Shown piece by piece: positions 1 through 64,000 of a DNA stretch of 64,000 bases. Under the pieces are notes generated by a model. The model was not told the DNA's origin, did not search any database, and was given only the letters and a program-made list of their open reading frames with translations. The stretch spans positions 1,280,935 through 1,344,934 of the forward strand of contig OZ242303.1 of the NCBI GenBank assembly GCA_965207945.1, in the 5' to 3' direction. Numbering within the stretch: position 1 is the stretch's first letter; each line of letters starts with the position of its first letter. The position numbers were made by a program, and so were the translations under genes. This DNA comes from Gammaproteobacteria bacterium. GTDB lineage: Bacteria > Pseudomonadota > Gammaproteobacteria > CBDBNL01 > JAAOII01.

Positions 1-341
1 AGGTTCATAAAGCCGCGTCCAATCGCCAATATCAAAAATAGCAAACATACTAATAAGTAATGCTGCGTATAAGCAATCAATGGGAAAAATAATAAATTGG
101 CAAGTAAGGCAAATATCAGTAGCTGCTTGAATATGGGAGTGCTGGAAACATAGCGAAAACTTATGATGCCAATGATGTATCCAGCGGGCAACAATAGGAA
201 GATGACGCTCATCTGGGAAATGGATACGTTTGTTTTGGCTGCAAAATAAGGAAGCGAAGGTCCTAATGCCCCTATCAGTATCCCTGCTATAAATATAAAA
301 CAAAAATAAACTGAGGTTTCCAGCAGCAGACGCGAACGCAT
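1..341 (-). CDS. MFS-type transporter, N-terminal part (gene continues past window start)
   Basis: Minus-strand ATG at 341 opens a frame that runs to the window edge: MRSRLLLETSVYFCFIFIAGILIGALGPSLPYF... It is very hydrophobic with a multi-TM pattern typical of an MFS N-terminus. It is absent from the ORF track because it is truncated by the window. Confidence 0.4.
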   Translation of the reverse strand, partial: MRSRLLLETSVYFCFIFIAGILIGALGPSLPYFAAKTNVSISQMSVIFLLLPAGYIIGIISFRYVSSTPIFKQLLIFALLANLLFFPLIAYTQHYLLVCLLFLILAIGRGFMN

Positions 342-559
342 GCCTTGAATATGTGGGAAAAATCCCGCTGCTTTTACTTTAATGTAAGAAAACAAGAAAA
401 TTAGAATTAAACATGCGCCTGTATAGTTATTATATATTACTTTCCGCAATTCCAAGTCAATAATCTACCAATAAATTATTAATTAATTTATAACTTGGCT
501 ATGATTTTTATATTTTTATTAACTATATTAATCCATATAGGTTAAAATAGTTATCTCTC

Positions 560-632
560 GGGCGCTTAGCTCAGCTGGGAGAGCACCGCCCTTACAAGGC
601 GGGGGTCGCAGGTTCAAGCCCTGCAGCGCCCA
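560..632 (+). tRNA. tRNA-Val (anticodon TAC)
   Basis: Cloverleaf recognised by eye. Acceptor stem GGGCGCT/AGCGCCC, D-loop AGCTCAGCTGGGAGAGC, anticodon loop CTTACAA, T-loop GGTTCAAGCC. CCA is not encoded. Confidence 0.85.
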
Positions 633-638
633 TTTGTC

Positions 639-716
639 GGAGCAGTAGCTCAGTTTGGTTAGAGTACCGGCCTGTCACGCCGGGGGTCGCGGGTTCGAGC
701 CCCGTCTGCTCCGCCA
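639..716 (+). tRNA. tRNA-Asp (anticodon GTC)
   Basis: Acceptor stem GGAGCAG/CTGCTCC, anticodon loop CTGTCAC, T-loop GGTTCGAGCC, 3' CCA encoded. A T-rich tract (TTTTTTTCATTTTT) follows. The Val-Asp tRNA pair is a common arrangement. Confidence 0.85.
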
Positions 717-878
717 TTTTTTTCATTTTTAGGCATAATAAAAAAATGAATCCTTTCTATGCATCCGCGCGAGTGTATTCCATCCTCACGCTTGCTACGC
801 TTACAATGCTTGCCGTGCTTGCCACGCTCACCATGCTTGTCGTGCTTACAATACCCCCTTCGGTTTATAATATCTACA

Positions 879-1856
879 ATGTCTACAATATCAATAATGT
901 CAAAACCGAATGATGTAACAGTTATTATCCCCGTGTACAATCGCGCCACTTTGTGCTGGACTGCGATAAACTCCGTGATGCAACAAACCGTGAAACCCCA
1001 TGCCCTAATAATAGTGGATGACGGCTCCACCGATGACACTGCCCGCAGAATTGAAAAATGGATAGCGCAAGAATCGCAACATTTTCCTATAACCCTATTG
1101 AAAGAACAGCACAAAGGCGCCTCTGCTGCCAGAAATGCTGGACTGCAAGAAATGAAAAGGGAATTAGAGATGGAAAGAGCAAGGGAAAGAGTGAGGGAAA
1201 GGAGAATGGGAAGGTCATTGGATATAGAACCCGAAGGTTGTGAGTTTGTCATGTTTTTAGATTCAGACGACCAGCTTCCCGCTGATTTCATTGCCAGATC
1301 CACCCTGCTTCTGCAAGAAAATCCTAGGGCGTCTGCCGTTTCCTGTCCGCGTCTTACTCTGTATAGCGATAAAGTAGTTTTTGATGATTTAGCCGACTTT
1401 GCCCATAGCCCTGTGGAATGGATGCTTTATTATGGTGGCTCAATACTTTCCTGCACTGTATTTCGTAAAGACCGCTTGCCAGGTGATGGCTTTAATGAGG
1501 ACTTTGATGTGGGCGAAGATATGATTTTAGCCGCCGAAGTATATGCCCTTGGCAAATGGTTGGTAGCTGAGGGAGAACCAGTCAAGTTTTATCGCAACCA
1601 TGGCGAAACTAATGAGTCGCCTTGCATTACCGCAGACCATAACCTATCGTCAGTGCTGCAGGGTATTAAAGCCCGCCGCATAATAATGAATTCACCTCCT
1701 TATGATGAAGAGATAGCTGCTTCCTACAAGCACTCCATCCTATCGGATTGGTGGAGGTTAGCAGCACGGCGCAGTGCGGGAGGGTTTGGTAAATACGCAT
1801 TGATTTCTTATTATTACTTTGTGCGCAAGTGGTTATCACGCCTTGCTGGTAATTAA
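879..1856 (+). CDS. family 2 glycosyltransferase
   Basis: TVIIPVYN...IIVDDGSTDDT...DSDD motifs typical of GT2. The true start is probably MSTISIMSKPN (ATG 879 or 897). The upstream part of the track ORF overlaps the tRNA region and is spurious. Confidence 0.7.
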   Translation: MSTISIMSKPNDVTVIIPVYNRATLCWTAINSVMQQTVKPHALIIVDDGSTDDTARRIEKWIAQESQHFPITLLKEQHKGASAARNAGLQEMKRELEMERARERVRERRMGRSLDIEPEGCEFVMFLDSDDQLPADFIARSTLLLQENPRASAVSCPRLTLYSDKVVFDDLADFAHSPVEWMLYYGGSILSCTVFRKDRLPGDGFNEDFDVGEDMILAAEVYALGKWLVAEGEPVKFYRNHGETNESPCITADHNLSSVLQGIKARRIIMNSPPYDEEIAASYKHSILSDWWRLAARRSAGGFGKYALISYYYFVRKWLSRLAGN

Positions 1857-1863
1857 CTCACCA

Positions 1864-3225
1864 ATGGAATTAAATATAGACGCTTGGTATGAGGAACTCA
1901 TCAGCGCAGGTAAGATTAATCCAGACGCCAGACAAAAAGAAGCAGTGGCTATACTGAATGACTTTGCCAACAAACTATCAACAAAGCCCAAGAGTGCTTT
2001 ATCTTCTCGTTTTTTCCCCTCTTGTTTTCTCCCCGCCCGTTTTTTCTCCTCTCTTTTTCCCGCCCGTTTTCTTCCCTCTCATTTTTTCTCCTCCGCTGGG
2101 AAAAAATCCTCTCCTGCCACGGGGGTCTATTTGTATGGCAAAGTAGGACGAGGTAAAACCCTTCTTATGGACGGCTTCTTCCTAACCTTGCCTCTGCAAA
2201 AAAAGAAGCGGGTACACTTTCATTCTTTTATCCGCCATTTCCACGATGAGATGCAGGCATATAGTAAAATTGTTGACGAGGTTGATGGCGGCAGCGCTCA
2301 TAAATTGGGCAAAGAATTGGGCAATAAATCAGGCGATGGAGATACTAATAAAAATTCCCACAAAAACCCCAGCAGAAACTCCAGCAAAAAACACGCCAAA
2401 GCAACAGACGATGCTTTGGTCAAGGTAGCTAAGGATTTAGCGGCAGAGTGCGATGTGTTATGCTTTGATGAATTCCATATCTCAGATATTGCCGATGCTA
2501 TGATAATGTCGCGTCTGCTGGAACAATTACTGGCACTGGGGGTGAGCTTTGTTATGACTTCAAACTACCACCCGCAAGAACTATACCCTAATGGCTTGGC
2601 GCGTCATCTTTTTGTCCCCGCCATAAATCTGATTATGCAACGTTTCACCGTTTTTGCTGTGGATGGCGATGACGATTATCGGCAGCTAAGTTTGCGTGAT
2701 GGTGATGTGTATTTTTATCCGCTGGATGACACGACTAACAACAAGATGACTGAGCTATTTGATAGAATTGCCTGCGGGATTAATCTTACCGCTCAGGTGG
2801 TGTTGCAGGGGCGTCAAGTGGAAGCAGTGAGACGCAGCTCGGATGCAGTGTGGTTTGACTTCGCCACTCTATGCCAAGGGGAACGCTCGCAAGTGGATTA
2901 CTTGCGCTTGGCGGATAGATTCGGCATGGTTTTTCTCTCCGCAGTTCCGCAACTGAATAAGCCGCAACTTGCCGATGCGGCGCGACGTTTTACCTGGTTA
3001 GTAGATATTTTATACGACCGTAAGATAGGGCTGGTGATAAGCGCCGCAGTGCCAACACAGCAGCTTTATGGAGGTGGTGAATCTGGGGAATCTGGCGGGG
3101 GCGGTGCTGGGTCTGGTGGGGGCGGCGAATCTGGTGGAGGCGATGCTGGCGGTGAAAGCGGACGCACTCTAAGCCGCCTAACCGAGATGCAATCTTCGGC
3201 ATATTTGCAATCCTCTATTAAGTAA
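1864..3225 (+). CDS. zapE: ZapE/AFG1-family ATPase with low-complexity insertions and a Gly/Glu/Ser-rich C-terminal tail
   Basis: Walker A GVYLYGKVGRGKTLLMD and Walker B/AFG1 signature LCFDEFHISDIADAMIMSRLL. Unusual inserts: FFPSCFLPARFFSSLFPARF, a Lys/Asn/Ser-rich stretch, and a GGGESGESGGGGAGSGGGGESGGGDAGGESG tail. Confidence 0.75.
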   Translation: MELNIDAWYEELISAGKINPDARQKEAVAILNDFANKLSTKPKSALSSRFFPSCFLPARFFSSLFPARFLPSHFFSSAGKKSSPATGVYLYGKVGRGKTLLMDGFFLTLPLQKKKRVHFHSFIRHFHDEMQAYSKIVDEVDGGSAHKLGKELGNKSGDGDTNKNSHKNPSRNSSKKHAKATDDALVKVAKDLAAECDVLCFDEFHISDIADAMIMSRLLEQLLALGVSFVMTSNYHPQELYPNGLARHLFVPAINLIMQRFTVFAVDGDDDYRQLSLRDGDVYFYPLDDTTNNKMTELFDRIACGINLTAQVVLQGRQVEAVRRSSDAVWFDFATLCQGERSQVDYLRLADRFGMVFLSAVPQLNKPQLADAARRFTWLVDILYDRKIGLVISAAVPTQQLYGGGESGESGGGGAGSGGGGESGGGDAGGESGRTLSRLTEMQSSAYLQSSIK

Positions 3226-3300
3226 ACCTGGAAATAAAGCCGCAACCCCAAACCCACAGCCCCAAAGCCCCACAACGCAGCCCCAAACCCCCAGCAACGC
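3226..3300. repeat. CCCCAAA-like simple repeats (G-tracts on minus strand) in the zapE-leuC intergenic region
   Basis: gcaaccccaaacccacagccccaaagccccacaacgcagccccaaacccccagc. There are at least five C3-5A2-3 units. The complementary strand has runs of G3-5 and could fold as a G-quadruplex. Confidence 0.6.
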
Positions 3301-3373
3301 AAGCATTATACATTTAGGCATAGCACACTATACATATATACGCCAGTTAATTTTTCGTTTATAATATAACCTT

Positions 3374-4798
3374 ATGCAAGCACAAAACAGAACACTTTAC
3401 GACAAACTATGGGATATGCACCTTGTTGCCGAACGCGGAGACGGCTACGCCCTGCTGTACATAGACAGACATCTGGTCCACGAAGTCACCTCGCCCCAAG
3501 CATTTGAGGGGTTGCGCCTGAATGGACGCAAGCCATGGCGTATTGACTCCATCCTTGCCACCGCAGACCACAATGTCCCCACCACTAGCCGCGCCAAAGG
3601 CATTGACGGCATAACCGATAATATATCCAAAATTCAGGTGCAAACTCTGGATGATAACTGCAAACTTTATGGCATCAAAGAACTGGGAATTGACTCGCAA
3701 GAACAAGGAATAGTCCATACCATAGGACCCGAGCTGGGCGCCAGCTTGCCAGGCATGACTATTGTTTGTGGCGACTCGCACACCGCAACTCATGGAGCGC
3801 TGGGCACCCTATCTTATGGCATAGGCACTTCTGAGGTGGAACATGTGCTGGCAACCCAATGCCTGATAGCGCGCAAAAGTAAAAATATGTTCATCCAAGT
3901 TGATAAACAACTGAATAAAGGCGTCTTTGCTAAAGACATAATCCTTGCCATAATTGGCAAGATAGGAACCGCAGGCGGCACTGGCTACACAATTGAATAT
4001 GGCGGCGAGGTGATTCGCTCCCTTAGCATGGAAGGCAGAATGACAATTTGCAATATGTCTATAGAGGCAGGAGCCCGAGCAGGATTAATTGCCACAGACC
4101 AAACCACGATTGATTATGTCAAAGGTCGCCGTTATGCCCCCAAAGATGAGATGTGGAAAAAAGCCCAAGAGTTCTGGCTGAAAAAATTACATAGTGATGA
4201 GGGCGCCAAGTTTGACACTGTGATTGAGATAAATGGCGCAGAGATAGCTCCTCAGGTAACCTGGGGGACTTCGCCAGAGATGGTAACCTCAATTGAAGGC
4301 AAGGTGCCGAACCCTGATGATGCAGATAACGCAGCCAAACAAAATGATTGGAAGCGCGCCTTGGAATATATGGGGCTCAAGCCAGGCACTGCAATGCATG
4401 ACATTAATCTTGACCGCATCTTTATAGGTTCTTGCACCAACTCACGCATTGAGGATTTGCGTGTGGCAGCTGATATTGTCAAGGGCAATAAGGTGGCGAG
4501 TAGCATAAAAGAAGCGTTGGTGGTGCCAAGCTCTGGCATGGTAAAAAAACAGGCGGAGGAAGAGGGGCTGGATAAAATATTCCAAGAAGCAGGATTTCAA
4601 TGGCGCAGCCCTGGCTGCTCTATGTGCTTGGGGATGAACCCCGACCAACTAAGCCCGCAGGAACATTGCGCCGCAACCTCTAATAGAAACTTTGAGGGAC
4701 GGCAAGGAACGGGAGGACGCACTCATTTGGTTAGTCCAGCTATGGCGGCTCTTGCTGCTATTCGCGGGCGTTTCAATGACGTCCGTGAAGTTATATAA
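3374..4798 (+). CDS. leuC: 3-isopropylmalate dehydratase large subunit
   Basis: Full-length aconitase-family LeuC. N-terminus [44 protein letters not shown], Fe-S ligand region [11 protein letters not shown], and [10 protein letters not shown]. Confidence 0.95.
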
Positions 4799-4821
4799 GT
4801 TATATAAGTTATAGAAAATAG

Positions 4822-5925
4822 GTGTTAATCAGCATAATAATCCCCACCTATAAGGAGGCGCCAAACCTAACTCCTCTATGCACCAGCATAGCCGAAGAGT
4901 TCAACTCCATCAAGTATGAAATTCTCATAATGGATGATGACTCACAGGACGGCTCGGATAAGGTGGTTGCCGAATTGCAAAAGCAGGAAATCCCAGTTAG
5001 CATAATCAACCGCAAGGGGCACAAACGCGGACTTTCTGCAGCAGTGATTGACGGCTTGCGCATTGCCAAAGGGGACTATTGCGCTGTTATGGATGCAGAC
5101 CTCTCTCATCCAGTGTCTTCTATCAAACCAATGTTAGACAAATTGCAACAAGGCGAAGTGGATTTTTGCTTGGGCTCGCGCTATGTTGATGGCGCTTCTA
5201 TTGATATCCAATGGACTCTCAAACGGAGAGTTATCTCTATGGTTGCCACTTTGCTGGCTGTCCCGCTGAGTAAAATTAAAGACCCTATGAGTGGCTTCTT
5301 CCTGCTTGCCAGCAAGAATGTGCCGCCAATAAACAAGCTATCGCCATTGGGATATAAGATTGCTTTGGAACTTATAGTCAAGGGCGGCTTTGACAAGATA
5401 TACGAACATCCCATTCATTTTAGCGAGCGCCTGCATGGCAACAGCAAGATGAATGTGCGGCAACAATTCTATTATCTCAGGCATCTGCGGCGTCTGTACC
5501 AATATAAGTATCCAACAATGTCGGAGTTTTTACAATTTGGCATGGTGGGGGGCAGTGGCTTTGTGGTGGATGTGACATTCTATTATATGTTTCAATCATT
5601 GTTTGGCATGAGTCATCTCGCGGCGCGGGCTGCATCCTTTTGGCTGGGGGCATCATGGAACTGGTACTGGAATCGGACGGTTACATTTTCTGAATACTTC
5701 AAAGCCCACCCAGTAAAACAGTGGCTCAGTTTTGTGTTTGTAAGTATCTTTGGCTTTGTTATCAACTGGGGGCTTTATTCATTGCTAACTATCAATGTTG
5801 CTTTCTTTGATGAATATAGAATACTTGCGCTGTTGCTCGGCGTGTTGGGCGGCATGGGTTTTAACTTTATGTTTTCACGCATCTTTATATTCCGCCATAT
5901 TGAAGAGGATGAGGGGGAGAAATAA
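4822..5925 (+). CDS. GT2 glycosyltransferase with C-terminal GtrA-like membrane domain (dolichol-phosphate-mannose-synthase/ArnC-like)
   Basis: GTG start. IIIPTYKEAPN...LIMDDDSQDGS...DADLSH GT2 motifs, then C-terminal hydrophobic GtrA-like segments. The stop overlaps the valS ATG (TAATG). Confidence 0.75.
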   Translation: MLISIIIPTYKEAPNLTPLCTSIAEEFNSIKYEILIMDDDSQDGSDKVVAELQKQEIPVSIINRKGHKRGLSAAVIDGLRIAKGDYCAVMDADLSHPVSSIKPMLDKLQQGEVDFCLGSRYVDGASIDIQWTLKRRVISMVATLLAVPLSKIKDPMSGFFLLASKNVPPINKLSPLGYKIALELIVKGGFDKIYEHPIHFSERLHGNSKMNVRQQFYYLRHLRRLYQYKYPTMSEFLQFGMVGGSGFVVDVTFYYMFQSLFGMSHLAARAASFWLGASWNWYWNRTVTFSEYFKAHPVKQWLSFVFVSIFGFVINWGLYSLLTINVAFFDEYRILALLLGVLGGMGFNFMFSRIFIFRHIEEDEGEK

Positions 5926-8900
5926 TGGATAAAAACTTCAACTCAAAAGAAATAGAAGCGCGCTGGTCTAAATACTGGGAGGATGAGGACTTGTTTGCCC
6001 CCTCTGGAACTGGCGAGCCCTACTCCATAGTCATCCCTCCTCCCAATGTTACTGGCACTCTACACATGGGGCACGCCTTCCTCAACACCATCATTGACAC
6101 CCTCATCCGCTACCAACGGATGAATGGCAAAAACGTGTTGTGGCAGATGGGCACCGACCACGCCGGCATAGCCACTCAGATGGTAGTGGAAAGACGACTC
6201 GCAGCGCAAGGCAAAGACAAACGGGATATGGGAAGGGAAAAATTCTTAGCGGAAGTGTGGAAGTGGAAAGATATGTCATCGGGCACCATAGAAAAACAAC
6301 TACGCCGACTTGGCGCCTCAGTGGATTGGAAAACCAGCAGGTTCACTATGGACGATGCCTACATCAACTCGGTTATTGAAGCATTTGTGCGCCTACACGA
6401 GAAGGGCTTGGTGTATCGCAGCAAACGTCTGGTTAACTGGGACCCAGTCCTACAAACCGCAGTATCCGATTTAGAAGTGCGCGCCGTAGAAGAACCCTCT
6501 ACCCTATATTACATCCGTTATCCGTTCGTAGACGACCCTACTAACAAATCCTGCATGGTCATATCAACCACCCGACCAGAAACAACCCTGGCGGACGGCG
6601 CAGTTGCCGTCCACCCCGATGACGAACGTTATAAATCAGCGGTAGGCAGAATGGTGCGTGTCCCCGGCACCGACAGAATCATCCCCGTAATAGCCGATGA
6701 ATATGTAAAACCCGACTTCGGCTCCGGCTGTGTAAAAATAACTCCAGCACACGACTTCAACGATTACGAAGTGGGTCAAAGGCATACCATGGAAACAATA
6801 AACCTATTCACCAAAGACGCCCACCTCAACGAAAACGCCCCGCCCGCCTACAGAGGCATGGATAGATATGAAGCCCGCACCAAGATTGTGCAGGACTTCA
6901 AACAACAAGGACTCCTCGCAAAAGAAGAAAAGCACAGCTACAGCCCACCACGTGGCGACCGCAGTGGCGTTATATTGGAGCCGTATCTAACCGACCAATG
7001 GTTCATCAAGATGGACACCATGGCACAGCGCGCCATCAAGGCAGTGCAGGACGGCGAAACAAAGTTCGTCTCACCAATGTGGGAAAAAGTATATTACAAC
7101 TGGCTCAACGAAATCCAGGACTGGTGCGTAAGCCGCCAACTATGGTGGGGACACCGCATCCCCGCTTGGTATGATGAGGACGGCAAGCCGTATGTGGGAC
7201 GCAGCCAAGAAGAAGTGCGCGCCAAACACAACCTTGATAGCAGCGTGAAACTGCGCCAGGACGAAGATGTGCTTGATACCTGGTTCTCCTCAGCACTATG
7301 GACTTTTGCCACCATGGGCTGGCCCCATGAAAGTGGCGGGAATGAAAGCGGCGGAAAAGAAAACAACAGACAACAAACCTTCAACCCCACTGATTTATTA
7401 GTAACTGGTTTTGATATTATCTTCTTCTGGGTAGCAAGAATGATTATGGCAACCCTATGCCTAAAAGACGAAGTCCCCTTCCGCAATGTCTACATCCACG
7501 GACTAGTGCGCGACGGCGAAGGACAAAAGATGTCTAAATCCAAAGGGAACATCTTAGACCCTCTGGATATTATTGACGGAGTTGAACTGGAAGAACTACT
7601 GCGCAAACGCACCACAGACATGATGCAGCCAGACAAAGAAAAATCCATAGCCGCCGCCACCAAGAAACACTTCCCCGATGGCATCGCCGAACACGGCACC
7701 GACGCCCTAAGATTTACCTTCTGCGCTATGGCATCAACTGGACGCGACCTCAACTTTGACACATCCCGCTGCATCGGCTACCGCAACTTCTGCAATAAAC
7801 TATGGAATGCAACTCGTTATGTCCTGATGCAGTGCACAGATGCAGACAGAATGGCTGCCACAGACAAACCAACAGGCACCTCCAATATCATTGACCAATA
7901 CATGCAATGGCATTTTGAAATAGTCACCACTGAAATTAGAAATTCACTGGACAACTACCGTATTGACCTAGCAGCCCAAGCCCTCTATGAGTTTGTATGG
8001 CACGAATTCTGCAACTGGTACATCGAATTCACCAAACCAATCTTAGCAGGCGATGACGAACAAGCAAAAGCATCTACCAAGCAAGGACTACTAAGCATGT
8101 TAGACAACATTCTGCACTTAGCCCATCCCTTTATTCCCTTCATCACCGAAGAGACATGGCAACACCTGCATGCAGGGAATAAAAGTAAAAGTGTAAAGAG
8201 CATTATGGTGAGCCAATTCCCACAACATGCTCCCAAAAGTACTGAAGAAATAGATAAAGGAAATAAAAAATTTGCCGCAGTCGCCTGGATGAAAGAGTTC
8301 CTTCAAGGAGTTCGTGTTCTACGCAGTGAATTAAACATCTCCCCCAGCATCTCACTGGAGTTAATATTAGTTAGCGATGATAAAAATGAAGCACGATGGT
8401 TGGAAGAATATGCAGACATAATAAAGCCAATAATCAAATGCAATAAGTTAAGCTCACTAACAACTACTTCTACTAAAAAACCAGCAGCAATAGCCCGCTT
8501 AGCAGGAAAAGGCGAGGTCTTGATGCCAATAACGGCAAACAATCGACCGGGCATCAACAGAGAAGAAGAAGAAAAAAGATTACGGAAAAAGCTTACTATT
8601 GCTGAAGAGAATATCGTCAAACTCAACAACAAACTCAACAACAAAGGATTCACCAATAAAGCTCCTGACAACATAGTTAAAGGAGTTGAAAGAAAACTAG
8701 AAGAACAGGAAGACGCCTGGAATAAAATTAGCACGCAACGTATAGATTTTATAAAAGCTATGAACTCTCTTGATAAAGACAAGGATACTGTCCACGATAA
8801 TGTTGCAGATATGCTCAAGAAAGCTTCACAGATTCCAATAAATTATGCAGATATGCTCAATAATATTTCGCAGACTCAAAAGAATTATGCAGATATGCTC

Positions 8901-11117
8901 AAGAATATTTCGCAACCTCCAATGAATTATGCAGATATGCTCAATAATATTTTGCAGACCCAAAAGAATCATGCAGATATGCTCAAGAATATTTTGCAAC
9001 CTCCAATGAATTATGCAGATATGCTCAATAATATTTTGCAGACCCAAAAGAATCATGCAGATATGCTCAAGAATATTTCACAACCTCCAATGAATTATGC
9101 AAATATATTCAAGAATATTTTGCAGACTCAAAAGAATCATTCAGATATGCTCAAGAATATTTCGCAAACTCCAATGAATTATGCAGATATGCTCGATAAT
9201 ATTTCGCAGACTCGAAAGAATGCAGCAAATATACACAAGAACGTTTTACAGGCTCAAAAGAATGCTGCAGATCATGCCAAGAAAAATACTAAGATTCACA
9301 GCGATGATGCAGAGTTTTATTATAATCAAGGTCTTGCTAAATATACATCAAAAGAGTACAGAGGGGCTATTGACGATTTCACTAAAGCCATTAAAATTAA
9401 ATCTAATCATGTAAACGCTTACTATAATCGAGCCACTACAAAAAGTAAATTAAAAGATTATAAAGGTGCTATCGAGGATTTAACTAAAGCCATTAGGATT
9501 AAACCTAATAATGCACATGCTTACAATAATCGCGGCTACGATAAGTATGAATTAAAAGATTATAAAGGAGCTATTGATGATTTCACTAAAGCCATTAAGA
9601 TTGAACCTAATAATGCTACTGCTTACTATAATCGTGGAAATACTAAAAATCAATTAAAAGATTATCAAGGAGCTATCGATGATTATACTAAAGCTATTAA
9701 GATTGAACCTAATAATGCAAACTATTACTATAATCGTGCTAACACCAAAAGTCAATTTAAAGATTATAAAGGTGCCATTAAAGATTTTACTAAAGCTATT
9801 AAGATTAACCCTAAGAATGCGGATACTTACAATGATCGCGGTGGTGTTAAGAATGAATTAAAGGATTATAAAGGAGCTATAAAAGATTTTACTCAAGCTA
9901 TTAAGATTAACCCTAATTATGCATATCCTTATTATAATCTGGGCATCATTAAAACTAAATTAAAAGATTATAACAGCGCTATTGATTACTTAACTAAAGC
10001 TATAAAGATTAACCCTAAGCATTCACATCCCTATTATAATCTGGGCATCATTAAAACTAAATTAAAAGATTATAAAGGAGCTATTGATTACTTTACTCAA
10101 GCTATTAATTTTGATATCAAAAATGTAAATGCATATTATAATCGTGGTAATGCCAAATTAAAATTAAAAGATTATAAAAGTGCTATTAATGATTATACTG
10201 AAGTCATTAAGATTGATCCCAAAAACGTAAATGCTTACAATAATCTTGGTATGACTAGATATCAATTAAAAGATTACAAAGGTGCTATTAATGATTTAAG
10301 TCAAGCAATTAAGATTAAACCCAAACTTGTAGAATCTTACAATAACCGCGGAAACATTAAAAATCAGTTACACGACTATAAAGGAGCTATTGATGATTTC
10401 ACTAGTATTATTGAGATTGAACCGAATGATGTAGATGCTTACTATAATCGCGGTAATGCCAAATTAAAATTAAAAAATTATAAAAATGCTATCATTGATT
10501 ATAGTAATGCCATTAAGAATAATCCTAACTATGCGTATGCTTATATTAATAGAGGCTCAGCCAAATCTGAATTAGAGGATTATAAGGGCGCAATTAATGA
10601 TTATACTAATGCTATTAAGATCAAACCAAAACTTGCAGCAGGTTATAATAATCGTGGAAATACTAAAGGTAAACTAAAGGATTATAGAGGTGCTATTGAT
10701 GATTTCACTAATGCCATTAATATTGAACCAAATAATGCAGATACTCACAGCAACAGAGGAAAGATTAAAACTCAATTAAAGGATTACAAGGGTGCTATTG
10801 ATGATTATACCAACGCTATTAATTTTAATCCAAATAATGCAGATTTTTATAATAATCGTGGAGCCGCTAAATTTGAACTAAAAGAATATCAAGGGGCACT
10901 TGATGATTATAATAAAGCTATTGAGCTTGCTTCTAACAATGCAGTTGCTTATTATAATCGAGGTGAAGTTAAAGACAAATTAAAAGATTATAAAGGTGCC
11001 ATTAAAGATTGTCAACAAGTGATAGAGCTAACTGAGGGTAGGGATTTAATAGACGAAGAAATTAAAGTCCGCAAGTTAGCCCAAGAACTCCTACAAGAAT
11101 TACAAAGTAAGAAGTAA
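5925..11117 (+). CDS. valS: valyl-tRNA synthetase fused in frame to a 14-aa tandem-repeat array and about 17 TPR repeats (1730-aa ORF)
   Basis: Class I aaRS HMGH (PPPNVTGTLHMGHAF) and KMSKS motifs, and a ValRS C-terminal coiled coil ending about aa 945 (...RIDFIKAM). There is no stop there. The frame continues through about 10 copies of NYADMLNNISQTQK / NYADMLKNISQPPM and then 34-aa TPR units (AYYNRGNAKLKLKDYKGAIDDYT..). GC drops sharply at the junction. Confidence 0.8.
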   Translation: MDKNFNSKEIEARWSKYWEDEDLFAPSGTGEPYSIVIPPPNVTGTLHMGHAFLNTIIDTLIRYQRMNGKNVLWQMGTDHAGIATQMVVERRLAAQGKDKRDMGREKFLAEVWKWKDMSSGTIEKQLRRLGASVDWKTSRFTMDDAYINSVIEAFVRLHEKGLVYRSKRLVNWDPVLQTAVSDLEVRAVEEPSTLYYIRYPFVDDPTNKSCMVISTTRPETTLADGAVAVHPDDERYKSAVGRMVRVPGTDRIIPVIADEYVKPDFGSGCVKITPAHDFNDYEVGQRHTMETINLFTKDAHLNENAPPAYRGMDRYEARTKIVQDFKQQGLLAKEEKHSYSPPRGDRSGVILEPYLTDQWFIKMDTMAQRAIKAVQDGETKFVSPMWEKVYYNWLNEIQDWCVSRQLWWGHRIPAWYDEDGKPYVGRSQEEVRAKHNLDSSVKLRQDEDVLDTWFSSALWTFATMGWPHESGGNESGGKENNRQQTFNPTDLLVTGFDIIFFWVARMIMATLCLKDEVPFRNVYIHGLVRDGEGQKMSKSKGNILDPLDIIDGVELEELLRKRTTDMMQPDKEKSIAAATKKHFPDGIAEHGTDALRFTFCAMASTGRDLNFDTSRCIGYRNFCNKLWNATRYVLMQCTDADRMAATDKPTGTSNIIDQYMQWHFEIVTTEIRNSLDNYRIDLAAQALYEFVWHEFCNWYIEFTKPILAGDDEQAKASTKQGLLSMLDNILHLAHPFIPFITEETWQHLHAGNKSKSVKSIMVSQFPQHAPKSTEEIDKGNKKFAAVAWMKEFLQGVRVLRSELNISPSISLELILVSDDKNEARWLEEYADIIKPIIKCNKLSSLTTTSTKKPAAIARLAGKGEVLMPITANNRPGINREEEEKRLRKKLTIAEENIVKLNNKLNNKGFTNKAPDNIVKGVERKLEEQEDAWNKISTQRIDFIKAMNSLDKDKDTVHDNVADMLKKASQIPINYADMLNNISQTQKNYADMLKNISQPPMNYADMLNNILQTQKNHADMLKNILQPPMNYADMLNNILQTQKNHADMLKNISQPPMNYANIFKNILQTQKNHSDMLKNISQTPMNYADMLDNISQTRKNAANIHKNVLQAQKNAADHAKKNTKIHSDDAEFYYNQGLAKYTSKEYRGAIDDFTKAIKIKSNHVNAYYNRATTKSKLKDYKGAIEDLTKAIRIKPNNAHAYNNRGYDKYELKDYKGAIDDFTKAIKIEPNNATAYYNRGNTKNQLKDYQGAIDDYTKAIKIEPNNANYYYNRANTKSQFKDYKGAIKDFTKAIKINPKNADTYNDRGGVKNELKDYKGAIKDFTQAIKINPNYAYPYYNLGIIKTKLKDYNSAIDYLTKAIKINPKHSHPYYNLGIIKTKLKDYKGAIDYFTQAINFDIKNVNAYYNRGNAKLKLKDYKSAINDYTEVIKIDPKNVNAYNNLGMTRYQLKDYKGAINDLSQAIKIKPKLVESYNNRGNIKNQLHDYKGAIDDFTSIIEIEPNDVDAYYNRGNAKLKLKNYKNAIIDYSNAIKNNPNYAYAYINRGSAKSELEDYKGAINDYTNAIKIKPKLAAGYNNRGNTKGKLKDYRGAIDDFTNAINIEPNNADTHSNRGKIKTQLKDYKGAIDDYTNAINFNPNNADFYNNRGAAKFELKEYQGALDDYNKAIELASNNAVAYYNRGEVKDKLKDYKGAIKDCQQVIELTEGRDLIDEEIKVRKLAQELLQELQSKK
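8841..9290. repeat. 42-bp coding tandem repeat array (about 10.5 units, two alternating variants, 84-bp higher-order period)
   Basis: Repeat unit aattatgcagatatgctcaa(t/g)aatatttcgca(g/a)(a/c)c(t/c)c(a/c)aa(a/t)g seen directly. It lies inside the valS-TPR ORF. Confidence 0.85.
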
Positions 11118-11179
11118 ACAACAATAGTTAAATACAATTCAAATATTTTGTTCGCTTAGTATGAAGGGGCGCAAATAAT

Positions 11180-13990
11180 TCACCTTATCAATCTCAGCAA
11201 TTTCTTTATATCTTTTCTAGCAAAATTTATAAGTTGTAGATTAATCATATCTTTTAACTCTTCATTTTTATATCTTGCTTTCATAAATTTAACTAATTTT
11301 TTATTATCGTTATTCTCTAGAATATAGACAAGAATATCGCGGATTTTATTCGAAATTATAGATATATTTTTCCCTTCATCCAAAAAGAAAAATTCATAGA
11401 TATATAAGAGATTATCTGTGTATTCTGTTTTAGCAAATAAATCACTTTCAAATTTTTTCATAAAATTTATATTTTCTACTACATTCAATCTAAGTAATCC
11501 CTCATAAAACATCTCTCTTATGTCACTATTATTATTAACTAAATCCCTTATTGGTGAATAAATATGTATATGAGAAAATAGGACTCTACAAGTTTCAATA
11601 AAAAAATTAACCATATTCCTTAAATAATTTTTATTATTTTTAATAATATCTGTATATAAAAAATTAGTGGAGACGCCACCATCATCATAAATTTTATGGT
11701 GTTTAAATAAAAATAGAATTAATTCCTGTATTAGAATAGGGCAACCATATATTCCTGATTTTGGTGTTTTTTCAAGTAACTTTGTAATATATAAAATTAA
11801 CTGATCTATAGCCTCGCATAAAGAATCTATATTATCAAAATTATTAAATCTTGGGATATCTAAATTACTTTTATCAAATGAGGGTATAAGTTCTCCTGCT
11901 GATACTAATTCATTATTAAATAAATAATGTAATTCTTTATAAAAGTCATTAAGATATATTATGTTATTTTCATTAATAAACGCAATATCAATACCATCAA
12001 TTATAAAAGTAATAATATTTTCTATTTCTAAAGATTTTAATTTATTCTTTTTAATAGTTTCTTTATTATTCTTACCATATAAATAATTAACAGTCCTATT
12101 ATCACAATGAAATTTATAATATGTTGTATATAAGGTTCCCAATTTATTTCTAATAAAATCATCATTTAAATTATTAATAAACGATTCTAATCCATAAATC
12201 CAAATATAACTATAATTATCAAATTTAGATCTAAAATTTTGAGACAATAAATATTCGACAGACCATAATTGGTAAAATTTATCATAAGATAATTTAAGTA
12301 AATAGTCTAAACCAAACTTATTATTAGAAGCCATAAATTGAAAGAAATAATCTAATTTATCTGGATTAATATTATCGATTACTTCAAATGAATTAAGGTC
12401 AAAAACACTTCTAATCTTAGTTAGTTGACTACTATTTAATTCCCTTATATTATGCACTTCTAAAATAGTTTCAAATATTTTCACAGCGCTAGTGTTAAAA
12501 GTTCCTCTTTGTAATTCTTTATTAAATTCTTCAATTAAATATATAATCATATCATCAAAAAATTCTGGATTATTATTAAGATATATATTTAAATTCACGT
12601 AATCTAAATTATTAATTAAATCAATTAATTCTTGTGATACTAACGAAGCGCTATCAATATTCCTTATTATTTTCTCTACTATAAAAATATCCGATTGCTC
12701 AATAATCCTTCCTACTCTATGAAAAAATATCTGTTGCTCATCTCCGATATAGTATTTTAATTGTTTAATCTTATACGGATAATTACCTATCCTACTATAT
12801 AAATCTAACCACTCCTCTCTAATTATTAACAATATTGTTATTAAACTCTGATTATTCTCTACAAATCGATTACTTGTTTTACTTTCTACAAATTTAAGTT
12901 CCACCATCAAATTATTTAAAATTTTTATAATCCTTCTTGGGTTAGCGGCATATTCTTTTGCAATGATATCTACTGTATGTGGATTTAAACCTAAACTATA
13001 AATCATATTTAATTTATTAATATATGTAAATAAGTCAATATCTTTAAAATACTTAATATTAATAGCTACATTAAAAAACCTATCCAAAAACTCTTTTGAT
13101 TCTTTTATACTAGAATTAATATTCTCTTCATTAATATTATTCCTGATAATTAAGTTCTTCATAAGTAATTCATCATCAATAGGAACTAGAAGTATTACAC
13201 CATTTTGATTAGATAGAAAATTTTTAACGTTAGTTAAAAGTTCATAAGATTTTTCACTATCACATCTATCTATGTTATCAATAACAATAACAATTTTATC
13301 AAACTTACCTGAAATTAACAAATCTGAAGAGTTACCATTTAATAATTTATTCAGTAATTCTTTAATAGAATGTTCAAATTGCTCAGGAGCAAAAAATTTA
13401 TTATGTTTAATAGTTTTTTTATATATATTAGAAGAATTATCTATAACTTTGTATACAATTAAAATAACTATTGGTATTAACGTAAAAATAGTGACGTCTC
13501 CAAGAGTAATATTTAATTCTATACCTATTAGTTTTAGTAAATAATATATGCTTACTAATAACATGACTGGTATCAATGCAAGAGTAACTATATTTTTTAT
13601 AATACTCTTGATGGTGAATTCTTTATCTGTTATTTCTACTGTTTTATCTTGGTACAGATCATAATTTTCATCAAGGTCATCAGGATTTAAAAAATTTTGT
13701 AACTTTAATAAAAATATTTTTTTAAATGAATCTCCGGAATACTTCCAAGCATCATATACAATAAATTTAAATTTTTGATTTCCTTTATCTTTTTTGTGTT
13801 CTAACTCTTCTTTGACAGTTTTTACTATTGAGGACTTTCCTGTACCCCACTTACCAAATAAACCTATTGTGTATCCCTCCCTAGATGATAAAATCATCTC
13901 TTTAATGGTATTGGCATATCTTTTTGTTTCTAATAAATCTTTATCATTTAGATTTATTTCCTCATCAGGAATAAAATTTATCTTTTTCAT
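11180..13990 (-). CDS. KAP-family P-loop NTPase (936 aa)
   Basis: Walker A LFGKWGTGKSS followed by FIVYDAWKYSGD (KAP signature FDAWKYxxD). Two hydrophobic TM helices are inserted in the NTPase domain (IVTLALIPVMLLVSIYYLL...IFTLIPIVILIVY), as is typical for KAP. Very AT-rich. Confidence 0.75.
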   Translation of the reverse strand: MKKINFIPDEEINLNDKDLLETKRYANTIKEMILSSREGYTIGLFGKWGTGKSSIVKTVKEELEHKKDKGNQKFKFIVYDAWKYSGDSFKKIFLLKLQNFLNPDDLDENYDLYQDKTVEITDKEFTIKSIIKNIVTLALIPVMLLVSIYYLLKLIGIELNITLGDVTIFTLIPIVILIVYKVIDNSSNIYKKTIKHNKFFAPEQFEHSIKELLNKLLNGNSSDLLISGKFDKIVIVIDNIDRCDSEKSYELLTNVKNFLSNQNGVILLVPIDDELLMKNLIIRNNINEENINSSIKESKEFLDRFFNVAINIKYFKDIDLFTYINKLNMIYSLGLNPHTVDIIAKEYAANPRRIIKILNNLMVELKFVESKTSNRFVENNQSLITILLIIREEWLDLYSRIGNYPYKIKQLKYYIGDEQQIFFHRVGRIIEQSDIFIVEKIIRNIDSASLVSQELIDLINNLDYVNLNIYLNNNPEFFDDMIIYLIEEFNKELQRGTFNTSAVKIFETILEVHNIRELNSSQLTKIRSVFDLNSFEVIDNINPDKLDYFFQFMASNNKFGLDYLLKLSYDKFYQLWSVEYLLSQNFRSKFDNYSYIWIYGLESFINNLNDDFIRNKLGTLYTTYYKFHCDNRTVNYLYGKNNKETIKKNKLKSLEIENIITFIIDGIDIAFINENNIIYLNDFYKELHYLFNNELVSAGELIPSFDKSNLDIPRFNNFDNIDSLCEAIDQLILYITKLLEKTPKSGIYGCPILIQELILFLFKHHKIYDDGGVSTNFLYTDIIKNNKNYLRNMVNFFIETCRVLFSHIHIYSPIRDLVNNNSDIREMFYEGLLRLNVVENINFMKKFESDLFAKTEYTDNLLYIYEFFFLDEGKNISIISNKIRDILVYILENNDNKKLVKFMKARYKNEELKDMINLQLINFARKDIKKLLRLIR

Positions 13991-14539
13991 ATAATCTAAT
14001 TAATTTTTTCATTAAAATTCATAGAGTCAAGAACTTCAGTAGATGGACTTTACCCAACCTATGACAAGTAGATAAGATCCGAGCCGACTCAACAATCATC
14101 TTCACAACATGCTTATCATTATGATAAACAGCGTAAACTTGAGGATCCCTATCTAAGAAAAATATATTCATTTTATACTTCACAATATAACATAATTACA
14201 AAGAGTTCTGACCAATAACCATACACAGCTCATATTTCCAGGACGAGGTATGTCCGCTCAGCATCCAGTTTGATGCTTGGAATAAAATATCAGCATACTT
14301 GTAATTAACTAGATTAAAATATAATGTATAATCATATCTATAATTGAATTAAAATATCACCAAATATTACATGAAAATATTTATAAAATTGGTAATAAAT
14401 ACAAACAATCAATCCTTTGGAATCAGTTATCCTGACCACAAAAGATTATTTATACCACTCTACCCCCAATATTTATCACCCATACAATTCAATATCCTAT
14501 CTCCAAATATTATCTACAAAATAACTACTTAATAAAATC

Positions 14540-15589
14540 ATGAACCAAGATCCTAATACACCAAAACCTGTTAAGCAAATGAGTGAAGAAGAAATTATAA
14601 ATCACATTGAAAGCAAAACAAAGAAACATATTGAAACAAAGAAAAAAGAAATGGAGGAGTTTGTCCAAAGTAAAATTAAAGAGATTGATGATAAAAAACA
14701 AGAAATTGATAAATATTGGAAAGGATCTCAAGATTCTTCAGGAAATCCTATTATAGGAATGGAAAAATACATGGATAATAAAAAAAATGAAATAGATGAG
14801 TATTGGGAAGGCAAAAAGGATGAAGAAGGTGTTAGAAAAGGAGGAAAGCAAGAATATATTAATAATCAACACAATAAAATAAACGAGTTTTGGGAAGGCA
14901 AAGAGGAGGAAGAAGGAAATAAAACAGGAGGAATGGAAGAATACATGAATAATAAAAAAAATGAAATAGATGAGTTCTTGGAAGGTAAAGAGGATGAAAA
15001 CGGCATTATAGAAGAAGGAATGAAAAAAACTATGAAGGGTTTAAAAGATCGTATAGAAGAATTACTTGAAGGCGCAATCCGTGCTAGTCTTGCATCAGCA
15101 TATGGGAAAAAAGCTCGACGACATAGAATGTTAGCAATAATATATACAATTCTATTTGTAGTCATAATTTTAGCTTTCTTCTCTCTCGCGATAGCTGTGA
15201 TAATATTTGCAGAAGCTGACGGAAAAATATATGGTACTTCTATCTTTGCTATTCTCGCACCAATGACTACTGCAGGTATCTTACTATGTCTATTCTTTAG
15301 TAATAAACAAAGGGAAGAAAGACGAATAGAAGAAGAATACTCACATAAAGAGATGATAACAACTGTTTTCGAAGCTTACAAAAGAGAAGTAGAAAAACTT
15401 GGCGAAGGAGAGGATACTAAAAAATTAATGTTAACAATATATGAAAATATAATAAAAAGCGCAGATTATAACCCGAGTAGATACATCGGTAAATATGATA
15501 CTCCGCACCCATTATTCGGTATATTTAAACCAAAACAAGAAAATAATAAAAATATTACCGATGATATTAAAAAGAATATTACCGATTAA
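14540..15589 (+). CDS. hypothetical membrane protein with 3-4 N-terminal approx. 30-aa repeats (NKKNEIDEYWEGKKDEEG...) and two C-terminal TM helices
   Basis: Repeats GMEKYMDNKKNEIDEYWEGKKDEEGVRKGG, KQEYINNQHNKINEFWEGKEEEEGNKTGG and MEEYMNNKKNEIDEFLEGKEDENG. TM segments MLAIIYTILFVVIILAFFSLAIAVIIFA and ILAPMTTAGILLCLFF. No recognisable family. Confidence 0.55.
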   Translation: MNQDPNTPKPVKQMSEEEIINHIESKTKKHIETKKKEMEEFVQSKIKEIDDKKQEIDKYWKGSQDSSGNPIIGMEKYMDNKKNEIDEYWEGKKDEEGVRKGGKQEYINNQHNKINEFWEGKEEEEGNKTGGMEEYMNNKKNEIDEFLEGKEDENGIIEEGMKKTMKGLKDRIEELLEGAIRASLASAYGKKARRHRMLAIIYTILFVVIILAFFSLAIAVIIFAEADGKIYGTSIFAILAPMTTAGILLCLFFSNKQREERRIEEEYSHKEMITTVFEAYKREVEKLGEGEDTKKLMLTIYENIIKSADYNPSRYIGKYDTPHPLFGIFKPKQENNKNITDDIKKNITD

Positions 15590-15833
15590 CGCAAATATAA
15601 AATTATAGTTTAAGCAGAAAATACTTAGCCATTTGATTCTATAACAAATTAATAATACCATAAATAATATGTATAACTATGTGTGATCCATATTACGCAA
15701 GGTTGCCCTTCATAAATATTCATATAAAATATCTCCCCATAATTATTTTTACAATTACTTACAATAGGTCGCAAAAATTTAGCATACAGTTATTGATTTT
15801 AAGGTGACTATAATGGCACTAAATAATGCCCAT

Positions 15834-17621
15834 TTATTTTTTTAGAGCAGGCCAGACTTTCACCGCTTGTTCGTATAAGAACTCTCCTCTTTTTTGTATT
15901 TTATCTTCATTCCAAGTATCAGAGCCAAGAAATCTATCGTCAACAAAAGTTTTTATTCCTTTAGCATATTCTTCTAATCCATTTTTTCCATCTTTTCCAG
16001 ATTTTTTGATTTCCCATGCATCATTATTAATTGAATTATTTAATTTGGAAGACAGTATAGTCAAATTACCCATCATTAATATCTTTTCATTACGTACTCT
16101 TTCATCTATTCCATTTAATGGCCAGTTTTTTTCCCACTTTTTAGGCATTATATGTTCTATTTGGTAATCGTCAAATCTAAGCAAACTAGTGCAATCTTTC
16201 TTATTCCGCATTGATAATTCTAAAAGATAAAGAACTGATTTAGAATAAGAGCTAATTAATTTAGATTCCATAAATCCCTTTTTAAATTGTTCATCATTAG
16301 GAAACTCTTCTGTTTTAGCAATTCCTATAAATCGTTGTTTTAATTTTTCTAGGGTATCTACTTTCCCAGAAATAAAACTATTAAATACCACACCATAATG
16401 TTTAGCGCTCCCCTTACAAACTGCGCGTCTAACAAAATAATTCACTAATAAATCAAACATTTTATCTTGTTCATCTTGCACCTTTACATTAACTAATATA
16501 AATAACAAATAAGGAATAATAGGGGTAACAGGAATACCAAAAGTAACTATATTTATCTTATCGGAAAAGGAGCCAAAATCAACTTGTTCGTACAGTTTTT
16601 TGTAATTAATCTTTTCTTTATATATTTCTGATTTCTCAATAATATCATGAATGAATTTTTTATCTCCAGATTTAATCTTATTAATAAGGAGGTAATTTTT
16701 ATATCTATCATACAGTTTGTCTATAGTAATTGGTTTATCCTTAGTTACTGACTTATTCTTTGTTACTGGCTCATCCTTATTTGCTAACTTATCTGCATTA
16801 ATGGTTTTATCATCTGTATAGGATTTTAATAATAAAAAAGATTGTAAGAAAAAATCAATGTTTTTACGCTTATTTTTTCCCGTGCCTATACCAGCACCCC
16901 AAAAATTTTTCTCATCCTCTTCAAAGTATTTCCGCCATGTCTTTTTATATAAATCCCAGCTAGACTCATCAGAATTGAATAATAGATTTTTTAATAGTTC
17001 TGCGGTAGTAAGAGAAACTCCAATAGAATTAAGGGTATCAAAAATTTGTTGCTCGTCCTCTTTTTCGTCTAAGTCTATCCCTATAAAATAAATCTTTGAT
17101 AAAAGAGATTGCCAGTCCTGAATATTTGACTTTGGTATAATATTTTTTTCAAAATATTTATAGCATTTTAGAACTTTATTATCAACATATTCACTTTCAA
17201 TGTCTGTATTTAATTCTCCATTAATTATAGTTTCAAATATTTCTCTATCATTATGATTATGTTCAAGAATTATTTTATTATCTGTTATACTGGAAAACAA
17301 CATATTCTTTAAACTGTCACCATTTTTTTCTAACTTACTAGCCACACACTTATATAATAAAAAAATAGAAGTTAATCTTTGTTGACCATCAATCAAAGAA
17401 CGAACCTCTCCAATTTCTTTATTCATTGGAGTCTTTTGTTGCTTTAATATAATAGGTCCCATAAAATAATTAGGGATATCATTATCAATCAAATTATGAA
17501 TATCATCTAAAAACCTTTCCCAGTGTTCTTCTTCCCAGACATAGCTCCTTTGAAAGAATGGAATTTGGATTATTCTGTGTGGATTTAATACATCCGCTAA
17601 ATTTATTCGCCCTTCTTTCAT
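15834..17621 (-). CDS. DUF262 (ParB-like) + DUF1524 (HNH/His-Me) protein, GmrSD/SspE-like type IV restriction endonuclease
   Basis: N-terminal IQIPFFQRSYVWEEEHW (DUF262 DGQQR/FQR motif; IDGQQRLTSIFLL is also present) and C-terminal DDYQIEHIMPKKW (DUF1524 His-Me finger). Confidence 0.75.
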   Translation of the reverse strand: MKEGRINLADVLNPHRIIQIPFFQRSYVWEEEHWERFLDDIHNLIDNDIPNYFMGPIILKQQKTPMNKEIGEVRSLIDGQQRLTSIFLLYKCVASKLEKNGDSLKNMLFSSITDNKIILEHNHNDREIFETIINGELNTDIESEYVDNKVLKCYKYFEKNIIPKSNIQDWQSLLSKIYFIGIDLDEKEDEQQIFDTLNSIGVSLTTAELLKNLLFNSDESSWDLYKKTWRKYFEEDEKNFWGAGIGTGKNKRKNIDFFLQSFLLLKSYTDDKTINADKLANKDEPVTKNKSVTKDKPITIDKLYDRYKNYLLINKIKSGDKKFIHDIIEKSEIYKEKINYKKLYEQVDFGSFSDKINIVTFGIPVTPIIPYLLFILVNVKVQDEQDKMFDLLVNYFVRRAVCKGSAKHYGVVFNSFISGKVDTLEKLKQRFIGIAKTEEFPNDEQFKKGFMESKLISSYSKSVLYLLELSMRNKKDCTSLLRFDDYQIEHIMPKKWEKNWPLNGIDERVRNEKILMMGNLTILSSKLNNSINNDAWEIKKSGKDGKNGLEEYAKGIKTFVDDRFLGSDTWNEDKIQKRGEFLYEQAVKVWPALKK

Positions 17622-17799
17622 AATAGTATATTTATATATTTAGTTAAATTAAAATAGGTAAGCTTAAAAATTACCTAATGAGTACATTATAAACCTTTAT
17701 ATATTTTTATCTATTCATTTATATATTCTAACCAAGAATATATAATACTCTATAATAACAACGTATAGAATAATCGACTAATCGCAAAATATTAAATAA

Positions 17800-19302
17800 A
17801 TGACGCATACTTTTATAAAAGACGAAGAGCTAATTGAAGAAAGCTATCAAATAGAAGACCTGTTGAACTTCAAACCTATTATCAATGACTTCAAAGAAAG
17901 GATTAATAAGATCAAGAAAAATTCAATTGTCGGTCTCATTGGACCTTATGGTTCTGGTAAGAGTACTATGCTTTATCAAATATATAAAGATAAAATTAAT
18001 ATAAATAATGAAAATAAGGATGAAGCAAATAACCATCAAACCTCAGAAAATGAGGGCAACGAACAGACAGAACAATGGTTTGTTTTTGATGCTTGGAAAT
18101 ACCCAGAGCGTAAGGACTTATGGGAGGGGTTTGTTTTAGATATAGCAAAGCAACATGATAAGATATCATTTGATAAAGCAAGAAATAAAATTGATGGCAA
18201 ACAAGGAGAGCGTAAAGAAAATGCCACTAATACGATGATAGACATGGCTACTATAACAATGGGTGTAATTTCTCTTTTCTCATCAGCAGGCCTTACTTCT
18301 ATATTCGCTCCAATAATTGGTTCACTTAAAAATTTAACTTACCTTTTCAGAACTTCTCCCGTAAGAAGAGTATTTGAATTTCAAGAACTACTATCTGATA
18401 TCATCAAAGAAACAGAGAATCATATTTTTATAATTATAGAAGATATAGACAGATCAGGAGATATGGGAATATTTTTTTTAGAAACCCTTAAACATTTCAT
18501 AAAGAATCTCAAGGAAGACCCAAATCGTAAAGTAATAGTCATAGTACCAATAGGGAATGATACCTTCTATAAATATCACCCTACTCGGGACTCTTACTTA
18601 AAAATTTTAGATTATCAAATCTCCTTCAACTCTTCATTATTAAACTTTACTAAATTTATTGAAAATACTATAGATATTGATATAGCTATTGAAAATTTTA
18701 AGAATGCAAAAGAAAAATCAGAAATTGAAGCTGCCATGGAACTTGGAACTCCAGACAATATGATTAAAAAAGAAAGTAAGTATACAGATTTATTCCTACA
18801 AAAAATGTTTATAACGCACATTCGTTACCTTTTTGAAACCATGATTTTAAATGAAAGACAAGGAACTATCCGTGATATTAAAAGTATACTTAGAAAAGTA
18901 AATTCAAATTTTAATGAACTAGATGAAGATATAAAAAAATTAATAGATATAAGAATACTAATGCTATTTACAGCCATAGGGCATTTTTATAGAGGTGAAG
19001 AAAATGATCCATGTAGTTTCTTCGCTGTTCAACGCGATTCCTCCCACCCTGAAAATATAGTTACGTGGGCTAACGATAAATTTTGGGGTAAAGATTTTTT
19101 TATAATGATCATGCAGGAAAAACCAAATATTGATGAAATTAAACTTAAAAAGTTTACTATTGATACCGTCAATACTGGACCTCTTATAATAAGTAATCCA
19201 GTAGATGAATATGAAGATAGAGATACTTACTATATTATGGACATCTATTTTAAGATTACTAAAGTCCATATTAACTATCTTCCAAAAGGTTCTAAACTCT
19301 AA
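17800..19302 (+). CDS. KAP-family P-loop NTPase (500 aa)
   Basis: Walker A GLIGPYGSGKST, KAP motif WFVFDAWKYPERKDLW, and an inserted TM segment MIDMATITMGVISLFSSAGLTSIFAPIIGSL. Confidence 0.75.
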   Translation: MTHTFIKDEELIEESYQIEDLLNFKPIINDFKERINKIKKNSIVGLIGPYGSGKSTMLYQIYKDKININNENKDEANNHQTSENEGNEQTEQWFVFDAWKYPERKDLWEGFVLDIAKQHDKISFDKARNKIDGKQGERKENATNTMIDMATITMGVISLFSSAGLTSIFAPIIGSLKNLTYLFRTSPVRRVFEFQELLSDIIKETENHIFIIIEDIDRSGDMGIFFLETLKHFIKNLKEDPNRKVIVIVPIGNDTFYKYHPTRDSYLKILDYQISFNSSLLNFTKFIENTIDIDIAIENFKNAKEKSEIEAAMELGTPDNMIKKESKYTDLFLQKMFITHIRYLFETMILNERQGTIRDIKSILRKVNSNFNELDEDIKKLIDIRILMLFTAIGHFYRGEENDPCSFFAVQRDSSHPENIVTWANDKFWGKDFFIMIMQEKPNIDEIKLKKFTIDTVNTGPLIISNPVDEYEDRDTYYIMDIYFKITKVHINYLPKGSKL

Positions 19303-19424
19303 ACACAATAGCTATTAATTGTATTTTAGGTATTACGTTATAATTCCAGTATAAACACTATCCTTTACCTAGCACTAATAAATATATTTACCTAATATAA
19401 TATCCCCCTCCTACATCCCCACCC

Positions 19425-20624
19425 TCAATCCACAAACACACCATCAAAAAAATTAACAATATCAGCATTAATCTCAAGTAAAAATTCTCTTCTATCAAAT
19501 CCTTCTGGATCTCTGGCACCGGGGAAATCTATCTCTTTTAGCAACCATTCAGGAAATGGTGGTACAAAAGCATAGTGATGCACTCCTTCATATACCTTAT
19601 AGATATGTTCTCTTGTGCCAAGCGATTTATGCAGATGCTCGGCATGAAATGGAAACTTAAGCACATTATCATCTCCTAATCTATATATAGCTATATCTGC
19701 ATTGGAGTTTTGAATTTCCTCTGCTGTAAAAATAACTGCAGCTGGGGCTACCACCGCAATTGCTTTAAACGGCACGGGCGATTCAAGTGGTTCAAACTCT
19801 GGACTAAACTTTCTATCATCAGTTGGAGTTCTCTTTCCAATTCTCTTAACTATTCCCTGGATTGTTACACGGATAATCCCTTTAAACCAAGTCAATGTCT
19901 TTTTCCACCATGGTCCTGAACCACTACATGCTGGGTCTTTGGCTGCATTGTTGCTACAGTGCGTTATAAATTGTTGCATGCTGGGAGTTATCCCGCTTGT
20001 GGCAAGCACTGTCAGCCCTCCTAAAGAATAGCCGAGCGCCCCAATATTATCATCGTCCATTATCTGTTTTATAGTGGCATCTGACTCAGCAACCTCCAAC
20101 GTATGTGATAACTCATCTATCCTAATATTTATGACGGGGAATAGTTGCCTGCCTTTTTTCAACAACTGATCATTGCTATGTTGAGGCGCAATTACTACAT
20201 AGCCGGCTCTTGCAAGCTCCGCAGCTGTCCCGCGATGATTTCTGTAACGTCCCATTACCCCATGAGAAAGCAATATAACTGGATATTGCCCCGCCGCAGG
20301 TTCGCCCTCCCAAGCCCATTTAGGACGGAAAGGTCCCCACTCTTGCTCAAACTCCTCAGCAAAACTTGGATACCATACCCCCAACTCTAAGCCGCTTTCG
20401 CCTAATCCCCCTACTTCTTCTATAATCATAAACCCAGCATTATATTTTTCCTGCGCGGACGCAAGTTGCCCCGCTACGACCACAAGAAGTATAAAGCAAA
20501 GTTTAATTAAAAAAGATGAATAGATTGTGCGCAAGTTATAACTCGCCACTAAGGTTGTAATATACACACCGCAAATAGTGCGAGCTGATTGTATACCTGA
20601 CTGCATATAATTATTGATTAACAT
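19425..20624 (-). CDS. secreted/membrane-anchored alpha/beta-hydrolase (dienelactone hydrolase / PAF-acetylhydrolase-like)
   Basis: N-terminal hydrophobic signal-anchor, nucleophile elbow GYSLGG (GxSxG), and VILLSHG. GC is higher than in the neighbouring defence genes. Confidence 0.6.
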   Translation of the reverse strand: MLINNYMQSGIQSARTICGVYITTLVASYNLRTIYSSFLIKLCFILLVVVAGQLASAQEKYNAGFMIIEEVGGLGESGLELGVWYPSFAEEFEQEWGPFRPKWAWEGEPAAGQYPVILLSHGVMGRYRNHRGTAAELARAGYVVIAPQHSNDQLLKKGRQLFPVINIRIDELSHTLEVAESDATIKQIMDDDNIGALGYSLGGLTVLATSGITPSMQQFITHCSNNAAKDPACSGSGPWWKKTLTWFKGIIRVTIQGIVKRIGKRTPTDDRKFSPEFEPLESPVPFKAIAVVAPAAVIFTAEEIQNSNADIAIYRLGDDNVLKFPFHAEHLHKSLGTREHIYKVYEGVHHYAFVPPFPEWLLKEIDFPGARDPEGFDRREFLLEINADIVNFFDGVFVD

Positions 20625-20769
20625 AGTTCCTCTGTTGTTAATGTATAAAGATAGTATTATATATGATTTTGGTTGGTTATAAGTAGTTCATCAAACTAAT
20701 AAGTATATTGGAGCGGCTACCTAGCCATCCTGTTAAATTTTTAGATTAAATACTAATAATTATAATTTT

Positions 20770-22578
20770 CTACTGTTCAGATAATTTTGCTTCCAAGAAT
20801 TCAAATATTTTTCTAAATTTATCTTTAGTTATTTCATCAAATGTAAATTCATCTTTTGAAATATACAAATTTTCAATTGCAGTATTAAGCATTTTTTTAT
20901 GATTCCCGTTCAACTCATTATCACCATAATAGCTTTTAATTATTTTATCTCTTTCTGTTTCGGTAAATAAATTTTCTATTCTATATTTTTTCCAGTTACT
21001 ATCAATGGACTCAAAGGTGAAAATTTTATTTGCGATATCTGATGTAATATCATGAATATATTGCGCTCTTGCTTCTTGGCCTCCTTTATCTGAATCAAAT
21101 AGTGCAATAAATTTTTTATTCCATGCGATATACAAACGAAAAATTTGATCATACTTATTAGCTCCTCCACCAGGGTAAAAATTAATATCATATTTTTTTT
21201 CAAATATAACTTCAGAGAAGTACTTAAATACGTAATAATCATTTTTACCCTCTGTAAAAACAATAGATTTAACTAACTCAAGTTTGCTAGGGCAGTATTG
21301 AAGTGCATCAAGTATTGGCTTAAAATGAGTTTCATCATTTTTACCATTAGCAACAAAATTTTTATAGAGAGTTGCATCTATATCAGTTTCCGTCACATTA
21401 GACTCTCCAATATCAGAATAACTAATTGCTTTATTATTAACAATAAATGTTCCAGGTAACCATATAGGGTTTATTAGATGATGACTATGTGTTGAATATA
21501 TTAGTTTACAATTAGAAACAATTTTTCCTAAAGTTAGTAATAATTTCTGTTGAGAACTTTGATGTAAATTACTTGCTGGCTCATCCAGTAAAAATAAAGT
21601 CTCTCCTGGATCACTTGAACGAGATTTACGAAATACTGTAAATATTAAGAAACTAAAGAACCAGCTAAATCCTAAACTTCTTTCATCTATAAAATAACTA
21701 TCATCCCCCTGCTTAATTTTTAATGTAAGATAATAATTATTATCCTCTGCATGTTCATATTTTAATACCACCTCTTTCATACTAGTAGTACCAAAAATTT
21801 GCTCCCACTTTCGTAGTATTTCATTATTAAGCTTAGCTAATATTTTATTTAATAATGATTCTAGTGCATCTTTAGTACCCTCATCTGTTGCTTTCATTCT
21901 ATTTAATAAACTTTCCTCAATACTCAAATTATCTCCGATAGATTTTAAAATATCGGCAATAATTTGTCTATATTCTTGTTGCTCAGGACTTGCATTATCC
22001 AATTCCTCTAAATAAATTTTTCGTGGGAATCTAAAAAGAAAATCTTGATAATATAGAATTTTAGGTAAATATTTTTTGTTAATTAAATTAACAACATCTT
22101 TCCAGGCCTTGTGATCTTTATAATCATATAATTTTTTATTCTTTTTACCTTTGCTAGATTTACCCCAAATATTTAATCCATATATATTATTTATCCAATT
22201 ATTCTCACAAGGTTCTGAACTTTTAAATTTATATTCCCTACTAATAGTTATAAAACCCTTTATTTTCTCAATATTAAAATTATGATTGAATTTTAAATAT
22301 TTTTTAATTTCTTCTATCTCATATTCTGCAAATTCAAGTTCTGCTCGAATGCAAACAATATCATTGAATTCATGTTTTAAGCTTTTAGGAATTAATGTAT
22401 GAATATCTTCTTTATTAATACCATTTCTAAAAACATTAATTGCTTCTAATATTGAAGTTTTACCGCTTTCATTAAGTCCAACTAAAGTAAAAATATTTAG
22501 GTTAGATTTATTTTTTAAATCCAACTCAATTTTAGTAATACCTTTAAAATTAATTATTGTAAATTTTGTATATTTCAT
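20770..22578 (-). CDS. OLD-family nuclease: N-terminal ABC/AAA ATPase + C-terminal Toprim domain
   Basis: N-terminus KFTIINFKGITKIELDL..NIFTLVGLNESGKTSILEAI (OLD/AAA_15-type Walker A). C-terminus VFTEGKNDYYVF and FDSDKGG (Toprim E and DxD motifs). It lies 35 bp downstream of and co-directional with the res gene. Confidence 0.7.
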   Translation of the reverse strand: MKYTKFTIINFKGITKIELDLKNKSNLNIFTLVGLNESGKTSILEAINVFRNGINKEDIHTLIPKSLKHEFNDIVCIRAELEFAEYEIEEIKKYLKFNHNFNIEKIKGFITISREYKFKSSEPCENNWINNIYGLNIWGKSSKGKKNKKLYDYKDHKAWKDVVNLINKKYLPKILYYQDFLFRFPRKIYLEELDNASPEQQEYRQIIADILKSIGDNLSIEESLLNRMKATDEGTKDALESLLNKILAKLNNEILRKWEQIFGTTSMKEVVLKYEHAEDNNYYLTLKIKQGDDSYFIDERSLGFSWFFSFLIFTVFRKSRSSDPGETLFLLDEPASNLHQSSQQKLLLTLGKIVSNCKLIYSTHSHHLINPIWLPGTFIVNNKAISYSDIGESNVTETDIDATLYKNFVANGKNDETHFKPILDALQYCPSKLELVKSIVFTEGKNDYYVFKYFSEVIFEKKYDINFYPGGGANKYDQIFRLYIAWNKKFIALFDSDKGGQEARAQYIHDITSDIANKIFTFESIDSNWKKYRIENLFTETERDKIIKSYYGDNELNGNHKKMLNTAIENLYISKDEFTFDEITKDKFRKIFEFLEAKLSEQ

Positions 22579-22612
22579 ATATAGTTAATAATTACAGTTT
22601 AGTTTATTAAAA

Positions 22613-25600
22613 TTAAATTAATAATTTGTTACCTAAGTTTTCTAAACTATCAAGCCAGTATTTCTGATATTTTTTTGTACTAGTAGCGGTAGATTGGGGA
22701 TGAAATAAAAGAAGCTTAACCTTTACTTTAAATTTGCTACGGCTTGCATCCTTATAATAGAATTCTTTACTGGCACCATTTTCCTCTTCAAATACATCAA
22801 TAAAACCATCAATCTTACGTTCACCTGATATGTATTCTGGCCCTTTAGGATCTATAAATAAAATTGTATACTCATCTCCCTTCTGCAACCAAAAAATAAA
22901 ATCTGGTTTAAATTTTGCCATAGTGTTTCCCTTGGGGTTATAGTAAGGGATATATATTTGGTCAAGGTGTTCATCAAGTTTTGAGAATTTCCACCAATCA
23001 TAAGAAGCAAAGATATTCTTTTCGTCTTTTAAATATTTAATTAATTTATTTATAAACTCAACTTCACTATCAACATTTATAGCATGAATGAAGTAGTCAA
23101 TTTTTTTCTCCTCCGGTACTATAAGAGGAATATAATAGTGGTTTTTTATATGGTGGATACCAATACTTTTATCGTCATACATAAAACCTTTTTTGTTATG
23201 AGAGCTCCTCGCTAGCAACTCATTATAAGCATCCCTATCACCACTTTTAAAAGTTGCATTCAATTCATCTTCCGAAGGTGTAACACAATCTCTTACTTGA
23301 ATAATTGATTCTTTGAGCCGCTCCACCCCACTGTCTCCTTTATATTGAATTCTCTTAAAATGAACTATCTCATTTTTTAGTTCATTAATTACATCAACAT
23401 CTTCGTTTTTAATTTTAAAGTAATTAAATATCCTACCAAATAGTAGATCTGAGTTATTAATACTCTTACCCTCATTAAAATTAAAACGTCCTAAACCCTG
23501 TTTATTATTAAGGGTGTTTTTTACTTCCTCAATAAATTTTGGTTCAACGTCATACTTCATTAATATTATTTTTTCACCTAAATATTTAAACAATTTATTG
23601 CTCATCTTAAAATCTTTTTCACTGATAATGAATTGTTGTTTATTAGTTCTCCCAGATACCGCCCCTTCTGTTTCCTTATATGTTGGAATTAATAATAGTT
23701 TCCCCTCTCTATTTTCTTTAAATAAATCTCCTATCGCATGCTCTCGTTTTTCTTTAGCAAGCACCTTCATTATTTCATTAATATTTTTTGGTTTAGTGCC
23801 AAAAACAAATAAAGTTTCCAATGGCGCAACATAATCTTTTATATCATTATATTTACGACGCATATCTTCATCTAATTCTCCACCACTACATAAAGAGTTA
23901 ATTCTTTTTCTTTTTCCTTTGACTGGTTCAATCCTCACTCCTCTACCAACTGATTGTAAAACAAATTTTTTAGCATCTGGTCCAACCCCTATATTAATAA
24001 ATAAAATAATATTAGGCCGATTAGAATCCCAACCCTCATAAAAAGCTCTGGAACCCATAAGTATGCTTATATCAGAATCATCTTCATTTAATTTTTCAAA
24101 AACACTTTTGTGCTCAATCTTTTCATTAATCTCATAATTCTTAGTTACGTTTTTTATCCATTTTGATATATCACCTATCTTAACAAGAGCAAAGGGTTTA
24201 TGAGATTTCTTAACCTGTAGAATTGCCTCTTTATTATTACCAGGAATTGTCAATATTTCAAAATTACCAGCAGCTTTTGAATTGAATATCTCATATAAAA
24301 CATCATCATATTTAATGTTTTGTAATGCTTTATTATTAAATTTAAAATCTCCTCCCTCGTATTTGTAACTAACACTATCAGAAAATTCAGTCAATAGTTC
24401 TTTCTTAACCTCCATGAATAGCCCAGTTCTTATTTTGTTGTTAGCTATCTTATGCAACTCAGCAAAAAATAATCCTAAGTCAGATGTTTTTGAGCTAACT
24501 GAATTAACCAAAGTCAATAGCAATGGCTTGTGGTATAAATCTTTATGTTTTCTTTTAATTTTCTTAGAATATTGGCTAATATATGTTGCTAAAACAAGTG
24601 TCTTTAATACCGTTTTTTGTTTCTCTTGCGGAGAAAAATCTGTCAGTTTACGAAAGCCAGCTACCTCTTCATCAAAAAGACATATATTCTTACCATAACC
24701 TTCTTCAATAAATTTAGATAAGTTAAAATTGAATGCACAGGTAACATAATCATGATCTTCGGTAAATGTTGCAGAAAAATTAAACAGAAAACCGTTTCTA
24801 GAAAGAATAGAATATAAAACCTGTCCTTTACTCTCTTCTTTTTTACCTTTATGCGCCTCATCTAATAGAATATACCATTCTCCATTATTATCATAATTTC
24901 TAAAATCAGTTTTATTTTTCTTTTGAGTATCAGTAATAAGGTCAGAACGATAATAAAAAATATTGATTTCATTTTTAGAAAAAGATATTTGATTATTTCT
25001 TTTAATATTATCATACTCTCTCAAATTCTTTAATACAATTTTACTGCTTGGATGATGGCTATTATATTCCTCTACATGATTTTTAAATTGTGTAAGTAAA
25101 TCCTCTCTATGGGATAAAAACAAAATATCTTTGCGCGGTATTTCACCACGATTCATTAAATCTCTAAGCATAGAGATAAGTTTAACAATAACTAATGTTT
25201 TACCTGAACCAGTTGCCATCCAAAAGTTCATTCTATTAATAAAATACTCAAAAGAAATTTTGCCATCCTCAACAGGAAACTCTTGGTCATAATCTAATAA
25301 ATGTTTAAATATTTCTTTGCGCTCAGGTTCTAATTCATAATCCAAGGATTCAAGTCGTGGAATATTTAATGCTTCGTAAAGTTCAAAAAAATATTTCTTT
25401 CTTATTTGTTGAAGTTCATTTTCATCTCTATAACTGGCTTCATCATCATTTTCATAAAATTTATAAAGTGCTTTAATAGCATTTTTTAAGGCATCTTGTT
25501 GGAAATCAAAAAGTTGTTTGCTTTGTGAAAAATTTTTTATATCATTAAACTGCCATTCAGCAGGAAGAGTATCGTTCTCTATATTGTTAACTATTTCCTC

Positions 25601-25618
25601 TAAATGTAATATATCCAT
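22613..25618 (-). CDS. res: type III restriction enzyme Res-like subunit (SF2 helicase + C-terminal PD-(D/E)xK nuclease)
   Basis: Helicase motif I WMATGSGKTLVIV, motif II ILLDEAHKG, motif VI-like QSVGRGVRI. C-terminal YILFIDPKG (D..D/ExK-like). It starts 1 nt after the mod stop. Confidence 0.7.
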   Translation of the reverse strand: MDILHLEEIVNNIENDTLPAEWQFNDIKNFSQSKQLFDFQQDALKNAIKALYKFYENDDEASYRDENELQQIRKKYFFELYEALNIPRLESLDYELEPERKEIFKHLLDYDQEFPVEDGKISFEYFINRMNFWMATGSGKTLVIVKLISMLRDLMNRGEIPRKDILFLSHREDLLTQFKNHVEEYNSHHPSSKIVLKNLREYDNIKRNNQISFSKNEINIFYYRSDLITDTQKKNKTDFRNYDNNGEWYILLDEAHKGKKEESKGQVLYSILSRNGFLFNFSATFTEDHDYVTCAFNFNLSKFIEEGYGKNICLFDEEVAGFRKLTDFSPQEKQKTVLKTLVLATYISQYSKKIKRKHKDLYHKPLLLTLVNSVSSKTSDLGLFFAELHKIANNKIRTGLFMEVKKELLTEFSDSVSYKYEGGDFKFNNKALQNIKYDDVLYEIFNSKAAGNFEILTIPGNNKEAILQVKKSHKPFALVKIGDISKWIKNVTKNYEINEKIEHKSVFEKLNEDDSDISILMGSRAFYEGWDSNRPNIILFINIGVGPDAKKFVLQSVGRGVRIEPVKGKRKRINSLCSGGELDEDMRRKYNDIKDYVAPLETLFVFGTKPKNINEIMKVLAKEKREHAIGDLFKENREGKLLLIPTYKETEGAVSGRTNKQQFIISEKDFKMSNKLFKYLGEKIILMKYDVEPKFIEEVKNTLNNKQGLGRFNFNEGKSINNSDLLFGRIFNYFKIKNEDVDVINELKNEIVHFKRIQYKGDSGVERLKESIIQVRDCVTPSEDELNATFKSGDRDAYNELLARSSHNKKGFMYDDKSIGIHHIKNHYYIPLIVPEEKKIDYFIHAINVDSEVEFINKLIKYLKDEKNIFASYDWWKFSKLDEHLDQIYIPYYNPKGNTMAKFKPDFIFWLQKGDEYTILFIDPKGPEYISGERKIDGFIDVFEEENGASKEFYYKDASRSKFKVKVKLLLFHPQSTATSTKKYQKYWLDSLENLGNKLLI

Positions 25619-25619
25619 A

Positions 25620-28010
25620 TCATTCCCACCAGATTAGTGGTTTAATTTCTTTGTAATCTATTTCTTGGGTATTTATTTTTGTACCATCTTCAAATTCAAC
25701 TTCATTAGCAGTAATTTTTCTAATATTTTTACCTTTCAGATTGGAAAGAGTTTCAGCAATATCAATATCCGGATATAAAGCACTTAGATCTACTTTAACT
25801 TTATTATTTTTATAGTCAATTGTTATCGCCTCTGTCATCTTCTCATCCTTCATAAAAACATATTCTTGATATGGACTTGCGCCAACTTGTAAATCTAAAA
25901 CATCACTATCCGCATATTTACATTTGCTTAATGTATCCTCATATTGTTCTAGTTCGTAGTATTTAAAAAATCCACCACCATTCCAATTAACTTCTTTAGA
26001 TATACCACAAGGTTCATTCCTTCCAATACCTGCCAATACTTGTTTCATTCTAAATAAAATATCTGATTCAAAATAGTTACCCATTTCTACCCCTACCCAT
26101 CTTCTTTGTAATTTATGAGCGGAAGCAATTGTAGTTCCTGATCCCATAAAAAAATCAAGGACTAAATCATTAGGTTTTGTAGTTAAAGAAATTATTCTCT
26201 TAAGTAATTGTTCAGGTTTTTGGGTAAGTTCTGATCCATGTGGAGTATATTCTTTAACATTTCTTTTAATCTTATTAGAATGTAGTTCCTCATATTCACT
26301 GGCATTCCATGTATCTTCAATATTATATGCGCCATCTTTGGTCTTAAGTCCTATTTTATAAACTTTACCTTTATCATCTTTTATAGTTACCTTAACGTTT
26401 GTAATTTTTTGTTTATCCACACCCCATTTATTATAAATGCTTTCTAATTCATTATTAATGGTATCCTTTCTAAATGAGCTATATTTAATTTTTGATTCTT
26501 TTTTCTTAAAGAAGTGTTCCGATCGACTATTTTTAGTGAAAATAAAAATAGTATCATGATTTCTGACAAAAGCATCAACTTGAGTTTTATATCCTGACAC
26601 CCACCCTATTCTCCAAATTATTTCATTGATAAAGTTTTTCTTAGAAAATATATTAGATAATAATATCCTTCCTAAATGTTGAGCGTTCCAATCTAAATGT
26701 AAAAAAATACTACCGCTCTGATTAATAAATTCTTTAGATAATCCTAGTCTATTATCCATAAGAGTTAGCCAAGTGCTATCCTGAAACCTATCAATATACT
26801 CAAAATCATTCCCAGTATTGAAGGGAGGGTCGATGTAAACAACTTGTACCTTTTGTTTAAACTTAGGCAATATAGTATTAAGTGCTTGATAATTTTCGCT
26901 CTTAATTAACCAACCATCTAGTTGATTATCTAAGTCATCGAATAAAGAAAGTATTTTAAATTTTAAATCTGGAAAATACTTAGTATCTATAGGTAGATGA
27001 GCATATTCACTATTATCTATATCTTTTGCGTTAAATTCTTCTTCAACTATACCCATTTCCTGCCATTCTTTTAATTGTTTATTAAAGTTAGGGTGCTTAA
27101 TTATTTTTTGGACTAGTTTCTTGTCAGTAATTCTATCCAGAGTGATTACATAGTTACTCTTACGGACAAACTTGGGTTTATTCCAAATCTTACCTAATTC
27201 GTTTTCAAATTGAGAAATAAAATCTATAATTTTATAAGTAATTATTTTTAATATCCTTAATTGCTCTATTCTTTCTGGAGTCCATTCATTATCCTCTTGC
27301 CAAAAGTACTGATAACTCCAAAGCTTAAATTGCTCCATAAGAAATTCCTTGGCATTCTTATTAATAAAATAATCAACTTTAGTTTGTTTTTCGAAAAGAT
27401 GAAATCCGCGTTCTAAATCTTCTGCTTTAACTTGTAATCCTGCTTCCTTAATTGATTTTAATATTGCATCTATGTCTGTCTTTTGTCCTTTTTTAGAATA
27501 GCTAACCTCTAAATTAACCAGTCTATCTTTTATATTCTTAAATATATATACAACCGAATTTTTTTCATTAGCTTTTTTGTGTCCCATATTACTGACATCA
27601 AAAAATAATTTATAACCACCTGATTCGTTAGGGTTAATTTCAATACTTCTAAAGATACTATCCGTCTTAACATAATAAAGCATATTAGTCTTCCAAAATA
27701 AAGATACATCTTGCTCCTCTGTATAAACTCTCTCGTATATATTATTATGGAAAGGGGTTGAATTAAAATAGATGGAACCATTCTCACTGAAATAGCGCTT
27801 GAAAAATGAATAAAGTTTATTAAAAATATCCTCTCTAAATTTAGGATTTTTACGTAACTGCACGTCAATATCTTTGTCAAGAATTTTCTTAATTTGAGAA
27901 TAATATCCATGCTTAATCTTCATCAAATTAACAAACCCTCCTTTGCCTTCAATCTTTGCACCAGCAAAAATATCTTCTAAAATTTGGTAAAACTTTTCTT
28001 CCTTGTTCAT
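25620..28010 (-). CDS. mod: DNA methyltransferase (beta-class N6A/N4C, type III Mod-like), paralog 1
   Basis: Motif IV YIDPPFNTGNDFEY precedes motif I LVLDFFMGSGTTIASAHKL (beta-class order). About 340-aa N-terminal and about 165-aa C-terminal extra domains are shared with paralog 2. Confidence 0.75.
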   Translation of the reverse strand: MNKEEKFYQILEDIFAGAKIEGKGGFVNLMKIKHGYYSQIKKILDKDIDVQLRKNPKFREDIFNKLYSFFKRYFSENGSIYFNSTPFHNNIYERVYTEEQDVSLFWKTNMLYYVKTDSIFRSIEINPNESGGYKLFFDVSNMGHKKANEKNSVVYIFKNIKDRLVNLEVSYSKKGQKTDIDAILKSIKEAGLQVKAEDLERGFHLFEKQTKVDYFINKNAKEFLMEQFKLWSYQYFWQEDNEWTPERIEQLRILKIITYKIIDFISQFENELGKIWNKPKFVRKSNYVITLDRITDKKLVQKIIKHPNFNKQLKEWQEMGIVEEEFNAKDIDNSEYAHLPIDTKYFPDLKFKILSLFDDLDNQLDGWLIKSENYQALNTILPKFKQKVQVVYIDPPFNTGNDFEYIDRFQDSTWLTLMDNRLGLSKEFINQSGSIFLHLDWNAQHLGRILLSNIFSKKNFINEIIWRIGWVSGYKTQVDAFVRNHDTIFIFTKNSRSEHFFKKKESKIKYSSFRKDTINNELESIYNKWGVDKQKITNVKVTIKDDKGKVYKIGLKTKDGAYNIEDTWNASEYEELHSNKIKRNVKEYTPHGSELTQKPEQLLKRIISLTTKPNDLVLDFFMGSGTTIASAHKLQRRWVGVEMGNYFESDILFRMKQVLAGIGRNEPCGISKEVNWNGGGFFKYYELEQYEDTLSKCKYADSDVLDLQVGASPYQEYVFMKDEKMTEAITIDYKNNKVKVDLSALYPDIDIAETLSNLKGKNIRKITANEVEFEDGTKINTQEIDYKEIKPLIWWE

Positions 28011-28122
28011 GTGTAAGATTTATAGATAATTAATGGTATTATCATACCATTAAATAAAACTTTCTTTCAGCAAAATTAACCTATAACACAATAGATATGA
28101 TATTACACAAAAATGTATCATA

Positions 28123-30411
28123 TCATTCCCACCAGATTAGTGGTTTAATTTCTTTGTAATCTATTTCTTGGGTATTTATTTTTGTACCATCTTCAAATTC
28201 AACTTCATTAGCAGTAATTTTTCTAATATTTTTACCTTTCAGATTGGAAAGAGTTTCAGCAATATCAATATCCGGATATAAAGCACTTAGATCTACTTTA
28301 ACTTTATTATTTTTATAGTCAATTGTTATCGCCTTTGTCATCTTCTCATCCTTCATAAAAACATATTCTTGATATGGGCTAGCACCAACCTGTAAATCTA
28401 AAACATCGCTATCTGCATACTTGCATTTGCTTAAGGTATCTTCATATTGCTCTAGTTCATAGTATTTAAAAAATCCGCCACCATTCCAATTAACTTCTTT
28501 AGATATACCACAAGGTTCATTCTTTCCAACGCCTGCCAATATCTGCTTCATTCTATTAAGAATTAGAGGATCAAAACTTACTCCCATCTCCACACCAACC
28601 CATTTTCTGTTAAGCTTGTGAGCGGCGGCTATAGTAGTCCCCGCCCCTAAGAAAAAGTCAGCAACTATATCATTCTCGTTGCTTGATGATTCTATAATTC
28701 TTCTAAGCAGGTTTTCAGGTTTTTGTGTCAAATAGCCAGTTCTTTCTTTGGATTGACTTGCAGTTCCTAAAGAAGGTATTTCTGTCCACCAATCATGCAA
28801 AGTCCTACCTTTATATTTATCCCAGTAAACTCTTTTTTCTTTATCCCATTGCCAATATCTATCTCCATTCTCATCAACTTTATTAAAAGATTTCTCATTT
28901 TCTTCTCTCCCTTTATATATAGGATTAAAAATATATTGTTCATCTTTACTATAGAATATAATATTATCGTGTTTTCTGCCCCACATTCCCTTTGCACCTG
29001 TTCCCGCATAACACCAAACTATGTCATTCCTAAAATTATCTTTTCCAAATACTTCATCCATTATAATTCTTCCGTAATAGTGAGCATTATGATCTAAATG
29101 TAGATAAAAATTTCCTGTTTCTTTCAATAGCTTATGAGCCAATGAAATGCGATCAAACATAATTGATAACCAAGTACTATCTCTAAATTTGTCAATATAT
29201 TCAAAATCATGTCCAGTATTAAAAGGTGGATCCATATAGATGGTTTGAATCTTTCCCGTAAACTTAGGTAATATAGAATTAAGCGCCTGATAATTTTCAC
29301 TCTTAATTAGCCATCCATCTAATTGATTATCTAAGTCATTAAATAAAGAAAGTATTTCAAACTTTAAATCTAAAAAATGCTTAGTATCTATTGGTAGGTG
29401 AGCGTATTTACTATTATCTATATATTCCTCATTAAATTTTCCATCAAATATACTAAGTTCTTTCCATTCTTTTAATTGCTTATTAAAATTAGGGTGATTA
29501 ACTATTTTTTTAACTAGTTTTTTATCTGTGATTTTATCCAGAGTTATTACATAGTTACTCTTGCGGACAAACTTGGGTTTATTCCAAATCTTACCTAATT
29601 CATTTTCAAATTGAGAAATAAAATCTATTATTTTATAAGTAATTATTTTCAGTAACCTTAGCTGCTCAATCCTATCTGGAGTCCATTCATTATCTTCTTG
29701 CCAAAAATACTGATAGCTCCAGAGCTTAAATTGCTCCATAAGAAATTCTTTGGCATTCTTATTAATAAAATAATCAACTTTAGTTTGTTTTTCAAAGAGA
29801 TTAAAGCCGTGTTCTAAATCATCTACTTTAGCTTGTAATCCTTCTTTTTTAATTGACTTAAGTATTCCGTTGGTGTCTGTTTTTTTACCATTTTTAGAAT
29901 AACTAACCTCTAAATTAACCAATCCATCTTTTATATTCTTAAATATATATATAACTGATTTCTTTTCATTGATTTTCTTGTGTTCCATATTACTGACATC
30001 AAAAAATAATTTCCAATTATCTGATTCGTTAGGATCAATTTCAATGCTTCTAAAGATACTATCTGTCTTAACATAATAAAGTATATTGGTTTTCCAAAAT
30101 AAAGAGACATCTTGTTCTTCCGTATAAACCTTCTCATATATATTATTATGAAAAGGAGTTGAATTAAAATAGATAGAACCATTCTCACTAAAGTAGCGAC
30201 TAAAAAACGAATAAAGCTTATTAAAAATTTCTTCTCTAAATTTAGGATGATTACATAACTGTACATCAATATCTTTTTCAAGAATTTTCTTAATTTGAGA
30301 ATAATATCCATGCTTAATCTTCATTAAATTAACAAACCCTCCTTTGCCTTCAATCTTTGCTCCAGCAAAAATATCTTCTAAAATTTGGTAAAACTTTTCT
30401 TCCTTGTTCAT
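28123..30411 (-). CDS. mod: DNA methyltransferase (beta-class N6A/N4C, type III Mod-like), paralog 2
   Basis: Motif IV YMDPPFNTGHDFEY and motif I IVADFFLGAGTTIAAAHKL. The N-terminal about 390 aa are about 85-90% identical to paralog 1 and the C-terminal about 150 aa about 99% identical. The central catalytic/TRD core is divergent. Confidence 0.75.
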   Translation of the reverse strand: MNKEEKFYQILEDIFAGAKIEGKGGFVNLMKIKHGYYSQIKKILEKDIDVQLCNHPKFREEIFNKLYSFFSRYFSENGSIYFNSTPFHNNIYEKVYTEEQDVSLFWKTNILYYVKTDSIFRSIEIDPNESDNWKLFFDVSNMEHKKINEKKSVIYIFKNIKDGLVNLEVSYSKNGKKTDTNGILKSIKKEGLQAKVDDLEHGFNLFEKQTKVDYFINKNAKEFLMEQFKLWSYQYFWQEDNEWTPDRIEQLRLLKIITYKIIDFISQFENELGKIWNKPKFVRKSNYVITLDKITDKKLVKKIVNHPNFNKQLKEWKELSIFDGKFNEEYIDNSKYAHLPIDTKHFLDLKFEILSLFNDLDNQLDGWLIKSENYQALNSILPKFTGKIQTIYMDPPFNTGHDFEYIDKFRDSTWLSIMFDRISLAHKLLKETGNFYLHLDHNAHYYGRIIMDEVFGKDNFRNDIVWCYAGTGAKGMWGRKHDNIIFYSKDEQYIFNPIYKGREENEKSFNKVDENGDRYWQWDKEKRVYWDKYKGRTLHDWWTEIPSLGTASQSKERTGYLTQKPENLLRRIIESSSNENDIVADFFLGAGTTIAAAHKLNRKWVGVEMGVSFDPLILNRMKQILAGVGKNEPCGISKEVNWNGGGFFKYYELEQYEDTLSKCKYADSDVLDLQVGASPYQEYVFMKDEKMTKAITIDYKNNKVKVDLSALYPDIDIAETLSNLKGKNIRKITANEVEFEDGTKINTQEIDYKEIKPLIWWE

Positions 30412-30601
30412 GTGTAAGATTTATAGATAAATAATTGTATTATCATACCATTAAATCAAGCTTTCTTTCAGCAAAGTTAGCCTATAACACAATAGATGTG
30501 GTATTAAACAAGAATGATTAGAAAATAGAAACATTAGAATAGATGCATGAAAAGGCCGTGAATACTTACAAATTTACCATAGCTGTGGTATACTCAGAAA
30601 T

Positions 30602-31240
30602 ATGCCAAATGATTGTAAAAAAACTATTGATGATCTTAATCAAATTATTAAGACTGATCCAAATAATGCATATGCTTACGATGATCGCGGCCATACTAAA
30701 TTTAAATTACAAGATTATCAAGGAGCCATTGATGATCTTAATCAAGCCATTAATATTGAACCAAATAATGCAAAATTTTACAGTAATCGTGGCGTCATTA
30801 AACTTACAATTAAAGATTATAAAGGAGCTATCAATGATTTTACTGAATCTATTAAAATTGATCCAAATGAAACCCGTTATTACAATAATCGTGGCAACGC
30901 TAAACTTGAAATTAAAGATTACAAAGGGGCTATCAAAGATTATCAAATAGCACTTAAAATTAACCCAAATAATGCAAATGCTTACAATGATCGCGGTATC
31001 GCCAAACGTGAATTAAAAGACTATAACGGGGCTATCAATGATTTTACTCAGGCTATTGAAATTGAACCGAATGATGCGAATGCTTACAATAATCGTGGTA
31101 ATATTAAATATAAATTAAAAGACTATAACGGGGCTATCAATGATTATCAAATAGCATTAAATTTAAGTGATAATAAATATTTAACTGGAAGAATAACTAA
31201 ATCCCTTAAGCAAGTTCAGAAAACATTAAAAGATTCGTAG
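30602..31240 (+). CDS. orphan TPR-repeat protein (6 TPRs; same subfamily as the FRG-TPR genes; possibly an N-terminally truncated remnant)
   Basis: Starts inside a TPR helix (MPNDCKKTIDDLNQIIKTDPNNAYAYDDRG). The repeats (AYNNRGNIKYKLKDYNGAINDY) match those at 35.6-36.3 kb, 37.4-37.9 kb and 9.3-11.0 kb. Confidence 0.55.
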   Translation: MPNDCKKTIDDLNQIIKTDPNNAYAYDDRGHTKFKLQDYQGAIDDLNQAINIEPNNAKFYSNRGVIKLTIKDYKGAINDFTESIKIDPNETRYYNNRGNAKLEIKDYKGAIKDYQIALKINPNNANAYNDRGIAKRELKDYNGAINDFTQAIEIEPNDANAYNNRGNIKYKLKDYNGAINDYQIALNLSDNKYLTGRITKSLKQVQKTLKDS

Positions 31241-31384
31241 AATATATTTATTGAAAACAAGGAATAGTTATATAGCGACTTTATTAGTAGTTATAGCTAT
31301 GGAGAATTTAAACACATTCGCGTAATTAGTGCAAAATAGGTTTAGTAATCTAATAAAGTAGTCAAATAAAATATATTAACCAAA

Positions 31385-32815
31385 TCATGCCACTAATTCT
31401 TCTATTTGCAAAACACGAGATTTTAAGGTATCTATAAAAACATCACACTGTTCTTTCATAAGCTGATTAAAATTTCCAGATTCATTATCTTTTGGCACTT
31501 TTAGAAACATCACATGAAAATGAATATCACTACCATGTTGTCTAATAACATCAGAAATTAATTCCAAAGATTGCTCCACATTAAAGTGCGCGTCCCATTC
31601 GTCTTCAGGCATTGGGTAGATAAACCCACATCCGCCTATTGGTCGTTCATTAGCATATTGACCTATATAGGTATGTAATTGGAAAAGGTCTTCTCGCTTT
31701 ACGCCTTTATTGGTATTGAAATTTTTATACTTAACATCAAATACATAAAGTCCCCCATTACTTTCAAACACAATATCTGGTATTAACTTACGAACCCCTT
31801 TATTAGAGTATCCTGCCGTTGGTATTGGATGTTCTTTTCCGGATACTTCTCGTAATATTATGCTATTTCTTATCAGAAGTTTTCTAATAAAATATTCAAA
31901 TAGCATTGACACATCAAATAAGAAAGCGCTATCATCTTTTATAGAACCAAAATTAATTCCATGTTGAGTTATGATCCTCTTTGACAGATCTATCAAAATA
32001 TTATAGTCGTTGTAAAAAGGATTAGTAAAATGTGGGGTTTCCATAATTTCCTTATAACTTCTTTTTATTCCTTGATTTGCTATTACAAAAGAATTGTAGA
32101 TGCCTCTTGTCTGCTCACAAAAAGAATAGCTCTTGATTAACTCATAAGCTTTAATAAAAAGGGAAGTTGCCGGACTACTGTAACTATGTTCTCGGTATGA
32201 GCAAAGATATTTACCTGATGTTTTATTGAGAAAGTAATCAACTGGGTCAATGCTGCCCCTAACCTTTGACGTCATTTCGGTCTTAGTTACATAAGTTTTG
32301 GGTATACCCAGACGGTATGCTCGCATAAATTTAATATTCCATAGGTATGCCAATAGCCAGTCATGCCCTTTCTTATTTCCCGCCCCACCAATATTTTCTA
32401 CTTCACGGAAGCCATCTGTATCTGCAATTATGTACTGTAAGAATGAATCACCGAAACGGGAACTAATATTCAATCCATAATCGCCCTTCTTTACAAAACC
32501 AACAACATTGCCAGTCTTTAGTGTGAAGTTATCTTTATTGCTACCAGTTATGTTAATAAACTCATCATTAGTATTATGCTTATACTCTTCAGAATTGAAT
32601 AGAAAATCAGTATGTCCGTTAGTATCATTAAATGCACGCTGCATATCGGATGATATAGATTGGAGGAATAGAAATGCTGGTTCATCTATTTGTCCGTTAC
32701 TTTCTAAATTTGCATGGTAAGAGTTTCTGTTCCATTTATTGACCAGCATTCCTTCCTCGGATTGATAACTTTGGTTATCACGAAGAGTTATACTTTTATG
32801 ATTTTGATTTTCCAA
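31385..32815 (-). CDS. mcrC: McrC-like type IV restriction nuclease subunit
   Basis: Immediately downstream of mcrB. C-terminal PD-(D/E)xK: LIPDIVFESNGGLYVFDVKYK. Confidence 0.7.
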   Translation of the reverse strand: MENQNHKSITLRDNQSYQSEEGMLVNKWNRNSYHANLESNGQIDEPAFLFLQSISSDMQRAFNDTNGHTDFLFNSEEYKHNTNDEFINITGSNKDNFTLKTGNVVGFVKKGDYGLNISSRFGDSFLQYIIADTDGFREVENIGGAGNKKGHDWLLAYLWNIKFMRAYRLGIPKTYVTKTEMTSKVRGSIDPVDYFLNKTSGKYLCSYREHSYSSPATSLFIKAYELIKSYSFCEQTRGIYNSFVIANQGIKRSYKEIMETPHFTNPFYNDYNILIDLSKRIITQHGINFGSIKDDSAFLFDVSMLFEYFIRKLLIRNSIILREVSGKEHPIPTAGYSNKGVRKLIPDIVFESNGGLYVFDVKYKNFNTNKGVKREDLFQLHTYIGQYANERPIGGCGFIYPMPEDEWDAHFNVEQSLELISDVIRQHGSDIHFHVMFLKVPKDNESGNFNQLMKEQCDVFIDTLKSRVLQIEELVA

Positions 32816-32820
32816 AGCGT

Positions 32821-34554
32821 CTATTTATTACTTTCCATTCCAAACACTTTCCTAAATTGTTGGATGAGTTCATTCTCTTTACCACCTGTACCACGAAGAT
32901 ACTCATGTAATAAAGGATAGATGCAATCTACCCATATTTTATTTCTAACCTCATCAAGAGTTAAATTATTTGGATACTTCATATTCATCAGATATGCATG
33001 TCCTATTTGATAGTCAGAACCAAGCAGCTCCGTATTTGTAATTTCTTTATTAAGAAACTCAAGATTTTCTGCTAATCCAACCCAATCTTGTTTTTTCTTT
33101 GCCAGATCCTGCTTTAGAATATCAATATTAGGCACAACTTCTTCCCAATGGAATCTTCTGCGCAGAGCGAAATCAAAACTTTCAATACTGCGGTCAATAG
33201 TATTCATAGTACCAATTAGACGAATATTAAATGGAATAAAGAATTGGTATCCCAACTCATTGTTAAACATACCTGTTTCTTTATCATTAAGGGTTGAATA
33301 TTGGGTTTTGATAACACCCTTTACACCCCGATATTCCAGACAATACATTAACTCTCCAAGAACTCGTGAAAGTTCTGCCCTATTAATTTCATCTATTATG
33401 AAGTAAAAAGGAGGGATGGCATCTATAAGTAATATAGAAGAATCTCCTATATCAAAAATATATTTCCAATGATTTTCTTTTTCTGTTAACCTACTTTTGC
33501 TATTCTCAATGTCTTTGATTGTAAGTGAACTGAAATTTTGGTTTTCACATATTTTGTGATTATAAATGTCAAGTTCCCATTTACTAGCTTTTATACAGAA
33601 ATCCTTGAATACCCCGTTTTGTAACCTAAGTTGAGTCGCTTCATTTTTATCTGGCACAGGCCGCAAACCTTCCATAAAATCTTCATAACTAAACGAAGGA
33701 TGAAACTGAACAAATTCATGCTGCTCTGCATACATATAGTAACTTGTTGGCGCAAATTTCTTTTTCCATTCATTAAAGTGTGATTCGGCCTGTTTCTTAG
33801 CTTCGTATGTCTTACCAGTTCCAGGAGGACCATATTTAATCACTTGATTTTTAATGGCGAATATATCTTTCATATTTTCATTTTGGGTTGTCGTATCGTT
33901 ATAAGGAGCTACTATATTTTTTTCAGGGTTTTCTATATGTTCATTTAAGCGCCAAACAAACATACTTAAATAAAATTCATCTGTCTTTTCATTTTCTAAT
34001 TCATTCTGAAGTTTTTCTCTAATTTCTTTCATTAGAAATTGATTTCTTGCGAACCATTCTCGGGATCTGTTATTACGACCTGTATTATAAGGATATTCAG
34101 ATATCATTTTTTCCTTCATTAACCATTTAAATACTGCATCAAATTTTTTAACACTAACTGTAGTAGATACCCCAAGGGTACTTGCTGCAGCTATCCTATT
34201 AATCAATAAATGATTCTGTTTACCTTTCCAATTTTTATAAAGTTCATGATAAGTATTCTCTGTTGGATTTTTGATAAGAGACTCAAGGGCAGACATAAAA
34301 TTATCATCCTTAATAAATGAGTTAAATCTCTTAGGTAGTAAACCCGATTGTTTGCAACTAGCAATTCCGTTATCTCTAGTTTTAATTAATTTATCTAAAA
34401 AATCTTTATCCTGCTTCCATGATTCATCTTTATTAATAGTGTAATGAACATGATTAAAAAAATTTTTGTAATTGTTGTACCAAATATTAAATCCTTTGTT
34501 ATCCTTGTCAACAAGACTTTCATAATAATGTTTTAATTTGTTTTCCATAATCAT
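32821..34554 (-). CDS. mcrB: McrB-like AAA+ GTPase with an unusual approx. 215-aa N-terminal (putative DNA-reader) domain
   Basis: Walker A VIKYGPPGTGKTY and the McrB hallmark FYFIIDEINRAELSRVLGELMYCLEYRG. The N-terminal domain is homologous to the ORF at 38073-38822. Confidence 0.8.
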   Translation of the reverse strand: MIMENKLKHYYESLVDKDNKGFNIWYNNYKNFFNHVHYTINKDESWKQDKDFLDKLIKTRDNGIASCKQSGLLPKRFNSFIKDDNFMSALESLIKNPTENTYHELYKNWKGKQNHLLINRIAAASTLGVSTTVSVKKFDAVFKWLMKEKMISEYPYNTGRNNRSREWFARNQFLMKEIREKLQNELENEKTDEFYLSMFVWRLNEHIENPEKNIVAPYNDTTTQNENMKDIFAIKNQVIKYGPPGTGKTYEAKKQAESHFNEWKKKFAPTSYYMYAEQHEFVQFHPSFSYEDFMEGLRPVPDKNEATQLRLQNGVFKDFCIKASKWELDIYNHKICENQNFSSLTIKDIENSKSRLTEKENHWKYIFDIGDSSILLIDAIPPFYFIIDEINRAELSRVLGELMYCLEYRGVKGVIKTQYSTLNDKETGMFNNELGYQFFIPFNIRLIGTMNTIDRSIESFDFALRRRFHWEEVVPNIDILKQDLAKKKQDWVGLAENLEFLNKEITNTELLGSDYQIGHAYLMNMKYPNNLTLDEVRNKIWVDCIYPLLHEYLRGTGGKENELIQQFRKVFGMESNK

Positions 34555-34693
34555 TTATACAACATATCTAACATGATGTCAAGTTATGTAATTCCTTTTT
34601 AGTTACTCCAGTAAAATAATGCAATATTAAATAAAGAGTAAATCAAGTTCACACATACTATATTACTTGTACATAGAATTAGACAGATTAAGA

Positions 34694-34699
34694 TATAAT
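34694..34699 (+). promoter_or_regulatory. putative -10 hexamer (TATAAT) 7-8 nt upstream of the leader-ORF ATG
   Basis: gatataat is conserved in both FRG-TPR upstream regions (34692-34699 and 36444-36451) with the same spacing to the uORF ATG. This suggests a leaderless or near-leaderless transcript. Confidence 0.3.
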
Positions 34700-34706
34700 A
34701 ACAAAA

Positions 34707-34766
34707 ATGAATTATTCTACCAAAATATATAAAAAGGTTCTGCCAGCAACCACCCTACTTCCTTGA
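34707..34766 (+). CDS. 19-codon upstream leader ORF (MNYSTKIYKKVLPATTLLP) whose TGA overlaps the TTG start of FRG-TPR 1
   Basis: ATG 34707, stop TGA 34764-34766, main ORF TTG at 34763 (TTGA overlap). The paralogous copy is at 36458-36517. Confidence 0.35.
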   Translation: MNYSTKIYKKVLPATTLLP

Positions 34767-36418
34767 GTTATATTCAAGATACTGGAAGTAATGCACCAGT
34801 AGTTAATTCCGTTTCAGAGTTTCTTGCATGCATTAATGATATTATAAAATATAACAATGACCAGGGAAGTAAATTTTTGTTTAGAGGTCAAGAGAACGAA
34901 GAGTGGGAGATGGAAACATCTGCTTATAGGCGTCTAAAAAGAGAATCCAACGATAATCAAGTATCAGAAGGAGAGGAATTGTATTACAATCTTGGATTAA
35001 TACAACAATTTAGACATGCAGATTTCCATAGCAAGTACTCATCAGAAATAATGCAGCAGGACTTAGGTATTTTAGCTCAACTACAACATATGGGAGCTGC
35101 AACCTCATTAATTGATTTCACTGATAACGCAACAACTGCTTTATGGTTTGCTTGTAAAAAAAGTATAAACTCAGATAGTAATCATAATAATGGCAAGGTA
35201 TTTATTTTATTTGCAGGTGGCGAACATAATTTTGAAGAGATTGATAGTTTAGAACAAATAAAAAATTCTAGAGTAAGATTTCCTAAACAATTAGAATTTG
35301 CTAAAGAAAATAATATATTAAACAATGAAAAGTTAAACTATTGGAAACCAGCGCATCTTAATAATCGCATTACTGCTCAGCAATCTTATTTTTTAATAGG
35401 CAAAAGAGAACCACCAAAAATGCAAGAAATAGTTATAGCAGGAGCTTCAAAAATTGATATGTTAGAAGAGCTATCATTAGTACATGGAATTGAGCGAACG
35501 ACATTATTTCCAGATTTAGTTGGTTTTGCGCAGGCAAATTCTGTAGATTCAGCTTACGGCAAAGAAGAAAAACTGTTAAGAAAGAGAAATATTATTCGCC
35601 ATCACGATGAAATTATTGAACAAAGCCCTGAAGATCTCGGAGCTTATAGTAATCGAAGCATTGCTAAGTACAATTTGGGGGATTACGAAGGGGCTATTGA
35701 TGATTTTACCCAAGCTATTAATATTGACCCAAAGAATGCAAATGCTTACAATAATCGTGGTTACATTAAATATCAAATAGAACGTTACAAAGATGCTACT
35801 GATGATTTCAATGAAGCTATTAAGATTGACCCAAGCACTGCATTATTTTATAATAATCGCGGTAATCTTAAATGCACGTTAAAAAAATATCAACTTGCTG
35901 TTAATGATTACAATGAAGCTATTAAAATTGAATCAAATAATGCATTATTTTATAACGGTCGCGGACATGCTAAGCGTGGATTAAAAGATTATAAAGAAGC
36001 TATTAATGATTTTACTAAAGCTATTAATATTGACCCGAATGATGTAAATTCTTACAACGAACTCGGAAACACTAAACTTAAATTAAAAGATTATAAAGAA
36101 GCTATTAATGATTTTACTAAAGCTATTGAAATTGATCCAAAGAATGCAAATCTTTACTATAATCGTGGTATGACTGAATATGAATCCAAAGATTATAAAG
36201 AAGCTATTAATGATTTTACTAAAGCTATTGAAATTGATCCAAAGAATGCAAATGCTTACCATAGCTCTGGTAAAGCTAAACTTGAGTTAAATGATTATAA
36301 AGAAGCTATTAATGATTATGAAACAGCACTGAAGCATAGTATAGACAAAGATTTAACTGAGGATATAACTCTAGACCTTGAGGATGCCCAGGACACTTTT
36401 AGAGAACGTACAAGGTAA
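34763..36418 (+). CDS. FRG-domain protein fused to C-terminal TPR repeats (paralog 1)
   Basis: KFLFRGQENEEW and LGILAQLQHMGAATSLIDFTDNATTALWFA match FRG-domain (PF08867) consensus motifs (FRGQ; QHyGlPTrLLDWT). The C-terminus has about 8 TPRs. There is no in-frame ATG before the FRG motif, so it starts at TTG 34763. Confidence 0.7.
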   Translation: MSYIQDTGSNAPVVNSVSEFLACINDIIKYNNDQGSKFLFRGQENEEWEMETSAYRRLKRESNDNQVSEGEELYYNLGLIQQFRHADFHSKYSSEIMQQDLGILAQLQHMGAATSLIDFTDNATTALWFACKKSINSDSNHNNGKVFILFAGGEHNFEEIDSLEQIKNSRVRFPKQLEFAKENNILNNEKLNYWKPAHLNNRITAQQSYFLIGKREPPKMQEIVIAGASKIDMLEELSLVHGIERTTLFPDLVGFAQANSVDSAYGKEEKLLRKRNIIRHHDEIIEQSPEDLGAYSNRSIAKYNLGDYEGAIDDFTQAINIDPKNANAYNNRGYIKYQIERYKDATDDFNEAIKIDPSTALFYNNRGNLKCTLKKYQLAVNDYNEAIKIESNNALFYNGRGHAKRGLKDYKEAINDFTKAINIDPNDVNSYNELGNTKLKLKDYKEAINDFTKAIEIDPKNANLYYNRGMTEYESKDYKEAINDFTKAIEIDPKNANAYHSSGKAKLELNDYKEAINDYETALKHSIDKDLTEDITLDLEDAQDTFRERTR

Positions 36419-36445
36419 CTCTTCTAAAAACAATAAATAGTAAGA

Positions 36446-36451
36446 TATAAT
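36446..36451 (+). promoter_or_regulatory. putative -10 hexamer (TATAAT) upstream of the second leader ORF
   Basis: Same conserved gatataat context and spacing as copy 1. Confidence 0.3.
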
Positions 36452-36457
36452 AATAAA

Positions 36458-36517
36458 ATGAATTCTTCTACTAAAACATATAAAAAGGTTCTTCCTCCAA
36501 CCACTCTACTTCTTTGA
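36458..36517 (+). CDS. 19-codon upstream leader ORF (MNSSTKTYKKVLPPTTLLL) whose TGA overlaps the TTG start of FRG-TPR 2
   Basis: ATG 36458, TGA 36515-36517, main TTG 36514. It is 15/19 aa identical to copy 1. Confidence 0.35.
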   Translation: MNSSTKTYKKVLPPTTLLL

Positions 36518-37986
36518 GTAATAATAAGAACAATGGGTCCGTTGAGAATGTTAAAGATTTTCTTGAACACATCAACAAAATTGTAAAGCCAGAAACTCAA
36601 AAGGCAAGCAAAGTTTTATTTAGAGGGCAAGAGAGTGCAGAGTGGCCAATAGAAACATCTGCTCATAGACGTTTAAGAGGAAAATCAAATGAAAAAATAA
36701 TATCAGAAGAACAAGAACTATATTACAATATTAGATTAATAGAACAGTTTAAACATGGGGATTTCCATAGTCCTAATTCATCAGAAATGATGAAAAATGA
36801 CTTAGGTATTCTAGCCCAATTACAACATCAGGGAGCTGCTACTTCATTAATTGATTTCTCGGATAATCCTTTAGTCGCTTTATGGTTTGCTTGCCAAGAA
36901 AGCCCAAAATCGGTTAGTGATCATAATGGACAGGTATTCATTCTATCTACAAGTAGTAATAAATATAATTTTGAAGAGATAGATAGTATTGAACAAATAG
37001 AGTATTATAAAGTAAGTATTCCTGATCAATTACACAATCCTAAGATAGATGGTATATTGAACGACCCTACGTTCTTCTATTGGAAACCAGCACATCTTAA
37101 TAACCGTATTACTGCCCAGCAATCATATTTTTTGATAGGCAAAAGAAAACTCCCAGAAATGGAAAAAATATCTATAGAAGAAAATTCAAAATTTAATATC
37201 CTAAAAGAGTTATTATCAGTATATGGGATTAATGAAGTAACGCTATACCCCGATTTAGTCGGTTTTGCGCAAGCAAATTCTTCACGTTCATCTTATGACC
37301 AAGAGACACAAAATGAAACACAAAAATTTATATATAAAAAAAGTATTTTTCGCCTAAATAAAAAGATCAAAGAAAACTCTGAAGATTATGATTCTTATAG
37401 CAAACGAGGGGTTGCCAAATATAAATTGGATGATTATAAAGGTGCTATTGATGATTGGAGTGAAGTTATCAAGGTTAATCCAAATAATGCAACTATTTAC
37501 TATAATTGTGGGGTCGCTAAGGGTAAATTAAAAGATTATAAAAGAGCTATTGATAATTATGATAAAGCCATTAAGTATAATCCAGATTATGCAGACGCTT
37601 ACAATAATCGTGGTGATGCAAAAGATCAATTAAAAGATAATAAAGGCGCTATGGATGATTACAATAAAGCTATTAAGATTGATCCAAACCATGCAGATGC
37701 TTACAATAATCGTGGGGCAGCTAAATATGAATTAAAAGATAATAAAGGTGCTATGGATGATTACAATAAAGCTATTGAGATTAATCCAAATTATGCAACT
37801 GCTTACAATAATCGTGGCGATGCTAAAATTAAATTAGAAGATTATAAAGGCGCTATTGATGATTATCAAACAGTTTTAAAACATAGTAAGGATACAAACT
37901 TAACTGAGATTGCAAATAAAAATATTAAGCTAGGCAAGGCAAAATTAAAGGAAGTACAGAATAAATTTTCTAAAGATAAGAAGTAG
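36514..37986 (+). CDS. FRG-domain protein fused to C-terminal TPR repeats (paralog 2)
   Basis: KVLFRGQESAEWPIETSAHRR and LGILAQLQHQGAATSLIDFSDNPLVALWFA, then about 6 TPRs. Starts at TTG. Confidence 0.7.
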   Translation: MSNNKNNGSVENVKDFLEHINKIVKPETQKASKVLFRGQESAEWPIETSAHRRLRGKSNEKIISEEQELYYNIRLIEQFKHGDFHSPNSSEMMKNDLGILAQLQHQGAATSLIDFSDNPLVALWFACQESPKSVSDHNGQVFILSTSSNKYNFEEIDSIEQIEYYKVSIPDQLHNPKIDGILNDPTFFYWKPAHLNNRITAQQSYFLIGKRKLPEMEKISIEENSKFNILKELLSVYGINEVTLYPDLVGFAQANSSRSSYDQETQNETQKFIYKKSIFRLNKKIKENSEDYDSYSKRGVAKYKLDDYKGAIDDWSEVIKVNPNNATIYYNCGVAKGKLKDYKRAIDNYDKAIKYNPDYADAYNNRGDAKDQLKDNKGAMDDYNKAIKIDPNHADAYNNRGAAKYELKDNKGAMDDYNKAIEINPNYATAYNNRGDAKIKLEDYKGAIDDYQTVLKHSKDTNLTEIANKNIKLGKAKLKEVQNKFSKDKK

Positions 37987-38072
37987 TTAAATTATGTCTT
38001 TTAGTGGTGGTGGTTTAGCTAAAATTTAAAGGGGTGAGTTATTGTAGAGGATTGTATATTATCTTATAGTTC

Positions 38073-38822
38073 TTATTTTTTAAGATGGAAGGATTCACTG
38101 TATTTGTATAGATACCAAACAAAGTGACTTAAAAATATTTCATCTGTCGTACCACTTTTTAGTTCGTCTTGGAATTGTTGTTTAATTTCTTTCATTAGAA
38201 ATAGGTTTTTCCTAAACCATTGTTGGGACTCAGTGTAATGACTATCGTCAGGATGATATTGCTCAATCATTTTTTCTCTAATTAGCCAATCAAATAGAGG
38301 GTTAAATTTTTGTATATCCACTGTTGTGGATACTTCAGTTGTGCTGGCTGCCGCTGTGCGGAGAATTCTTATTAGATTATTAGATCCTTTTTCTTCTTTC
38401 CAAATTTTTTCAAAACGCTGAAGAGTAATATCTGTTGGATTTAAGATTAGTTCTGTAAGGGCAGACATAAAATTATCACTTCCGATAAATGAATGGAATT
38501 GTTCCTTTGATAACATTGACTGCCCGCATGAAGCAATACCATTATTTTTTTTGTAAAGTAACTCCTCTAAAAATTCTTCATTTTCTCCCCATGAGTGATT
38601 CCCAGTTTTAATGAGATTTCTTATTCTTTTGAGTTTACCAAATAAATATTTATGTTGGCCGTACCAATATTTAACGCTTTCTATGCCTTCTATCTCTTCC
38701 CTTTCCATGCGTTGGTTAACGAGGCGTTCGTAAAGTAATTTTAATGTAGTTGTCATGTTTATATTATAGTGTATTTTAATGATATGAGTATAGCGATGGC
38801 TTGTTGTAAGTTCAAAGTCCAT
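38073..38822 (-). CDS. free-standing homolog of the McrB N-terminal domain (no AAA+ module); likely start at internal Met (38756)
   Basis: Aligns with McrB residues about 60-215. NNGIASCGQSMLSKEQFHSFIGSDNFMSALTELILNPTD..RILRTAAASTTEVSTTVDIQKFNPLFDWLIREKMI..FLMKEIKQQFQDELKSGTTDEIFLSHFVW is similar to DNGIASCKQSGLLPKRFNSFIKDDNFMSALESLIKNPTE..RIAAASTLGVSTTVSVKKFDAVFKWLMKEKMI..FLMKEIREKLQNELENEKTDEFYLSMFVW. Confidence 0.65.
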   Translation of the reverse strand: MDFELTTSHRYTHIIKIHYNINMTTTLKLLYERLVNQRMEREEIEGIESVKYWYGQHKYLFGKLKRIRNLIKTGNHSWGENEEFLEELLYKKNNGIASCGQSMLSKEQFHSFIGSDNFMSALTELILNPTDITLQRFEKIWKEEKGSNNLIRILRTAAASTTEVSTTVDIQKFNPLFDWLIREKMIEQYHPDDSHYTESQQWFRKNLFLMKEIKQQFQDELKSGTTDEIFLSHFVWYLYKYSESFHLKK

Positions 38823-38835
38823 TTATTCATATAAC

Positions 38836-38960
38836 GCGAGTATCCCGATGGTGCATTGCAAGAGTTAGATATTTTGCGGGCGGAGCATGGCTCCGCCCCT
38901 ACAGACCATCATTCCAAGGATTTAGACATCATAGGTGTTTACCATTGCAAGAATTTATAC
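38836..38960. mobile_element. REP/MITE-like palindromic element, copy 1 (island right boundary)
   Basis: Core ttttgcgggcggagcatggctccgcccctacagacc (38872-38907) with an imperfect GCGGGCGGAGC/GCTCCGCCC palindrome. Flanked by a cattgcaaga direct repeat (38854 and 38947). Confidence 0.6.
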
Positions 38961-39022
38961 ACCATGCCAGGTTAGTGTCGTAATGTCATACACCGCACAT
39001 AAGTGCGGTGTTAATTACAATG

Positions 39023-40255
39023 TTATTCAGCGGTGTGGTGTTCGTCGCAGGCGGCTTGGATGGCGGTGAGGCGGGCTTCGCGGACGGCGGCAGGTATGTC
39101 TATATCTGGTGTATTCTGGATGGCAGCTCGGATGTCTACTGCTGTGGCTGCTTTGGCTATTTGGGCGAATAGGTCGCCGCGGGTGTAAGCTGCGGTTTCA
39201 AATCCTAATCTGCCGCGGGAGTCGGCTTTGCACAGGAGGAGGAAGTCGGCAAAGCGGTGGGGGCGTCGCCATAAGTCAAAGGCGTCAAATACTTTTAGCA
39301 TTGTGTCGGGGTTCATTTCTTTGCAGCGGTGGGTGTGGGTGTGGTAGCGGCAGCACAGGACTGAGAAGTCCGTAATCTCGCGGGGGGCGGTTATGCGCTC
39401 ACATAACTTCTGCACTAATGGCACTCCTCTTTCTTCGTGTCCTCTATGTGAAGGTAAGATGTCTTTGGGGGTGGTGCCTTTGCCGAGGTCGTGGGTTAAG
39501 GCGGCAAATCTGATGGAGACCTTGTTGGATAATAAAGCTGCTTGTTTGAGGACTGCCAGAGTGTGAATGCCGCAATCTATCTCTGGATGATACTTAGGTG
39601 GTTGGGGGATGCCGAATAGTTTTTCCACTTCGGGGTACCAGTAGTTCAGCCCTCCTACTTCGTGCAGCACTTCAAAGAATATATGCGGTGCGGTGCTTTC
39701 TAATGCTTTGCTGCTTTCAACCCAGATTCTTTCGGCGCTCATGGTGTCCAGTTCGCCCACCATTTGTTTGAGCATCTCAGTGGTTTCATCGGCTATGGTG
39801 AAGCCCATTGTATGGAACTTGGCGGCAAATCTTGCCACGCGTAGGACGCGCAGTGGGTCTTCTACAAATGCCTCTGATGTGTGGCGGATAATCTTATTTT
39901 CTAAATCTTGCTGACCTTTATAAAAGTCAATGATATCTCCGTTGGCATCTTGCGCCATGGCGTTGATGGTGATGTCGCGTCTTTTGAGGTCGTCTTCCAG
40001 GGTGACGTCTGCGGCGCTATAGAAGGTGAAGCCGTGGTATCCCCTGCCCTTTTTGCGTTCGGTGCGGGCTAAGGCGTATTCTTCTTTGGTGGTGGGATGG
40101 AGGAATACGGGGAAGTCCTTGCCTACTGGTTTGAAGCCGGCGGCGAGCATTTGTTCGGGGGTGGCGCCAACGGTTACCCAGTCCCTGTCATGGGTTGGGA
40201 TGTTGAGGAGTTTGTCGCGCACGGCGCCGCCAACAATGTAGTGTTTAATTGCCAT
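39023..40255 (-). CDS. cca: CCA-adding tRNA nucleotidyltransferase with HD domain
   Basis: N-terminal IVGGAVRDKLL.. pol-beta NTase motif and C-terminal HD (HTLAV...THDLGK). Hairpin ccgcacataagtgcggtg is downstream (38987-39004). Confidence 0.9.
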   Translation of the reverse strand: MAIKHYIVGGAVRDKLLNIPTHDRDWVTVGATPEQMLAAGFKPVGKDFPVFLHPTTKEEYALARTERKKGRGYHGFTFYSAADVTLEDDLKRRDITINAMAQDANGDIIDFYKGQQDLENKIIRHTSEAFVEDPLRVLRVARFAAKFHTMGFTIADETTEMLKQMVGELDTMSAERIWVESSKALESTAPHIFFEVLHEVGGLNYWYPEVEKLFGIPQPPKYHPEIDCGIHTLAVLKQAALLSNKVSIRFAALTHDLGKGTTPKDILPSHRGHEERGVPLVQKLCERITAPREITDFSVLCCRYHTHTHRCKEMNPDTMLKVFDAFDLWRRPHRFADFLLLCKADSRGRLGFETAAYTRGDLFAQIAKAATAVDIRAAIQNTPDIDIPAAVREARLTAIQAACDEHHTAE

Positions 40256-40598
40256 GTCCCCCGCGGATGTGGTGTTTCCATTTGGTAAAGAGGTAGTTGC
40301 TGATTTGTTTGATGCCGATGATTCTGGTGGGCATGGTTAGCCAGCCCAATCCTATGGCGCAGTATGCCAGGTGGATTGCGTCTAAGTCCTTGACGTATCT
40401 GCCGTCTGCGGTGCGCAGGTGGAGTGAGGAGTTAAGTTCAAAGCGTGTAACTGGCAAAGTTGAGGCATCAAACCCTTTGGTGCTTATGTCCTTAAAGGAT
40501 AGTCGCTTGTGTTTGTCTTTGTTTGCCAGCCAAGTCATTTTGCGACAACATAAGGAGCAAGCACCGTCATAGTAGAGTGTCAGTTTTTGCGGGTTCAT
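40245..40598 (-). CDS. DCC-family thiol-disulfide oxidoreductase (DUF393)
   Basis: LYYDGACSLCCRKM CxxC motif at the N-terminus, 117 aa. Confidence 0.7.
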   Translation of the reverse strand: MNPQKLTLYYDGACSLCCRKMTWLANKDKHKRLSFKDISTKGFDASTLPVTRFELNSSLHLRTADGRYVKDLDAIHLAYCAIGLGWLTMPTRIIGIKQISNYLFTKWKHHIRGGHGN

Positions 40599-40617
40599 GT
40601 AGCGCTGGGCGCATTAA

Positions 40618-41613
40618 TTAGGGTAGCAGGTGCTTGACTGCGTCTCGTTCTTCTTTTAGTTCCTGTTCGGTTGCCGCCATCATTTTACGGCTGAAGTCAT
40701 TAATGGCAATATCCTGCACGATGGATACCTTGCCGTTGCTGCACTGAACCGGGTAGGAGTAAAACAAATCTTGCTCTATGTCGTAATTGCCGCCTCCGCA
40801 AATGGACATGCTCACCCAATCATCGGCGGGGCTGCCAAGTTCCCAATCACGCATTGCTTCTAAAGCTGCGTTAGCCGCGCTAGCGGCGCTGGAGGAGCCG
40901 CGCGCTTTTATAACTGTGGCGCCGCGTTGCTGGACGGCTGGAATCATTTCTTCCTTATACCATTTGTCATCAATAATGCTGAGGGCGCTTTTGCCATCAA
41001 TCTGGCAATTATGGATGTCGGGATATTGGGTAGCTGAGTGGTTGCCCCATATTATCGCATGTTTGATTTTTGCAACTGGAACGCCGCTCTTGATGGATAG
41101 CTGCGCCAAAGTGCGATTGTGGTCTAAACGTGTCATAGCAGAAAAGTTATCCGCTGAGAGGTTTGGCGCATTGTGCATTGCAATAAGGGCGTTGGTGTTG
41201 GCGGGGTTGCCCACCACTAATACCTTCACTCCAGGAGATGCGTTAGTATTAAGTGCCTTGCCTTGCGCGGAGAATATTTCCGCGTTGCCTTCAAGCAAAT
41301 CCTTTCTTTCCATTCCTGGACCGCGTGGTCTGGAGCCCACCAGGAATACCATGTCCGCATCGGCAAATGCTTCTTCGGGGCTGGCAGTGCAGGTGATTTT
41401 ATTTAATGTGGGGAAGGCACAATCTTCCAGCTCCATCTTGAGTCCGCTAAGCGCTGGCAGCGCTGGGGGTATCTCCAATAAATTAAGATTAATTGTAGTA
41501 TTGCTATCTTCTCTCCCACCAGCCAAGAGTTCTCCTGCTGCCACGCGAAAAACAAGCGCGTAGCCAATCTGTCCGCCAGCGCCAGTAATTGCAATTGTTT
41601 TAGATTTGTTCAT
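40618..41613 (-). CDS. mdh: malate dehydrogenase (LDH-like family 2)
   Basis: [22 protein letters not shown]-binding motif, substrate-binding MTRLDHNR, catalytic His region [10 protein letters not shown]. Confidence 0.9.
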
Positions 41614-41663
41614 TAGTAAATTATGGTTTAAATAATATTAAATAATATGATGCATAATTGTCA

Positions 41664-42620
41664 TTATAACACGAACATCTTCGCCGCTATAATTGCCAGG
41701 TACGCGCAGTATATTGCTAAGAATAAAGCACCTAATAATTTATGTATTTGCCTTTGTCCTTTCCATGAGAAACACAGCGCTATGAATAAGATGGTTATCA
41801 TGGCTAAAAAGCCGCCATCACGATATAACTCTTCTTTCTCCAGTTGTAGCGGTTTGAATAAATGGACGACTGGCAACACCAGTAGAATATTGAAAATATT
41901 GGAGCCCATAATATTGCCGATGATGAGGCGTGGTCTTTTTATCATGGCAAGCTTAACTGATACCACAAGTTCTGGCAAGGAAGTGCCGAAAGCAACCAGG
42001 GTTAAGCTGACCAGCTGTTCTGAGGCGCCAAGGTTGTAGGCGAGTTGCGATGCCGCATCAACGGTTAAGGGCGCACCAAAGCCAACACATGCCATGCCGC
42101 CCACTATGCTAAAAATGAGGCGTGGCAGTTTCATTGCTTCTATGTCGTCTTCTTCGTCCGTCTGGGATTTTGTTTTTGCCATTATCACCATGCTAACAAC
42201 AAACAGCGCTAACAAGGGGATTGCCTCAAACGGAGTTAGAACTAAATCGGAAGCAAAAAGCAGGAATAGCATAGTGGCGGCAGCCACCAGGATAAACTGG
42301 TAGCGCACCTCTTGCGCTGTGAAAACTATCGGCACTGCGCATAAGCAAGCGGATAGTCCGAGGATTAGCCCTATGTTGGCGATGTTGGAACCTATGACAT
42401 TGCCATAAGCAACTAATGGGGTGTCGGATATGACAGATGAGACGGATACCCCGAGTTCTGGCAAGGAAGTGCCAAATCCTAAGATTATTGCCCCAGCTAC
42501 CAGCGGGGATAAGTTGAATCGTTTTGCCAGATAGCGGGCGACATTGATGAGCGCTTCAGCGCCCCAGATTAGTAATCCAATGCCGGCTGTCAGTAATAGC
42601 AGTGGTGTTATGTATTCCAC
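41664..42620 (-). CDS. Ca2+/Na+ antiporter (CaCA/YrbG family)
   Basis: Two alpha-repeats with GTSLPEL signatures (GFGTSLPELGVSV and AFGTSLPELVVSV), 10 TM segments. Confidence 0.85.
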   Translation of the reverse strand: MEYITPLLLLTAGIGLLIWGAEALINVARYLAKRFNLSPLVAGAIILGFGTSLPELGVSVSSVISDTPLVAYGNVIGSNIANIGLILGLSACLCAVPIVFTAQEVRYQFILVAAATMLFLLFASDLVLTPFEAIPLLALFVVSMVIMAKTKSQTDEEDDIEAMKLPRLIFSIVGGMACVGFGAPLTVDAASQLAYNLGASEQLVSLTLVAFGTSLPELVVSVKLAMIKRPRLIIGNIMGSNIFNILLVLPVVHLFKPLQLEKEELYRDGGFLAMITILFIALCFSWKGQRQIHKLLGALFLAIYCAYLAIIAAKMFVL

Positions 42621-42670
42621 AAGAATTTATGCATCCCCAGTCAGTTTTTTAGGAGGTATTTGGGGGAGAT

Positions 42671-43201
42671 TTATTGGGTGAATTTTTTCTGCCAGTTTTG
42701 GTTGGCGCTTTTGATGTGGTTATCTAAGTCAGCGCGAAAATCTTGATTATACTTAGCGCTAAAGTTTAGGTATAGCTTGCCGTCTTTGATAACATATTGA
42801 GTTGGGTCCACCTTAACCTTGTCGCCATAAACAGACATTGCATAAGCGCAATAGCCGTTATATTGAGGCACATATTTCTCTGGCGTTGCCTTGAATAATG
42901 CTAAGTTCTCCGCAGAAGAGAAGCGCCATTCAACGTCTTCATATACATGTCTAAACTCGGCGCTGCCTTTAACCGCTTTATCCTGGGTGAAATAGGCAAC
43001 CGTGTCATAGCCCTTAATCGCAGATGAAGAAAATAGCCCAGTAAAATAATCATGCCCGTCATGGCTTTGCGCCGACAAGGGCAGAGAAACAGCCATAACT
43101 GCCATCAATAGAAATAGTTTTTTTGTTAATCCCCTTATTAGTAGTTCCTTCATTGGTAATGCGCTAAATAATGTATCAGTAATAAATGTGTGTAAACACA
43201 A
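42671..43201 (-). CDS. secreted YHS-like domain protein (paralog A; probable start MKELL at about 43153)
   Basis: Signal peptide, then GYDTVAYFT...WRFSSAENLALFKATPEKYVPQYNGYCAYAM...KDGKLYLNF. It is 50-60% identical to the next gene. Confidence 0.5.
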   Translation of the reverse strand: MCLHTFITDTLFSALPMKELLIRGLTKKLFLLMAVMAVSLPLSAQSHDGHDYFTGLFSSSAIKGYDTVAYFTQDKAVKGSAEFRHVYEDVEWRFSSAENLALFKATPEKYVPQYNGYCAYAMSVYGDKVKVDPTQYVIKDGKLYLNFSAKYNQDFRADLDNHIKSANQNWQKKFTQ

Positions 43202-43292
43202 AAATAACGAGGCAGAATGAATACACCCTGCCCCGTTAAACTCCCGCTCAGTAAAACTTACTAAACCTAAATAGTGTTATCTAGTTATTTAG

Positions 43293-43748
43293 TTATTTAG
43301 TAAGTATATTCTTCCAGTTCTTGTCCCCATCAACTATAAATTGGTCAATGTCATCATTAAACTGTTTCCCAATTTTTTTGTTGAAATTAAGATAAAGCTT
43401 ATCGTCCTTGATAGTGTATATTTTGGGGTCTACCTTGACCTTTTTACCATAAGAACCCATTGCATAAGCGCAATAGCCATTATACTGAGGCGCATATTTT
43501 GCTGGATTAGCTTTGAATAGGTCAAGATTCTCGGCAGAAGCGAAGCGCCAAGTTGCTCCTTTATACTCGTAGCTGTAATCAGCAACACCTTTGACAGGTT
43601 CACTTTGAGTAAAATAGGAAACAGCATCGTATCCCTTAATCGCTGCGCCCTTAGCCGTATAAACCGGTTCATTAGCGTAGGCAGTAAAAGACATCAGTGA
43701 TATTAATGATATCAACATAGTAAAAGTGAATAATATTAACTTTTTCAT
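43293..43748 (-). CDS. secreted YHS-like domain protein (paralog B)
   Basis: Signal peptide MKKLILFTFTMLISLISLMSFTAYA; GYDAVSYFT...WRFASAENLDLFKANPAKYAPQYNGYCAYAM...KDDKLYLNF. Confidence 0.5.
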   Translation of the reverse strand: MKKLILFTFTMLISLISLMSFTAYANEPVYTAKGAAIKGYDAVSYFTQSEPVKGVADYSYEYKGATWRFASAENLDLFKANPAKYAPQYNGYCAYAMGSYGKKVKVDPKIYTIKDDKLYLNFNKKIGKQFNDDIDQFIVDGDKNWKNILTK

Positions 43749-43810
43749 AATTAGTAATAATTTAGTTATTTATCTCTATATTATACACTTTTTCCTGTTT
43801 AATTAACAAT

Positions 43811-44593
43811 ATGAATGAAAAGCGTAAAAAATATATTAAAGGAGGGTATATAAGAGGAATAGCCAGTAAACGGAGAGGGCTATTACCAGGGATGTTAACT
43901 ACTGGCTCTTTGTTTATAAGTTTCTACGGAATAGTTTCTGCCATTAGTGGCGACTATGTTAGCGCGGCAATTGCCATAATAGGCGCTGCCTTTTTGGATG
44001 CCTTTGATGGGCGAGTAGCGCGTCTGACTAAAAGCAGCAGCACCTTCGGCGAGCATTATGATTCGTTAGCCGATGTTATTGCCTTTGGCGTAACTCCAGC
44101 AGTCCTGCTTTACTGCCGCGGATTAGATATGTGGGGTAATGTGGGCATCAGCATAGCATTTGTTTTTATGTCTTGTTGTTGTGTCCGTTTAGCGAGGTTC
44201 TCCACTGATACTGATGAGGGCTCCAAGGATTTTAATGGCATGCCAAGTCCCGCTGCTGGCGGATTTGTTGCCGCAACAATATGGATTATGGAGTTATACC
44301 CCATAGACCATATTCTGTCTTTATATCTCTCAGGGTTAATTGCCAGTGCCACAGGGTTATTGATGGTAAGCAATCTGCCTTTTATAAGTGGCAGAAGATT
44401 CATCCTATTTACCAATCATAAGATTTCCTTTAATACTGTGCTGGCAATATTCTATTTTGGGCTGTTAATCACCAAGCCCGCGGAAGTATTGTTTTTCTCT
44501 GGCTGCCTATACATAACTATAGCGATAATTAGTAAAATTAAAATTCAGACACAAGAGGCGAAGGTGGCAGGAAAAGACAAAGCATTAGAGTGA
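43811..44593 (+). CDS. pssA: CDP-diacylglycerol--serine O-phosphatidyltransferase
   Basis: CDP-alcohol phosphatidyltransferase motif DAFDGRVARLTKSSSTFGEHYDSLADVIAFG; multi-TM. Confidence 0.8.
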   Translation: MNEKRKKYIKGGYIRGIASKRRGLLPGMLTTGSLFISFYGIVSAISGDYVSAAIAIIGAAFLDAFDGRVARLTKSSSTFGEHYDSLADVIAFGVTPAVLLYCRGLDMWGNVGISIAFVFMSCCCVRLARFSTDTDEGSKDFNGMPSPAAGGFVAATIWIMELYPIDHILSLYLSGLIASATGLLMVSNLPFISGRRFILFTNHKISFNTVLAIFYFGLLITKPAEVLFFSGCLYITIAIISKIKIQTQEAKVAGKDKALE

Positions 44594-44600
44594 TATTCAA

Positions 44601-45314
44601 GTGATATTCAATAACAAAGTAAACGCAGAACAGGAAAAAGCAGCGGCGCAAAAGTCACAAGCGGCGCAATATGCCCTCAAAAAACTAACCGCCCTCCCCC
44701 TGGAAGATCTCACTCTGGGCATAGGCACTGGCTCTACCATAAACATTATGATAGAACAGTTAGCTCAAATTAAAAACAGATTACGTAAGCCCGCAGCGGT
44801 GAGCTCCAAAGCAAGCGCAGTATTGCTGGATAAATACGGCATTGCTTATGAGGACAACAACATGATTAATGGCATTGATTTATACATTGACGGCGCTGAT
44901 GAAGTGGATGAGTTTTGCCGCATGATTAAGGGTGGTGGCGGCGCGCTTACTGGCGAGAAGATACTCGCTGCTCAGGCAAAAGAGTTCTGGTGTGTTGTGG
45001 ATGAAAGCAAGAGGGTTGATGTGTTGGGTAATTTCCCCGTAGCAGTGGAGATGGTAAAAAGCGCCCGCAGTTTAGTATCGCGTGAGTTGCTAAAGATGGG
45101 AGGCAACCCCGAATATCGCCATGATTTTGTTAGTGACCACGGCAACCCTATTGTGGATGTTTATGGCTTGGATTTGACGGAACCCTTGAAAATGGAAGAG
45201 AGAATCAATAATCTGCCTGGTGTGGTTTGTAATGGAATTTTTGCTCGCAACCATGCCAGCAAAGTAATCTGCGCCACAGATGATGGAGTTATTGAACTAA
45301 CCCGTCCAGCATAG
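44601..45314 (+). CDS. rpiA: ribose-5-phosphate isomerase A
   Basis: LGIGTGST, DGADEVD, KGGGGALTGEKI motifs. Confidence 0.9.
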   Translation: MIFNNKVNAEQEKAAAQKSQAAQYALKKLTALPLEDLTLGIGTGSTINIMIEQLAQIKNRLRKPAAVSSKASAVLLDKYGIAYEDNNMINGIDLYIDGADEVDEFCRMIKGGGGALTGEKILAAQAKEFWCVVDESKRVDVLGNFPVAVEMVKSARSLVSRELLKMGGNPEYRHDFVSDHGNPIVDVYGLDLTEPLKMEERINNLPGVVCNGIFARNHASKVICATDDGVIELTRPA

Positions 45315-45318
45315 CCCC

Positions 45319-46398
45319 TTATTTTTTCAAACAGCTAATTAATGAATCGGCGATGCTGTGTAATAAATCAAAATAACCGCTGCGGCTAAGCGCAACATCC
45401 TCTCCTAATACATCAATCACTCCCTGGCGGACACCTGTCCCCGCCACCAATTTATTCAGCGAACGTTTACTCAACTGTGGCTCGCTAAAAACACAAACTA
45501 CATTACCAGCGCGAATCTTTTTATTAATCTCCGCTAAATGTCTGGCGGAGTATCCCGTTTGTGGTGATGGGGTTACATAGCCCTTGTAAGAAAGGTCAAA
45601 CTCATTAACAAAGTATCCAAAAGCGTCATGCATAGTAATAAATGATTTATCACTAACCGCGGATAACTTGCGGCGCAGGAGTACGTTTTGTTTGTCCAGT
45701 TCTTTAAGGAACTTGGCTAAATTCTTCTTGTATACAGGCGCTGATGCAGGATTGACCTTTTGCATGTAAGCGCTGATTGCCCGCGCCGTCCGTCCAGCGA
45801 GTTTTGGCGAAAGCCATATATGCGCATCAAAGGAATGGTCGTGGACTTCTTCATTTGTTTTATGCTCGTCTTCATGTTCTGCATGCTCATCATGGTCTAC
45901 ATGGTCGTCATGTGCTTCATGCTCATCGTGGTCGTCATGGTCGTCATGTGCTTCATGCTCATCGTGGTCGTCGTGGTCTGCATGGTCGTCGTGTGCTTCA
46001 TGCTCATCATGGTCGTCGTGGTCATCTTCTTTTGCTTCCTTGCTTCCTTCTTTGAGTCCCAGTTCTTTGATAAGTTCCAGAGTATGCTTAACATTGCGCA
46101 GTGGCTTGACTAAATTACTTTCCAAATCCTTGCCTGCCCAGACGACCATATTTGCTTGTTTCATCCTCACTATGTCCGATGGTTTTAAGCGATGAGTATG
46201 GGGTGAGCTTGTAGGGGGAATAATTAGTTCAAGTTTATCCTCATCAGTAATGAGGGACGCCATTATTAATTGTAGCGGTTTGATGCTCACAACATAATTG
46301 CCGTGCGGCGCGTCGTCTGCCATAAGTTTCAATGGAGTTAATAGCAGAGAAGACGATATAAATAAAAAGTAAAATATAGGTTTGTTCATAGTTATCAT
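45319..46398 (-). CDS. znuA: zinc ABC transporter periplasmic binding protein with His/Asp-rich loop
   Basis: Cluster-9 SBP fold residues, and a (DHDDHDEHEAHDDH)n loop encoded by a near-perfect tandem DNA repeat at about 45880-46020. Confidence 0.85.
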   Translation of the reverse strand: MITMNKPIFYFLFISSSLLLTPLKLMADDAPHGNYVVSIKPLQLIMASLITDEDKLELIIPPTSSPHTHRLKPSDIVRMKQANMVVWAGKDLESNLVKPLRNVKHTLELIKELGLKEGSKEAKEDDHDDHDEHEAHDDHADHDDHDEHEAHDDHDDHDEHEAHDDHVDHDEHAEHEDEHKTNEEVHDHSFDAHIWLSPKLAGRTARAISAYMQKVNPASAPVYKKNLAKFLKELDKQNVLLRRKLSAVSDKSFITMHDAFGYFVNEFDLSYKGYVTPSPQTGYSARHLAEINKKIRAGNVVCVFSEPQLSKRSLNKLVAGTGVRQGVIDVLGEDVALSRSGYFDLLHSIADSLISCLKK

Positions 46399-46441
46399 GG
46401 TTTAATTTTAGGTTATCACGAGAATTCTGGATGTGTGTTGT

Positions 46442-47560
46442 TTAGCCGTTCCACCGCTTGGGTTTAATTCTGCTGGGTTTAATTCTATTGGGGATTAGCC
46501 CCTTAATTCCCTCAACTTTGTATCTGCCCCAAAGCATTGAAAATAAATAACTAATCCTGCGTTTTTTCATTACTACAAATGTTGGAATTGCTGTTAGTGT
46601 AGCCAGTAGAGTTATCAAGAATAGAGTTGCATCGTCTGGCGCATCCCCTCTTGATGAATCAACTCTTGTATACTCACTCTTTGGCGAATCATCAGAGTCA
46701 CCAAGTAATGGTTTCAGCTTGTTATATAGCGCCAATCTTTGCAACTCTCTTATGTATACAAATGTAAACTTATCCAATGCCGAATAATGGGCTACCAAGG
46801 TTTGAGGTGCTCCAGGGTTGGTTACCAGGGCGCTGTCCTTTACCAAGACATTTAGCTTGCTATAGCCCCTTTGCTTAATTATGCGGAACTCTTCTTGTAG
46901 TAGCACTTTATCTGCGGGTAGTGTAGGAATATTATGCATGGCTAAAGCAGTGGCGAATACTGTTTCATCGGCGACAGGTATTTGTTGTAGAGGGCGCAAG
47001 CCCAATTCTGAACGCTTTTCGTATAGTTCGCGTGCTGTGGTAAAAACCTGCTGCGCTTTGTCGCTTCTATTAAAATATATTAAACCCCCTATTGTATGAG
47101 AGAACTTAGTGATTCCGCACTTGTTAAGGTAATGAGTAACGTCTTCAATGGCAAAATTATTATCGCCGCTTGTGAACTCTTTTTCCCCTTGACGTTGGAT
47201 TGCTACGGGGAGATTATCCGCAGTCATCATCTGCCATAGTAGTTGTGGTTCGGTATAAAGAAGACAATCCGCTTCAATAAATATGGTTTCTTGAAAGGGG
47301 CTGTAGGTATCAATAAATAGTTTGTGCACTGTTCCCAAGCCGTATTCGGGTTTTGGTTTGATGACAGCGTCAGCCATGTTTGCCAGCTCTTTATCCTGGC
47401 TATCACTGATAATGGCAACGGGGAAGTTGGTGTCATTAGTATCATATTGTTTAATGGAGCGGATGAGTCCCTTTGCCATTTCCACATAGTAGGCGCTGCG
47501 TTTATAACGGTTGACACCATCTGCCAAAGTAAGAAAACCCCTGTTTGTCATCGCGAGCAT
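46442..47560 (-). CDS. hypothetical protein, possible membrane-anchored nucleotide-sugar transferase-like
   Basis: No firm motifs. C-terminal TM helix (LFLITLLATLTAIPTFVVM); IISDSQD / IEADCLL acidic motifs. Confidence 0.35.
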   Translation of the reverse strand: MLAMTNRGFLTLADGVNRYKRSAYYVEMAKGLIRSIKQYDTNDTNFPVAIISDSQDKELANMADAVIKPKPEYGLGTVHKLFIDTYSPFQETIFIEADCLLYTEPQLLWQMMTADNLPVAIQRQGEKEFTSGDNNFAIEDVTHYLNKCGITKFSHTIGGLIYFNRSDKAQQVFTTARELYEKRSELGLRPLQQIPVADETVFATALAMHNIPTLPADKVLLQEEFRIIKQRGYSKLNVLVKDSALVTNPGAPQTLVAHYSALDKFTFVYIRELQRLALYNKLKPLLGDSDDSPKSEYTRVDSSRGDAPDDATLFLITLLATLTAIPTFVVMKKRRISYLFSMLWGRYKVEGIKGLIPNRIKPSRIKPKRWNG

Positions 47561-47656
47561 GGGGATGATTTGTCGCGAGTATCAAACATTTTGCGGGCGG
47601 AAACTATATTTATCCCCCCTGGCTCCGCCCCTACAGACCTGCGTCGCGAGTATCAC
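47548..47656. mobile_element. REP/MITE-like element, copy 2, flanked by 13-bp direct repeat GTCGCGAGTATCA
   Basis: Core cattttgcgggcgg...ggctccgcccctacagacc (47587-47639). Direct repeats at 47572-47584 and 47643-47655; the second includes the oadB stop codon. Confidence 0.6.
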
Positions 47657-48783
47657 CCCAAGAACTTTATCATAACTCCTGCGGCAACTGCAGAACCAAT
47701 TACTCCCGCTACATTTGGTCCCATAGCATGCATAAGCAAAAAGTTATGTGGGTTCTCTTCATTGCCCACCTTATTGGCTACTCGCGCCGCCATTGGAACT
47801 GCGGAGACACCCGCCGCTCCAATCAATGGATTAATCGGTGTTTTACTAACCTTGTTTAGTAGCTTGCCCATCAGCACTCCCATAGCAGTGCCCAAAGCAA
47901 AAGCCACAACGCCCAATAGCAAAATAGCGATAGTCCTTTCTTCCAGAAATTCAGCGGCGCTTAGTTTAGAGCCGACAGCAATTCCTAATAAAATGGTAAC
48001 TATATTAATCAAAGAGTTCTGCAATGTGTCGTTTAGGCGGTCCACCACTCCGCTTTCACGGATGAGGTTGCCAAGGCAGAACATTCCCAGCAATGGAGTA
48101 GCATCGGGTAGGAACATAATAACCAAAAGCAGCAGGATTATAGGAAAGATTATTCTCTCAACCTTAGAGACCTGACGCAACTGATGCATAACTATGCCGC
48201 GTTCTTTTTTAGTGGTTAGCAGACGCATTATAGGCGGTTGGATTAATGGCACTAACGCCATATAAGAATAGGCGGCAACTGCTATGGGACCTAATAAATC
48301 TGGCGCCAGTATATTAGAGAGGTAAATTGCTGTGGGACCATCAGCGCCGCCAATAATCCCAATAGCCGCCGCCTCTCTTAACGTGAAGTCAAAGATGCCA
48401 ACATTACTAAGCGCTACTGCCCCCAGCATAGTGGCAAATATGCCAAACTGAGCTGCAGCGCCAAGTAGCAGAGTTTTAGGGTTTGCCAACATGGGGGAGA
48501 AATCAGTTAGCGCCCCGACGCCCATAAAAATTATCAAAGGGAAAATACTGGTTTGGATGCCAAAAGAATAAAAGTAATAGAGGATTCCGTCAGGACCAGC
48601 CATGTCTATAATCGGCGCGTTGGCGAGCAAGCCGCCAAAGCCAATGGGGAGCAGTAGTAAGGGTTCAAATTTTTTGAATATTGCCAGATACAGCAATATC
48701 AGGCATATTAATATCATTATCCCCTGCCCTGCGGTTATGCTACGTATTCCCGTGCCTTCCCAGATTATGTTTACGTATTCCAT
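47653..48783 (-). CDS. oadB: Na+-translocating oxaloacetate decarboxylase beta subunit
   Basis: OadB-type multi-TM protein. [30 protein letters not shown] is characteristic of this family. Confidence 0.8.
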
Positions 48784-48827
48784 TTTTAGTGATTGTTAGT
48801 GGCTTCTTATTAGAATTATAACTGGGA

Positions 48828-50723
48828 TTATGTAGCCAAGCTCATTATCTTAGCGCCAACTGCCACGCTATCCCCTTGGCGAATATGGATGCTGGATACT
48901 CTGCCATTGTAAGGCGAGCGCACTTCAGATTCCATCTTCATTGCTTCCAGTACCATCAAAACATCGCCCTCTTTAACTTCTTGTCCTTGTTCAACCGCAA
49001 GTTTGAATACATTGCCAGCTAAGGGCGCGGTAATTATTTGTTCATTGCCAGATGCCGCCTCTGATACAGGGCTTGGCGCTGGGGCGGGTGTGGGCGCAGC
49101 GGACGCCGACATAGTGGGGCTTGCTTCTCCAGTAGGCCTGATAGATTTGCCATCTATGGATCCACCTGCAGCGCCAACTTCCACCATAAACTCTTTGTTG
49201 TTAACCTTAACCCTATAGGTGGCGGGCATTGATGATGCTGACGCTGTAGCCGCGTCCCCACCTGCCTCGCCTGCCCCACTTGATTCGCCCTCTTGTGGCA
49301 CTGCCTCAAAAGCTGCGGGGTTATCACGATTGTTAAAATACTTTAGGGCAACTTGAGGGAATAAAGCAAAAGCCAATACATCATCAATCTCGTTTTTTGC
49401 CAGCGTAAATCCTTCACTTTTTGCTTTCTCCTTTAGTTCGGTGGTAAGCTGGGCTAGCTCATCCTTCTTGCCTGCTGGGTCATAAGGAGACACTTCCTCT
49501 CCGTCCAAGATTCTCTTTTGCAGTGCTTCATCCACTGCTGCTGGGGTCTTGCCATATTCGCCCTTAAATATGCCAGCGGTTTCTTTGGTTATGGTTTTAT
49601 ATCTCTCACCGCTCATAACATTCATTATCGCCTGCGCCCCTACTATCTGAGATGCAGGGGTAACCAAAGGAACATAACCAAGCTCCTTGCGGACTTTAGG
49701 AATCTCTTGCAAAACCTCATCAATCTTATCAGACATGTTTTGCTCGCGCAATTGGTTTTCCATGTTGGTGAGCATTCCGCCTGGCACCTGCGCCACCAAG
49801 ATGCGTGGGTCAACTCCTTTTAAGGCGCCCTCAAACTTGGCATATTTTTTACGCACGGGACGAAAGTAATCGCTTATTTCAATAAGCTTGTCAATATCCA
49901 GTCCTGTATCATAAGGAGTCCCTTGCAAGATAGCCACCATTGATTCTGTTGCCGTGTGTCCATAAGTCATGCTCATTGAGGCGATGGAAGTATCTATGGT
50001 ATCAGCCCCTGCTTCAATTGCCTTAACTGCGGTTGCAGTGGATAATCCAGTAGTGGCGTGGCAGTGAATATGCACTCTTAATTGAGTTGCGCTTTTTATT
50101 TTCTTCACCAAGTCATAGGCGGTGTATGGGGTTAGCAACCCAGACATATCCTTAATGGCGATGGAATTAACTCCCAGCCCTTCAAGGTCTTTTGCTTGCT
50201 TAACCCAAGTGTCTAAAGTATGAACTGGACTAATGGTATAAGAAAGCGTCCCTTGAGCATGCCCCTCAAACTCCAACACTGCTTTAATAGCTGTCTCAAG
50301 GTTGCGCAAATCATTCAAGGCATCAAATACACGAAAAACCTTGACGCCGTTTGCCACAGAACGTTCAACAAACTTACGCACAACATCATTGGCATAATGG
50401 CGATAACCCAGGATATTTTGCCCGCGCAATAGCATCTGCTGCGGGGTGTTTGGCATTGCCTTGCTTATTTGGCGGATTCTATCCCAGGGGTCTTCGCCTA
50501 AAAATCTAATACAAGAATCAAAAGTCGCCCCGCCCCAAGATTCCATAGACCAGTAGCCAATCTTATCCAGTGCATCAGCTATAGGCAACATATCATCCAG
50601 ACGCATTCTGGTGGCGAGCAGTGATTGATGCCCGTCGCGAAATACTAATTCAGTTATAGATACTTTATGTTTTATCGGGTGTTTTGCGGGGTGTTGTTGC
50701 GGATTATTTTTGTGGGAGTTCAT
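48828..50723 (-). CDS. oadA: oxaloacetate decarboxylase alpha subunit (carboxyltransferase + biotinyl domain)
   Basis: N-terminal TIM-barrel carboxyltransferase ([10 protein letters not shown]) and C-terminal biotin attachment [10 protein letters not shown]. Confidence 0.9.
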
Positions 50724-50732
50724 GTTAATTTT

Positions 50733-50936
50733 TTACTTCTTTGATATTTTGTGGTGTTGGACTGCCGCAGTTACGGCTGCTAGCTGCAGTTCATCTTCCT
50801 CTGCTTCATCTTTATTAAAAAAGGAAAAGACCCAGGATGATGTCATTAATAGGAGAATTAAAACTCCTAAAAATATAAATACATAAGTAAGTCCTGCTGC
50901 CGCAAGATTAACTGCTTCTACAAAATCGCCTGTCAT
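50733..50936 (-). CDS. oadG: oxaloacetate decarboxylase gamma subunit
   Basis: 67-aa single-TM protein directly upstream of oadA. Confidence 0.6.
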   Translation of the reverse strand: MTGDFVEAVNLAAAGLTYVFIFLGVLILLLMTSSWVFSFFNKDEAEEDELQLAAVTAAVQHHKISKK

Positions 50937-51003
50937 AATTTATCTTTAATGTACTTTAAATGTACTTTAATAATTTACTTTAATAAGTTAATAAAATCAA
51001 AAT

Positions 51004-51077
51004 TCGGGGTAGCAAGATTTGAACTTACGACCTCCTGCTTCCGAAGCAGGCGCGCTACCAAGCTGCGCTATACCCCG
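51004..51077 (-). tRNA. tRNA-Pro (anticodon CGG)
   Basis: Reverse complement is CGGGGTATAGCGCAGCTTGGTAGCGCGCCTGCTTCGGAAGCAGGAGGTCGTAAGTTCAAATCTTGCTACCCCGA. Anticodon loop TTCGGAA. Confidence 0.8.
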
Positions 51078-51151
51078 TTTGCTTACTCCCCCGGCTTACT
51101 TGCTGCCTATAAAGTTTATTGGCTATGGACTATATGGGCTACTGTATTGGG

Positions 51152-51550
51152 CTACGAGAATAAACGCCGCCGCCCATTATTAATCAAGCCATCTATAGAC
51201 CAGTAGCCAGCGCCAAAGCCCGTTATTGCCAAAAGCCCGCCAGCAAGCGCTATGTTCTTCTGAAAAGCGATCATTTCTGATGTTTGGCTAAAATCGTTAT
51301 GAAATAGAACTGCAGCAAGAATAGAAAACGCAGCTAAGCCAAAAGCGCTGTATCTGGCAAGAAACCCCACAACAAGCAATATACCTCCCGCTAATTCAAC
51401 AACTATCACAACTGGCAAAAGAACTGCCAACACCCCCTTACTTTCCATGTATAATCCAACATTGGCATAGTTAAATATCTTGCTTACCCCAGATAAAATA
51501 AATATCTGAGCTAACGCCGACCGCCCAATAAAAATAAAAAAATGACTCAT
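51152..51550 (-). CDS. DoxX-family membrane protein
   Basis: 132 aa with 4 TM helices. ALAQIFILSGVSKI...LLPVVIVVELAGGILLVVG is typical of DoxX. Confidence 0.6.
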   Translation of the reverse strand: MSHFFIFIGRSALAQIFILSGVSKIFNYANVGLYMESKGVLAVLLPVVIVVELAGGILLVVGFLARYSAFGLAAFSILAAVLFHNDFSQTSEMIAFQKNIALAGGLLAITGFGAGYWSIDGLINNGRRRLFS

Positions 51551-51876
51551 TAATATAATTCCCGTAGTTAATAATTCCTGTAGTTAATAATACCAGTGTT
51601 TATTATAAAACGGAATAATAGATATATGAAAGTTAAGTTATTTTAATATTCTATAACTTACTCGTTATGCTATAATTATGCAGTACGCAAATACTGCGTA
51701 AATGAATACTAGTGGGGCTTGAATCTTACCCATAACTCATAAGAGAGTTATGCGAGTTTGGTTGAGGCAATACTTAGTATAAAGAATGATGTGTATGTTA
51801 CTTATTAATTGCTTACTATATATAGCAGAACTAAGTAAATAATCATCTTATTTTTATATCAACCATACAATTAGTT

Positions 51877-52938
51877 ATGAATATAAATAAACTAACAAAA
51901 GGTTTGCTTCTTAGCGTTGTTACCGCCAGCTTTGTAATTGGCTGCGCGCCACAACAACAAGCAGATGAAGAAGCAGGCGAAACAACAGGAACTTTGGATC
52001 TTGTTAGAGAAAGAGGAACTTTAATCTGCGGTGTAGACGGTGGTCTGCCCGGTTTTTCAGCTCCCGATTCAAGTGGCAGAATGTCTGGCTTAGATGCTGA
52101 TACTTGCCGCGCTATAGCAGCTGCTGTTCTTGGCGATGCTGACAAAGTAAACTTTGTTGCATTGACTGCCAAAGAAAGATTCACCGCTTTGGCTTCTGGT
52201 GAAATAGATGTGTTAGTCCGTAACACCACCTGGACGATAACCCGTGATTCCACATTGGGAATTAACTTTGCTGGTGTTAACTACTATGATGGCCAAGGTT
52301 TCTTGGTTAAAACATCTCTTGGAGTTGATGATGCGCTTGAACTTGATGGCGCTTCTGTATGCATCCAAGCAGGGACCACTACCGAGCTTAACTTAGCTGA
52401 TTACTTCCGCGTTAATGACATGGAATATAATGCCATAACTTATGATACTTCCGTGCAAACCAAAGAAGGTTTTGATACAGGAAGATGCGAAGTTCTCACA
52501 AGTGATACATCTCAGTTGGCTGCCATCAGAACACAGCTTGCTGACCCAAGTAGCGCTGAAATTTTAGGTCAAGTTATCTCAAAAGAACCATTAGGACCAG
52601 TTGTTCGCCAAGGCGATGACGCTTGGTTTAATGTGGTTAAGTGGGTAATGTATGCTTTGGTAAATGCCGAAGAATATGACATTGACTCATATAATGTTGA
52701 CTCTTTGAGAAGCGACAGTGATAACCCTAATGTTAGACGTTTGTTAGGCACCGAAGGTGAAACAGGCAAAGGCATAGATCTTAGTGATGATTGGGGCTAT
52801 AACATAGTTAGCCAAGTTGGCAACTATGGCGAGATGTTTGACAGAAATGTTGGAGCAGATTCCGCTTTGGAATTACCTCGTGGCGTAAATGCTCTATGGA
52901 GCAGAGGCGGCATAATGTATGCGCCTCCTATTAGATAA
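51877..52938 (+). CDS. aapJ: general L-amino-acid ABC transporter substrate-binding protein
   Basis: Lipoprotein-like signal, then a family-3 SBP. Followed by two permeases and an ATPase. Confidence 0.75.
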   Translation: MNINKLTKGLLLSVVTASFVIGCAPQQQADEEAGETTGTLDLVRERGTLICGVDGGLPGFSAPDSSGRMSGLDADTCRAIAAAVLGDADKVNFVALTAKERFTALASGEIDVLVRNTTWTITRDSTLGINFAGVNYYDGQGFLVKTSLGVDDALELDGASVCIQAGTTTELNLADYFRVNDMEYNAITYDTSVQTKEGFDTGRCEVLTSDTSQLAAIRTQLADPSSAEILGQVISKEPLGPVVRQGDDAWFNVVKWVMYALVNAEEYDIDSYNVDSLRSDSDNPNVRRLLGTEGETGKGIDLSDDWGYNIVSQVGNYGEMFDRNVGADSALELPRGVNALWSRGGIMYAPPIR

Positions 52939-53031
52939 TACATTCTAATATGATATAAACGGGGGCTGCTCCTGTCGCAATCTTGTGGCAATACAGCAGC
53001 CCTTGTTTTTTATCTAACACAATAATTTAGT

Positions 53032-54240
53032 ATGAAAATTCATAAAATAAGCAACACTAAATTATTTGATAGCAGCACTCCTTTTTATCGCAATAAAAAA
53101 TTGCGTGGATTGTTTTATCAAATAATTTTGATTGCTATAGTCCTGTTCTTTTTCTGGTCTATATTCAACAATACTCTCCATAATATGGATAAAAGAGGGA
53201 TACAAACTGGCTTTCGCTTTCTTGGGCTTGAGGCAGGATTTCCCATACTCTTTAGTCCTTTTATTGAATATAAAACAGGGGTAAGCTCTTATGCCACCAC
53301 CTTCTTTATCGGGTTACTTAATACGATTCTAATAAGCGTTTTAGGGATAATATTTGCAACTATTATTGGGCTTGTTGTCGGGCTAGCTCGTCTTTCCAGT
53401 AACTGGTTAATATCACAGCTGGCAAATATGTATATTGAAATTTTTCGTAATATTCCCTTGCTATTGCAGATAATGTTCTGGTATTTTGCAATTCTGATTC
53501 CCTTTCTGCCGCACGTTCAAGAAAGCGGCACCCTGTTCAATGGCGCTGTGGTTCTTAATAAAAAGGGGTTATTCTTTCCGCAACCTATCATAGAAAGCGG
53601 TTTTATTTATATAGTTATCGCATTGGCAATTAGCATAGTCCTATCAATAATATACAGACGTCGGGCAAAACGAGTACAAGTAGCAACAGGCAAACAATTG
53701 CCAATCGCCCTCCCCGTCTTAGGAATTTTAGTATCCTTGCCGCTAATAGCATATTTTGCTCTGGCTACTCCTCTTGTTTTGGAAATGCCAGTGGCAGATA
53801 AATTTAGCTACAAGGGCGGGTTAAACCTTATACCTGAGCTTACCGCATTGGTGTTTGCTTTATCAATATATACTGCAGCATTCATAGCAGAGAATATAAG
53901 AGGCGGAGTGTTGGCAGTGTCTCATGGACAAACCGAGGCATCATATTCGTTGGGATTAAATCGCTGGCAAACTTTGCGTTTAGTGATTATTCCGCAGGCG
54001 CTTAGAATTATAATCCCGCCACAAACAAGTCAGTATCTCAATCTTACTAAAAACTCATCTTTGGCAACTGCGATAGGTTATCCAGATTTAGTTGCTGTTT
54101 TTGCGGGAACTGCCCTCAATCAAACAGGCAAGGCGGTGGAGATAATCGCCATGACTATGTTGGTGTATTTAATACTTAGTTTATCAACCTCTGCCCTGAT
54201 GAATTTGTATAACAAGAAAGTAGCAATAATAGAAAGGTAA
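53032..54240 (+). CDS. aapQ: amino-acid ABC transporter permease
   Basis: Polar amino acid permease fold with EAA-like loop (ALSIYTAAFIAENIRGG). Confidence 0.75.
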   Translation: MKIHKISNTKLFDSSTPFYRNKKLRGLFYQIILIAIVLFFFWSIFNNTLHNMDKRGIQTGFRFLGLEAGFPILFSPFIEYKTGVSSYATTFFIGLLNTILISVLGIIFATIIGLVVGLARLSSNWLISQLANMYIEIFRNIPLLLQIMFWYFAILIPFLPHVQESGTLFNGAVVLNKKGLFFPQPIIESGFIYIVIALAISIVLSIIYRRRAKRVQVATGKQLPIALPVLGILVSLPLIAYFALATPLVLEMPVADKFSYKGGLNLIPELTALVFALSIYTAAFIAENIRGGVLAVSHGQTEASYSLGLNRWQTLRLVIIPQALRIIIPPQTSQYLNLTKNSSLATAIGYPDLVAVFAGTALNQTGKAVEIIAMTMLVYLILSLSTSALMNLYNKKVAIIER

Positions 54241-54244
54241 TATT

Positions 54245-55360
54245 ATGGAAAATAACAAACAAACACTGATAATGAGATTACAAATCAACCAAGGTCCTAT
54301 TGGTTGGGCTTATCGTAATCTTTTTTCATCACCATTGAACATAGCGCTTACTCTAATTGGAGCATGGCTTCTATATACTATATTTTCTAACATTATTTCT
54401 TGGGGGCTGGTGAATGCCAACTGGAGCGGCACCACTGGAGAAGATTGTATTAAATCAGGCGCCTGTTGGGTGTTTATTAAACAAAACTTTCTGTTTATAA
54501 GTTTCGGCTTCTATCCACAGGATTTTGTGTGGCGTCCCACTTTAGCGGGCTTTATTGGAGTCCTCTTAGCGATTCCCCTCTTCCTCAAGATTATTCCGGT
54601 TAAGATAAAGCTGTACTTGGGAGTTACTCTGCTGGTCCTCTTTCCAGTGTTTTCTTACGCCATCATCCATGGTTCATTATTCGGTATAAAGCTGCTTGAC
54701 CCAGTAATACCCACCGATAGATGGGGTGGACTTATGTTAACGATAGTGCTTGCCAGTGTGGGAATGGTAGCATCTTTACCTATTGGTATTGTATTAGCTC
54801 TTGGCAGGCGCGCCGATAATATGCCGCTTATCAAAATGGTTTGTATTATTTTTATTGAGTTCTGGCGTGGAGTTCCGCTTATCACCGTGCTATTTATGGC
54901 ATCGGTTATGCTTCCTTTATTTTTCCCTGAAGGAACAGATTTTGATAAACTGGCGCGCGCTCTTATAGGCATCACCCTGTTTCAATCCGCTTATATGGCG
55001 GAGGTGATTCGCGGTGGTTTGCAAGCCATAGACAAAGGGCAATATGAGGCGGCAGATGCTTTAGGGCTCACTTACTGGAAAAAAACAACCTTTATTATTA
55101 TGCCTCAAGCATTACGCTTAGTTATCCCTGGAATAGTTAACACCTTAATCGCCTTATTCAAAGATACTTCATTGGTATATATCATAGGCATGTGGGATTT
55201 ATTGCACTCTTCTTATGGCGCAACTCGCAACCCCGAGTGGTTGAAATATGCCATTGAAGGGCTTGCTTTCGCCGCATTGGTGTTCTGGATTTGTTGCTTC
55301 GCCATGTCGCGTTACAGCCAAGCAATAGAAAGTAAGTTATCCACGCGACAAAACAAGTAG
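54245..55360 (+). CDS. aapM: amino-acid ABC transporter permease
   Basis: Second permease; [16 protein letters not shown]. Confidence 0.75.
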
Positions 55361-55404
55361 CTAAATTAGCAAGATTAGCAAAATCAACTAGGAGAATTAT
55401 TATT

Positions 55405-56154
55405 ATGAAAAAATCACAAGAGAATATTATAGAAATCGTCAATTTGAACAAATGGTTTGGCGAATTGCACGTTCTGCGAGACGTAAATATGACAGTTAGA
55501 AAAGGAGAAAAAATAGTTATCTGCGGTCCTTCTGGCTCGGGGAAATCAACCCTCATAAGATGCATAAACAAACTGGAAGAACATCAGTCCGGCACAATAA
55601 TGGTTGATGGTATAAAGTTGACCGATGATATTAAGAATATTGATATGGTGAGACGCGAGGTGGGGATGGTGTTTCAGCATTTCAATCTTTTCCCTCATTT
55701 AACTATTATGGAGAATCTAACCCTAGCGCCTATATGGGTGCGTAAAGAGTCCAAGAAGGAAGCAGAAATGACTGCAATGAAGTTTTTGGAACGGGTTAAG
55801 ATCCCTGAGCAAGCTGATAAGTATCCCGGTCAATTATCGGGTGGGCAGCAACAAAGGGTTGCAATAGCGCGCAGCTTATGTATGAATCCAAATGTCATGC
55901 TGTTTGATGAGCCGACATCGGCGTTAGACCCCGAAATGATTTCCGAGGTGTTGGACGTAATGATAGAACTTGCGGATGAAGGAATGACTATGGTTGTAGT
56001 GACCCATGAGATGGGATTTGCCCGCCGAGTTGCAGATTGTATTATCTTTATGGATAAAGGCGAGATTGTGGAATCAAGCCCACCTGAGCAATTCTTTGAG
56101 AAACCCAAAAGTGATAGAACTAAGCTATTCCTTGAACAAATTCTCGCCCACTAA
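55405..56154 (+). CDS. aapP: amino-acid ABC transporter ATP-binding protein
   Basis: Walker [10 protein letters not shown], signature [13 protein letters not shown], Walker [12 protein letters not shown]. Confidence 0.9.
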
Positions 56155-56206
56155 TTCTTTATATGCTATAATGGGCTACAATATTTAATTTTATAGAATA
56201 TACGAA

Positions 56207-56788
56207 ATGGAACATACATTACCTAAATTAGATTATGATTATGGAGCATTGGCTCCTCATATCTCTGAAGAGACGATGACTCTTCATCACAGCAAACATC
56301 ATCAAACCTACGTAACTAAACTAAACGACCTTATCAAAGGCACAGAATTTGCAGATGCATCATTGGATGATATTGTGCGTAAGTGTCCCGATGGTCCTAT
56401 ATTTAATAACGGAGGACAACACTGGAATCACTCTATGTTCTGGCAGCTGCTAAGCCCTAATGGCGGCGGCGAACCACCAACAAAATTACTTGAGTTGATC
56501 AATTCTGATTTCGGTTCTTTTGATAAATTTAAAGAACAATTTGAGCTATGTGGAGCCAATACTTTTGGTTCTGGCTGGGCATGGCTAGCTCAAAATGATA
56601 AGGGCGGGCTCGAACTTATGAGCTGCTCAAATGCAGATAACCCGTTGAGGCATGGCAAGAGTGCTCTTTTCGGAGTAGATGTTTGGGAACACGCTTATTA
56701 CGTAGATTATCGTAATAGGCGTCCTGAATATCTTAAATCAATCTGGAATATAGTTAACTGGGAAATTGTCGCTAGCTTGTTAAAATAG
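56207..56788 (+). CDS. Fe/Mn superoxide dismutase
   Basis: LPKLDYDYGALAPHISEETMTLHHSKHHQTYV, NNGGQHWNHSMFWQ, DVWEHAYY metal ligands. Confidence 0.9.
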   Translation: MEHTLPKLDYDYGALAPHISEETMTLHHSKHHQTYVTKLNDLIKGTEFADASLDDIVRKCPDGPIFNNGGQHWNHSMFWQLLSPNGGGEPPTKLLELINSDFGSFDKFKEQFELCGANTFGSGWAWLAQNDKGGLELMSCSNADNPLRHGKSALFGVDVWEHAYYVDYRNRRPEYLKSIWNIVNWEIVASLLK

Positions 56789-56799
56789 CTGCGGTACCA

Positions 56800-57990
56800 A
56801 TGCCAATACCAATAGAGGATTGGCTAACTTACTTTCATTGCGGTATTTCTGCGGCTCGGGCTTTGGCTTATCCGTCGCAGGATTTACCTCAATATTCATC
56901 TTCCGCGGATAAGGATTACTTAGCCGCAACTATTCAACAGGATCTTTGCTGGGAGCAAAGTAGCCCTCATAATCATCTTATATCTTATGAAGATGAACGC
57001 TATCCTGTCTTACTAAAACAAACTAAAGGAGCGCCGGCGCTTCTTTTTGTGCGCGGCGACCCTACGCTTTTACGTTTCCCACTTTTTGGCATAGTCGGCT
57101 CACGCAAGCCCACGCGTGAAGGCGTCCAGAATGCTGCCTCGTTTAGCTCGTCTCTGGCGGACTATGGCATCTGCATTGTAAGTGGCTTGGCTTATGGCAT
57201 AGACGCGACTGCTCATATTAACTCTTATGATAAAAGAGGCAAAACAATTGCGATTATAGGGACTGGTATTGATATAACCTATCCGCGCGCCCATCACACC
57301 CTTGCCAATAAAATAGTTGATAATGGCGGGGCTATTGTTTCAATCTTTCCACGCTCTGTGCAACCGCTTAGGCAAAACTTTCCTCAACGTAACAGAATCA
57401 TTAGTGGGATGACACTCGGGCTGCTAGTAGTGGAAGCCGGCTTGGCAAGCGGCGCTATGATAACGGCTCGGCTCGCCGCTGAGCAGGGACGCGAGGTTTT
57501 TGCCATACCTGGTTCTATTCACTCGCCATTATCTGAAGGCACCAACAAGATGATACAAGATGGCGCCAATCTAACCACAAATCACCAAGATATAATCAAG
57601 CATCTGGAGCCAGTATATCAAAGCTATGGAATGGCAATCAAGCATCAACTGGCGGGAAGTATTGGGAGCGCTGCAAGGAATGATGCAGGCGGAGGAACTG
57701 CGAGAAGTAGCCAGAGTGGCGAATTATCTGGGGGTTTATTTGAGGGTGTGGCTTCGGGAGCAGCTGATGAGCTGCCTGGCAAGCATCCTGATAAGCTGCC
57801 CGATGGAACATCTACTATAAATCAGCAGATACTTCTGGTCTTGGATAAAGGACCTTTATATGCAGACCAGTTAGCTGAGCTTACTAAAGAACCAGTCAGT
57901 AGCATCAACTCGGCACTGGTTGAACTTGAACTGAGCCAGCTAATATACCAAGAAAACAACCTCTACCACAAAACACTTAATGGTGTTTGA
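56800..57990 (+). CDS. dprA: DNA processing protein DprA (Smf)
   Basis: Rossmann-like DprA core GIVGSRKPT...VSGLAYGIDATAH; C-terminal winged-helix region. Confidence 0.85.
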   Translation: MPIPIEDWLTYFHCGISAARALAYPSQDLPQYSSSADKDYLAATIQQDLCWEQSSPHNHLISYEDERYPVLLKQTKGAPALLFVRGDPTLLRFPLFGIVGSRKPTREGVQNAASFSSSLADYGICIVSGLAYGIDATAHINSYDKRGKTIAIIGTGIDITYPRAHHTLANKIVDNGGAIVSIFPRSVQPLRQNFPQRNRIISGMTLGLLVVEAGLASGAMITARLAAEQGREVFAIPGSIHSPLSEGTNKMIQDGANLTTNHQDIIKHLEPVYQSYGMAIKHQLAGSIGSAARNDAGGGTARSSQSGELSGGLFEGVASGAADELPGKHPDKLPDGTSTINQQILLVLDKGPLYADQLAELTKEPVSSINSALVELELSQLIYQENNLYHKTLNGV

Positions 57991-58002
57991 ATTAATTACG
58001 AT

Positions 58003-58080
58003 GGTCTGTAGGGGCGGAGCCGCGCTCCGCCCGCAAAATGCCTAATACTTGCGATAAATCATAACCATGCTCGCGATGAA
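58003..58080. mobile_element. REP/MITE-like element, copy 3 (inverted orientation)
   Basis: ggtctgtaggggcggagccgcgctccgcccgcaaaatg, followed by ccatgctcgcgatga. This is the reverse complement of the tcatcgcgagcatgg flank of copy 2. Confidence 0.6.
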
Positions 58081-58253
58081 CTCCTGCATGACGTCCAAAT
58101 TCTTGCGACGCCCACACCATATTCACCCCATAAACAAAACTAAGGCAATTTACCCCTTGAATTAATAATAAAAGCCCTTATAAAGATTAATAACAATAAG
58201 AAGTACTGTGTTAAGGAAAAAGTGCTTATACATTTTATAAAGTAAATAATATA

Positions 58254-59073
58254 ATGAAAAATAATCATGTAGTTCGTGATCCTATACACAAATTTGTTAG
58301 TTATACTAACGAAGAAAAAGCAGTCATTGATTCCCCTCAATTCCAACGCTTACGAGATATTCATCAACTTGCTATGACCTATCTCATCTATCCAGGAGCC
58401 AGCCATAAACGTTTTGAACATTCATTGGGCGTTATGGAACTCGCCACTAATATATTTGATGTTGTTATGGATGACGATAATCTAACCAAGAGATCCCGAG
58501 AAGTATTTCAAGAACAATTGCGCGACAAGCAATATTGGCGACAGACATTACGCATGGCAGCATTATGTCATGATGTAGGACATTTACCTTTTTGGAGCAG
58601 ATCGAATGGACTATTTATTGCGAGATTCATATCATGTCGGAGTACCTTATGGATTGGTGGATAAAGATAGATTGGTTCGCTCGTTACGTATCTTAGATAT
58701 ACCTTTGAAGGATAATAATGAGAATATTCCTTTAGGAATTCATGAAAAAGATTTACCTTTGGTAGAATCTTTATTAATGTCCCGCCATTGGATGTATAGT
58801 CAGGTTTACCAACATCCTACCCGCAAGATATATGATGAGCATTTACAGGATTTTCTTAAGGAACTTATGAAAGAAGAGAATTTTAAAGTTAATGAGGATA
58901 AGCCAGAAGGATATTTGCGATGTACGGATACTGATATATTAAAGGAATTATTTATGATACAAGATAATTCCGAACACCGCTTACATAATCACTCTAATAA
59001 ATTGCTAGAAAGAAAGTATCGATTTAGATTAGTATATAAACAAAATATTATAATCATTTCTATATTTTATTAA
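58254..59073 (+). pseudogene. HD-domain phosphohydrolase (dNTP-triphosphohydrolase-like), disrupted by frameshift/internal deletion
   Basis: ORF 58254-58664 has RDPIHKFV...HKRFEHSLGV...ALCHDVGHLPF, then goes out of frame. ORF 58606-59073 in another frame starts ..DRMDYLLRDSYHVGVPYG (the DxxDYLxRD motif normally lies tens of residues after GHxPF). Confidence 0.5.
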
Positions 59074-59116
59074 CATTTAATATAGAATATATAAGTTATT
59101 ATTAAAGAGGTATATT

Positions 59117-59686
59117 ATGGAAGAAAAGGATAGAGTTAATTTTATTTGTTTTTTGCTCGGCGCACTAAAAGATAAAAATGGTTGGGCTGGGATGACTCAC
59201 TTGCAACAAGGATGTTATATTGCACAGCGAATGTTAGGCGTTCCTTTAGATTATAAATTTATACAGTATACTTATGGTCCTTATGCTTTTGACTTAAGAG
59301 ATGAGGTGCGTATGTTAAGAGATCATTTTATACTTATTCAGGGCTTCCCTCCAGTTGGCTATGGATGTTCTTACGATTTTTATGAAGATATAGAAAAGTG
59401 GGTTGAAGCAAAAAAAGATAATTGCAAGTTCAAAGATGAAATTAATTTTATTGCTGGCTGGTTTTTAGATAAACCAGTTGGTATATTGGTAGCGCTGGCA
59501 GCGGCTTATATGATAAATGAGAAATATCCTGATGCTGGACGAGAAGAAAGAATAAAAAAGCTTATTGCATGGAAGCCATTTATGACTGAACCTGAAGCAC
59601 TTAGCTGTTTTGAAGATGTTGAGGCAAGAAATAAAGAAGTAGAGGAAGTGGAGTTTATTAATAATAAAATTAGCGTCTCAGGATAG
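59117..59686 (+). CDS. Panacea-domain (DUF4065, SocA/PanA antitoxin-like) protein
   Basis: MTHLQQGCYIAQRMLGVPLDYKFIQYTYGPYAFDLRDEV fits the Panacea consensus (hLQKLLYyAq..L..g.pLf...f.AwkyGPv.p.lY). Confidence 0.5.
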   Translation: MEEKDRVNFICFLLGALKDKNGWAGMTHLQQGCYIAQRMLGVPLDYKFIQYTYGPYAFDLRDEVRMLRDHFILIQGFPPVGYGCSYDFYEDIEKWVEAKKDNCKFKDEINFIAGWFLDKPVGILVALAAAYMINEKYPDAGREERIKKLIAWKPFMTEPEALSCFEDVEARNKEVEEVEFINNKISVSG

Positions 59687-59703
59687 GCGCGCAACACAGC
59701 TCT

Positions 59704-60729
59704 TTAAAAATGTTCGCTGATATTAGAAGTGATGGTATCTACAGAAACCTCCAACGACCGCTTAAACGGCTCTTTTCTAATCGGACATTTCTTCACTTTA
59801 CAATATTTACACATAATCGGACGGCAAGGGTCAAAATGAAGTATAACCTCACCATTGCCTTGAGGAATTAAGAGATTGGCAACATCTTCTCTTATCTGAT
59901 GCAGTTGTTTTACATCATAATAAGAGGGAACTACCAAGTGCGCATCTACATAAAAAGAATAGCCCGACTTCCAGCTGCGCAGATTATGAAAGTTTATCCA
60001 AGACGGCTTGGAGTGTTTAGCCAAGGATTCTGTAATACTCTGCAGCTGCCCTTCATCTGCAGTGTTCATTAACTGATTTACCGCATTTTTTGTTACACTC
60101 CATCCAGTGTAAAACAAAAGCAGTGAAACCAAGATTCCGATAATCGGGTCTACAATCGCCCAACCAGTAAAGTGAACTATAGTCAAGCCCACCAAGATTC
60201 CCACCGAAGTCCAAACATCAGATAATACATGCTTGCCATCCGCAACCAAAGCCAAGGAGTCCAATCGCTTGCCCTGACGAATTAAATAATATCCCAGCAC
60301 CGCATTAACCACACTGGCGCCTAAAACTATAATAAGCCCTATTTCCAAGCGATAGATTGAGGGACCTTCTATGATCTGCCCAACACTTTCAATAACTATA
60401 ATGATAGCTGCCATGATAATCATGGCTCCTTCTACGCTGGAAGAAACGCCCTCCACCTTGCCATGCCCATAAGGATGATTTTTATCTGCGGGGGTGCTGG
60501 CTATTTTAATTGACCATATAAGTATGGCGGCTGCAACCAGATTAACTATGGATTCTAAAGCATCGGATAAAACAGCTACTGAACCAGTTATGAGATATGC
60601 GGCAAACTTGGCGACTAATAGCAGCAATGCCACTGCTAAAGAAATTAAAGCGCAATTTAATCTCTGACGAGATTTTTGCTTGGATTGAGAGTTAGGCAAC
60701 CCCCTGTTGGGAATGTTGTTTGTCTGCAT
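59704..60729 (-). CDS. cation diffusion facilitator family transporter (probable start MQTNN...)
   Basis: 6 TM helices, CDF signature in TM2 ([18 protein letters not shown]), HPYGHGK. Cys-rich C-terminal tail [14 protein letters not shown]. Confidence 0.75.
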
Positions 60730-61666
60730 GATAAGAAGAACGAACCAACGGACCAGAAGCCACATTCATAAATCCCATTTTATCACCAAGGGCGGCATAG
60801 TATTGAAACTCGCGCGGATGAACATAACGGGCAACTGGAAGATGAGATAAGCTGGGTTGCAGATATTGTCCTATAGTTACCATGTCCACTTTATGCTGAC
60901 TCAGGTCAAAAAGCATCTGTTCAACTTCTTCCATTGACTCGCCCAAGCCAACCATTATGCCCGACTTTGTAGGGATGTTAGGACGTCTTTCCTTGAACAA
61001 GCGCAACAAGCGCAAAGACCATGAGTAGTCGGAACCAGGACGAGCTTGACGATACAGCCGTTCCACCGTTTCCAGATTATGATTAAATACATCGGGTGGG
61101 GTTTCCTCCAATAGTTTTACTGCAACATCCATTCTGCCACGAAAATCAGGGACTAATATCTCTATTTTAATGTTTGGTGATTTAGCGCGAATTGCTGTAA
61201 TGCATTTAGCAAAGTGGTCAGCGCCGCCATCCAACAGGTCATCGCGGTCTACTGAAGTTACCACCACATACTTGAGATTCATATCGGCAATAACTTTGGC
61301 AAGATTTTGTGGTTCTTTCTCATCAAGCGCTAAGGGACGACCATGAGCTACATCGCAAAAAGGACAACGGCGCGTGCATATATCCCCCATAATCATAAAG
61401 GTGGCAGTTCCGCCGCTAAAGCATTCGTTCAAATTGGGGCAGGATGCTTCCTCACATACGGTGTGAAGATTATGACTGCGCAGCACCTGTTTAATCTCTT
61501 CTACTTTGGGGTTTAAAGAAATTTTGATCCTTATCCAATCTGGCTTACGGATAGGGTCAGTAGTTGGTAGTATTTTAATCGGAATACGCGCCATTTTTTC
61601 AGCAGCACGCAGTTTAACTCCGCTTGCTATCGGCACATTTTTGCTCGTAATAAGATTTTCAGCCAT
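60692..61666 (-). CDS. lipA: lipoyl synthase
   Basis: [12 protein letters not shown] and radical-SAM [12 protein letters not shown] cluster motifs. Confidence 0.95.
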
Positions 61667-61695
61667 AGTGGGTATTATAACCTATATGCGGTGGA

Positions 61696-63057
61696 CTAAT
61701 TGTTAAGTCGTTGATACAGGTTGTCTAGCTGAACTAACAGAATTTCATTATCTGCGGCTTCTTCTTTGGCTAACTGTATGCTTTCGTGCATTTGTTTTTT
61801 AGCCCCTGTCAATAGTTGATAGACAGAACGGGAACGGAATATATTGAATTTATCTTCTAATTTACTGTAGTAAAAAGAAAGCTTGAGCCATACGTCGGGA
61901 TTCTCTGGTGTGGCAGCAGCCAACTTTTCCATCTGTGCTGCTGCCTTGGTGTAATCTTCCTGCTTGGCATAAGCAAGAGCAAGAAAATAGTATAAAAAAC
62001 CTTCACGAGAAGAGTAGCGCAATTTGTAATTTATACTGGTGATTGCCTTCTCGGTTTGTCCTGATGCAATCATAGATTCAAGATAGGAGCAGTAGAGAAT
62101 CACCGAAAATGGATAATCCTTATACAGCGATTCCAATATCTTGCTGGCTTGCAGGTGTTTATTACGCTTTTGTAATTGCAGAACTCGGGTATACTCGCCA
62201 TCCGCTCCATAACCTGAGATAATCGGCAGAGTTCCTAAAATAGCCCTAGCACGCAGCCGAACAAAACTATAATCGCCAGAAGTATAGAACTTTTGACTAC
62301 GCTGCTGCCCTGCTCTTAATAATGCATAATTAACCCTATCTGAAGTAAGGGGGTGAGTGCTGGCATATCCAGCAATTTCTTGATTACCACTGAGGGCGTT
62401 TAAGCGGGAGAACATATTTGCCATCTCGGATAAATCAAAATTACTATTGCGCAAAAATACCGTTGCCTGACTATCTGCCTCTCGTTCAAAACGACGCGAT
62501 AAACTAAGATATGATTCTAATTGATAATTAGCGCCACCATAAATGGCAAGCGCCGCCAGTGGAATATTGCCACTTAGCAACAAGCCAATGCCAGTGAATA
62601 CCGAGACAAGCGCGGCGCTGTTTGTAGTCCTTGCCCTTTCCACTCGTCTAATGAAATGTTCTTGGCTAAGATGCGCCAACTCATGCGCTACAACTGAGGC
62701 AAATTCCCCTTCGCTTTCCGCTAATTGCAGCACGCCAAGATTAATACCCATAACTCCGCCAGGGACAGCAAAAGCATTAAAATTGGGGTTATCCATAAGA
62801 AGGATATTCATATCATACTTGGAGAGTTCCGGTCCTTGTTTGATTCTGCGCACTAATTCTTCAACATAAGATTGCAGCGCAATATCATTCACTGCCTTCA
62901 ATATCCTGTAGTTGCTTCTAAGCCAATTGCGTCCAAGCTGCTTTTCTTGTTCCGAAGATATGCGGGTGCCGGCGCCTATATCAGGCAAAGCAGAAACAGC
63001 GCTTGCAGAAAATGATGTGCATAGCATGAAGAATATGCCAGCAAAACATATTCTCAT
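61696..63057 (-). CDS. M48-family zinc metalloprotease with C-terminal TPR domain (BepA/YfgC-like)
   Basis: Signal peptide MRICFAGIFFMLCTSFSASA, HELAHLSQEH HExxH motif, C-terminal TPR-like helices. The upstream part of the track ORF overlaps tRNA-Arg and is spurious. Confidence 0.75.
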   Translation of the reverse strand: MRICFAGIFFMLCTSFSASAVSALPDIGAGTRISSEQEKQLGRNWLRSNYRILKAVNDIALQSYVEELVRRIKQGPELSKYDMNILLMDNPNFNAFAVPGGVMGINLGVLQLAESEGEFASVVAHELAHLSQEHFIRRVERARTTNSAALVSVFTGIGLLLSGNIPLAALAIYGGANYQLESYLSLSRRFEREADSQATVFLRNSNFDLSEMANMFSRLNALSGNQEIAGYASTHPLTSDRVNYALLRAGQQRSQKFYTSGDYSFVRLRARAILGTLPIISGYGADGEYTRVLQLQKRNKHLQASKILESLYKDYPFSVILYCSYLESMIASGQTEKAITSINYKLRYSSREGFLYYFLALAYAKQEDYTKAAAQMEKLAAATPENPDVWLKLSFYYSKLEDKFNIFRSRSVYQLLTGAKKQMHESIQLAKEEAADNEILLVQLDNLYQRLNN

Positions 63058-63062
63058 GAAAT

Positions 63063-63140
<78 letters not shown>

Positions 63141-63193
63141 AATGTTTATAAAACTGTGTATAAAATTTTATTGGGATGGCTATCACTTTTTTA

Positions 63194-64000
63194 TTAGTGC
63201 TTTTTCAATAACTTGATTAATGATGAAGTATCCAAATCTCCGTCACCCATCTTTTGCAGCTCCTCATAAAAGTTATCCACCTGTTTAGCTACTGGTAAGG
63301 TAACGCCTAATTTTTTTGCTTCGTCAAGAGCTATGCCAATATCCTTGCGCATCAGGTTTACGGCAAAACCAAAATCAAATTTGCTTTCCGCCATAGTTTT
63401 CCAACGGTTTTCCATTTGCCAAGAGCGCGATGCTCCTTGCGATACCGCTGCAAATACTTTTTCTGTGTCAAGCCCAGCCGCCTTAGCAAAAGCTAAACCC
63501 TCTGCCAGTGATTGAATTAAACCCAAAACACATAACTGATTAGCCATCTTGGTTAACTGCCCACAGCCGATATCTCCTATAAGCTGGATACTCTTGCCAT
63601 AAGCACTCATAACTGGCAAGGAGCGTTCAAAAATGCTCTTCTCCGCGCCACACATGATGGATAGTATTCCATTTTCGGCGCCGGCTTGACCACCAGAAAC
63701 AGGCGCATCCATAAAATTGAAACCCCTTCTTTGTGCTTCATTCGCCAATTTGCGCGCCGCATCTGCCGAAGCGGTGGTATGGTCAATAAAAACTGAGTCC
63801 TTTTTCATTGTGTGGAAAGCTGCTTGCTCTCCTAAGGCAATCTCAAATAAATCATCGTCTTTGGAAACGCATGACATGACAAAATCTTTGTCGCGCGCCG
63901 CATCTGCTGGAGTAGCTGCCGCAGCAACGGAATAATTTTTATATTGTTCACACCATGATTGCGCTTTGGTGGCAGTGCGATTATAAACTGTAACCTTATG
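63194..64000 (-). CDS. 3-hydroxyisobutyrate dehydrogenase / 2-hydroxy-3-oxopropionate reductase family oxidoreductase (5' end beyond window)
   Basis: C-terminal 6PGDH-like domain (DAPVSGGQAGAENGILSIMCGAEK; catalytic K in GCGQLTKMANQ). The frame stays open upstream of the first Met to the window edge (..TVYNRTATKAQSW..), matching the NAD-binding domain. Confidence 0.7.
   Translation of the reverse strand, partial: HKVTVYNRTATKAQSWCEQYKNYSVAAAATPADAARDKDFVMSCVSKDDDLFEIALGEQAAFHTMKKDSVFIDHTTASADAARKLANEAQRRGFNFMDAPVSGGQAGAENGILSIMCGAEKSIFERSLPVMSAYGKSIQLIGDIGCGQLTKMANQLCVLGLIQSLAEGLAFAKAAGLDTEKVFAAVSQGASRSWQMENRWKTMAESKFDFGFAVNLMRKDIGIALDEAKKLGVTLPVAKQVDNFYEELQKMGDGDLDTSSLIKLLKKH

What the first reader, a model, noticed from the sequence alone, without database searches (positions are those of the whole stretch)
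5925..11117. valS reading frame does not terminate: ValRS fused in frame to a novel 14-aa repeat array and about 17 TPRs
A complete ValRS (HMGH, KMSKS, anticodon-binding, terminal coiled coil ending ...RIDFIKAM at about aa 945) is recognisable. Where bacterial ValRS normally stops, the frame instead continues for another about 780 codons. It first passes through about 10 alternating 14-aa units (NYADMLNNISQTQK / NYADMLKNISQPPM, a repeat I do not recognise) and then through TPR units. These TPRs belong to the same subfamily as the FRG-TPR genes 24 kb away. GC content collapses exactly at this junction, so the fusion point is also the left edge of the AT-rich island. This looks like an island/recombination junction that destroyed the valS stop. 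Alternatively it is a genuine chimeric synthetase.
Basis: seen in the sequence. Interest (0 to 1): 0.6.

Follow-up and report, generated by a model that had tools for sequence, protein, structure and literature searches.

The report
Valyl-tRNA synthetase fused to TPR array
The essential enzyme that loads valine onto tRNA really is made here as one giant protein with a 17-repeat protein-binding (TPR) tail borrowed from the neighbouring anti-phage gene island. The fusion is inherited and kept by selection in several related bacteria, and similar tails sit on lysyl- and glutaminyl-tRNA synthetases elsewhere, with no description found in the literature.

Summary
Window 5925-11117 (+) is one 1730-codon ORF: a complete ValRS (aa 1-943), a 184-aa spacer with 12 units of a 14-aa repeat, exactly 17 TPRs of 34 aa, and a capping helix.

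It is not an assembly error or a fresh accident:
- Five further fused alleles (1581-1873 aa) sit in the same synteny on other contigs, including a circular 2.06-Mb long-read contig at 128x.
- They have three junction designs: long repeat spacer, 45-aa spacer, and no spacer.
- The TPR part evolves with dN/dS of about 0.3.
- Chance predicts 66 stops in the extension; 5% neutral divergence would already introduce one.
- Three alleles have no usable internal start codon.

Sister strains carry unfused valS next to the same neighbour gene, so the fusion is an accessory polymorphism.

The compositional and divergence break lies inside valS, at about codon 640-700, not at the fusion point.

The tail belongs to the same TPR subfamily as the FRG(ART)-TPR candidate defence genes of the adjacent 30-kb defence island.

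LysRS-TPR (31 sequence clusters) and GlnRS-TPR fusions exist in unrelated bacteria.

Function is unknown. My best guess is a tethered peptide-binding or sensor scaffold on an active synthetase.

The parts
5925..11117 (+). Whole chimeric ORF, 1730 aa (about 195 kDa estimated from length): ValRS, spacer, 17 TPRs, capping helix. The start codon overlaps the stop of the upstream GtrA-type glycosyltransferase gene (4822-5925).
5925..8753 (+). Complete class-Ia valyl-tRNA synthetase (aa 1-943). It has HMGH at aa 47, the editing-domain motif TTRPET at aa 215, KMSKS at aa 535, the anticodon-binding domain and the C-terminal coiled-coil arm. Unfused orthologues stop at the position aligned to aa 943.
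7845..8753 (+). Island-proximal third of valS (aa 641-943). GC3 falls from about 0.55 to 0.35-0.39 here. Identity between strains falls from 95-99% to 65-89%, and dS rises from 0.13-0.22 to as much as 0.93. Three haplogroups exist: A, B1 and B2. This is the real compositional and recombinational edge of the variable region.
8754..9305 (+). Spacer, aa 944-1127. It contains 12 units of a 14-aa repeat (8799-9302; NYADMLNNI(S/L)QTQK alternating with N(Y/H)ADMLKNI(S/L)QPPM), organised as an 84-nt double unit. It evolves without detectable constraint (omega about 1.2). Its length varies from 0 to about 185 aa between alleles. No Pfam or PADLOC family matches it.
9306..11039 (+). TPR solenoid of exactly 17 x 34 aa (aa 1128-1705). 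Consensus: NANAYYNRGNAKYKLKDYKGAIDDFTKAIKINPN. The most variable positions are canonical positions 2, 3, 9, 10, 12, 13, 18 and 31. omega is 0.32 against the L083 orthologue.
11040..11117 (+). C-terminal amphipathic capping helix of the TPR domain (aa 1706-1730) plus the stop codon (11115-11117).
11180..13990 (-). KAP-family P-loop NTPase (QatA-like), convergent with the ORF. The homologous gene directly follows the unfused valS in L082. Relative to that strain, the 8754-11117 extension is therefore a clean indel between the same two neighbours.
30602..31240 (+). TPR-only ORF (212 aa) of the same TPR subfamily.
34763..36418 (+). FRG(ART-superfamily)-TPR protein. It matches the PADLOC candidate defence family PDC-S15. 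Its TPR array is of the same subfamily as the ValRS tail.
36514..37986 (+). Second FRG-TPR protein (PDC-S15-like), same TPR subfamily.
39023..40255 (-). cca (tRNA nucleotidyltransferase with HD domain), GC 0.53. It is the first core gene on the right side of the AT-rich defence island.

Best explanation
**What it is.** This is a genuine, heritable chimeric gene. The organism's housekeeping valyl-tRNA synthetase is translated as one polypeptide of about 195 kDa. Its C-terminal tRNA-binding coiled coil continues through an unconstrained spacer of variable length into a complete, capped 17-repeat TPR solenoid.

**How it arose (inferred).** valS is the left flanking gene of a hypervariable defence-island hotspot (valS ... 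DLH ... cca). Recombination breakpoints fall inside the last third of valS, so that third travels with the island as deeply diverged haplotypes. In some haplotypes an island-type TPR array was joined in frame at the natural C-terminus. That array belongs to the same subfamily as the sensor arrays of the FRG/ART-TPR candidate defence proteins. The spacer then expanded by slippage of a 42/84-nt unit.

**How it works.**
- Shown: the ValRS part is intact and orthologous. The TPR part is kept open and under purifying selection. In three of the five alleles examined for start codons it can only be made as part of ValRS.
- Inferred: the enzyme still charges tRNA-Val. The tail acts as a tethered peptide-binding scaffold. 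Its variable residues lie on the concave helix-A face. It would dock a partner protein onto ValRS, or sense one at ValRS, at ValRS expression level.
- Unknown: whether the partner is an island-encoded protein, an invader protein or a host protein.

**Accessory, not essential.** Sister strains do without the fusion.
For: **The fusion is real and inherited.**
- An identical protein is on record from a 1.86-Mb contig.
- Fused relatives are P0002 (1838 aa), P0003 (1827 aa), P0121 (1873 aa), P0004 (1581 aa) and P0005 (1588 aa).
- The four whose contigs could be retrieved (P0002, P0003, P0004, P0005) all sit in the same synteny. One of them is on a circular 2.06-Mb contig at 128x.

**Three junction designs** are seen.

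**The open frame is kept by selection.**
- 66 stops are expected and none is seen.
- P(no stop) is 0.0005 after only 5% neutral divergence, while the alleles differ by 10-30%.

**Selection on each part.**
- TPR part: omega 0.32 (dS 0.2) against L083, and 0.43-0.44 against L084 and L081.
- Spacer: omega about 1.2.

**A folded TPR domain.** 17 perfect 34-aa units plus a capping helix. Variability is concentrated at canonical positions 2, 3, 9, 10, 12 and 13.

**No separate start for the tail.** There is no in-frame ATG, GTG or TTG between the ValRS end and the second or third TPR in L084 and L085. L081 has only one, a non-ATG codon without a Shine-Dalgarno motif. No Shine-Dalgarno-linked start exists in any allele.

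**The ValRS core is intact.** It is 95-99% identical to unfused orthologues over aa 1-640, with omega 0.05-0.11.

**Accessory status.** The unfused L082 has valS followed by the same KAP NTPase neighbour.

**Mosaic 3' third of valS.** Supported by GC3 and dS profiles and by the haplogroups.

**Defence-island context and TPR kinship** with the FRG-TPR genes. [quoted passage not shown]

**Precedent that such chimeras persist.**
- LysRS-TPR occurs in 31 clusters whose LysRS cores are 91-98% identical, with 5-17 TPRs. Within the best 120 hits, no unfused LysRS is closer than 63% identity.
- GlnRS-TPR occurs in two clusters.
Against: - There are no expression, proteomic or biochemical data. Everything rests on metagenome-derived assemblies, and the retrieved relatives come from only two ENA samples.
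- Unfused alleles show that ValRS does not need the tail. Selection may therefore act on the TPR protein alone, with the fusion serving only as a way to get it expressed.
- No effector or partner has been identified.
- The TPR part matches no PADLOC defence model.
- The structure prediction of the junction was uninformative, with pLDDT 38.
- A second, ordinary valS elsewhere in the genome could not be excluded, because only the window was available.
- dN/dS in repeat arrays can be distorted by unit shuffling. Only the comparison between the window and L083 is cleanly colinear.
Confidence: 0.6

Rival explanations
1. **Guard or integrated-bait model.** The fusion is itself part of the defence island. 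ValRS is a known phage target, so it would serve as bait. Binding of a phage protein to ValRS or to the TPR sensor would trigger translation arrest by sequestering the only ValRS. Alternatively it would signal to the neighbouring FRG(ART)-TPR effectors.
For: - The tail is the same TPR subfamily as the FRG-TPR (PDC-S15) candidate defence proteins. An FRG-TPR gene accompanies every fused locus examined.
- The gene borders a defence hotspot carrying a GmrSD-type restriction gene, an OLD/Gabija-like gene, type III restriction-modification genes, McrBC and a KAP NTPase.
- The fusion is polymorphic among strains, as defence genes are.
- Variable residues lie on the presumed binding face.
- T4-like phages carry an annotated 'valyl-tRNA synthetase modifier' gene (PMC12895675). 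That this protein binds host ValRS is my own knowledge.
Against: - The fusion contains no effector or NTPase domain.
- It has no PADLOC hit.
- The LysRS-TPR and GlnRS-TPR loci are followed by plain TPR-gene clusters rather than recognisable defence genes.
- There is no experimental link between FRG-TPR and ValRS.
- Arresting the sole ValRS is a speculative mechanism.
Confidence: 0.2
2. **Expression piggy-backing.** Selection acts only on having the TPR protein made. Losing the stop lets a promoterless island TPR gene use valS transcription and translation. The physical link to ValRS has no function, and the tail may be cleaved off.
For: - Unfused alleles are viable.
- The spacer is unconstrained and varies from 0 to about 185 aa.
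- TPR-only genes of the same subfamily exist as free-standing ORFs.
Against: - Three different junction designs all preserve the fusion, although a single stop plus a start codon would separate the two parts.
- The same architecture is present in every sampled member of a LysRS clade, across 31 clusters.
- No cleavage site or internal start is evident.
Confidence: 0.13
3. **Recent accidental junction.** An island insertion or deletion removed the valS stop. The tail is a neutral read-through into a decaying TPR gene.
For: - The fusion point lies next to an AT-rich island.
- Relative to L082 the extension is a clean indel between the same neighbours.
Against: - The fusion is conserved in at least six genomes or contigs that differ by 10-30% in the tail.
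- omega is 0.32-0.44.
- Neutral drift would introduce stops almost at once.
- The 17 repeats are perfectly phased and carry an intact capping helix.
Confidence: 0.04
4. **Assembly or sequencing error** hides a stop or frameshift near 8750-8800.
For: None found. The reads of this particular genome could not be inspected.
Against: - Independent assemblies, by naming style metaMDBG (one contig at 128x and circular) and Flye, give fused genes with the same join position.
- 785 codons stay open downstream in one frame only.
Confidence: 0.02

Closest known systems
Canonical bacterial valyl-tRNA synthetase (ValS, class Ia, with a C-terminal coiled-coil tRNA-binding arm)
   Same: All defining domains and motifs are present. 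It is orthologous and syntenic with unfused valS of sister strains, 95-99% identical over aa 1-640.
   Different: It carries 787 extra C-terminal residues: a repeat spacer plus 17 TPRs. The last third of the gene is a compositionally shifted, deeply diverged haplotype linked to the island.
Appended domains of aminoacyl-tRNA synthetases. Examples: the eukaryotic GST-like, WHEP and EMAPII domains that build the multi-synthetase complex, and the Mycoplasma penetrans MetRS-aminotransferase fusion (PMC7694997).
   Same: A non-catalytic or extra domain is added to an intact housekeeping synthetase. The likely role is protein-protein interaction.
   Different: The appended module is a long consensus-type TPR solenoid. 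It is C-terminal, island-derived and polymorphic within a species complex. I found no paper describing synthetase-TPR fusions. Complex formation is untested.
FRG(ART-superfamily)-TPR proteins (PADLOC candidate PDC-S15), and more generally 'effector + TPR sensor' conflict-system proteins
   Same: Same TPR subfamily (72-76% DNA identity, near-identical consensus) and the same island.
   Different: The N-terminal partner is an essential translation enzyme, not an ART, protease, TIR or NTPase effector. The fusion has no FRG domain and no PADLOC hit.
LysRS-TPR and GlnRS-TPR fusions found here (P0180 and P0249-P0278; P0129 and P0130)
   Same: - A housekeeping synthetase is joined at its natural C-terminus to 5-17 or more consensus-type TPRs. 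The LysRS example lies in the canonical prfB-lysS operon.
- GC drops at the junction.
- More TPR genes follow downstream.
   Different: - The synthetases and the host lineages are different (GC 0.55-0.66).
- There is no spacer.
- The downstream genes are plain TPR clusters, not recognisable defence genes.
- The LysRS fusion appears fixed in its clade, whereas the ValRS fusion is polymorphic.
Core genes flanking hypervariable loci that hitch-hike as divergent haplotypes (for example gnd next to the O-antigen cluster in E. coli; my own knowledge)
   Same: There is a sharp rise in divergence and a change of composition in the part of the core gene nearest the variable locus, with breakpoints inside the gene.
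   Different: Here the hitch-hiking segment also gained an in-frame domain from the variable locus.

Membership tests
Valyl-tRNA synthetase (class Ia) | HIGH and KMSKS signature motifs in a Rossmann-fold catalytic domain | tested here: met
   HMGH at aa 47 and KMSKS at aa 535. Pfam tRNA-synt_1 scores 465 bits against a cutoff of 22.7.
Valyl-tRNA synthetase (class Ia) | Anticodon-binding domain and ValRS-specific C-terminal coiled-coil arm | tested here: met
   Anticodon_1 scores 117.6 bits (aa 657-814). Val_tRNA-synt_C scores 40.9 bits (aa 880-937, model positions 3-60 of 66).
Valyl-tRNA synthetase (class Ia) | Orthology with the housekeeping valS of relatives (synteny and sequence) | tested here: met
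   The same upstream genes (MFS, GT2, AFG1, aconitase-family, GtrA-GT) occur in L081-L085. Identity over aa 1-640 is 95-99%.
Valyl-tRNA synthetase (class Ia) | Valylation of tRNA-Val and editing of Thr-tRNA-Val by the full-length protein | not testable with these tools
   Needs biochemistry or complementation of a valS(ts) strain.
Tetratricopeptide repeat (TPR) domain | Tandem 34-residue helix-turn-helix units with the consensus small and large residues (canonical positions 8, 20, 27 and 4, 7, 11, 24, 32) | tested here: met
   17 in-phase 34-aa units. TPR_1 scores 428.7 bits over 17 stretches. The consensus is xAxAYYNRGxAKxxLKDYxGAIxDFTKAIxIxPN.
Tetratricopeptide repeat (TPR) domain | Terminal capping (solvating) helix and a folded superhelix | tested here: inconclusive
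   A 25-aa amphipathic C-terminal helix-like segment is present. The only structure model covers aa 861-1297 (the junction and the first TPRs), was run on a single sequence and is unreliable, with pLDDT 38.
FRG-TPR / PADLOC PDC-S15 candidate defence proteins | N-terminal FRG (ART-superfamily) domain | tested here: not met
   Pfam finds no FRG hit in the 1730-aa protein. PADLOC finds nothing for the spacer or the TPR part, aa 946-1730. The neighbours 34763-36418 and 36514-37986 do have the FRG domain.
FRG-TPR / PADLOC PDC-S15 candidate defence proteins | C-terminal TPR array of this subfamily | tested here: met
   72-76% DNA identity and a near-identical unit consensus.
STAND/Avs-type immune sensors with TPR arrays | STAND NTPase module N-terminal to the repeats | tested here: not met
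   No NTPase domain is present in the ORF.
Synthetase appended domains that build multi-synthetase complexes | Non-catalytic interaction domain fused to an intact synthetase | tested here: met
   This is the domain architecture found here.
Synthetase appended domains that build multi-synthetase complexes | Assembly with other synthetases or translation factors through the appended domain | not testable with these tools
   Needs pull-down or co-fractionation experiments. Only the window of this genome was available, so other synthetase-TPR fusions in the same genome could not be looked for.

The most novel reading that the evidence does not exclude
Housekeeping aminoacyl-tRNA synthetases with C-terminal consensus-type TPR solenoids form a recurrent, convergently evolved and so far undescribed class. 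It is seen here for ValRS, LysRS and GlnRS in three unrelated lineages. In each case the synthetase gene sits at the edge of a lower-GC cluster of TPR or defence genes.

The tail would physically couple the translation apparatus to another system in one of two ways. It could act as a guard or sensor that watches a synthetase targeted by invaders. It could instead be a bacterial counterpart of the eukaryotic synthetase scaffolding domains.

The contig naming and the neighbouring sample accessions hint at one large long-read metagenome project. These may be host-associated bacteria, but that is an unverified inference.
Probability: 0.3. Interest if true: 0.8.

Novelty: new variant of a known kind. 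Interest (0 to 1): 0.6.

Why it matters
Bacterial synthetases are usually thought of as compact enzymes with few add-ons. Long interaction domains on synthetases are a eukaryotic hallmark, tied to complexes and to non-translational signalling.

This locus offers several new things:
- An essential bacterial synthetase carries a protein-binding solenoid of about 600 aa taken from a defence island.
- Fused and unfused alleles occur naturally in near-identical backgrounds, which makes a ready-made comparison.
- Parallel LysRS and GlnRS cases exist in other lineages.

If the tail recruits or senses a partner, it would link translation directly to immunity or to host interaction.

The locus is also a clear example of an island boundary that lies inside a core gene. 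There the flanking gene's 3' end evolves as part of the variable locus and can capture island domains.

Tried and rejected
- **Exact look-ups.** Look-ups of the window protein, P0001, P0121 and P0123 found no record. The window's own contig and two further genomes could therefore not be inspected.
- **Organism identity.** It remains unknown. The closest named ValRS sequences are about 51% identical (Cellvibrio, Alcanivorax, Methylocaldum). The window has no rRNA gene.
- **Structure prediction.** AlphaFold on aa 861-1297 with a single sequence gave pLDDT 38. I discarded it and did not use its helices as evidence.
- **Spacer homologues.** An exhaustive search of 1.84 billion representatives found only weak matches (87 bits or less, 10-30% identity). 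Two proteins have a similar 14-residue period. I did not treat this as a family.
- **PADLOC.** It found nothing for the spacer or the TPR part.
- **Promoter and terminator scans.** Promoter-like sites number 25 against 16 +/- 4 expected in this AT-rich DNA, which is not informative. No terminator lies inside the ORF.
- **Literature.** Searches for synthetase-TPR fusions found nothing relevant. A search for the sample label PANK22 was irrelevant.
- **Alternative genetic code.** Rejected as an explanation, because the frame is open under the strictest reading, with all three stop codons counted.
- **Recent gene conversion from the FRG-TPR arrays.** Rejected. The window's array is 86% identical in protein to its L083 orthologue but only 72-76% identical in DNA to the paralogous arrays in the same genome.

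Full report
**1. Observation**

The window has a single ORF at 5925..11117 (+) of 1730 codons.

Pfam places the ValRS domains as follows:
- the class-I catalytic and editing body at aa 14-612 (465 bits);
- the anticodon-binding domain at aa 657-814;
- the ValRS-specific coiled-coil arm at aa 880-937;
- 17 TPR_1 stretches after that.

HMGH (aa 47), TTRPET (aa 215) and KMSKS (aa 535) are present. Unfused orthologues end at the residue aligned with window aa 943, nt 8753. The gene therefore runs on for 787 codons.

The extension has three parts:
- **Spacer, aa 944-1127.** It contains 12 units of 14 aa. Tandem Repeats Finder reports 11.4 copies of 42 nt, or 5.2 copies of an 84-nt double unit at 90% match, over 8804-9283.
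- **TPR array, aa 1128-1705.** It has exactly 17 units of 34 aa with no indel.
- **Capping helix.** A 25-aa amphipathic helix-like segment ends the protein.

At 30% GC, 66 stops are expected in these 785 codons, so P(none) is about 1e-30. The other five frames carry 32-150 stops.

**2. Not an artefact and not a one-off**

A search of 5.8 billion protein clusters found the identical protein on a 1.86-Mb contig. It also found four further ValRS-TPR clusters:
- P0002, 1838 aa;
- P0003, 1827 aa;
- P0004, 1581 aa;
- P0005, 1588 aa.

A cluster member, P0121 (1873 aa), lies on a 2.09-Mb contig. The contigs carrying P0002-P0005 could be retrieved. All four show the same upstream synteny: MFS, GT2, AFG1-like ATPase, an aconitase-family gene, GtrA-type glycosyltransferase, then valS. 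One is a circular 2.06-Mb contig at 128x coverage.

Close relatives with an ordinary valS also exist: P0006, P0123 and P0128 (1014-1044 aa) and P0007 (970 aa, on a 1.79-Mb contig). In the unfused strain L082, valS is followed directly by a homologue of the window's KAP NTPase gene (11180-13990). Homology with the window stops at 8717 and resumes at 11172. The extension is therefore a clean presence/absence polymorphism between the same two neighbours.

**3. Three junction designs**

- **Haplogroup A1** (window, P0002) has the long 14-aa-repeat spacer, about 180-185 aa.
- **Haplogroup A2** (P0004, P0005) has a 45-aa spacer. It shares both ends with A1 and carries only about two proto-units, so the repeat grew by expansion of a pre-existing linker.
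- **Haplogroup B1** (P0003) runs from the coiled coil straight into a degenerate first TPR.

All designs join at the natural C-terminus of ValRS. TPR number differs between alleles in whole-unit steps. The register search found 17, 16, 17, 13 and 14 full in-register units in the window, P0002, P0003, P0004 and P0005. Unit-by-unit matching shows that P0002 carries about three more units than the window.

**4. Selection**

| Region | Comparison | Result |
|---|---|---|
| ValRS codons 1-640 | all fused and unfused loci | omega 0.05-0.11, dS 0.13-0.22 |
| TPR part | window vs colinear L083 | dN 0.065, dS 0.205, omega 0.32 |
| TPR part | window vs L084 and L081 | omega 0.43-0.44 |
| Spacer | window vs L083 and L084 | omega about 1.2 |

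A simulation of neutral substitutions shows that 5% divergence leaves the 785-codon frame open only 0.05% of the time. The alleles differ by 10-30% in this region. Unfused alleles are viable, so a stop would cost ValRS nothing. Its absence therefore means the tail is selected as protein.

In L084 and L085 there is no in-frame ATG, GTG or TTG between the end of ValRS and the second or third TPR. L081 has only one, a non-ATG codon without a Shine-Dalgarno motif. No allele has a Shine-Dalgarno-linked start. At least in those three alleles the tail can only be made as a fusion.

Within the repeat, the most variable positions are canonical 2, 3, 9, 10, 12, 13, 18 and 31. Most of these lie on helix A, on the face that binds ligands in characterised TPR proteins; that last point is my own knowledge. 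Amino-acid differences between orthologous units are modestly enriched at these positions, 28 observed against 18 expected.

**5. Where the island really begins**

In fact GC3 changes in steps:

| Codons | GC3 |
|---|---|
| up to about 700 | 0.53-0.65 |
| 701-1100 | 0.35-0.39 |
| TPRs | 0.16-0.25 |

The unfused allele keeps GC3 at about 0.5 to its end.

Divergence between strains jumps at the same place. Over aa 1-640 all strains are 95-99% identical. Over aa 641-945 they fall into three haplogroups that are only 65-79% identical to each other:
- A, fused;
- B1, fused;
- B2, unfused.

dS rises to 0.77-0.93 there. The outgroup P0008 is closer to B (60-61%) than to A (52-54%), so the A-type 3' end is the more derived one.

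The last third of valS thus behaves as part of the variable locus, with recombination breakpoints inside the gene. This resembles core genes that hitch-hike next to hypervariable loci (my own knowledge).

**6. Context**

The AT-rich stretch from about 8.8 to 38.9 kb is a defence island. It carries:
- a KAP/QatA-like NTPase;
- a GmrSD-type restriction gene;
- a STAND-like ATPase;
- an OLD/AriA/GajA-like ATPase-TOPRIM gene;
- a type III restriction enzyme with two modification methylases;
- McrBC;
- a TPR-only ORF;
- two FRG-TPR genes that match the PADLOC candidate PDC-S15.

FRG is a member of the ADP-ribosyltransferase superfamily and has been proposed as an antiviral effector, possibly an NADase (PMC9503650). 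The right border is cca.

The same hotspot in related genomes holds different defence genes. An FRG-TPR gene is present in every fused locus examined.

The ValRS tail and the three other TPR arrays of the island share 72-76% DNA identity and an almost identical unit consensus. The tail is closer still to its orthologue in L083, at 86% protein identity. It is therefore an independent orthologous lineage and not a product of ongoing gene conversion.

**7. The same theme elsewhere**

I searched with the tail alone. The two best hits among billions of proteins were GlnRS-TPR fusions, P0129 (1188 aa) and P0130 (1136 aa). A LysRS-TPR fusion, P0180 (1051 aa), was also in the list. No other housekeeping partner appeared among the 120 best hits. 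Those were otherwise fused to proteases, kinases, caspase or CHAT domains, TIR domains or AAA modules.

The LysRS fusion has these properties:
- It lies in the canonical prfB-lysS operon.
- It occurs in 31 distinct 90%-identity clusters.
- The LysRS cores are 91-98% identical, and the tails have 5-17 TPRs.
- Within the 120 best hits, no unfused LysRS is closer than 63% identity.

In both the LysRS and GlnRS loci GC drops at the synthetase-TPR boundary (0.66 to 0.55, and 0.57 to 0.51). The downstream genes are runs of pure TPR proteins. I found no paper describing synthetase-TPR fusions.

**8. Mechanism**

*Shown:*
- The ValRS part is intact and orthologous.
- The TPR domain is complete and selected.
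- The spacer is unconstrained.
- Translation as a fusion is obligatory in three of the five alleles examined.
- The fusion is accessory and polymorphic.
- The tail is of island origin.

*Inferred:*
- The protein still charges tRNA-Val.
- The tail is a tethered peptide-binding scaffold that brings a partner to ValRS, or senses a protein at ValRS, at the expression level of the synthetase.

I rate the reading 'genuine, selected chimeric synthetase with a tethered binding module' at about 0.6 overall. The 'genuine fused gene' part alone is about 0.9.

A more specific guard or bait model fits the defence context. It also fits the existence of a phage-encoded 'valyl-tRNA synthetase modifier' in T4-like phages (annotation seen in PMC12895675; the biochemistry is my own knowledge). 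No effector, partner or experiment supports it, so I rate it 0.2.

The remaining rivals are listed in the rival explanations with their probabilities: mere expression piggy-backing (0.13), a recent accident (0.04) and an assembly error (0.02).

**9. Limits**

It is a gammaproteobacterium-like lineage with a genome of 1.8-2.2 Mb, and its closest named ValRS is about 51% identical.
- The retrieved relatives come from two ENA samples.
- A second valS in the genome cannot be excluded.
- The one structure model was useless.
- The apparent enrichment of synthetases among TPR fusion partners rests on one ranked list of 120 hits and needs a proper census.

Noticed in passing
L087:10001-13156 (also L088, L089); proteins P0180 and P0249-P0278: LysRS-TPR fusions occur in an unrelated high-GC lineage, in the canonical prfB-lysS operon. 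There are 31 sequence clusters. The LysRS cores are 91-98% identical and the tails have 5-17 TPRs. Runs of pure TPR genes follow downstream. Within the 120 best hits, no unfused LysRS is closer than 63% identity.
   Followed up: partly
L086:10001-13411; proteins P0129 and P0130: GlnRS-TPR fusions (about 17 TPRs, no spacer) occur in a third lineage. A metallophosphatase gene follows, then four pure TPR genes, one of which has 38 TPRs.
   Followed up: partly
window 19425-20624 (-): A dienelactone-hydrolase-family gene with core-like GC (0.42) sits inside the AT-rich island. It is 98% identical to its counterpart in L081 and is present in L083. The 'island' is therefore two variable segments, valS-to-DLH and DLH-to-cca, around a conserved anchor. 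FRG-TPR genes lie on the valS side of DLH in the relatives but on the cca side here.
   Followed up: partly
window about 6530-6560 (ValRS aa about 203-212) and about 7840-7900 (aa about 640-660): There are strain-specific low-complexity insertions inside ValRS. Near aa 205 an Asn/Ser/Ala-rich insert of 20-40 aa is present in P0004-P0007 and absent here. After aa 640 haplogroup B has a longer Ala/Ser/Asp-rich insert. The window also has a small tandem ESGGNESGGKEN motif at about aa 480.
   Followed up: no
window 25620-28010 (-) and 28123-30411 (-): Two tandem N6/N4 DNA methylase genes of similar size and domain layout (796 and 762 aa) lie next to one type III restriction subunit (22613-25618). 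They look like duplicated or alternative modification genes.
   Followed up: no
window 10987-11015 (-): A perfect sigma-70 consensus (TTGACA, 17 nt, TATAAT; 12 of 12 matches) lies on the minus strand inside the last TPR and capping-helix region. It points antisense into the TPR array. It may be chance in AT-rich DNA.
   Followed up: no
proteins P0368 (aa about 1240-1390) and P0370 (aa about 430-530): The only noticeable matches to the 14-aa spacer repeat are other 14-residue repeats, SIHKY(D/N)(I/L)LxN(I/V)xQ(T/S). They occur in large proteins of unknown function, one of which has a Spherulin4 domain. The shared core is Y-D-(I/M)-L-x-N-I-x-Q-T. Whether this reflects homology or convergent composition is undecided.
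   Followed up: partly
L085:2050-3246 (+): An IS605-family TnpB (OrfB / Cas12f-like) gene is inserted between the AFG1-like ATPase and the aconitase-family gene in one fused strain only.
   Followed up: no
sample and contig names of L081-L089: The ValRS-TPR, LysRS-TPR and GlnRS-TPR contigs mostly carry the same long-read assembler naming style (ctgN_coverage_l or _c). Their ENA analysis accessions are close to each other (ERZ25069762, ERZ25069764, ERZ25070167). This hints at one large metagenome project and perhaps a shared type of habitat. No habitat metadata could be retrieved.
   Followed up: no

What the first reader, a model, noticed from the sequence alone, without database searches (positions are those of the whole stretch)
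8800..38960. 30-kb AT-rich defence island between valS and cca with no integrase or transposase
From about 8.8 kb to 38.85 kb the sequence is much more AT-rich than the flanking core genes. It consists almost entirely of defence-type genes: 2 KAP NTPases, a GmrSD-like enzyme, an OLD nuclease, a type III-like R-M with duplicated mod, McrBC and FRG-TPR genes. No recombinase is visible. The right edge is marked by a REP/MITE-like element. This is the accessory region in which to look for new systems.
Basis: partly seen in the sequence, partly recalled or inferred. Interest (0 to 1): 0.55.

Follow-up and report, generated by a model that had tools for sequence, protein, structure and literature searches.

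The report
Defence-gene hotspot between valS and cca
A 30-kb AT-rich block of anti-phage genes lies between two tRNA housekeeping genes of a probably sponge-associated bacterium; relatives carry other defence genes or nothing there, so it is an ordinary defence hotspot, except that valyl-tRNA synthetase is fused in frame to an ~800-residue repeat tail.

Summary
GC falls from 0.43-0.47 in the flanks to 0.29 between about 8.75 and 38.83 kb. The gene calls are right: two KAP NTPases, GmrSD, an OLD nuclease, a type III R-M with two mod genes, McrBC and two FRG-TPR genes. There is no recombinase, no tRNA target and no flanking repeats. Comparison settles its nature. Three more distant relatives have valS and cca tail to tail, 20-104 bp apart, which is the empty site. 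Five near-identical relatives (flanks 94-99% nt) carry different AT-rich defence cargo at the same place. Identity decays in the core genes as they approach the island, and the valS 3' third falls into three allele classes. This points to turnover by homologous recombination, not by a mobile element.

Three corrections apply. First, valS has no stop at about 8.75 kb. It reads on to 11117 as a 1730-aa ValRS-TPR fusion, which recurs in relatives and is under purifying selection. A sister genome has a CCA-TPR fusion instead. Second, the alpha/beta-hydrolase gene at 19425-20624 is core-like and splits the island in two. Third, the REP-like element is a dispersed repeat, not an island marker.

Verdict: a new member of a known kind, with one real curiosity, the TPR fusions.

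The parts
5925..8750 (+). valS core (ValRS, about aa 1-942). It has intact HIGH-type (HMGH) and KMSKS motifs, an anticodon-binding domain and the C-terminal coiled-coil arm. The last third, from about 7800, is the left recombination border.
   Evidence: Pfam tRNA-synt_1, Anticodon_1 and Val_tRNA-synt_C. Sequence. Identity to relatives drops from about 97% to 74-82% after about 7800.
8751..11117 (+). In-frame C-terminal extension of ValRS. It consists of a linker, about 11 copies of a 14-aa (42-nt) tandem repeat at 8804-9283, 17 perfect 34-aa TPR units (aa 1129-1706) and a capping helix. GC is 0.305.
   Evidence: No stop codon between 5925 and 11117. TRF. TPR register. Orthologous fusions in relatives. 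dN/dS is 0.31.
11180..13990 (-). KAP-family P-loop NTPase, 936 aa, with a QatA-like N-terminus and no QatBCD partners.
   Evidence: Pfam KAP_NTPase 1.4e-23. PADLOC QatA 4e-15. A 57%-identical orthologue sits at the same position in L081.
14540..15589 (+). Unknown 349-aa protein with four 29-aa acidic repeats and two predicted transmembrane helices.
   Evidence: Translation. TRF period 87. No significant Pfam, PADLOC or NCBIfam hit.
15834..17621 (-). GmrSD-type type IV restriction enzyme (DUF262/GmrSD_N plus GmrSD_C).
   Evidence: Pfam 2.1e-36 and 4.3e-20. PADLOC Orf5, HEC-06 and mREase_IV.
17800..19302 (+). Short KAP-like P-loop NTPase, 500 aa. It belongs to a family that is expanded in the relatives' islands.
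   Evidence: Its own Pfam hits are only weak P-loop matches. Homologues nearly all carry PF07693. L083 has three paralogues and L084 has one.
19425..20624 (-). Alpha/beta hydrolase of the dienelactone-hydrolase family, 399 aa. It is a core-like gene conserved across relatives that splits the island in two.
   Evidence: Pfam DLH 2.1e-7. GC 0.42. 95-98% identical in L082, L083 and L091.
20770..22578 (-). OLD-family nuclease (ABC-type ATPase plus TOPRIM), 35 bp downstream of res. There is no UvrD partner.
   Evidence: Pfam AAA_15 4.9e-22 and OLD-like_TOPRIM. PADLOC AriA, Old and GajA.
22613..25618 (-). Type III restriction subunit Res, 1001 aa.
   Evidence: Pfam ResIII 3.5e-16. PADLOC REase_III 2.7e-22.
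25620..28010 (-). Type III Mod methyltransferase B, 796 aa.
   Evidence: PADLOC MTase_III 4.9e-229 over its full length. Pfam N6_N4_Mtase.
28123..30411 (-). Type III Mod methyltransferase A, 762 aa. It has the same N- and C-terminal domains as Mod B but a different central target-recognition region.
   Evidence: PADLOC 7.2e-225. Mosaic alignment: about 68-98% identity per 50-aa window over the N-terminal 400 aa, 22-50% over aa 400-600 and 64% over aa 601-650, then 88-98% from about aa 650 to the end. The final roughly 300 nt are 98-100% identical.
30602..31240 (+). Stand-alone TPR protein, 212 aa, with 5 units of the same TPR family.
   Evidence: Pfam TPR_1 7e-39. Units listed.
31385..32815 (-). 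McrC-like nuclease subunit, 476 aa.
   Evidence: Pfam McrBC 8.1e-25.
32821..34554 (-). McrB-like AAA+ GTPase, 577 aa, with a non-canonical N-terminal domain of about 230 aa.
   Evidence: PDB McrB GTPases, E 1.6e-32. NCBIfam McrB 3.7e-32.
34763..36418 (+). FRG-TPR protein, 551 aa: an FRG (ART-superfamily) N-terminal domain plus 7 TPR units.
   Evidence: Pfam FRG 6.2e-17. PADLOC PDC-S15 3.2e-32.
36514..37986 (+). FRG-TPR protein, 490 aa, a paralogue of the previous gene (about 75% nt identity).
   Evidence: Pfam FRG 1.5e-18. PADLOC PDC-S15 6.9e-36. Repeat families D11, D12 and D17.
38073..38822 (-). Unknown 249-aa protein, a stand-alone paralogue of the McrB-like N-terminal domain. It is conserved next to cca in the sister genome.
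   Evidence: Repeat families D15 and D16. 54% identical to the 233-aa L085 gene, which is itself 43% identical to aa 3-210 of the McrB-like protein.
38835..38910 (.). REP/MITE-like dispersed repeat with a GC-rich 9-bp hairpin at 38878-38898.
   Evidence: Copies at 47548-47601 and 58000-58075. A copy of the hairpin also lies just after the valS stop in L081.
39023..40255 (-). cca (CCA-adding enzyme, 410 aa), the right border. It is convergent with valS.
   Evidence: Pfam PolyA_pol, PolyA_pol_RNAbd and HD. Identity to L085 is 84-90% in cca and rises to 93-99% further out.

Best explanation
The region is a chromosomal defence hotspot, not a mobile element. In the ancestor, valS and cca lay tail to tail. 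In one clade of probably sponge-associated Gammaproteobacteria with genomes of about 1.8-2.1 Mb, the gap between their 3' ends became a depot for AT-rich anti-phage genes.

The cargo is swapped between co-occurring strains by homologous recombination. The recombination is anchored in the conserved flanks (the valS 3' third and cca) and probably in internal conserved sequences (the DLH hydrolase gene and the 102-nt TPR units).

The cargo genes in this window act as independent barriers:
- Two modification-dependent restriction systems: GmrSD, and McrBC with a novel reader domain.
- One type III R-M whose two Mod subunits carry different recognition domains, so presumably two specificities serve one Res.
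- An OLD ATPase-nuclease that is probably co-transcribed with the R-M.
- Two KAP NTPases.
- Two FRG-TPR proteins, each a predicted ART-like NADase effector plus a TPR sensor.

Rearrangement at the island edge fused a TPR array in frame to ValRS in this genome, and to the CCA enzyme in a sister genome.

What is shown: composition, gene families, empty sites, variable cargo, identity decay and allele classes, and absence of recombinase and of att repeats. What is inferred: that homologous recombination is the turnover mechanism, the operon structure, and the function of each cargo gene.
For: Empty sites. cca and valS are convergent and 44 bp (L086/L087), about 104 bp (L088/L089, from a sponge metagenome) and 20 bp (L090) apart. 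These relatives have 64-67% ValRS identity and 65-74% CCA identity to the window.

Variable cargo at the same site. The flanks of the relatives below are 94-99% nt identical to the window.
- L081+L085 is one 1.79-Mb contig with a 25.9-kb island. It carries a KAP NTPase, Gabija-like OLD+UvrD, a type IIG R-M, 4 FRG-TPR genes, a 233-aa gene and cca-TPR.
- L082 carries GmrSD, OLD+UvrD, FRG-TPR and DLH.
- L083 carries 3 short KAPs, FRG-TPR, DLH and a type III mod.
- L084 carries Mrr, TPR, FRG, FRG-TPR and a GmrSD_N protein.
- L091 carries a KAP of 1143 aa, 2 FRG-TPR genes, DLH and a short KAP.
- The island-side DNA held for five of these loci has GC 0.29-0.31 against 0.45-0.46 for their core (L091 was not measured).

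Recombination signature. valS codons 1-620 are 94-97% identical among all six genomes. Codons 621-935 fall into three allele classes that are only 76-82% identical to each other. dS doubles from 0.13 to 0.25 across the same boundary. cca shows the same gradient.

Not a mobile element. There is no integrase or transposase ORF, no tRNA at the borders and no shared border repeats.

FRG is described as an ART-superfamily predicted NADase effector in PMC9503650.
Against: Homologous recombination is inferred from identity patterns in six loci. No formal recombination test or phylogeny of whole genomes was possible.

A recombinase acting in trans from elsewhere in the genome cannot be excluded from a 64-kb window.

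The unknown 349-aa and 249-aa proteins have no assigned function.

None of the cargo genes has been tested for anti-phage activity. PDC-S15 (FRG) is only a candidate system.

5.9 kb of the closest relative's island was not seen.
Confidence: 0.78

Rival explanations
1. The region is a decayed integrative element (ICE, IME or prophage remnant). It inserted once by site-specific recombination between valS and cca and later lost its integrase.
For: It shows a strong compositional contrast with a sharp right edge. One relative has a 200-aa ORF with a faint IS1595 zinc-ribbon hit in its island.
Against: There is no integrase, transposase, conjugation or phage structural gene. There are no border repeats and no tRNA target. 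Six genomes with near-identical flanks carry six different cargo sets, which a single insertion does not explain. The left 'edge' is a gradient inside valS.
Confidence: 0.07
2. The region is native and vertically inherited. An ancestral large island was differentially lost in each lineage, and the AT-richness reflects local mutational bias or relaxed selection rather than import.
For: Some modules recur at fixed positions: KAP-936/937 next to valS, the 249/233-aa gene plus FRG-TPR genes next to cca, and DLH in the middle.
Against: The flanks differ by only 1-6%, while cargo genes are absent or only 30-57% identical. valS 3' alleles differ by about 20% among genomes whose valS 5' parts differ by 3-6%. 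That requires import of diverged DNA. The outgroups have empty sites.
Confidence: 0.07
3. This is an add-on that does not exclude the best explanation. The TPR tails on ValRS and CCA are functional parts of the immune repertoire. A sensor-type TPR array, of the same family as in the FRG-TPR effectors, would couple a tRNA-charging or tRNA-repair enzyme to detection of a phage product. Examples would be shutting down or protecting translation during infection, or recruiting FRG-TPR proteins.
For: At least three independent in-frame fusions exist. ValRS junction type A is in the window, L083 and L084; type B is in L082; and there is the CCA fusion in L085. The ValRS array is orthologous unit by unit between genomes, and its dN/dS is 0.31. 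Variation among units is concentrated mostly at helix-A positions 2, 3, 9, 10, 12 and 13, with positions 31 and 34 also variable; that these helix-A positions are the usual TPR ligand-contact positions is from my own knowledge. The arrays occur only in the island.
Against: Both fused genes simply have their 3' ends facing a region full of TPR cassettes, so fusions by deletion are expected to arise by accident. Two of the six closest genomes have unfused ValRS, so the tail is dispensable. There is no evidence of interaction or regulation. A search of the held papers found no report of a bacterial ValRS-TPR fusion, so there is no known precedent.
Confidence: 0.12

Closest known systems
Core-gene-flanked defence hotspots or 'defence islands' without mobility genes. 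Examples are the core defence hotspots of Pseudomonas aeruginosa and the integrase-less hotspots of the E. coli pangenome. These examples are from my own knowledge and were not checked in papers here.
   Same: Fixed chromosomal position between conserved core genes. Dense and diverse defence cargo that differs between near-identical strains. Lower GC than the core. No integrase. Elevated divergence of the flanking core genes.
   Different: The lineage (uncultured, probably sponge-associated Gammaproteobacteria with small genomes) and the locus (convergent valS and cca) have not been described as far as I could find. A conserved hydrolase gene sits in the middle. Repeat (TPR) cassettes from the island are fused to the flanking housekeeping genes.
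Type III restriction-modification systems (EcoP15I type).
   Same: A Mod of the N6_N4_Mtase class with the recognition region between the DPPF motif and the FxGxG motif. A Res with a helicase-type ATPase. The order is mod then res.
   Different: There are two tandem mod genes. They share N- and C-terminal domains (98-100% nt identical at the 3' end) but have unrelated central regions. An OLD nuclease gene follows res after 35 bp.
McrBC.
   Same: An McrB AAA+ GTPase core (E 1e-32 to solved McrB structures) followed by McrC.
   Different: The N-terminal 230 aa do not match the E. coli McrB DNA-binding domain. A stand-alone paralogue of this domain (249 aa) lies 3.5 kb away next to cca.
PADLOC candidate system PDC-S15 (FRG-domain proteins).
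   Same: The FRG domain matches at 1e-32 to 1e-36. FRG is placed in the ART superfamily as a predicted NADase effector (PMC9503650).
   Different: Here FRG is fused to 5-7 TPR units and occurs in tandem paralogues (2 here, up to 4 in a relative). It has not been validated experimentally, to my knowledge.
Integrase-type genomic islands at tRNA or tmRNA genes.
   Same: A compositionally deviant accessory block with an empty site in relatives.
   Different: There is no integrase, no direct repeats and no tRNA target. The cargo is replaced piecemeal.

Membership tests
Defence island / chromosomal defence hotspot | A cluster of several unrelated known defence gene families | tested here: met
   GmrSD, McrBC, type III R-M, OLD, 2 KAP NTPases and 2 FRG (PDC-S15) genes.
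Defence island / chromosomal defence hotspot | Same locus, different cargo in closely related genomes | tested here: met
   Six cargo variants with flanks 94-99% identical.
Defence island / chromosomal defence hotspot | An empty site exists in relatives | tested here: met
   L086/L087, L088/L089 and L090 have cca and valS 20-104 bp apart.
Defence island / chromosomal defence hotspot | Anti-phage activity of the cargo | not testable with these tools
   This needs expression and phage challenge.
Integrative mobile genomic island | An integrase or recombinase gene | tested here: not met
   No such Pfam hit in any ORF of 100 aa or more. The gaps hold only ORFs under 70 aa.
Integrative mobile genomic island | Flanking direct repeats (att) and/or a tRNA target | tested here: not met
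   No shared 11-mer or longer between the borders. The nearest tRNAs are at 560-716 and 51004.
Type III R-M | A Mod methyltransferase plus a Res helicase-nuclease in one operon | tested here: met
   MTase_III 5e-229 and 7e-225; REase_III 2.7e-22; ResIII domain. modB and res overlap by a few bases.
Type III R-M | An endonuclease motif in the Res C-terminus, and cleavage activity | not tested
   Only the ATPase region was matched by the profiles.
McrBC | McrB GTPase (AAA+) plus McrC | tested here: met
McrBC | An N-terminal DNA-binding domain homologous to E. coli McrB | tested here: not met
   PDB and NCBIfam matches start at about aa 234 and 383. The N-terminus matches only the neighbouring 249-aa protein and its orthologue.
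Gabija (GajA+GajB) | An OLD-type GajA next to a UvrD-type GajB | tested here: not met
   The window's OLD gene has no helicase partner. Relatives L081 and L082 do have OLD+UvrD pairs.
Qat system | QatA together with QatB, QatC and QatD | tested here: not met
   There is only a partial QatA-like hit: 61 bits against a cutoff of 600. No QatBCD are nearby.
KAP NTPase family | A PF07693 match | tested here: met
   The 936-aa protein scores 84 bits against a cutoff of 20. The 500-aa protein is below threshold itself, but nearly all its homologues carry PF07693.
GmrSD type IV restriction | An N-terminal DUF262 domain and a C-terminal DUF1524/HNH domain | tested here: met
   126 and 72 bits, both above the cutoffs.
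Valyl-tRNA synthetase | Class I catalytic core with HIGH and KMSKS motifs, an anticodon-binding domain and a C-terminal arm | tested here: met
   Pfam hits. The HMGH and KMSKS motifs are visible. The 790-aa TPR tail is not a feature of the family.

The most novel reading that the evidence does not exclude
The TPR arrays fused to ValRS (this genome and at least three relatives, with two junction types) and to the CCA-adding enzyme (a sister genome) may not be accidents of island rearrangement. They may be selected couplings of tRNA-metabolism enzymes to an immune sensor module shared with the FRG-TPR effectors. That would be a previously undescribed way of wiring translation to phage sensing. 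More modestly, TPR cassettes may act as promoterless, stop-less C-terminal modules and recombination pads that drive cargo exchange in this hotspot.
Probability: 0.12. Interest if true: 0.75.

Novelty: new member of a known kind. Interest (0 to 1): 0.42.

Why it matters
The locus gives a clean natural example of an integrase-less defence hotspot: empty sites plus six cargo variants, five of them among strains sampled in two related assemblies. It comes from an uncultured, probably sponge-associated lineage with a small genome, where defence turnover is otherwise hard to study.

It also supplies concrete candidates for testing:
- short and long KAP NTPases;
- FRG-TPR tandem arrays;
- an McrB with a new reader domain and a free-standing copy of that domain;
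- a two-Mod type III system.

The ValRS-TPR and CCA-TPR fusions show that island rearrangements can remodel essential flanking genes. If the tails are functional, they would link tRNA enzymes to immunity.

Tried and rejected
- The scan of GTDB species representatives with ValRS found nothing closer than 52% identity. No reference genome of the clade was therefore available.
- Exact look-ups of the window's own CCA and ValRS found no contig on record. The comparison had to rely on relatives found through homologue searches.
- Cluster look-up returned no organism names.
- A literature search for the sponge-metagenome accessions found nothing. A search for ValRS-TPR fusions found no relevant paper.
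- The promoter and terminator scan of 8.4-15 kb was no better than shuffles, so it says nothing about a separate TPR transcript.
- tblastn of the 500-aa NTPase against plasmids gave no match. The PDB search matched only the P-loop.
- I looked for att-like border repeats and found none.
- I looked for RNA elements in the island, such as retron or CRISPR-associated RNAs, and found none.
- I considered that the ValRS TPR array is kept open by gene conversion from the FRG-TPR arrays. I rejected this because its units are orthologous one to one with those of L083 (24-34 of 34 residues), while it is only about 50% identical to the FRG-TPR arrays of relatives.
- I considered an assembly artefact for the fusion. 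I rejected this because the fusion recurs in at least four independent contigs.
Full report
OBSERVATION

The compositional claim is correct. In 1-kb windows GC is 0.22-0.37 from 9 to 39 kb and 0.41-0.52 outside. Pooled values are in the table below. Island genes have GC3 of 0.16-0.28 against 0.41-0.60 for core genes. Tetranucleotide distance from the core profile is three to four times higher inside the island. The right edge is a sharp step at 38.8-39.0 kb. The left edge is a gradient that starts inside valS at about 7.8 kb.

| Segment | GC |
|---|---|
| Left flank (1-7800) | 0.473 |
| valS 3' third (7801-8750) | 0.408 |
| 8751-11117 | 0.305 |
| 11118-38830 | 0.294 |
| Right flank (38831-64000) | 0.433 |

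GENE CONTENT

| Coordinates | Strand | Product |
|---|---|---|
| 11180-13990 | - | KAP NTPase, 936 aa, QatA-like N-terminus, no Qat partners |
| 14540-15589 | + | Unknown 349-aa protein with acidic 29-aa repeats and two transmembrane helices |
| 15834-17621 | - | GmrSD |
| 17800-19302 | + | P-loop protein, 500 aa. Its own Pfam hits are sub-threshold, but nearly all its homologues carry PF07693, so it is a short KAP NTPase |
| 19425-20624 | - | DLH-family alpha/beta hydrolase |
| 20770-22578 | - | OLD ATPase-TOPRIM nuclease |
| 22613-25618 | - | Type III res |
| 25620-28010 and 28123-30411 | - | Two type III mod genes |
| 30602-31240 | + | TPR-only protein, 212 aa |
| 31385-32815 and 32821-34554 | - | McrC and an McrB-like GTPase |
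| 34763-36418 and 36514-37986 | + | Two FRG-TPR genes (PADLOC candidate PDC-S15) |
| 38073-38822 | - | Unknown 249-aa protein |
| 39023-40255 | - | cca |

There is no room for a hidden recombinase. Gaps are 550 bp or shorter and hold only ORFs under 70 aa. The island has no tRNA or other Rfam RNA. The two borders share no 11-mer or longer.

The REP/MITE-like element at 38835-38910 contains the hairpin GGGCGGAGC-atg-GCTCCGCCC. It is real, but it is a dispersed repeat. Further copies lie in core intergenic DNA at 47548-47601 and 58000-58075. A copy of the hairpin lies just after the valS stop in relative L081.

COMPARATIVE EVIDENCE

GTDB species representatives contain nothing closer than 52% ValRS identity. 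The large protein collection does hold close relatives, and their contigs could be fetched.

Empty sites. Three more distant relatives (ValRS 64-67% identical, CCA 65-74%) have cca and valS convergent with nothing between them:
- L086/L087: 44 bp apart.
- L088/L089: about 104 bp apart. This record is labelled as a sponge metagenome.
- L090: 20 bp apart.

Flanking synteny is conserved on both sides.

Island variants. Five closer relatives have flanks 94-99% nt identical to the window. All carry AT-rich defence cargo at the same place, and the cargo differs.

| Locus | Cargo after valS |
|---|---|
| L081+L085 (one 1.79-Mb contig, island 25.9 kb) | KAP-937, OLD+UvrD (Gabija-like), type IIG R-M, 5.9 kb unseen, four FRG-TPR genes, 233-aa gene |
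| L082 | GmrSD, OLD+UvrD, FRG-TPR, DLH |
| L083 | Three short KAPs, FRG-TPR, DLH, type III mod |
| L084 | Mrr, TPR, FRG, FRG-TPR, GmrSD_N protein |
| L091 | KAP of 1143 aa, two FRG-TPR genes, DLH, short KAP |

The island-side DNA held for L081-L085 has GC 0.29-0.31 against 0.45-0.46 for the core (L091 was not measured).

HOW THE CARGO TURNS OVER

Among the six island-bearing genomes, valS codons 1-620 are 94-97% nt identical. Codons 621-935 split into three allele classes that are only 76-82% identical to each other:
- window, L083 and L084;
- L082;
- L081 and L091.

Sliding identity falls from about 97% to 74-82% after about 7800. dS between the window and L083 doubles from 0.13 to 0.25 at the same point. 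cca shows the mirror gradient, 84-90% rising to 93-99% further out.

There are also no mobility genes and no att repeats. Together these are the expected signature of island replacement by homologous recombination with cross-overs in the flanking core genes. This is an inference; no formal recombination test could be run.

An internal anchor also exists. The DLH hydrolase gene has core-like GC (0.42) and is 95-98% identical in L082, L083 and L091. L083 carries extra fragments of it next to a short KAP gene. The '30-kb island' is thus two variable segments, 8.75-19.4 kb and 20.65-38.83 kb, around a conserved gene.

Some modules keep their position. KAP-936/937 sits next to valS. The 249/233-aa gene plus FRG-TPR genes sit next to cca.

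THE UNEXPECTED PART: TPR FUSIONS

valS does not stop where ValRS normally ends. The frame runs from 5925 to 11117 and encodes 1730 aa, made up of:
- a complete ValRS with HMGH and KMSKS motifs, anticodon-binding domain and coiled-coil arm;
- a linker;
- about 11 copies of a 14-aa tandem repeat (42-nt period, 8804-9283);
- 17 perfectly phased 34-aa TPR units and a capping helix.

The fusion is not an artefact. Proteins of 1581-1873 aa with the same architecture occur in relatives (P0002-P0005, P0121, P0122). Three of them were seen in genomic context.

The window, L083 and L084 share one junction type (…LDKDKD…DAEFYYNQG). L082 has another, in which the coiled coil runs straight into a TPR unit. 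L081 and L091 keep the ancestral stop.

Window units 4-17 match L083 units 7-20 one to one, with 24-34 of 34 residues identical. dN/dS over the array is 0.31. The array is therefore an old, translated, moderately constrained domain. It is not kept open by conversion from the FRG-TPR genes, since it is only about 50% identical to the FRG-TPR arrays of relatives.

In the sister genome whose ValRS is unfused, the CCA enzyme on the other border carries three TPR units at its C-terminus (P0131, 529 aa).

The same 102-nt TPR unit family occurs about 31 times in the window, and only in the island. It is found in the ValRS tail, the 212-aa TPR protein and both FRG-TPR genes, at 60-81% nt identity.

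The economical reading is as follows. Both housekeeping genes point their 3' ends into a region rich in TPR cassettes, and deletions or recombination occasionally fuse a cassette in frame. The tail is dispensable, because two of the six genomes lack it, but it is tolerated and then maintained.

A functional coupling of tRNA enzymes to a sensor-type TPR array is not excluded. I rate it at about 0.12.

OTHER DETAILS

The two Mods are mosaics. Over the N-terminal 400 aa they are about 68-98% identical per 50-aa window. Identity is 22-50% over aa 400-600 and 64% over aa 601-650, the stretch between the DPPF and FxGxG motifs where the recognition region lies. It returns to 88-98% from about aa 650 to the end, and the final roughly 300 nt are 98-100% identical. 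This suggests two specificities serving one Res, with gene conversion or recent duplication at the ends.

modB and res overlap, and OLD follows res after 35 bp, so mod-mod-res-old is probably one operon. This is an inference.

The McrB-like protein matches solved McrB GTPases from about aa 234 onward. Its N-terminal domain of about 230 aa is unrelated to E. coli McrB. It has a free-standing paralogue, the 249-aa gene next to cca.

FRG is described by Aravind and colleagues as an ART-superfamily domain and predicted NADase effector of prokaryotic immunity (PMC9503650). That fits an effector-plus-TPR-sensor architecture for the FRG-TPR genes.

COMPARISON WITH WHAT IS KNOWN, AND VERDICT

The region behaves like the integrase-less, core-gene-flanked defence hotspots described in other bacteria (from my own knowledge). 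It meets every criterion of that category that could be tested here, and it fails the criteria for an integrative mobile island.

The individual systems are members or variants of known families. The window's OLD is not Gabija, because it has no UvrD partner. The KAP-936 is not a Qat system, because QatBCD are absent.

The island is a new member of a known kind in an under-studied lineage. Its value is as a source of test candidates and as a tidy example of hotspot turnover. The ValRS-TPR and CCA-TPR fusions are the only feature a specialist would find surprising.

Noticed in passing
window 5925-11117 (+): valS has no stop at the normal ValRS end. It encodes a 1730-aa ValRS fused to a repeat linker and 17 TPR units. 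The fusion recurs in relatives with two different junction types, and dN/dS of the tail is 0.31.
   Followed up: yes
L085 10001-11590: In the sister genome whose ValRS is unfused, the CCA-adding enzyme at the other island border carries three C-terminal TPR units (529 aa against 410 aa here).
   Followed up: partly
window 8804-9283: A tandem repeat of 42/84 nt (14-aa unit, NYADMLKNISQ...). There are about 11 copies, up to 90% identical, forming the linker between ValRS and the TPR array. A diverged version is present in L083 and it is absent in L084 and L082.
   Followed up: partly
window 7800-8750, compared with L081-L084 and L091: The 3' third of valS exists as three deeply diverged allele classes (76-82% nt identity) in genomes whose valS 5' two-thirds are 94-97% identical.
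   Followed up: yes
window 25620-30411 (-): The two tandem type III mod genes share near-identical N- and C-terminal domains (the final roughly 300 nt are 98-100% identical) but have unrelated central recognition regions. No simple-sequence phase-variation tract was found.
   Followed up: partly
window 38073-38822 (-) and 33860-34554 (-): The 249-aa ORF next to cca is a free-standing paralogue of the non-canonical N-terminal domain of the McrB-like GTPase. An orthologue (233 aa) sits next to cca in L085.
   Followed up: partly
window 19425-20624 (-); L083 20104-21303 and 23134-23751: The DLH-family hydrolase is core-like in GC and 95-98% identical across relatives. L083 carries additional fragments of it, which suggests it serves as an internal recombination anchor.
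   Followed up: partly
window 17800-19302 (+); relatives' contigs: The short (about 400-500 aa) KAP NTPase family is strongly expanded in this clade, with up to five paralogues on one 47-kb contig and three in L083.
   Followed up: partly
window 14540-15589 (+): A 349-aa protein with four 29-aa acidic repeats followed by two transmembrane helices, divergent from the KAP-936 gene. No family match. Only its first 50 aa are shared with a 122-aa ORF in L082.
   Followed up: partly
window 38835-38910, 47548-47601, 58000-58075; L081 12970-12988: A dispersed REP/MITE-like intergenic repeat built around the hairpin GGCGGAGC-N3/4-GCTCCGCC. It is found in core intergenic regions and at island borders.
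   Followed up: yes
window 45834-46044 (-): A 9-nt periodic repeat, apparently encoding a His/Asp-rich stretch, inside the ORF that corresponds by position to the ZnuA-family gene of relatives.
   Followed up: no
window 42671-43748 (-): Two tandem paralogous ORFs (about 70% nt identity) that correspond by position to the YHS-domain genes of relatives.
   Followed up: no
window 560-716 (+): tRNA-Val(TAC) and tRNA-Asp(GTC) lie 5 kb upstream of valS. They are not at the island border.
   Followed up: no

Follow-up and report, generated by a model that had tools for sequence, protein, structure and literature searches.

Two KAP-family NTPases, a GmrSD-type restriction enzyme, and a repeat-bearing membrane protein lie side by side in a gammaproteobacterial genome, and we consider them likely to be four autonomous, separately transcribed defence genes rather than one system. 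Their adjacency is best explained by the accumulation of defence genes in this hotspot, not by joint action.

Gene layout and genomic setting

The window, the 64,000-nucleotide stretch of DNA analysed here, contains the four ORFs exactly at the positions listed in Table 1, in the strand order - + - + and separated by intergenic gaps of 549, 244, and 178 bp. Since the strands alternate, the four genes form separate transcription units, and an operon is ruled out. The ~30-kb island holding the block has a GC content of 25-30%, compared with ~45% in the flanks, and further carries an OLD-family ATPase/TOPRIM gene, a type III R-M system with two mod genes, McrBC, and FRG-TPR genes. The block is best explained as part of a defence island of ~30 kb that was acquired horizontally, with valS on one side and cca on the other. 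This low GC content and the density of defence genes bear out the defence setting claimed in the original prediction, whose gene identities for the block also hold, with limits for KAP2 given below.

Table 1. Positions of the four genes, their motifs and segments, and the neighbouring hydrolase unit in the window
Feature	Position	Strand	Description
KAP1	11180..13990	-	936 aa, membrane-anchored KAP-family P-loop NTPase
Walker B of KAP1	13265-13282	-	motif search
TM hairpin of KAP1, residues 134-152 + 161-179	13454..13591	-	between Walker A and Walker B
Walker A of KAP1	13829-13855	-	motif search
Membrane protein	14540..15589	+	349 aa, N-terminal helical region with repeats, TM hairpin, cytosolic tail
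Four copies of 87-nt (29-aa) repeat, EYWEGK-type, repeat family D8	14653-15073	+	within membrane protein gene
TM hairpin of membrane protein, residues 204-222 + 235-253	15149-15298	+	hydropathy
GmrSD	15834..17621	-	595 aa, single chain, type IV (modification-dependent) restriction endonuclease
EHIMP of GmrSD	16143-16157	-	motif search
DGQQR of GmrSD	17376-17390	-	motif search
KAP2	17800..19302	+	500 aa, divergent KAP-type NTPase
Hydrophobic loop of KAP2, residues ~136-180	18205..18339	+	where canonical KAP proteins carry TM helices
Hydrolase unit	19417..20704	-	gene 19425-20624 + ~75 bp upstream; context, outside the four-gene block

Co-occurrence of the four genes

Co-occurrence is confined to five loci (L001-L005) from one narrow clade of gammaproteobacterial MAGs with the same valS-linked island. 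Even there the block is not constant: the run membrane protein (+), GmrSD (-), KAP2 (+), and hydrolase (-) is common to the window and L004, which lacks KAP1, while L001 shares only the GmrSD-KAP2-hydrolase part and has a pentapeptide-repeat gene in place of the membrane protein gene. The genes kept have protein identities of 74-87% and 66-67%. Outside the clade, 50 distant KAP2 loci from about 50 other organisms were compared by BLASTP and a GmrSD profile HMM, and none has GmrSD, the membrane protein, or KAP1 as a neighbour; ORFs were called with genetic code 11, a choice that may split genes of code-25 Gracilibacteria. Likewise, 80 KAP1-family loci show no membrane-protein or KAP2-type neighbour and a GmrSD neighbour in three cases, many of these metagenomic loci being short (at least 2 kb on both sides in 26 of the 80). 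The block thus displays neither co-directional genes nor co-occurrence across distant genomes, the two marks of a multi-gene system. With alternating strands, KAP1 absent in L004, and partners that do not travel together beyond the clade, the proposed four-gene module is not supported; the neighbourhood analysis essentially gave the outcome that the original prediction had named as its refutation, namely that homologs never co-occur elsewhere other than by shared ancestry.

The conserved GmrSD-KAP2 run makes a lineage-specific functional pairing possible. A clade-specific system of two to four genes might comprise GmrSD and KAP2 and perhaps also the membrane protein and the hydrolase downstream. 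The 178-bp control region would be common to the divergent GmrSD and KAP2 genes, and KAP2 would act as backup or guard for the restriction enzyme, in the manner of restriction-linked ORFs such as PrrC at type I loci. The divergent pair with the hydrolase downstream is indeed kept in the window, L001, and L004. Moreover, both KAP families recur beside varied defence genes and recombinases and several times inside type I R-M operons, which fits a general link between KAP NTPases and restriction enzymes. We nevertheless regard such a system as unlikely, since shared ancestry explains the conserved run: the island is the same valS-adjacent one, and dS between the window and L004 is similar for valS (0.37), GmrSD (0.40), and KAP2 (0.45). 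Further, GmrSD is absent within 10 kb of KAP2 in the 50 distant loci, the KAP2 paralogs of L002, L003, and L005 have no adjacent GmrSD, and the restriction partner elsewhere is type I rather than GmrSD, in only ~12% of loci.

KAP1 is a canonical membrane-anchored KAP NTPase

Consistent with the claim of a 936-aa KAP NTPase on the minus strand, residues 23-313 of KAP1 match Pfam KAP_NTPase (PF07693; E 1.4e-23, 84 bits versus a gathering cutoff of 20), which places the protein in the KAP family. Walker A (GKWGTGKSS, 46-54), YDAWKY (79-84), and Walker B (IDNIDR, 237-242) are all present. As is characteristic of KAP proteins, TM helices lie between Walker A and Walker B, here two clear segments with scores of 2.47 and 2.43 (Kyte-Doolittle, 19-residue windows). 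The ~600-aa C-terminal region contains no known domain. PADLOC models matched are QatA (4e-15, N-terminus only), PDC-S20 (1.8e-10), and PifA (5.5e-10, likewise N-terminal).

By sequence, KAP1 is a member of a widespread ~1000-aa family: it has 848 homologs, of which full-length ones, 32-39% identical, come from Arcobacter, Aliarcobacter, and others. These adjoin resolvases, integrases, RloB, and type I, type III, or type ISP R-M genes, and in some relatives the gene is placed between hsdS and hsdR, a few bases from either. On the model of EF_KAP and PifA, KAP1 would be a single-protein defence of the kind that joins a KAP NTPase to a C-terminal region of unknown function. The TM hairpin inside the P-loop domain would pin the NTPase to the inner membrane, and the long helical C-terminal region would likely be a phage sensor or effector switched by NTP hydrolysis.

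KAP2 is a divergent relative with hypervariable paralogs

KAP2 carries the predicted Walker A (GPYGSGKST, 48-56) and FDAWKY (96-101) motifs as well as EDIDRSGD (214-221), and GxxGxGKST, FDAWKYPxR..LWEGF, and EDIDRSGD..FFLET are invariant in its family. It aligns with the KAP1 N-terminus (BLASTP 3e-7), both sharing Walker A and DAWKY. The Pfam KAP model does not match the window KAP2 sequence even at E ≤ 10. KAP2 is assigned to the KAP proteins because its family matches PF07693, in 33 of the 35 aligned members (best E 2.9e-11), although its own sequence does not.

The claim of TM helices inserted in the KAP2 NTPase domain is not convincingly borne out. The loop at the corresponding position is only borderline hydrophobic (maximum 1.72, Kyte-Doolittle), 1.6 is reached by only five of 35 family members, and AlphaFold2 predicts residues 136-179 mostly as coil with pLDDT <50. 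In the window protein this loop has a ~16-aa lineage-specific lengthening (alignment columns 190-225). KAP2 is probably TM-less and PifA-like. Its whole AlphaFold2 model (pLDDT 78.7, pTM 0.79) has ORC/Cdc6, BrxC, RdrA, and Avs3 as Foldseek neighbours.

The KAP2 family consists of 400-500-aa proteins found mostly in Patescibacteria/CPR. The commonest immediate neighbour of its members is HsdR (6/76), followed among others by AbiEii-like ATPases, Shedu SduA_C, and Fic, and in L021, L025, L028, and L046 the homolog lies between hsdS and hsdR. Among the paralogs of the clade, identity is 65-83% in the core and only 28-37% in residues 67-90, 136-180, 291-335, and 401-500. KAP2 would be a shorter, PifA-like KAP NTPase, probably soluble or peripheral, in which a conserved ATPase core bears loops and a C-terminal alpha/beta domain that are both hypervariable and probably set trigger specificity.

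The oddest side observation concerns the hydrolase gene downstream of KAP2, which is present in relatives as multiple near-identical copies anchoring arrays of hypervariable KAP2 paralogs. It encodes a 399-aa dienelactone-hydrolase-like alpha/beta hydrolase (Pfam DLH 2.1e-7) with an N-terminal signal or anchor. The unit is 96-97% identical at the nucleotide level to those of L001 (two copies), L002, L004, and L005, and its dS is 0.06-0.11, compared with 0.37-0.45 for valS, GmrSD, and KAP2. In L002, L003, and L005, the KAP2 paralogs adjoin the hydrolase or other KAP2 copies. A bolder and rather improbable reading takes the KAP2 family as an uncharacterised class of hypervariable immune-sensor NTPases, expanded in the clade into arrays in which a contig holds up to five copies, every one paired with a near-identical secreted hydrolase gene that would serve as recombination anchor for sensor swapping or as shared effector; more broadly, KAP NTPases might be restriction-linked guards that fire once a neighbouring restriction enzyme is disabled.

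An intact GmrSD

The hallmark of GmrSD type IV enzymes is NTP-stimulated cleavage of modified (hmC or glc-hmC) DNA only. The predicted DUF262/DUF1524 gene proved to encode an intact GmrSD, with an N-terminal DUF262/ParB-like NTPase and a C-terminal DUF1524 His-Me finger nuclease. GmrSD_N (E 2.1e-36, 126.4 bits versus 33.2) and GmrSD_C (E 4.3e-20, 72.4 bits versus 23) both exceed their Pfam gathering scores in one chain, which assigns the protein to type IV. Both the (I/V)(I/V)DGQQRLT and the His-Me finger motifs, as defined in PMC4619093, are found in the 595-aa protein: LIDGQQRLTS at residues 76-85 (DGQQR 78-82), EHIMP at 489-493, and GNLTIL at 518-523. PADLOC matches include Orf5 (3.3e-58), HEC-06 (1.3e-51), and mREase_IV (1.2e-27), while among solved structures only the SspE N-terminal domain was reached. 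Family membership suggests a stand-alone type IV enzyme whose DUF262 NTPase domain would drive the DUF1524 nuclease on modified-base DNA.

The repeat-bearing membrane protein

The predicted EYWEGK-repeat membrane protein is confirmed, with four 29-aa repeats, two TM helices, and no curated family. The strict pattern E[IF][DN][KE][YF][WL][KE]G matches EIDKYWKG, EIDEYWEG, and EIDEFLEG; the third unit reads KINEFWEG in translation. The TM segments score 3.37 and 2.29 (Kyte-Doolittle) and are followed by a conserved cytosolic tail with the invariant columns RRIEEEYSHKE...NPS. A search with the C-terminal module yields 838 representatives (E ≤ 1e-3), and no consistent Pfam or PADLOC match was obtained among 14 and 48 family members. 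Assignment as a SLATT 2-TM effector was rejected: the sole match, PADLOC RTasSLATT at E 0.0084, concerns the window protein alone (1/14 members), and Pfam SLATT matches none of the 14 and 48 members. Distant homologs occur with a reverse transcriptase, an integrase with DUF3800, thiamine genes, Schlafen/HepT, and Tn7-like tni genes; none of these five contexts contains a KAP or GmrSD neighbour. The protein would stand alone, belonging to an unnamed family whose members have a 2-TM domain at the C-terminus, and might serve as a membrane effector or in exclusion; of the four assignments this is the weakest.

Because KAP1, KAP2, and the membrane protein show no visible effector domain, mechanisms for them rest on analogy. 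The same lack would fit a view in which only GmrSD defends and these three serve a decaying mobile island as cargo or in its maintenance, for instance as membrane-complex assembly factors, plasmid or ICE exclusion, or addiction genes. The many resolvases and integrases near KAP1-family genes and the membrane-protein module found as Tn7-like transposon cargo agree with this, as does a doubt about the primary role of PifA raised in literature quoted in PMC13552941. We hold it to be very improbable, as members of both KAP families lie within R-M operons and among defence genes, diverse KAP NTPase genes block phage (PMC13552941), and the KAP2 paralogs show a hypervariable-sensor pattern typical of immune receptors. 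Four independent defence genes thus remain the preferred reading.

Comparison with known systems

Like KAP1, Tmn (YobI family) is a membrane-anchored P-loop NTPase with two TM helices in the NTPase domain, and it acts as a single-gene defence. Tmn reportedly synergises with Gabija, and the window has an OLD/GajA-like ATPase-TOPRIM gene 1.5 kb downstream of KAP2. Identity with Tmn is rejected: it belongs to a different P-loop family, neither window KAP matches PADLOC tmn or YobI-ATPase, and the latter is matched weakly by only four of 35 KAP2 relatives. With QatA, KAP1 shares the KAP-type NTPase N-terminus (NCBIfam QatA 8.2e-17, besides the PADLOC match). A QatABCD system is excluded, as KAP1 reaches 61 bits versus the 600-bit equivalog cutoff and is flanked by valS and the repeat membrane protein, with no match to QatB, QatC, or QatD in the flanking genes.

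The window enzyme shares with GmrSD, Eco94GmrSD, and BrxU the DUF262-DUF1524 fusion, DGQQR, the His-Me finger motif, and the location in a defence island. Restriction-linked ORFs of the PrrC and RloA/B/C type resemble relatives of both KAP families, which occur between hsdS and hsdR with gaps of few bases and, for KAP1, beside RloB. In contrast, the window KAP genes lie outside R-M operons and encode no anticodon-nuclease or other effector domain.

The PADLOC model of PifA, the T7 exclusion protein of the F plasmid, is matched by both KAP1 and KAP2 (2.9e-7 for KAP2), over only the N-terminal ~100-200 residues of 720 positions, the C-terminal parts being unrelated. PifA has a KAP fold without TM helices (PMC13001434), a precedent for KAP2, which likewise appears to lack true ones. 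By description, KAP1 resembles EF_KAP and three metagenomic KAPs (PLoS Biol 2026, PMC13552941), which combine a KAP domain with an internal TM helix and a long domainless C-terminal region; KAP1 differs in its two TM helices inside the domain and has ~600 C-terminal residues, while KAP2 is much shorter and without convincing TM helices. EF_KAP-type genes adjoin serine recombinases in mobile or defence contexts, and the KAP1 family has five resolvase neighbours. Single KAP NTPase genes of this type protect against phage, which requires both Walker B and the C-terminal region; abortive infection was examined for EF_KAP alone and is not its mode of action (PMC13552941). Since experiments demonstrated single-gene defence by KAP NTPases in 2025-26, the window genes join kinds already known.

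The four genes are embedded in a low-GC defence island

KAP1 and KAP2, the two genes for KAP-type NTPases, and the genes for a repeat-bearing membrane protein and a DUF262/DUF1524 protein (GmrSD) between them lie in a low-GC stretch of ~30 kb (about 8.5–38.8 kb of the window). Its G+C content is 22–37% versus 41–52% in the flanks, and its borders are the valS gene on one side and the gene of the CCA-adding enzyme (cca) on the other. All four ORFs had been placed exactly by the original prediction. The island is a classical defence island, which also harbors genes for a 399-aa dienelactone-hydrolase-like (DLH-like) protein, an OLD-family ATPase/TOPRIM protein, a type III res with two mod paralogs, a TPR protein, McrBC, two FRG-TPR proteins, and a duplicated N-terminal fragment of McrB. 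No RNA gene was detected inside the island by Rfam and tRNA scans. A promoter/terminator scan, uninformative in such AT-rich DNA, yielded 62 promoter-like sites versus 67.5 expected.

Coordinates of the four genes, the hydrolase unit, and KAP genes in type I R-M operons
Feature	Coordinates	Strand	Description
KAP1	11180–13990	-	936 aa
Membrane protein	14540–15589	+	349 aa
GmrSD	15834–17621	-	595 aa
KAP2	17800–19302	+	500 aa
Hydrolase unit	19417–20704 (gene 19425–20624)	-	399-aa secreted or anchored alpha/beta hydrolase, DLH-like
Hydrolase unit copies in relatives	L001 3062–4338 and 11560–12841; L002 8583–9871; L004 11215–12414; L005 8586–9872		
KAP2-family relatives in type I R-M operons	L021 1699–9590; L025 5013–13956; L028 6436–14405; L046 842–6288		
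KAP1-family relatives in type I R-M operons	L066 3451–12532; L090 3677–12447; L130 1592–11222		

The solo OLD-family protein (20770–22578, minus strand) combines an AAA_15 ATPase domain (4.9e-22) with an OLD-like TOPRIM domain (3.4e-4). Its top PADLOC match is AriA (7.6e-23), and neither a GajB nor an AriB partner adjoins the gene. The distance of 1.5 kb to KAP2 is of note since Tmn reportedly synergises with Gabija. The mod paralogs are arranged in tandem (25620–28010 and 28123–30411, both minus strand) upstream of the single res gene and share 98% identity over the first 300 nt as well as identical C-termini around divergent centers, a layout compatible with target-recognition-region exchange. 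At the cca-proximal edge, a 249-aa ORF (38073–38822, minus strand) is a duplicate of the N-terminal part of McrB (gene at 32821–34554; 42% identity over 222 aa) and is probably the remnant of a second McrBC system. At the opposite border, the valyl-tRNA synthetase gene (5925–11117, plus strand) is fused in frame to a low-GC tail of ~690 aa, which contains 42-nt repeats (8708–9379) and roughly 18 TPR units, each 102 nt long (9213–11042). This tail is carried by the same-clade loci L002 and L004, while valS of L003 is plain (1044 aa). The TPR unit is repeated (70–76% at the nucleotide level) in island genes at 30602–31240, 34763–36418, and 36514–37986.

KAP1 and KAP2 represent distinct KAP subfamilies

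KAP1 is a textbook KAP NTPase, scoring 84 bits against Pfam KAP_NTPase (cutoff 20) and displaying Walker A (residues 46–54), YDAWKY (79–84), and Walker B (237–242) motifs. Strongly hydrophobic helices at 134–152 and 161–179 are located between Walker A and Walker B, and the remaining ~600 residues contain no known domain. The family is large, comprises proteins of ~1000 aa conserved over their full length, and occurs in Arcobacter, Aliarcobacter, Mucilaginibacter, and many metagenomes. Membership in QatABCD was rejected, as only the N-terminus matches QatA (61 bits versus an equivalog cutoff of 600 bits) and Qat partner genes are absent; a Tmn/YobI identity was discarded for lack of matches. 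PDB sequence searches with both KAP families yielded matches at the Walker A level only. In the closest relative, the KAP1 ortholog (L003 4052–7009) is broken into at least six ORF fragments, which we left out of the evidence, because the contig is labeled “3x” and the frameshifts may be assembly errors rather than true decay.

KAP2 can be aligned with the N-terminus of KAP1 and displays Walker A, FDAWKY, and EDIDRSGD motifs. The Pfam KAP model missed the KAP2 sequence itself altogether; the KAP assignment rests on the family, in which 33 of 35 aligned members match PF07693. The TM helices that had been predicted within its NTPase fold were unconvincing. The supposed insert is a borderline hydrophobic loop (maximum Kyte–Doolittle 1.72), which is 16 residues longer than in relatives, falls below the TM threshold in 30/35 family members, and is modeled by AlphaFold2 at pLDDT below 50. 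The confident parts of the overall model (pLDDT 78.7, pTM 0.79) resemble ORC/Cdc6, BrxC, RdrA, and Avs-type ATPases. Moreover, PADLOC matches KAP2 to PifA (2.9e-7), for which a lack of TM helices has been reported (PMC13001434). The description that suits KAP2 best is that of a PifA-like KAP-fold NTPase lacking TM helices.

Scanning a single genome for each species retrieved 56 KAP2-family loci, nearly all from Patescibacteria/CPR, with the remainder in Zixibacteria, a few Gammaproteobacteria, and Methanobrevibacter. Among the 400–500-aa proteins of loci L005–L060, the overwhelming CPR share includes Saccharibacteria, Gracilibacteria, Parcubacteria, and others. Plasmid and phage collections contained no match to KAP2, and a look-up by exact sequence matched no contig. 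The position of KAP2 in a low-GC island of a gammaproteobacterium with ~45% GC suggests horizontal acquisition.

An intact GmrSD and an uncurated C-terminal 2-TM module family

With 595 aa, GmrSD is intact and forms a single chain: Its two Pfam domains both score above threshold, and it contains the DGQQR motif as well as the residues of the His-Me finger, as defined previously (PMC4619093). The membrane protein contains four 29-aa repeats, equivalent to an 87-nt period at 14653–15073, followed by two strong TM helices and a conserved cytosolic tail. Its C-terminal 2-TM module (15047–15586, plus strand) is shared by 838 cluster representatives at E ≤ 1e-3, invariably at the C-terminus of proteins of 190–540 aa, and is covered by no Pfam or PADLOC model. 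One member, the 418-aa hypothetical protein WP_020752723.1 (L149 4332–5588), is encoded beside the transposon genes for TniB/TniQ on resistance plasmids of the IncA/C type. A SLATT identity was dismissed, given a single marginal match that was not reproduced in relatives, and the AlphaFold2 model (pLDDT 56, pTM 0.29) was too poor for structure-based annotation.

Neighborhood conservation does not support a four-gene module

The original prediction read the four genes as one membrane-associated defence module. Their strand order (- + - +) implies four transcription units. We analyzed neighborhood conservation in three ways, using close relatives, distant KAP2 relatives, and KAP1 relatives. The same valS-linked island is present in L001–L004, contigs of one metagenome, and in L005, a GTDB genome (“Gammaproteobacteria bacterium”, 2.06 Mb). 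L004 keeps the run membrane protein/GmrSD/KAP2/hydrolase without KAP1, and L001 keeps GmrSD/KAP2/hydrolase, with a pentapeptide-repeat gene in place of the membrane gene; L002, L003, and L005 contain KAP2 paralogs without an adjoining GmrSD. The dS values separating the window from L004 are comparable at valS (0.37), GmrSD (0.40), and KAP2 (0.45). Consequently, the shared gene order is what vertical inheritance would produce.

For the 50 KAP2 loci outside the clade, neither BLASTP nor a profile HMM of GmrSD detected a homolog of GmrSD, the hydrolase, the membrane protein, or KAP1 within 10 kb. Analogously, neither a membrane-protein gene nor a KAP2-type gene is present in 80 metagenomic KAP1 loci, just three of which contain GmrSD. 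A divergent pair of membrane protein and KAP1 was likewise rejected (0/80 KAP1 loci, and L004 without KAP1). Distant membrane-protein homologs have unrelated neighbors, namely a reverse transcriptase, DUF3800 together with an integrase, thiamine genes, HepT/Schlafen, or, on IncA/C plasmids, Tn7-like tni genes. Based on these neighborhood tests, the four-gene module is unsupported: The gene order in close relatives reflects shared ancestry, and the partners are absent from distant KAP2 loci and nearly so from KAP1 loci. The observed arrangement was largely right and its assignment to defence was right, but the module reading was wrong: The “two KAPs bracketing a restriction gene” are island packing plus shared ancestry and not a new system.

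KAP genes recur within restriction–modification operons

Among 76 immediate neighbors of distant KAP2 homologs, HsdR is the commonest domain (six), followed by AbiEii-like ATPases, HsdS, Shedu SduA_C, and Fic. In L021, L025, L028, and L046, hsdS and hsdR flank the KAP2 homolog and are separated from it by a few bases. The 106 neighbors of KAP1 homologs are led by resolvases (five), ResIII/HsdR, RloB, and integrases (four each), and GmrSD_N and D12 methylases (three each), with clear hsdM-hsdS-KAP-hsdR or type ISP arrangements in L066, L064, L090, L130, and L101. The type I R-M insertions of both families are spread over unrelated phyla, typically as hsdM-hsdS-KAP-hsdR with few-base gaps and sometimes alongside a HEPN or AbiEii-like ATPase gene. 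This pattern is that of autonomous defence genes lodging in R-M loci and mobile islands.

A homogeneous hydrolase unit accompanies variable KAP2 paralogs

The hydrolase unit, consisting of the 399-aa gene and ~75 bp upstream, shows 96–97% nucleotide identity across all relatives and is multi-copy within contigs (two on one contig). Its dS of 0.06–0.11 is about four-fold lower than the 0.37–0.45 of valS, GmrSD, and KAP2, although several contigs are low-coverage assemblies. The edges of the unit are sharp, with no obvious terminal repeats seen there. In relatives, a divergently transcribed KAP2 paralog is nearly always found at a distance of ~209 bp from the hydrolase, and up to five KAP2 paralogs occur per contig. 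Residues 67–90, 136–180, 291–335, and 401–500 of these paralogs show 28–37% identity versus 65–83% for the core. The low divergence of the unit suggests recent spread or homogenisation, which possibly serves the turnover of KAP2 cassettes and is the most interesting thread of this analysis.

Discussion

The four genes belong to kinds of gene that are already known, and explaining the bracketing picture without a new system removes a false lead. GmrSD would cut modified phage DNA in an NTP-dependent manner. The TM hairpin of KAP1 may serve as a membrane anchor, with its long C-terminal region probably sensing a phage cue that NTP hydrolysis would transduce. KAP2 is probably a soluble or peripheral switch, whose specificity likely resides in the four paralog-variable segments.

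Two well-populated KAP NTPase subfamilies are now defined with motifs and boundaries, one of ~1000 aa and putatively membrane-anchored, the other of 400–500 aa, TM-less, and CPR-rich. The C-terminal 2-TM domain family lacks a name and a curated model. Further, the hydrolase-anchored arrays of hypervariable KAP2 paralogs in relatives could shed light on immune-sensor diversification in bacteria with small genomes.

Since members of both KAP subfamilies are repeatedly found inserted in type I R-M operons, the two are good candidates for the recently demonstrated class of single-gene KAP defences. Single KAP NTPase genes with uncharacterised C-terminal regions, located beside small serine recombinases, block phage in a manner requiring Walker B and the C-terminal region, and EF_KAP, the sole one tested for abortive infection, does not act that way (PMC13552941). 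The association pattern described here also matches these single-gene KAP experiments.

Follow-up and report, generated by a model that had tools for sequence, protein, structure and literature searches.

Past the end of a type III-like restriction-modification (R-M) operon in the window (the whole analysed stretch of 64,000 nt, from gammaproteobacterial contig OZ242303.1) we found a gene for an OLD-like protein. We favor, with a probability of about 0.68, the reading that two separable defence modules, the R-M system and a single-gene OLD, share one transcription unit in which the position past res is a swappable slot, the whole lying in a defence island of ~30 kb. The OLD-like gene is considered separable from the R-M genes because 80 of 80 related Mod-Res loci do without it and 80 of 80 loci of its own relatives do without this Res. 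Read in this way, what looked like a new four-gene system is a restriction operon whose back-up gene can be exchanged. It is a published pattern that defence systems harbor further defence genes, among them a validated ABC ATPase-TOPRIM fusion (10.1101/2024.01.29.577857); the OLD-like gene is likely an instance of this pattern, a co-transcribed second-line module.

Organization of the operon

The earlier note on this DNA had described four minus-strand genes (ModA, ModB, Res and OLD-like) packed as in an operon. ORF coordinates confirmed their positions (Table 1) and the gaps of 112 bp (modA-modB), 1 bp (modB-res) and 34 bp (res-OLD-like gene), and domain matches agreed with the gene identities. 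All four ORFs are intact and co-directional; the modB stop codon is located 1 nt ahead of the res start codon. A scan of the 34-bp spacer detected no terminator-like site between res and the OLD-like gene. Given this short distance and the lack of a terminator, the OLD-like gene is probably co-expressed with the R-M system; judged only by spacing and the absent terminator-like hairpin, its co-transcription with the R-M genes is likely. A promoter scan yielded 83 sites versus 74 expected, which is not above the shuffled expectation and is uninformative in AT-rich DNA.

Table 1. Features of the mod-mod-res-OLD array (positions in the window)
Feature	Position (nt)	Strand	Residues	Description
OLD-like gene	20770-22578	minus	602 aa	ORF
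OLD-like protein, putative divergent Toprim domain	20959-21270	minus	about aa 437-540	
OLD-like protein, ABC ATPase	21463-22578	minus	aa 1-372	
res/OLD-like spacer	22579-22612	minus		34 bp, AT-rich, without terminator-like hairpin
res	22613-25618	minus	1001 aa	ORF; SF2 helicase-nuclease subunit
res, PD..DxK motif	about 22829-22921	minus	aa 905-925	P905-D906...D923-x-K925
res, helicase core	23924-25237	minus	about aa 128-565	SF2 motifs
modB	25620-28010	minus	796 aa	type III-like methyltransferase, paralogue of modA
modB, target-recognition region	about 26217-26753	minus		differs from that of ModA
modA/modB duplication junction	28011-28122	minus		aligned to modA upstream region and modB/res junction
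modA	28123-30411	minus	762 aa	type III-like beta-class N6-adenine DNA methyltransferase
modA, target-recognition region	28717-29154	minus	about aa 420-565	differs from that of ModB

Mod and Res proteins

Both Mods match Pfam N6_N4_Mtase at ~1e-40 (modA, 1.8e-41) and, over the full length, the PADLOC type III methyltransferase model PDLC03638 (MTase_III) with ~750 bits (modA, 7e-225); their closest solved relatives are the type III Mods 6k0w and 4zcf. As in the type III systems EcoP1I and EcoP15I, these N6-adenine Mods are beta-class (DPPF precedes FxGxG), have the target-recognition region in the center and are encoded upstream of res. Unlike in those systems, each Mod carries an extra N-terminal region of ~360 aa, and two Mods with different target-recognition regions are present for one Res.

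The alignments indicate that mod is tandemly duplicated and that the copies diverge in the target-recognition region. ModA and ModB are 73% identical overall, the first 400 aa being ~90% identical, the last 140 aa ~99% and the center divergent. The junction between the copies has an ~11-nt vestige of the res start immediately past the modA stop codon and then ~95 bp copied from the mod 5' region, which include the promoter-like sequence CTGAAA-18-TATGAT (extended -10); identical promoter-like matches are located at 28070-28041 and 30471-30442. Orthologues in two other islands (L083 and L084, see below) have a single mod, and tandem mods were also observed in locus L116. No phase-variable repeats were found in the mod genes. 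The only tandem array detected is TPR-coding DNA at 30630-31145.

The Res protein matches ResIII at 3.5e-16. In the 24-sequence alignment of its family the motifs ATGSGKT (Walker A), LDEAHKG, QSxGRGVRI, PDF and DPKG are invariant; thus Res shares with type III enzymes, at the motif level only, an N-terminal SF2 ATPase motor and a C-terminal PD-(D/E)xK motif, and the claim in the earlier note that Res has its own nuclease holds at that level. We rejected the idea that the OLD-like protein supplies the nuclease for a nuclease-less Res, as PD..DxK is invariant in the Res family. By profile comparison the family is only remotely related to EcoP1I Res: with hhalign, 35 columns at helicase motif VI were all that aligned (E 0.012, probability 3.6%). 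The PADLOC REase_III match was partial, a search with the Res profile against PDB sequences found no solved structure and the AF2 model (pLDDT 45) was too poor for a fold check. Among the metagenome loci that extend upstream, virtually all keep the mod-to-res order and the Mod-Res pairing.

In the favored reading, a Mod dimer would recognize and methylate an asymmetric site, and Res would cut unmethylated DNA. As the mod copies differ in the target-recognition region, a single Res probably works with two specificities.

The OLD-like protein

The OLD-like protein matches AAA_15 over its full length (4.9e-22) and has the motifs of an ABC ATPase, GLNESGKT, LLDEP and THSHH (Walker A, Walker B and H-loop), invariant in 32 homologs. 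The ATPase fold of the AF2 model matched GajA, TsOLD and the SMC and Rad50 heads in Foldseek searches. For the whole model (pLDDT 85) the best matches were GajA (8.6e-15) and TsOLD (1.2e-13), with alignments of 650-700 columns. The closest solved sequence relative is TsOLD 6p74 (8e-9).

Detection of the Toprim domain by HMM gave a divided result: Pfam OLD-like_TOPRIM scored 21.5 bits, under the 23.2-bit cutoff, and reached E<=0.01 in only 4 of 32 family members, whereas the PADLOC 'Old' model aligned with residues 2-529 (1.7e-12). The hhalign alignment to P2 Old (E 3.2e-5) passes through the Toprim EGK motif. Residues E443, G444, D447, D495, D497, G500 and E535 (with motifs E443-G-K and D495-x-D497) are invariant in the 32 homologs, and the predicted secondary structure places the invariant Toprim residues at ends of beta-strands. 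A search of PDB sequences with the C-terminal profile found no solved Toprim, only chance-level matches to Rab35 and MgtE. We describe the 602-aa protein, as the earlier note did, as an OLD-family ABC ATPase with a Toprim domain, the latter divergent and putative; the assignment is supported by the fold matches to GajA and TsOLD, by the alignment to P2 Old and by the invariance of E..DxD. The family of ~600-aa proteins is widespread, with 428 relatives among GTDB species representatives.

As the second module, a protein combining an ABC ATPase sensor with a Toprim nuclease would need no partner from the R-M system. Judging by P2 Old, PARIS, Gabija and HEC-04, the protein most likely rests in an inactive state and is switched on by phage proteins or by DNA structures that arise in infection; once active, its Toprim domain would abort infection through cleavage of nucleic acid (tRNA or DNA). 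P2 Old is described as a triggered tRNase (10.64898/2026.07.10.737580). Probable co-expression with the R-M genes would make the OLD-like gene a second line of defence.

Comparison with known systems

By gene context the OLD-like protein resembles Class 1 OLD (P2 Old and Thermus scotoductus OLD; Schiltz et al. 2019/2020): it is encoded by a single gene with no conserved UvrD, retron or AriB partner. Unlike them, it is very distant in sequence (14-15% identity to structures, with Pfam Toprim sub-threshold). Class 1 OLD genes were described as isolated, away from other defence genes (PMC10568477); unlike these, the OLD-like family is present in R-M operons in ~30% of species sampled, and the gene studied here resides within a defence island. 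Such placement is at odds with the textbook view of single-gene OLDs as isolated. In another study, 107 of 837 old genes belonged to species-specific operons with defence genes among their members (PMC6755086).

The embedded ABC ATPase-Toprim system (10.1101/2024.01.29.577857) is similar in being a fused single-gene module that lies inside or directly beside a multi-gene defence operon in the same orientation; its Walker A and Toprim metal-site residues are needed for defence. The host system here, a type III-like Mod-Res, was outside the analysis in that study, and the OLD-like gene follows res rather than interrupting the system. The best 25 of 64 PADLOC families matching the OLD-like protein did not include HEC-04; HEC-01A matched at 1.9e-6.

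In Gabija (GajA and UvrD-like GajB) an OLD-type ATPase-Toprim gene also adjoins a helicase gene, and GajA was the top Foldseek match. Still, we rejected an assignment to Gabija, or Class 2 OLD, in agreement with the earlier note: the neighboring gene encodes a ResIII/DEAH SF2 protein, which has a nuclease motif of its own and is accompanied by cognate methylases, instead of a UvrD/PcrA/Rep-like SF1 helicase. The res-OLD adjacency, moreover, is not conserved, and a protein of 602 aa is closer in size to the shorter OLDs of Class 1 than to those of Class 2. PrrC/RloC and AbiL (RloA/RloB) are likewise abortive-infection ABC ATPase modules in restriction operons, acting as back-up when restriction is defeated; the effector here would be a fused Toprim domain, in place of their anticodon nuclease domain or separate RloB.

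Genomic context of OLD-like relatives

We examined 80 GTDB loci with relatives of the OLD-like gene. In 23 of them (29%) the gene is inside a type I R-M operon, nearly always directly beside hsdS, co-directional and tightly spaced. A few genes adjoin type III genes: locus L016 has the order mod-res-OLD-Schlafen with a 4-bp overlap, and L014 has a mod neighbor. Thus, R-M systems and the OLD-like family are linked in general. About 50 of the 80 loci have no R-M gene within four genes, and housekeeping genes surround the two closest relatives, a tandem pair (61% and 60% identity) that stands alone. No neighbor family is common to most of the 80 loci (the type I hsd genes being the only recurrent one) and no conserved helicase neighbor was found. 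The distribution of OLD relative to R-M genes is non-random in general; none of the 80 loci has this particular Res.

The enrichment in R-M operons could reflect functional dependence on R-M rather than co-location. The main competing explanation is that the OLD-like ATPase is genetically separable from the R-M system but functionally linked to it, monitoring R-M or its inhibition and killing or arresting the cell, as with PrrC for EcoprrI and PARIS for Ocr; we think it unlikely, though it is the strongest of the alternatives. Triggers would be anti-restriction proteins, DNA mimics or DNA ends from blocked restriction. The type I and type III neighborhoods are in line with such a role, and the R-M association is phylogenetically clustered and persistent in subclades. 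Related ABC-Toprim systems are triggered by anti-restriction proteins (10.1101/2024.01.29.577857, discussion), and one other island (L083) retains the res-OLD block, as a functional pair would. Against it stand the large R-M-free fraction of relatives, the subclade of the window's own gene (L001-L006, P0002/P0003), which is not R-M linked, and the Res family, which elsewhere never carries the OLD-like gene. Besides, the neighboring R-M systems are of types I, II and III, so that no specific protein contact can be conserved.

A broader version, about equally doubtful, would make the ~600-aa OLD-like family a distinct R-M-associated guard branch for any R-M type, and the Mod-Res family an unrecognized platform for guard or abortive-infection cargo. 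If so, the guard would fire when phage anti-restriction factors block the neighboring R-M enzyme or when restriction products accumulate, and the cargo of the platform would include OLD-like, RhuM-Fic, DarTG and RloC-like genes. A widespread uncharacterized family with ~30% of examined loci in R-M operons may be of use in research on phage defence.

Mod-Res relatives and orthologous islands

Beyond L083 and L084, we surveyed 80 metagenomic loci of the Mod-Res family. Where tested, the genes downstream of res were housekeeping genes. Other members of the family often have varied cargo between mod and res; the cargo includes RhuM-Fic, Fic, DUF6119, DarT-macro and PHP-ABC plus Schlafen, and AAA_13 (ABC ATPase) genes, the last being PrrC/RloC-like and separating mod from res in L162. 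A type III-like Mod-Res family with such defence and toxin inserts takes 'guilt-by-embedding' searches further than type I R-M, BREX, DISARM and Hma.

The islands L083 and L084 share with the window the same cca gene cluster and are, therefore, orthologous. L083 retains mod-res-OLD, with 86% DNA identity across res and OLD and a spacer of 43 bp; given the orthology, this conservation is not independent evidence. In L084 a DUF87 ATPase fills the slot past res; homology to the window ends at the res stop codon and resumes at an alpha/beta-hydrolase gene. The comparison of the orthologous islands shows that the slot past res is a swappable cargo position, occupied by a co-directional accessory gene that varies between related loci, as expected in guilt-by-embedding.

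A variable slot would also be seen if the OLD-like gene were transcribed from a promoter of its own, within the 3' end of res or the spacer, and its place beside res reflected only defence-island clustering. The AT-rich DNA has many promoter-like sites, and the surrounding low-GC island is full of unrelated defence genes (KAP NTPase, GmrSD, McrBC and STAND-like NTPase). Nevertheless, the OLD-like gene is co-directional with res, 34 bp away and with no terminator; of the published embedded defence genes, 96.7% have the same orientation as their host system (10.1101/2024.01.29.577857), an argument for co-regulation. We regard mere juxtaposition as improbable.

Least probable is a single obligate enzyme of Res, Mods and the OLD-like protein, with Toprim as an extra or main cutter loaded by the Res motor: the 34-bp spacing without a terminator-like site, the same gene order in L083 and the overlapping mod-res-OLD genes of L016 would fit it, but Res retains its invariant PD..DxK, all 80 related Mod-Res loci do without the OLD-like gene, the DUF87 ATPase replaces it in L084 and its homologs are mostly stand-alone. 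Given the 80 Mod-Res loci and the L084 swap, the reading in the earlier note is supported only in part: its gene identities, operon-like packing and non-UvrD helicase partner stood, while its proposal of a specific undescribed system in which type III R-M is directly coupled to OLD did not, this Res and the OLD-like gene being found together in none of either set of 80 loci. Nor did the res-OLD adjacency prove conserved across genomes, as it recurs only in the orthologous island L083.

With two separable modules as the favored reading, the three orthologous islands with different cargo present a natural experiment on module exchange in defence hotspots. The CCA-adding enzyme of the locus resembles the gammaproteobacterial type.

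Organization of the four-gene block and its island

The arrangement fits two separable modules, a type III-like restriction-modification (R-M) system with two predicted specificities and an appended single-gene OLD-family effector. The four minus-strand ORFs of the block lie exactly where the earlier note had placed them, all are intact, and the intergenic gaps, from the OLD-like gene to modA, are 34, 1 and 112 bp. The block sits in a ~30-kb stretch of low GC content (27–33% GC versus 43–50% in the flanks); this stretch, ~8800–38500, is a defence island beside cca. The R-M system and the OLD-like gene are probably co-transcribed, because their spacer is 34 bp in the window and 43 bp in the orthologous locus L083 and no terminator-like hairpin was found between res and the OLD-like gene.

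Genes of the four-gene block, of the surrounding island and of related loci
Feature	Location	Strand	Remark
OLD-like gene	20770-22578	minus	ORF, 602 aa
Res gene	22613-25618	minus	ORF, 1001 aa
ModB gene	25620-28010	minus	ORF, 796 aa
ModA gene	28123-30411	minus	ORF, 762 aa
cca	39023-40255		adjoins island
KAP NTPase	11180-13990		in island
GmrSD	15834-17621		in island
STAND-like NTPase	17800-19302		in island
Alpha/beta hydrolase (dienelactone-hydrolase-like)	19425-20624	minus	just downstream of OLD-like gene
McrC + McrB (McrBC)	31385-34554		in island
FRG-TPR and TPR proteins	30602-31240, 34763-36418, 36514-37986		in island
FRG-TPR fusions	window 34763-36418; L081 8339-9823; L083 1853-4954; L084 18387-22355
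Tandem OLD-like pair, two ~600-aa paralogs	L081/L082, contig ctg6795, 10001-13897 in L081		no R-M gene nearby

Proteins of the block

Both Mods are N6_N4_Mtase proteins that match a type III methylase model of PADLOC over its whole length (about 750 bits); their nearest solved relatives are the type III Mods 6k0w and 4zcf. ModA and ModB share about 90% identity up to residue 400 and about 99% over the final 140 residues, with complete divergence in the central region from motif IV (DPPF) to motif I. In beta-class enzymes the target-recognition region lies between these two motifs. The 112-bp spacer between modA and modB is a duplication scar: a remnant (~11 nt) of the res start comes first, and ~95 bp copied from the mod 5′ region, with the same promoter-like element, follow. 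Together with the identity pattern of the Mods, the scar shows that mod was duplicated in tandem and that the specificity region was replaced. A single mod is present in the orthologous loci L083 and L084, and two are present in the metagenome locus L116. No simple-sequence repeats suggesting phase variation were found in the mod genes.

The helicase core of Res is of the ResIII/DEAH type. The earlier note gave Res a nuclease of its own, and this is supported at the level of motifs, because the C-terminal PDF...DPKG, a PD-(D/E)xK motif, is invariant in the 24-sequence family alignment, as are ATGSGKT, LDEAHKG and QSxGRGVRI. Sequence searches found no solved structure resembling Res, its AF2 model (pLDDT 45) was too poor for use, and profile comparison with EcoP1I Res aligned helicase motif VI only. 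The Res family is thus very distant from textbook type III enzymes, and ‘type III-like’ is the accurate label.

The ATPase half of the OLD-like protein is clear, with a full-length AAA_15 match and invariant Walker A, Walker B and H-loop. The Toprim half is divergent in sequence: the Pfam OLD-like_TOPRIM score is 21.5 bits (cutoff 23.2 bits), this domain is detected at E ≤ 0.01 in only 4 of 32 homologs, and a C-terminal family profile compared by sequence with solved structures revealed no Toprim. Residues E443-G-K, D495-x-D497 and E535 are invariant among the homologs, and in the AF2 model, which is confident (pLDDT 85), the putative Toprim residues sit where strands end. The PADLOC ‘Old’ model aligned to residues 2–529 (1.7e-12), the hhalign alignment with P2 Old passes through the EGK motif (E 3.2e-5), and the top Foldseek matches of the model, over 650–700 columns, were GajA (8.6e-15) and T. 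scotoductus OLD (1.2e-13). On these sequence and model comparisons we accept the product as a predicted OLD-family ATPase-Toprim protein; by sequence, the closest class is Class 1 OLD (6p74, 8e-9).

A cargo slot behind res

Two contigs of one metagenome, L083 and L084, carry orthologous islands with Res 79% identical to that of the window and cca genes that share a 90% cluster with the window cca; their cargo is partly different from that of the window island. L083 has a mod-res-OLD order, and its DNA matches the window at 86% identity without a break from where mod ends to where the OLD-like gene ends; next come an insertion (DUF5131 and a transposase) and the alpha/beta-hydrolase gene known from the window (95%). 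In L084 (mod-res, 85%) the match to the window ends with the res stop codon (window 22599) and restarts at the hydrolase (window 20706, 96%); the interval holds genes for a DUF87/HerA-like ATPase of 705 aa and for a KAP/STAND-like protein. The post-res position, occupied by the OLD-like gene in L083 versus the DUF87/HerA-like ATPase in L084, is therefore a cargo slot exchanged between close relatives. The hydrolase gene is the fixed right-hand border of this variable slot. Across the three orthologous islands it is 94–96% identical, versus 79–86% for the R-M genes.

The OLD-like and Mod-Res families in other genomes

The earlier note had described an R-M system directly coupled to an OLD nuclease and proposed conservation of the res-OLD adjacency as a check; apart from the orthologous L083, this conservation failed to appear from either side. 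Among GTDB species representatives, 428 relatives of the OLD-like protein were found, and none of the 80 loci examined (36–58% identity) had a window-type Res beside the OLD-like gene. Neighbour clustering and Pfam scans placed 23 of the 80 inside type I R-M operons; in 20 of these hsdS directly adjoins the OLD-like gene, always co-directionally. Type III genes occur too: locus L016 shows the canonical type III array mod-res-OLD-Schlafen, in which a 4-bp overlap is present, and in locus L014 the gene directly upstream encodes a type III Mod. Among the remaining tight neighbours (three MTases, three GmrSD, three ResIII, single type II genes, else housekeeping) there was no recurrent partner. 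The type I association clusters phylogenetically, the nearest neighbour being also type I-linked in 15/22 cases (permutation p about 0.001), and is absent from the window's own subclade. The nearest relatives of the window protein (61% and 60%) are encoded in tandem, with an FRG-TPR gene next to them and housekeeping genes around; their pairing raises the question of whether they work there as hetero-oligomers. A guard-type functional link between the OLD-like protein and the R-M system is unlikely, and what chance we allow it comes from the 29% of family loci in type I operons.

On the Res side, 80 metagenome loci (45–51% identity) were collected. An ~800-aa Mod is present in essentially every locus with upstream DNA, and an OLD-like gene in none of the 80; an obligate complex of Res and the OLD-like protein is very unlikely. 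Downstream of res, where tested, are housekeeping genes (aconitase, UvrA, RecG, TrkH). In many loci, further co-directional genes have been inserted after mod and before res, frequently overlapping by 4 bp. Among their products are a RhuM-Fic protein of 334 aa that recurs, Fic, DUF6119, a PHP-ABC ATPase accompanied by Schlafen/AlbA_2 (L123, L136, L160), DarT-macro (L144), an AAA_13 (PrrC/RloC-like) ATPase (L162) and a proteasome-like protein (L138, L153). These insertions suggest that the type III-like Mod-Res family serves as a platform in which defence or toxin genes become embedded.

Relation to known defence arrangements

We found no earlier description of this specific mod-mod-res-OLD arrangement in the searchable literature. 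Still, an R-M system with an appended effector is not a new system but one more case of an organisational principle already known: it matches the pattern of defence genes ‘embedded’ in other defence systems. In the study of such genes, HEC-04, a fused ABC ATPase-TOPRIM gene, was shown to defend, and embedded gene and host system shared orientation in 96.7% of cases; the hosts were Hma, BREX, DISARM and type I R-M, whereas the host in the window is type III-like (bioRxiv 10.1101/2024.01.29.577857). Schiltz et al. found 107 of 837 old genes in species-specific operons that included defence genes (PMC6755086). Modestly new are the widespread OLD-like family, which contradicts the view of single-gene OLDs as an ‘isolated gene’ (PMC10568477), and the type III-like Mod-Res family as a rich host for accessory defence cargo.

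The OLD-like protein may act as its relatives do. P2 Old is a tetramer that stays inactive until aberrant DNA structures or those of phage replication destabilise it, and it then cleaves tRNA (bioRxiv 10.64898/2026.07.10.737580); YbjD, a Class 1 OLD of E. coli, gives anti-phage phenotypes on induction (PMC13261556); and anti-restriction proteins trigger the PARIS and Gabija response (reviewed in bioRxiv 10.1101/2024.01.29.577857).

Island border and TPR-coding repeats

A single 1730-aa ORF (5925–11117, plus strand) encodes a complete valyl-tRNA synthetase (aa 14–937) in frame with ~800 aa of TPR repeats. The GC content drops from ~0.49 to ~0.30 exactly at the end of the synthetase part (around 8750), and the low-GC island thus appears to start inside the 3′ extension of valS. 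A tandem array at 30630–31145 (period 102 bp, five copies, 73% matches) also codes for TPR repeats; comparable repeats at 9300–11000 and 35600–37900 cross-match each other and related contigs. TPR-coding repeats could serve as recombination substrates inside the island. Fusions of FRG domains and TPRs recur beside OLD-like genes and R-M blocks in the window lineage.
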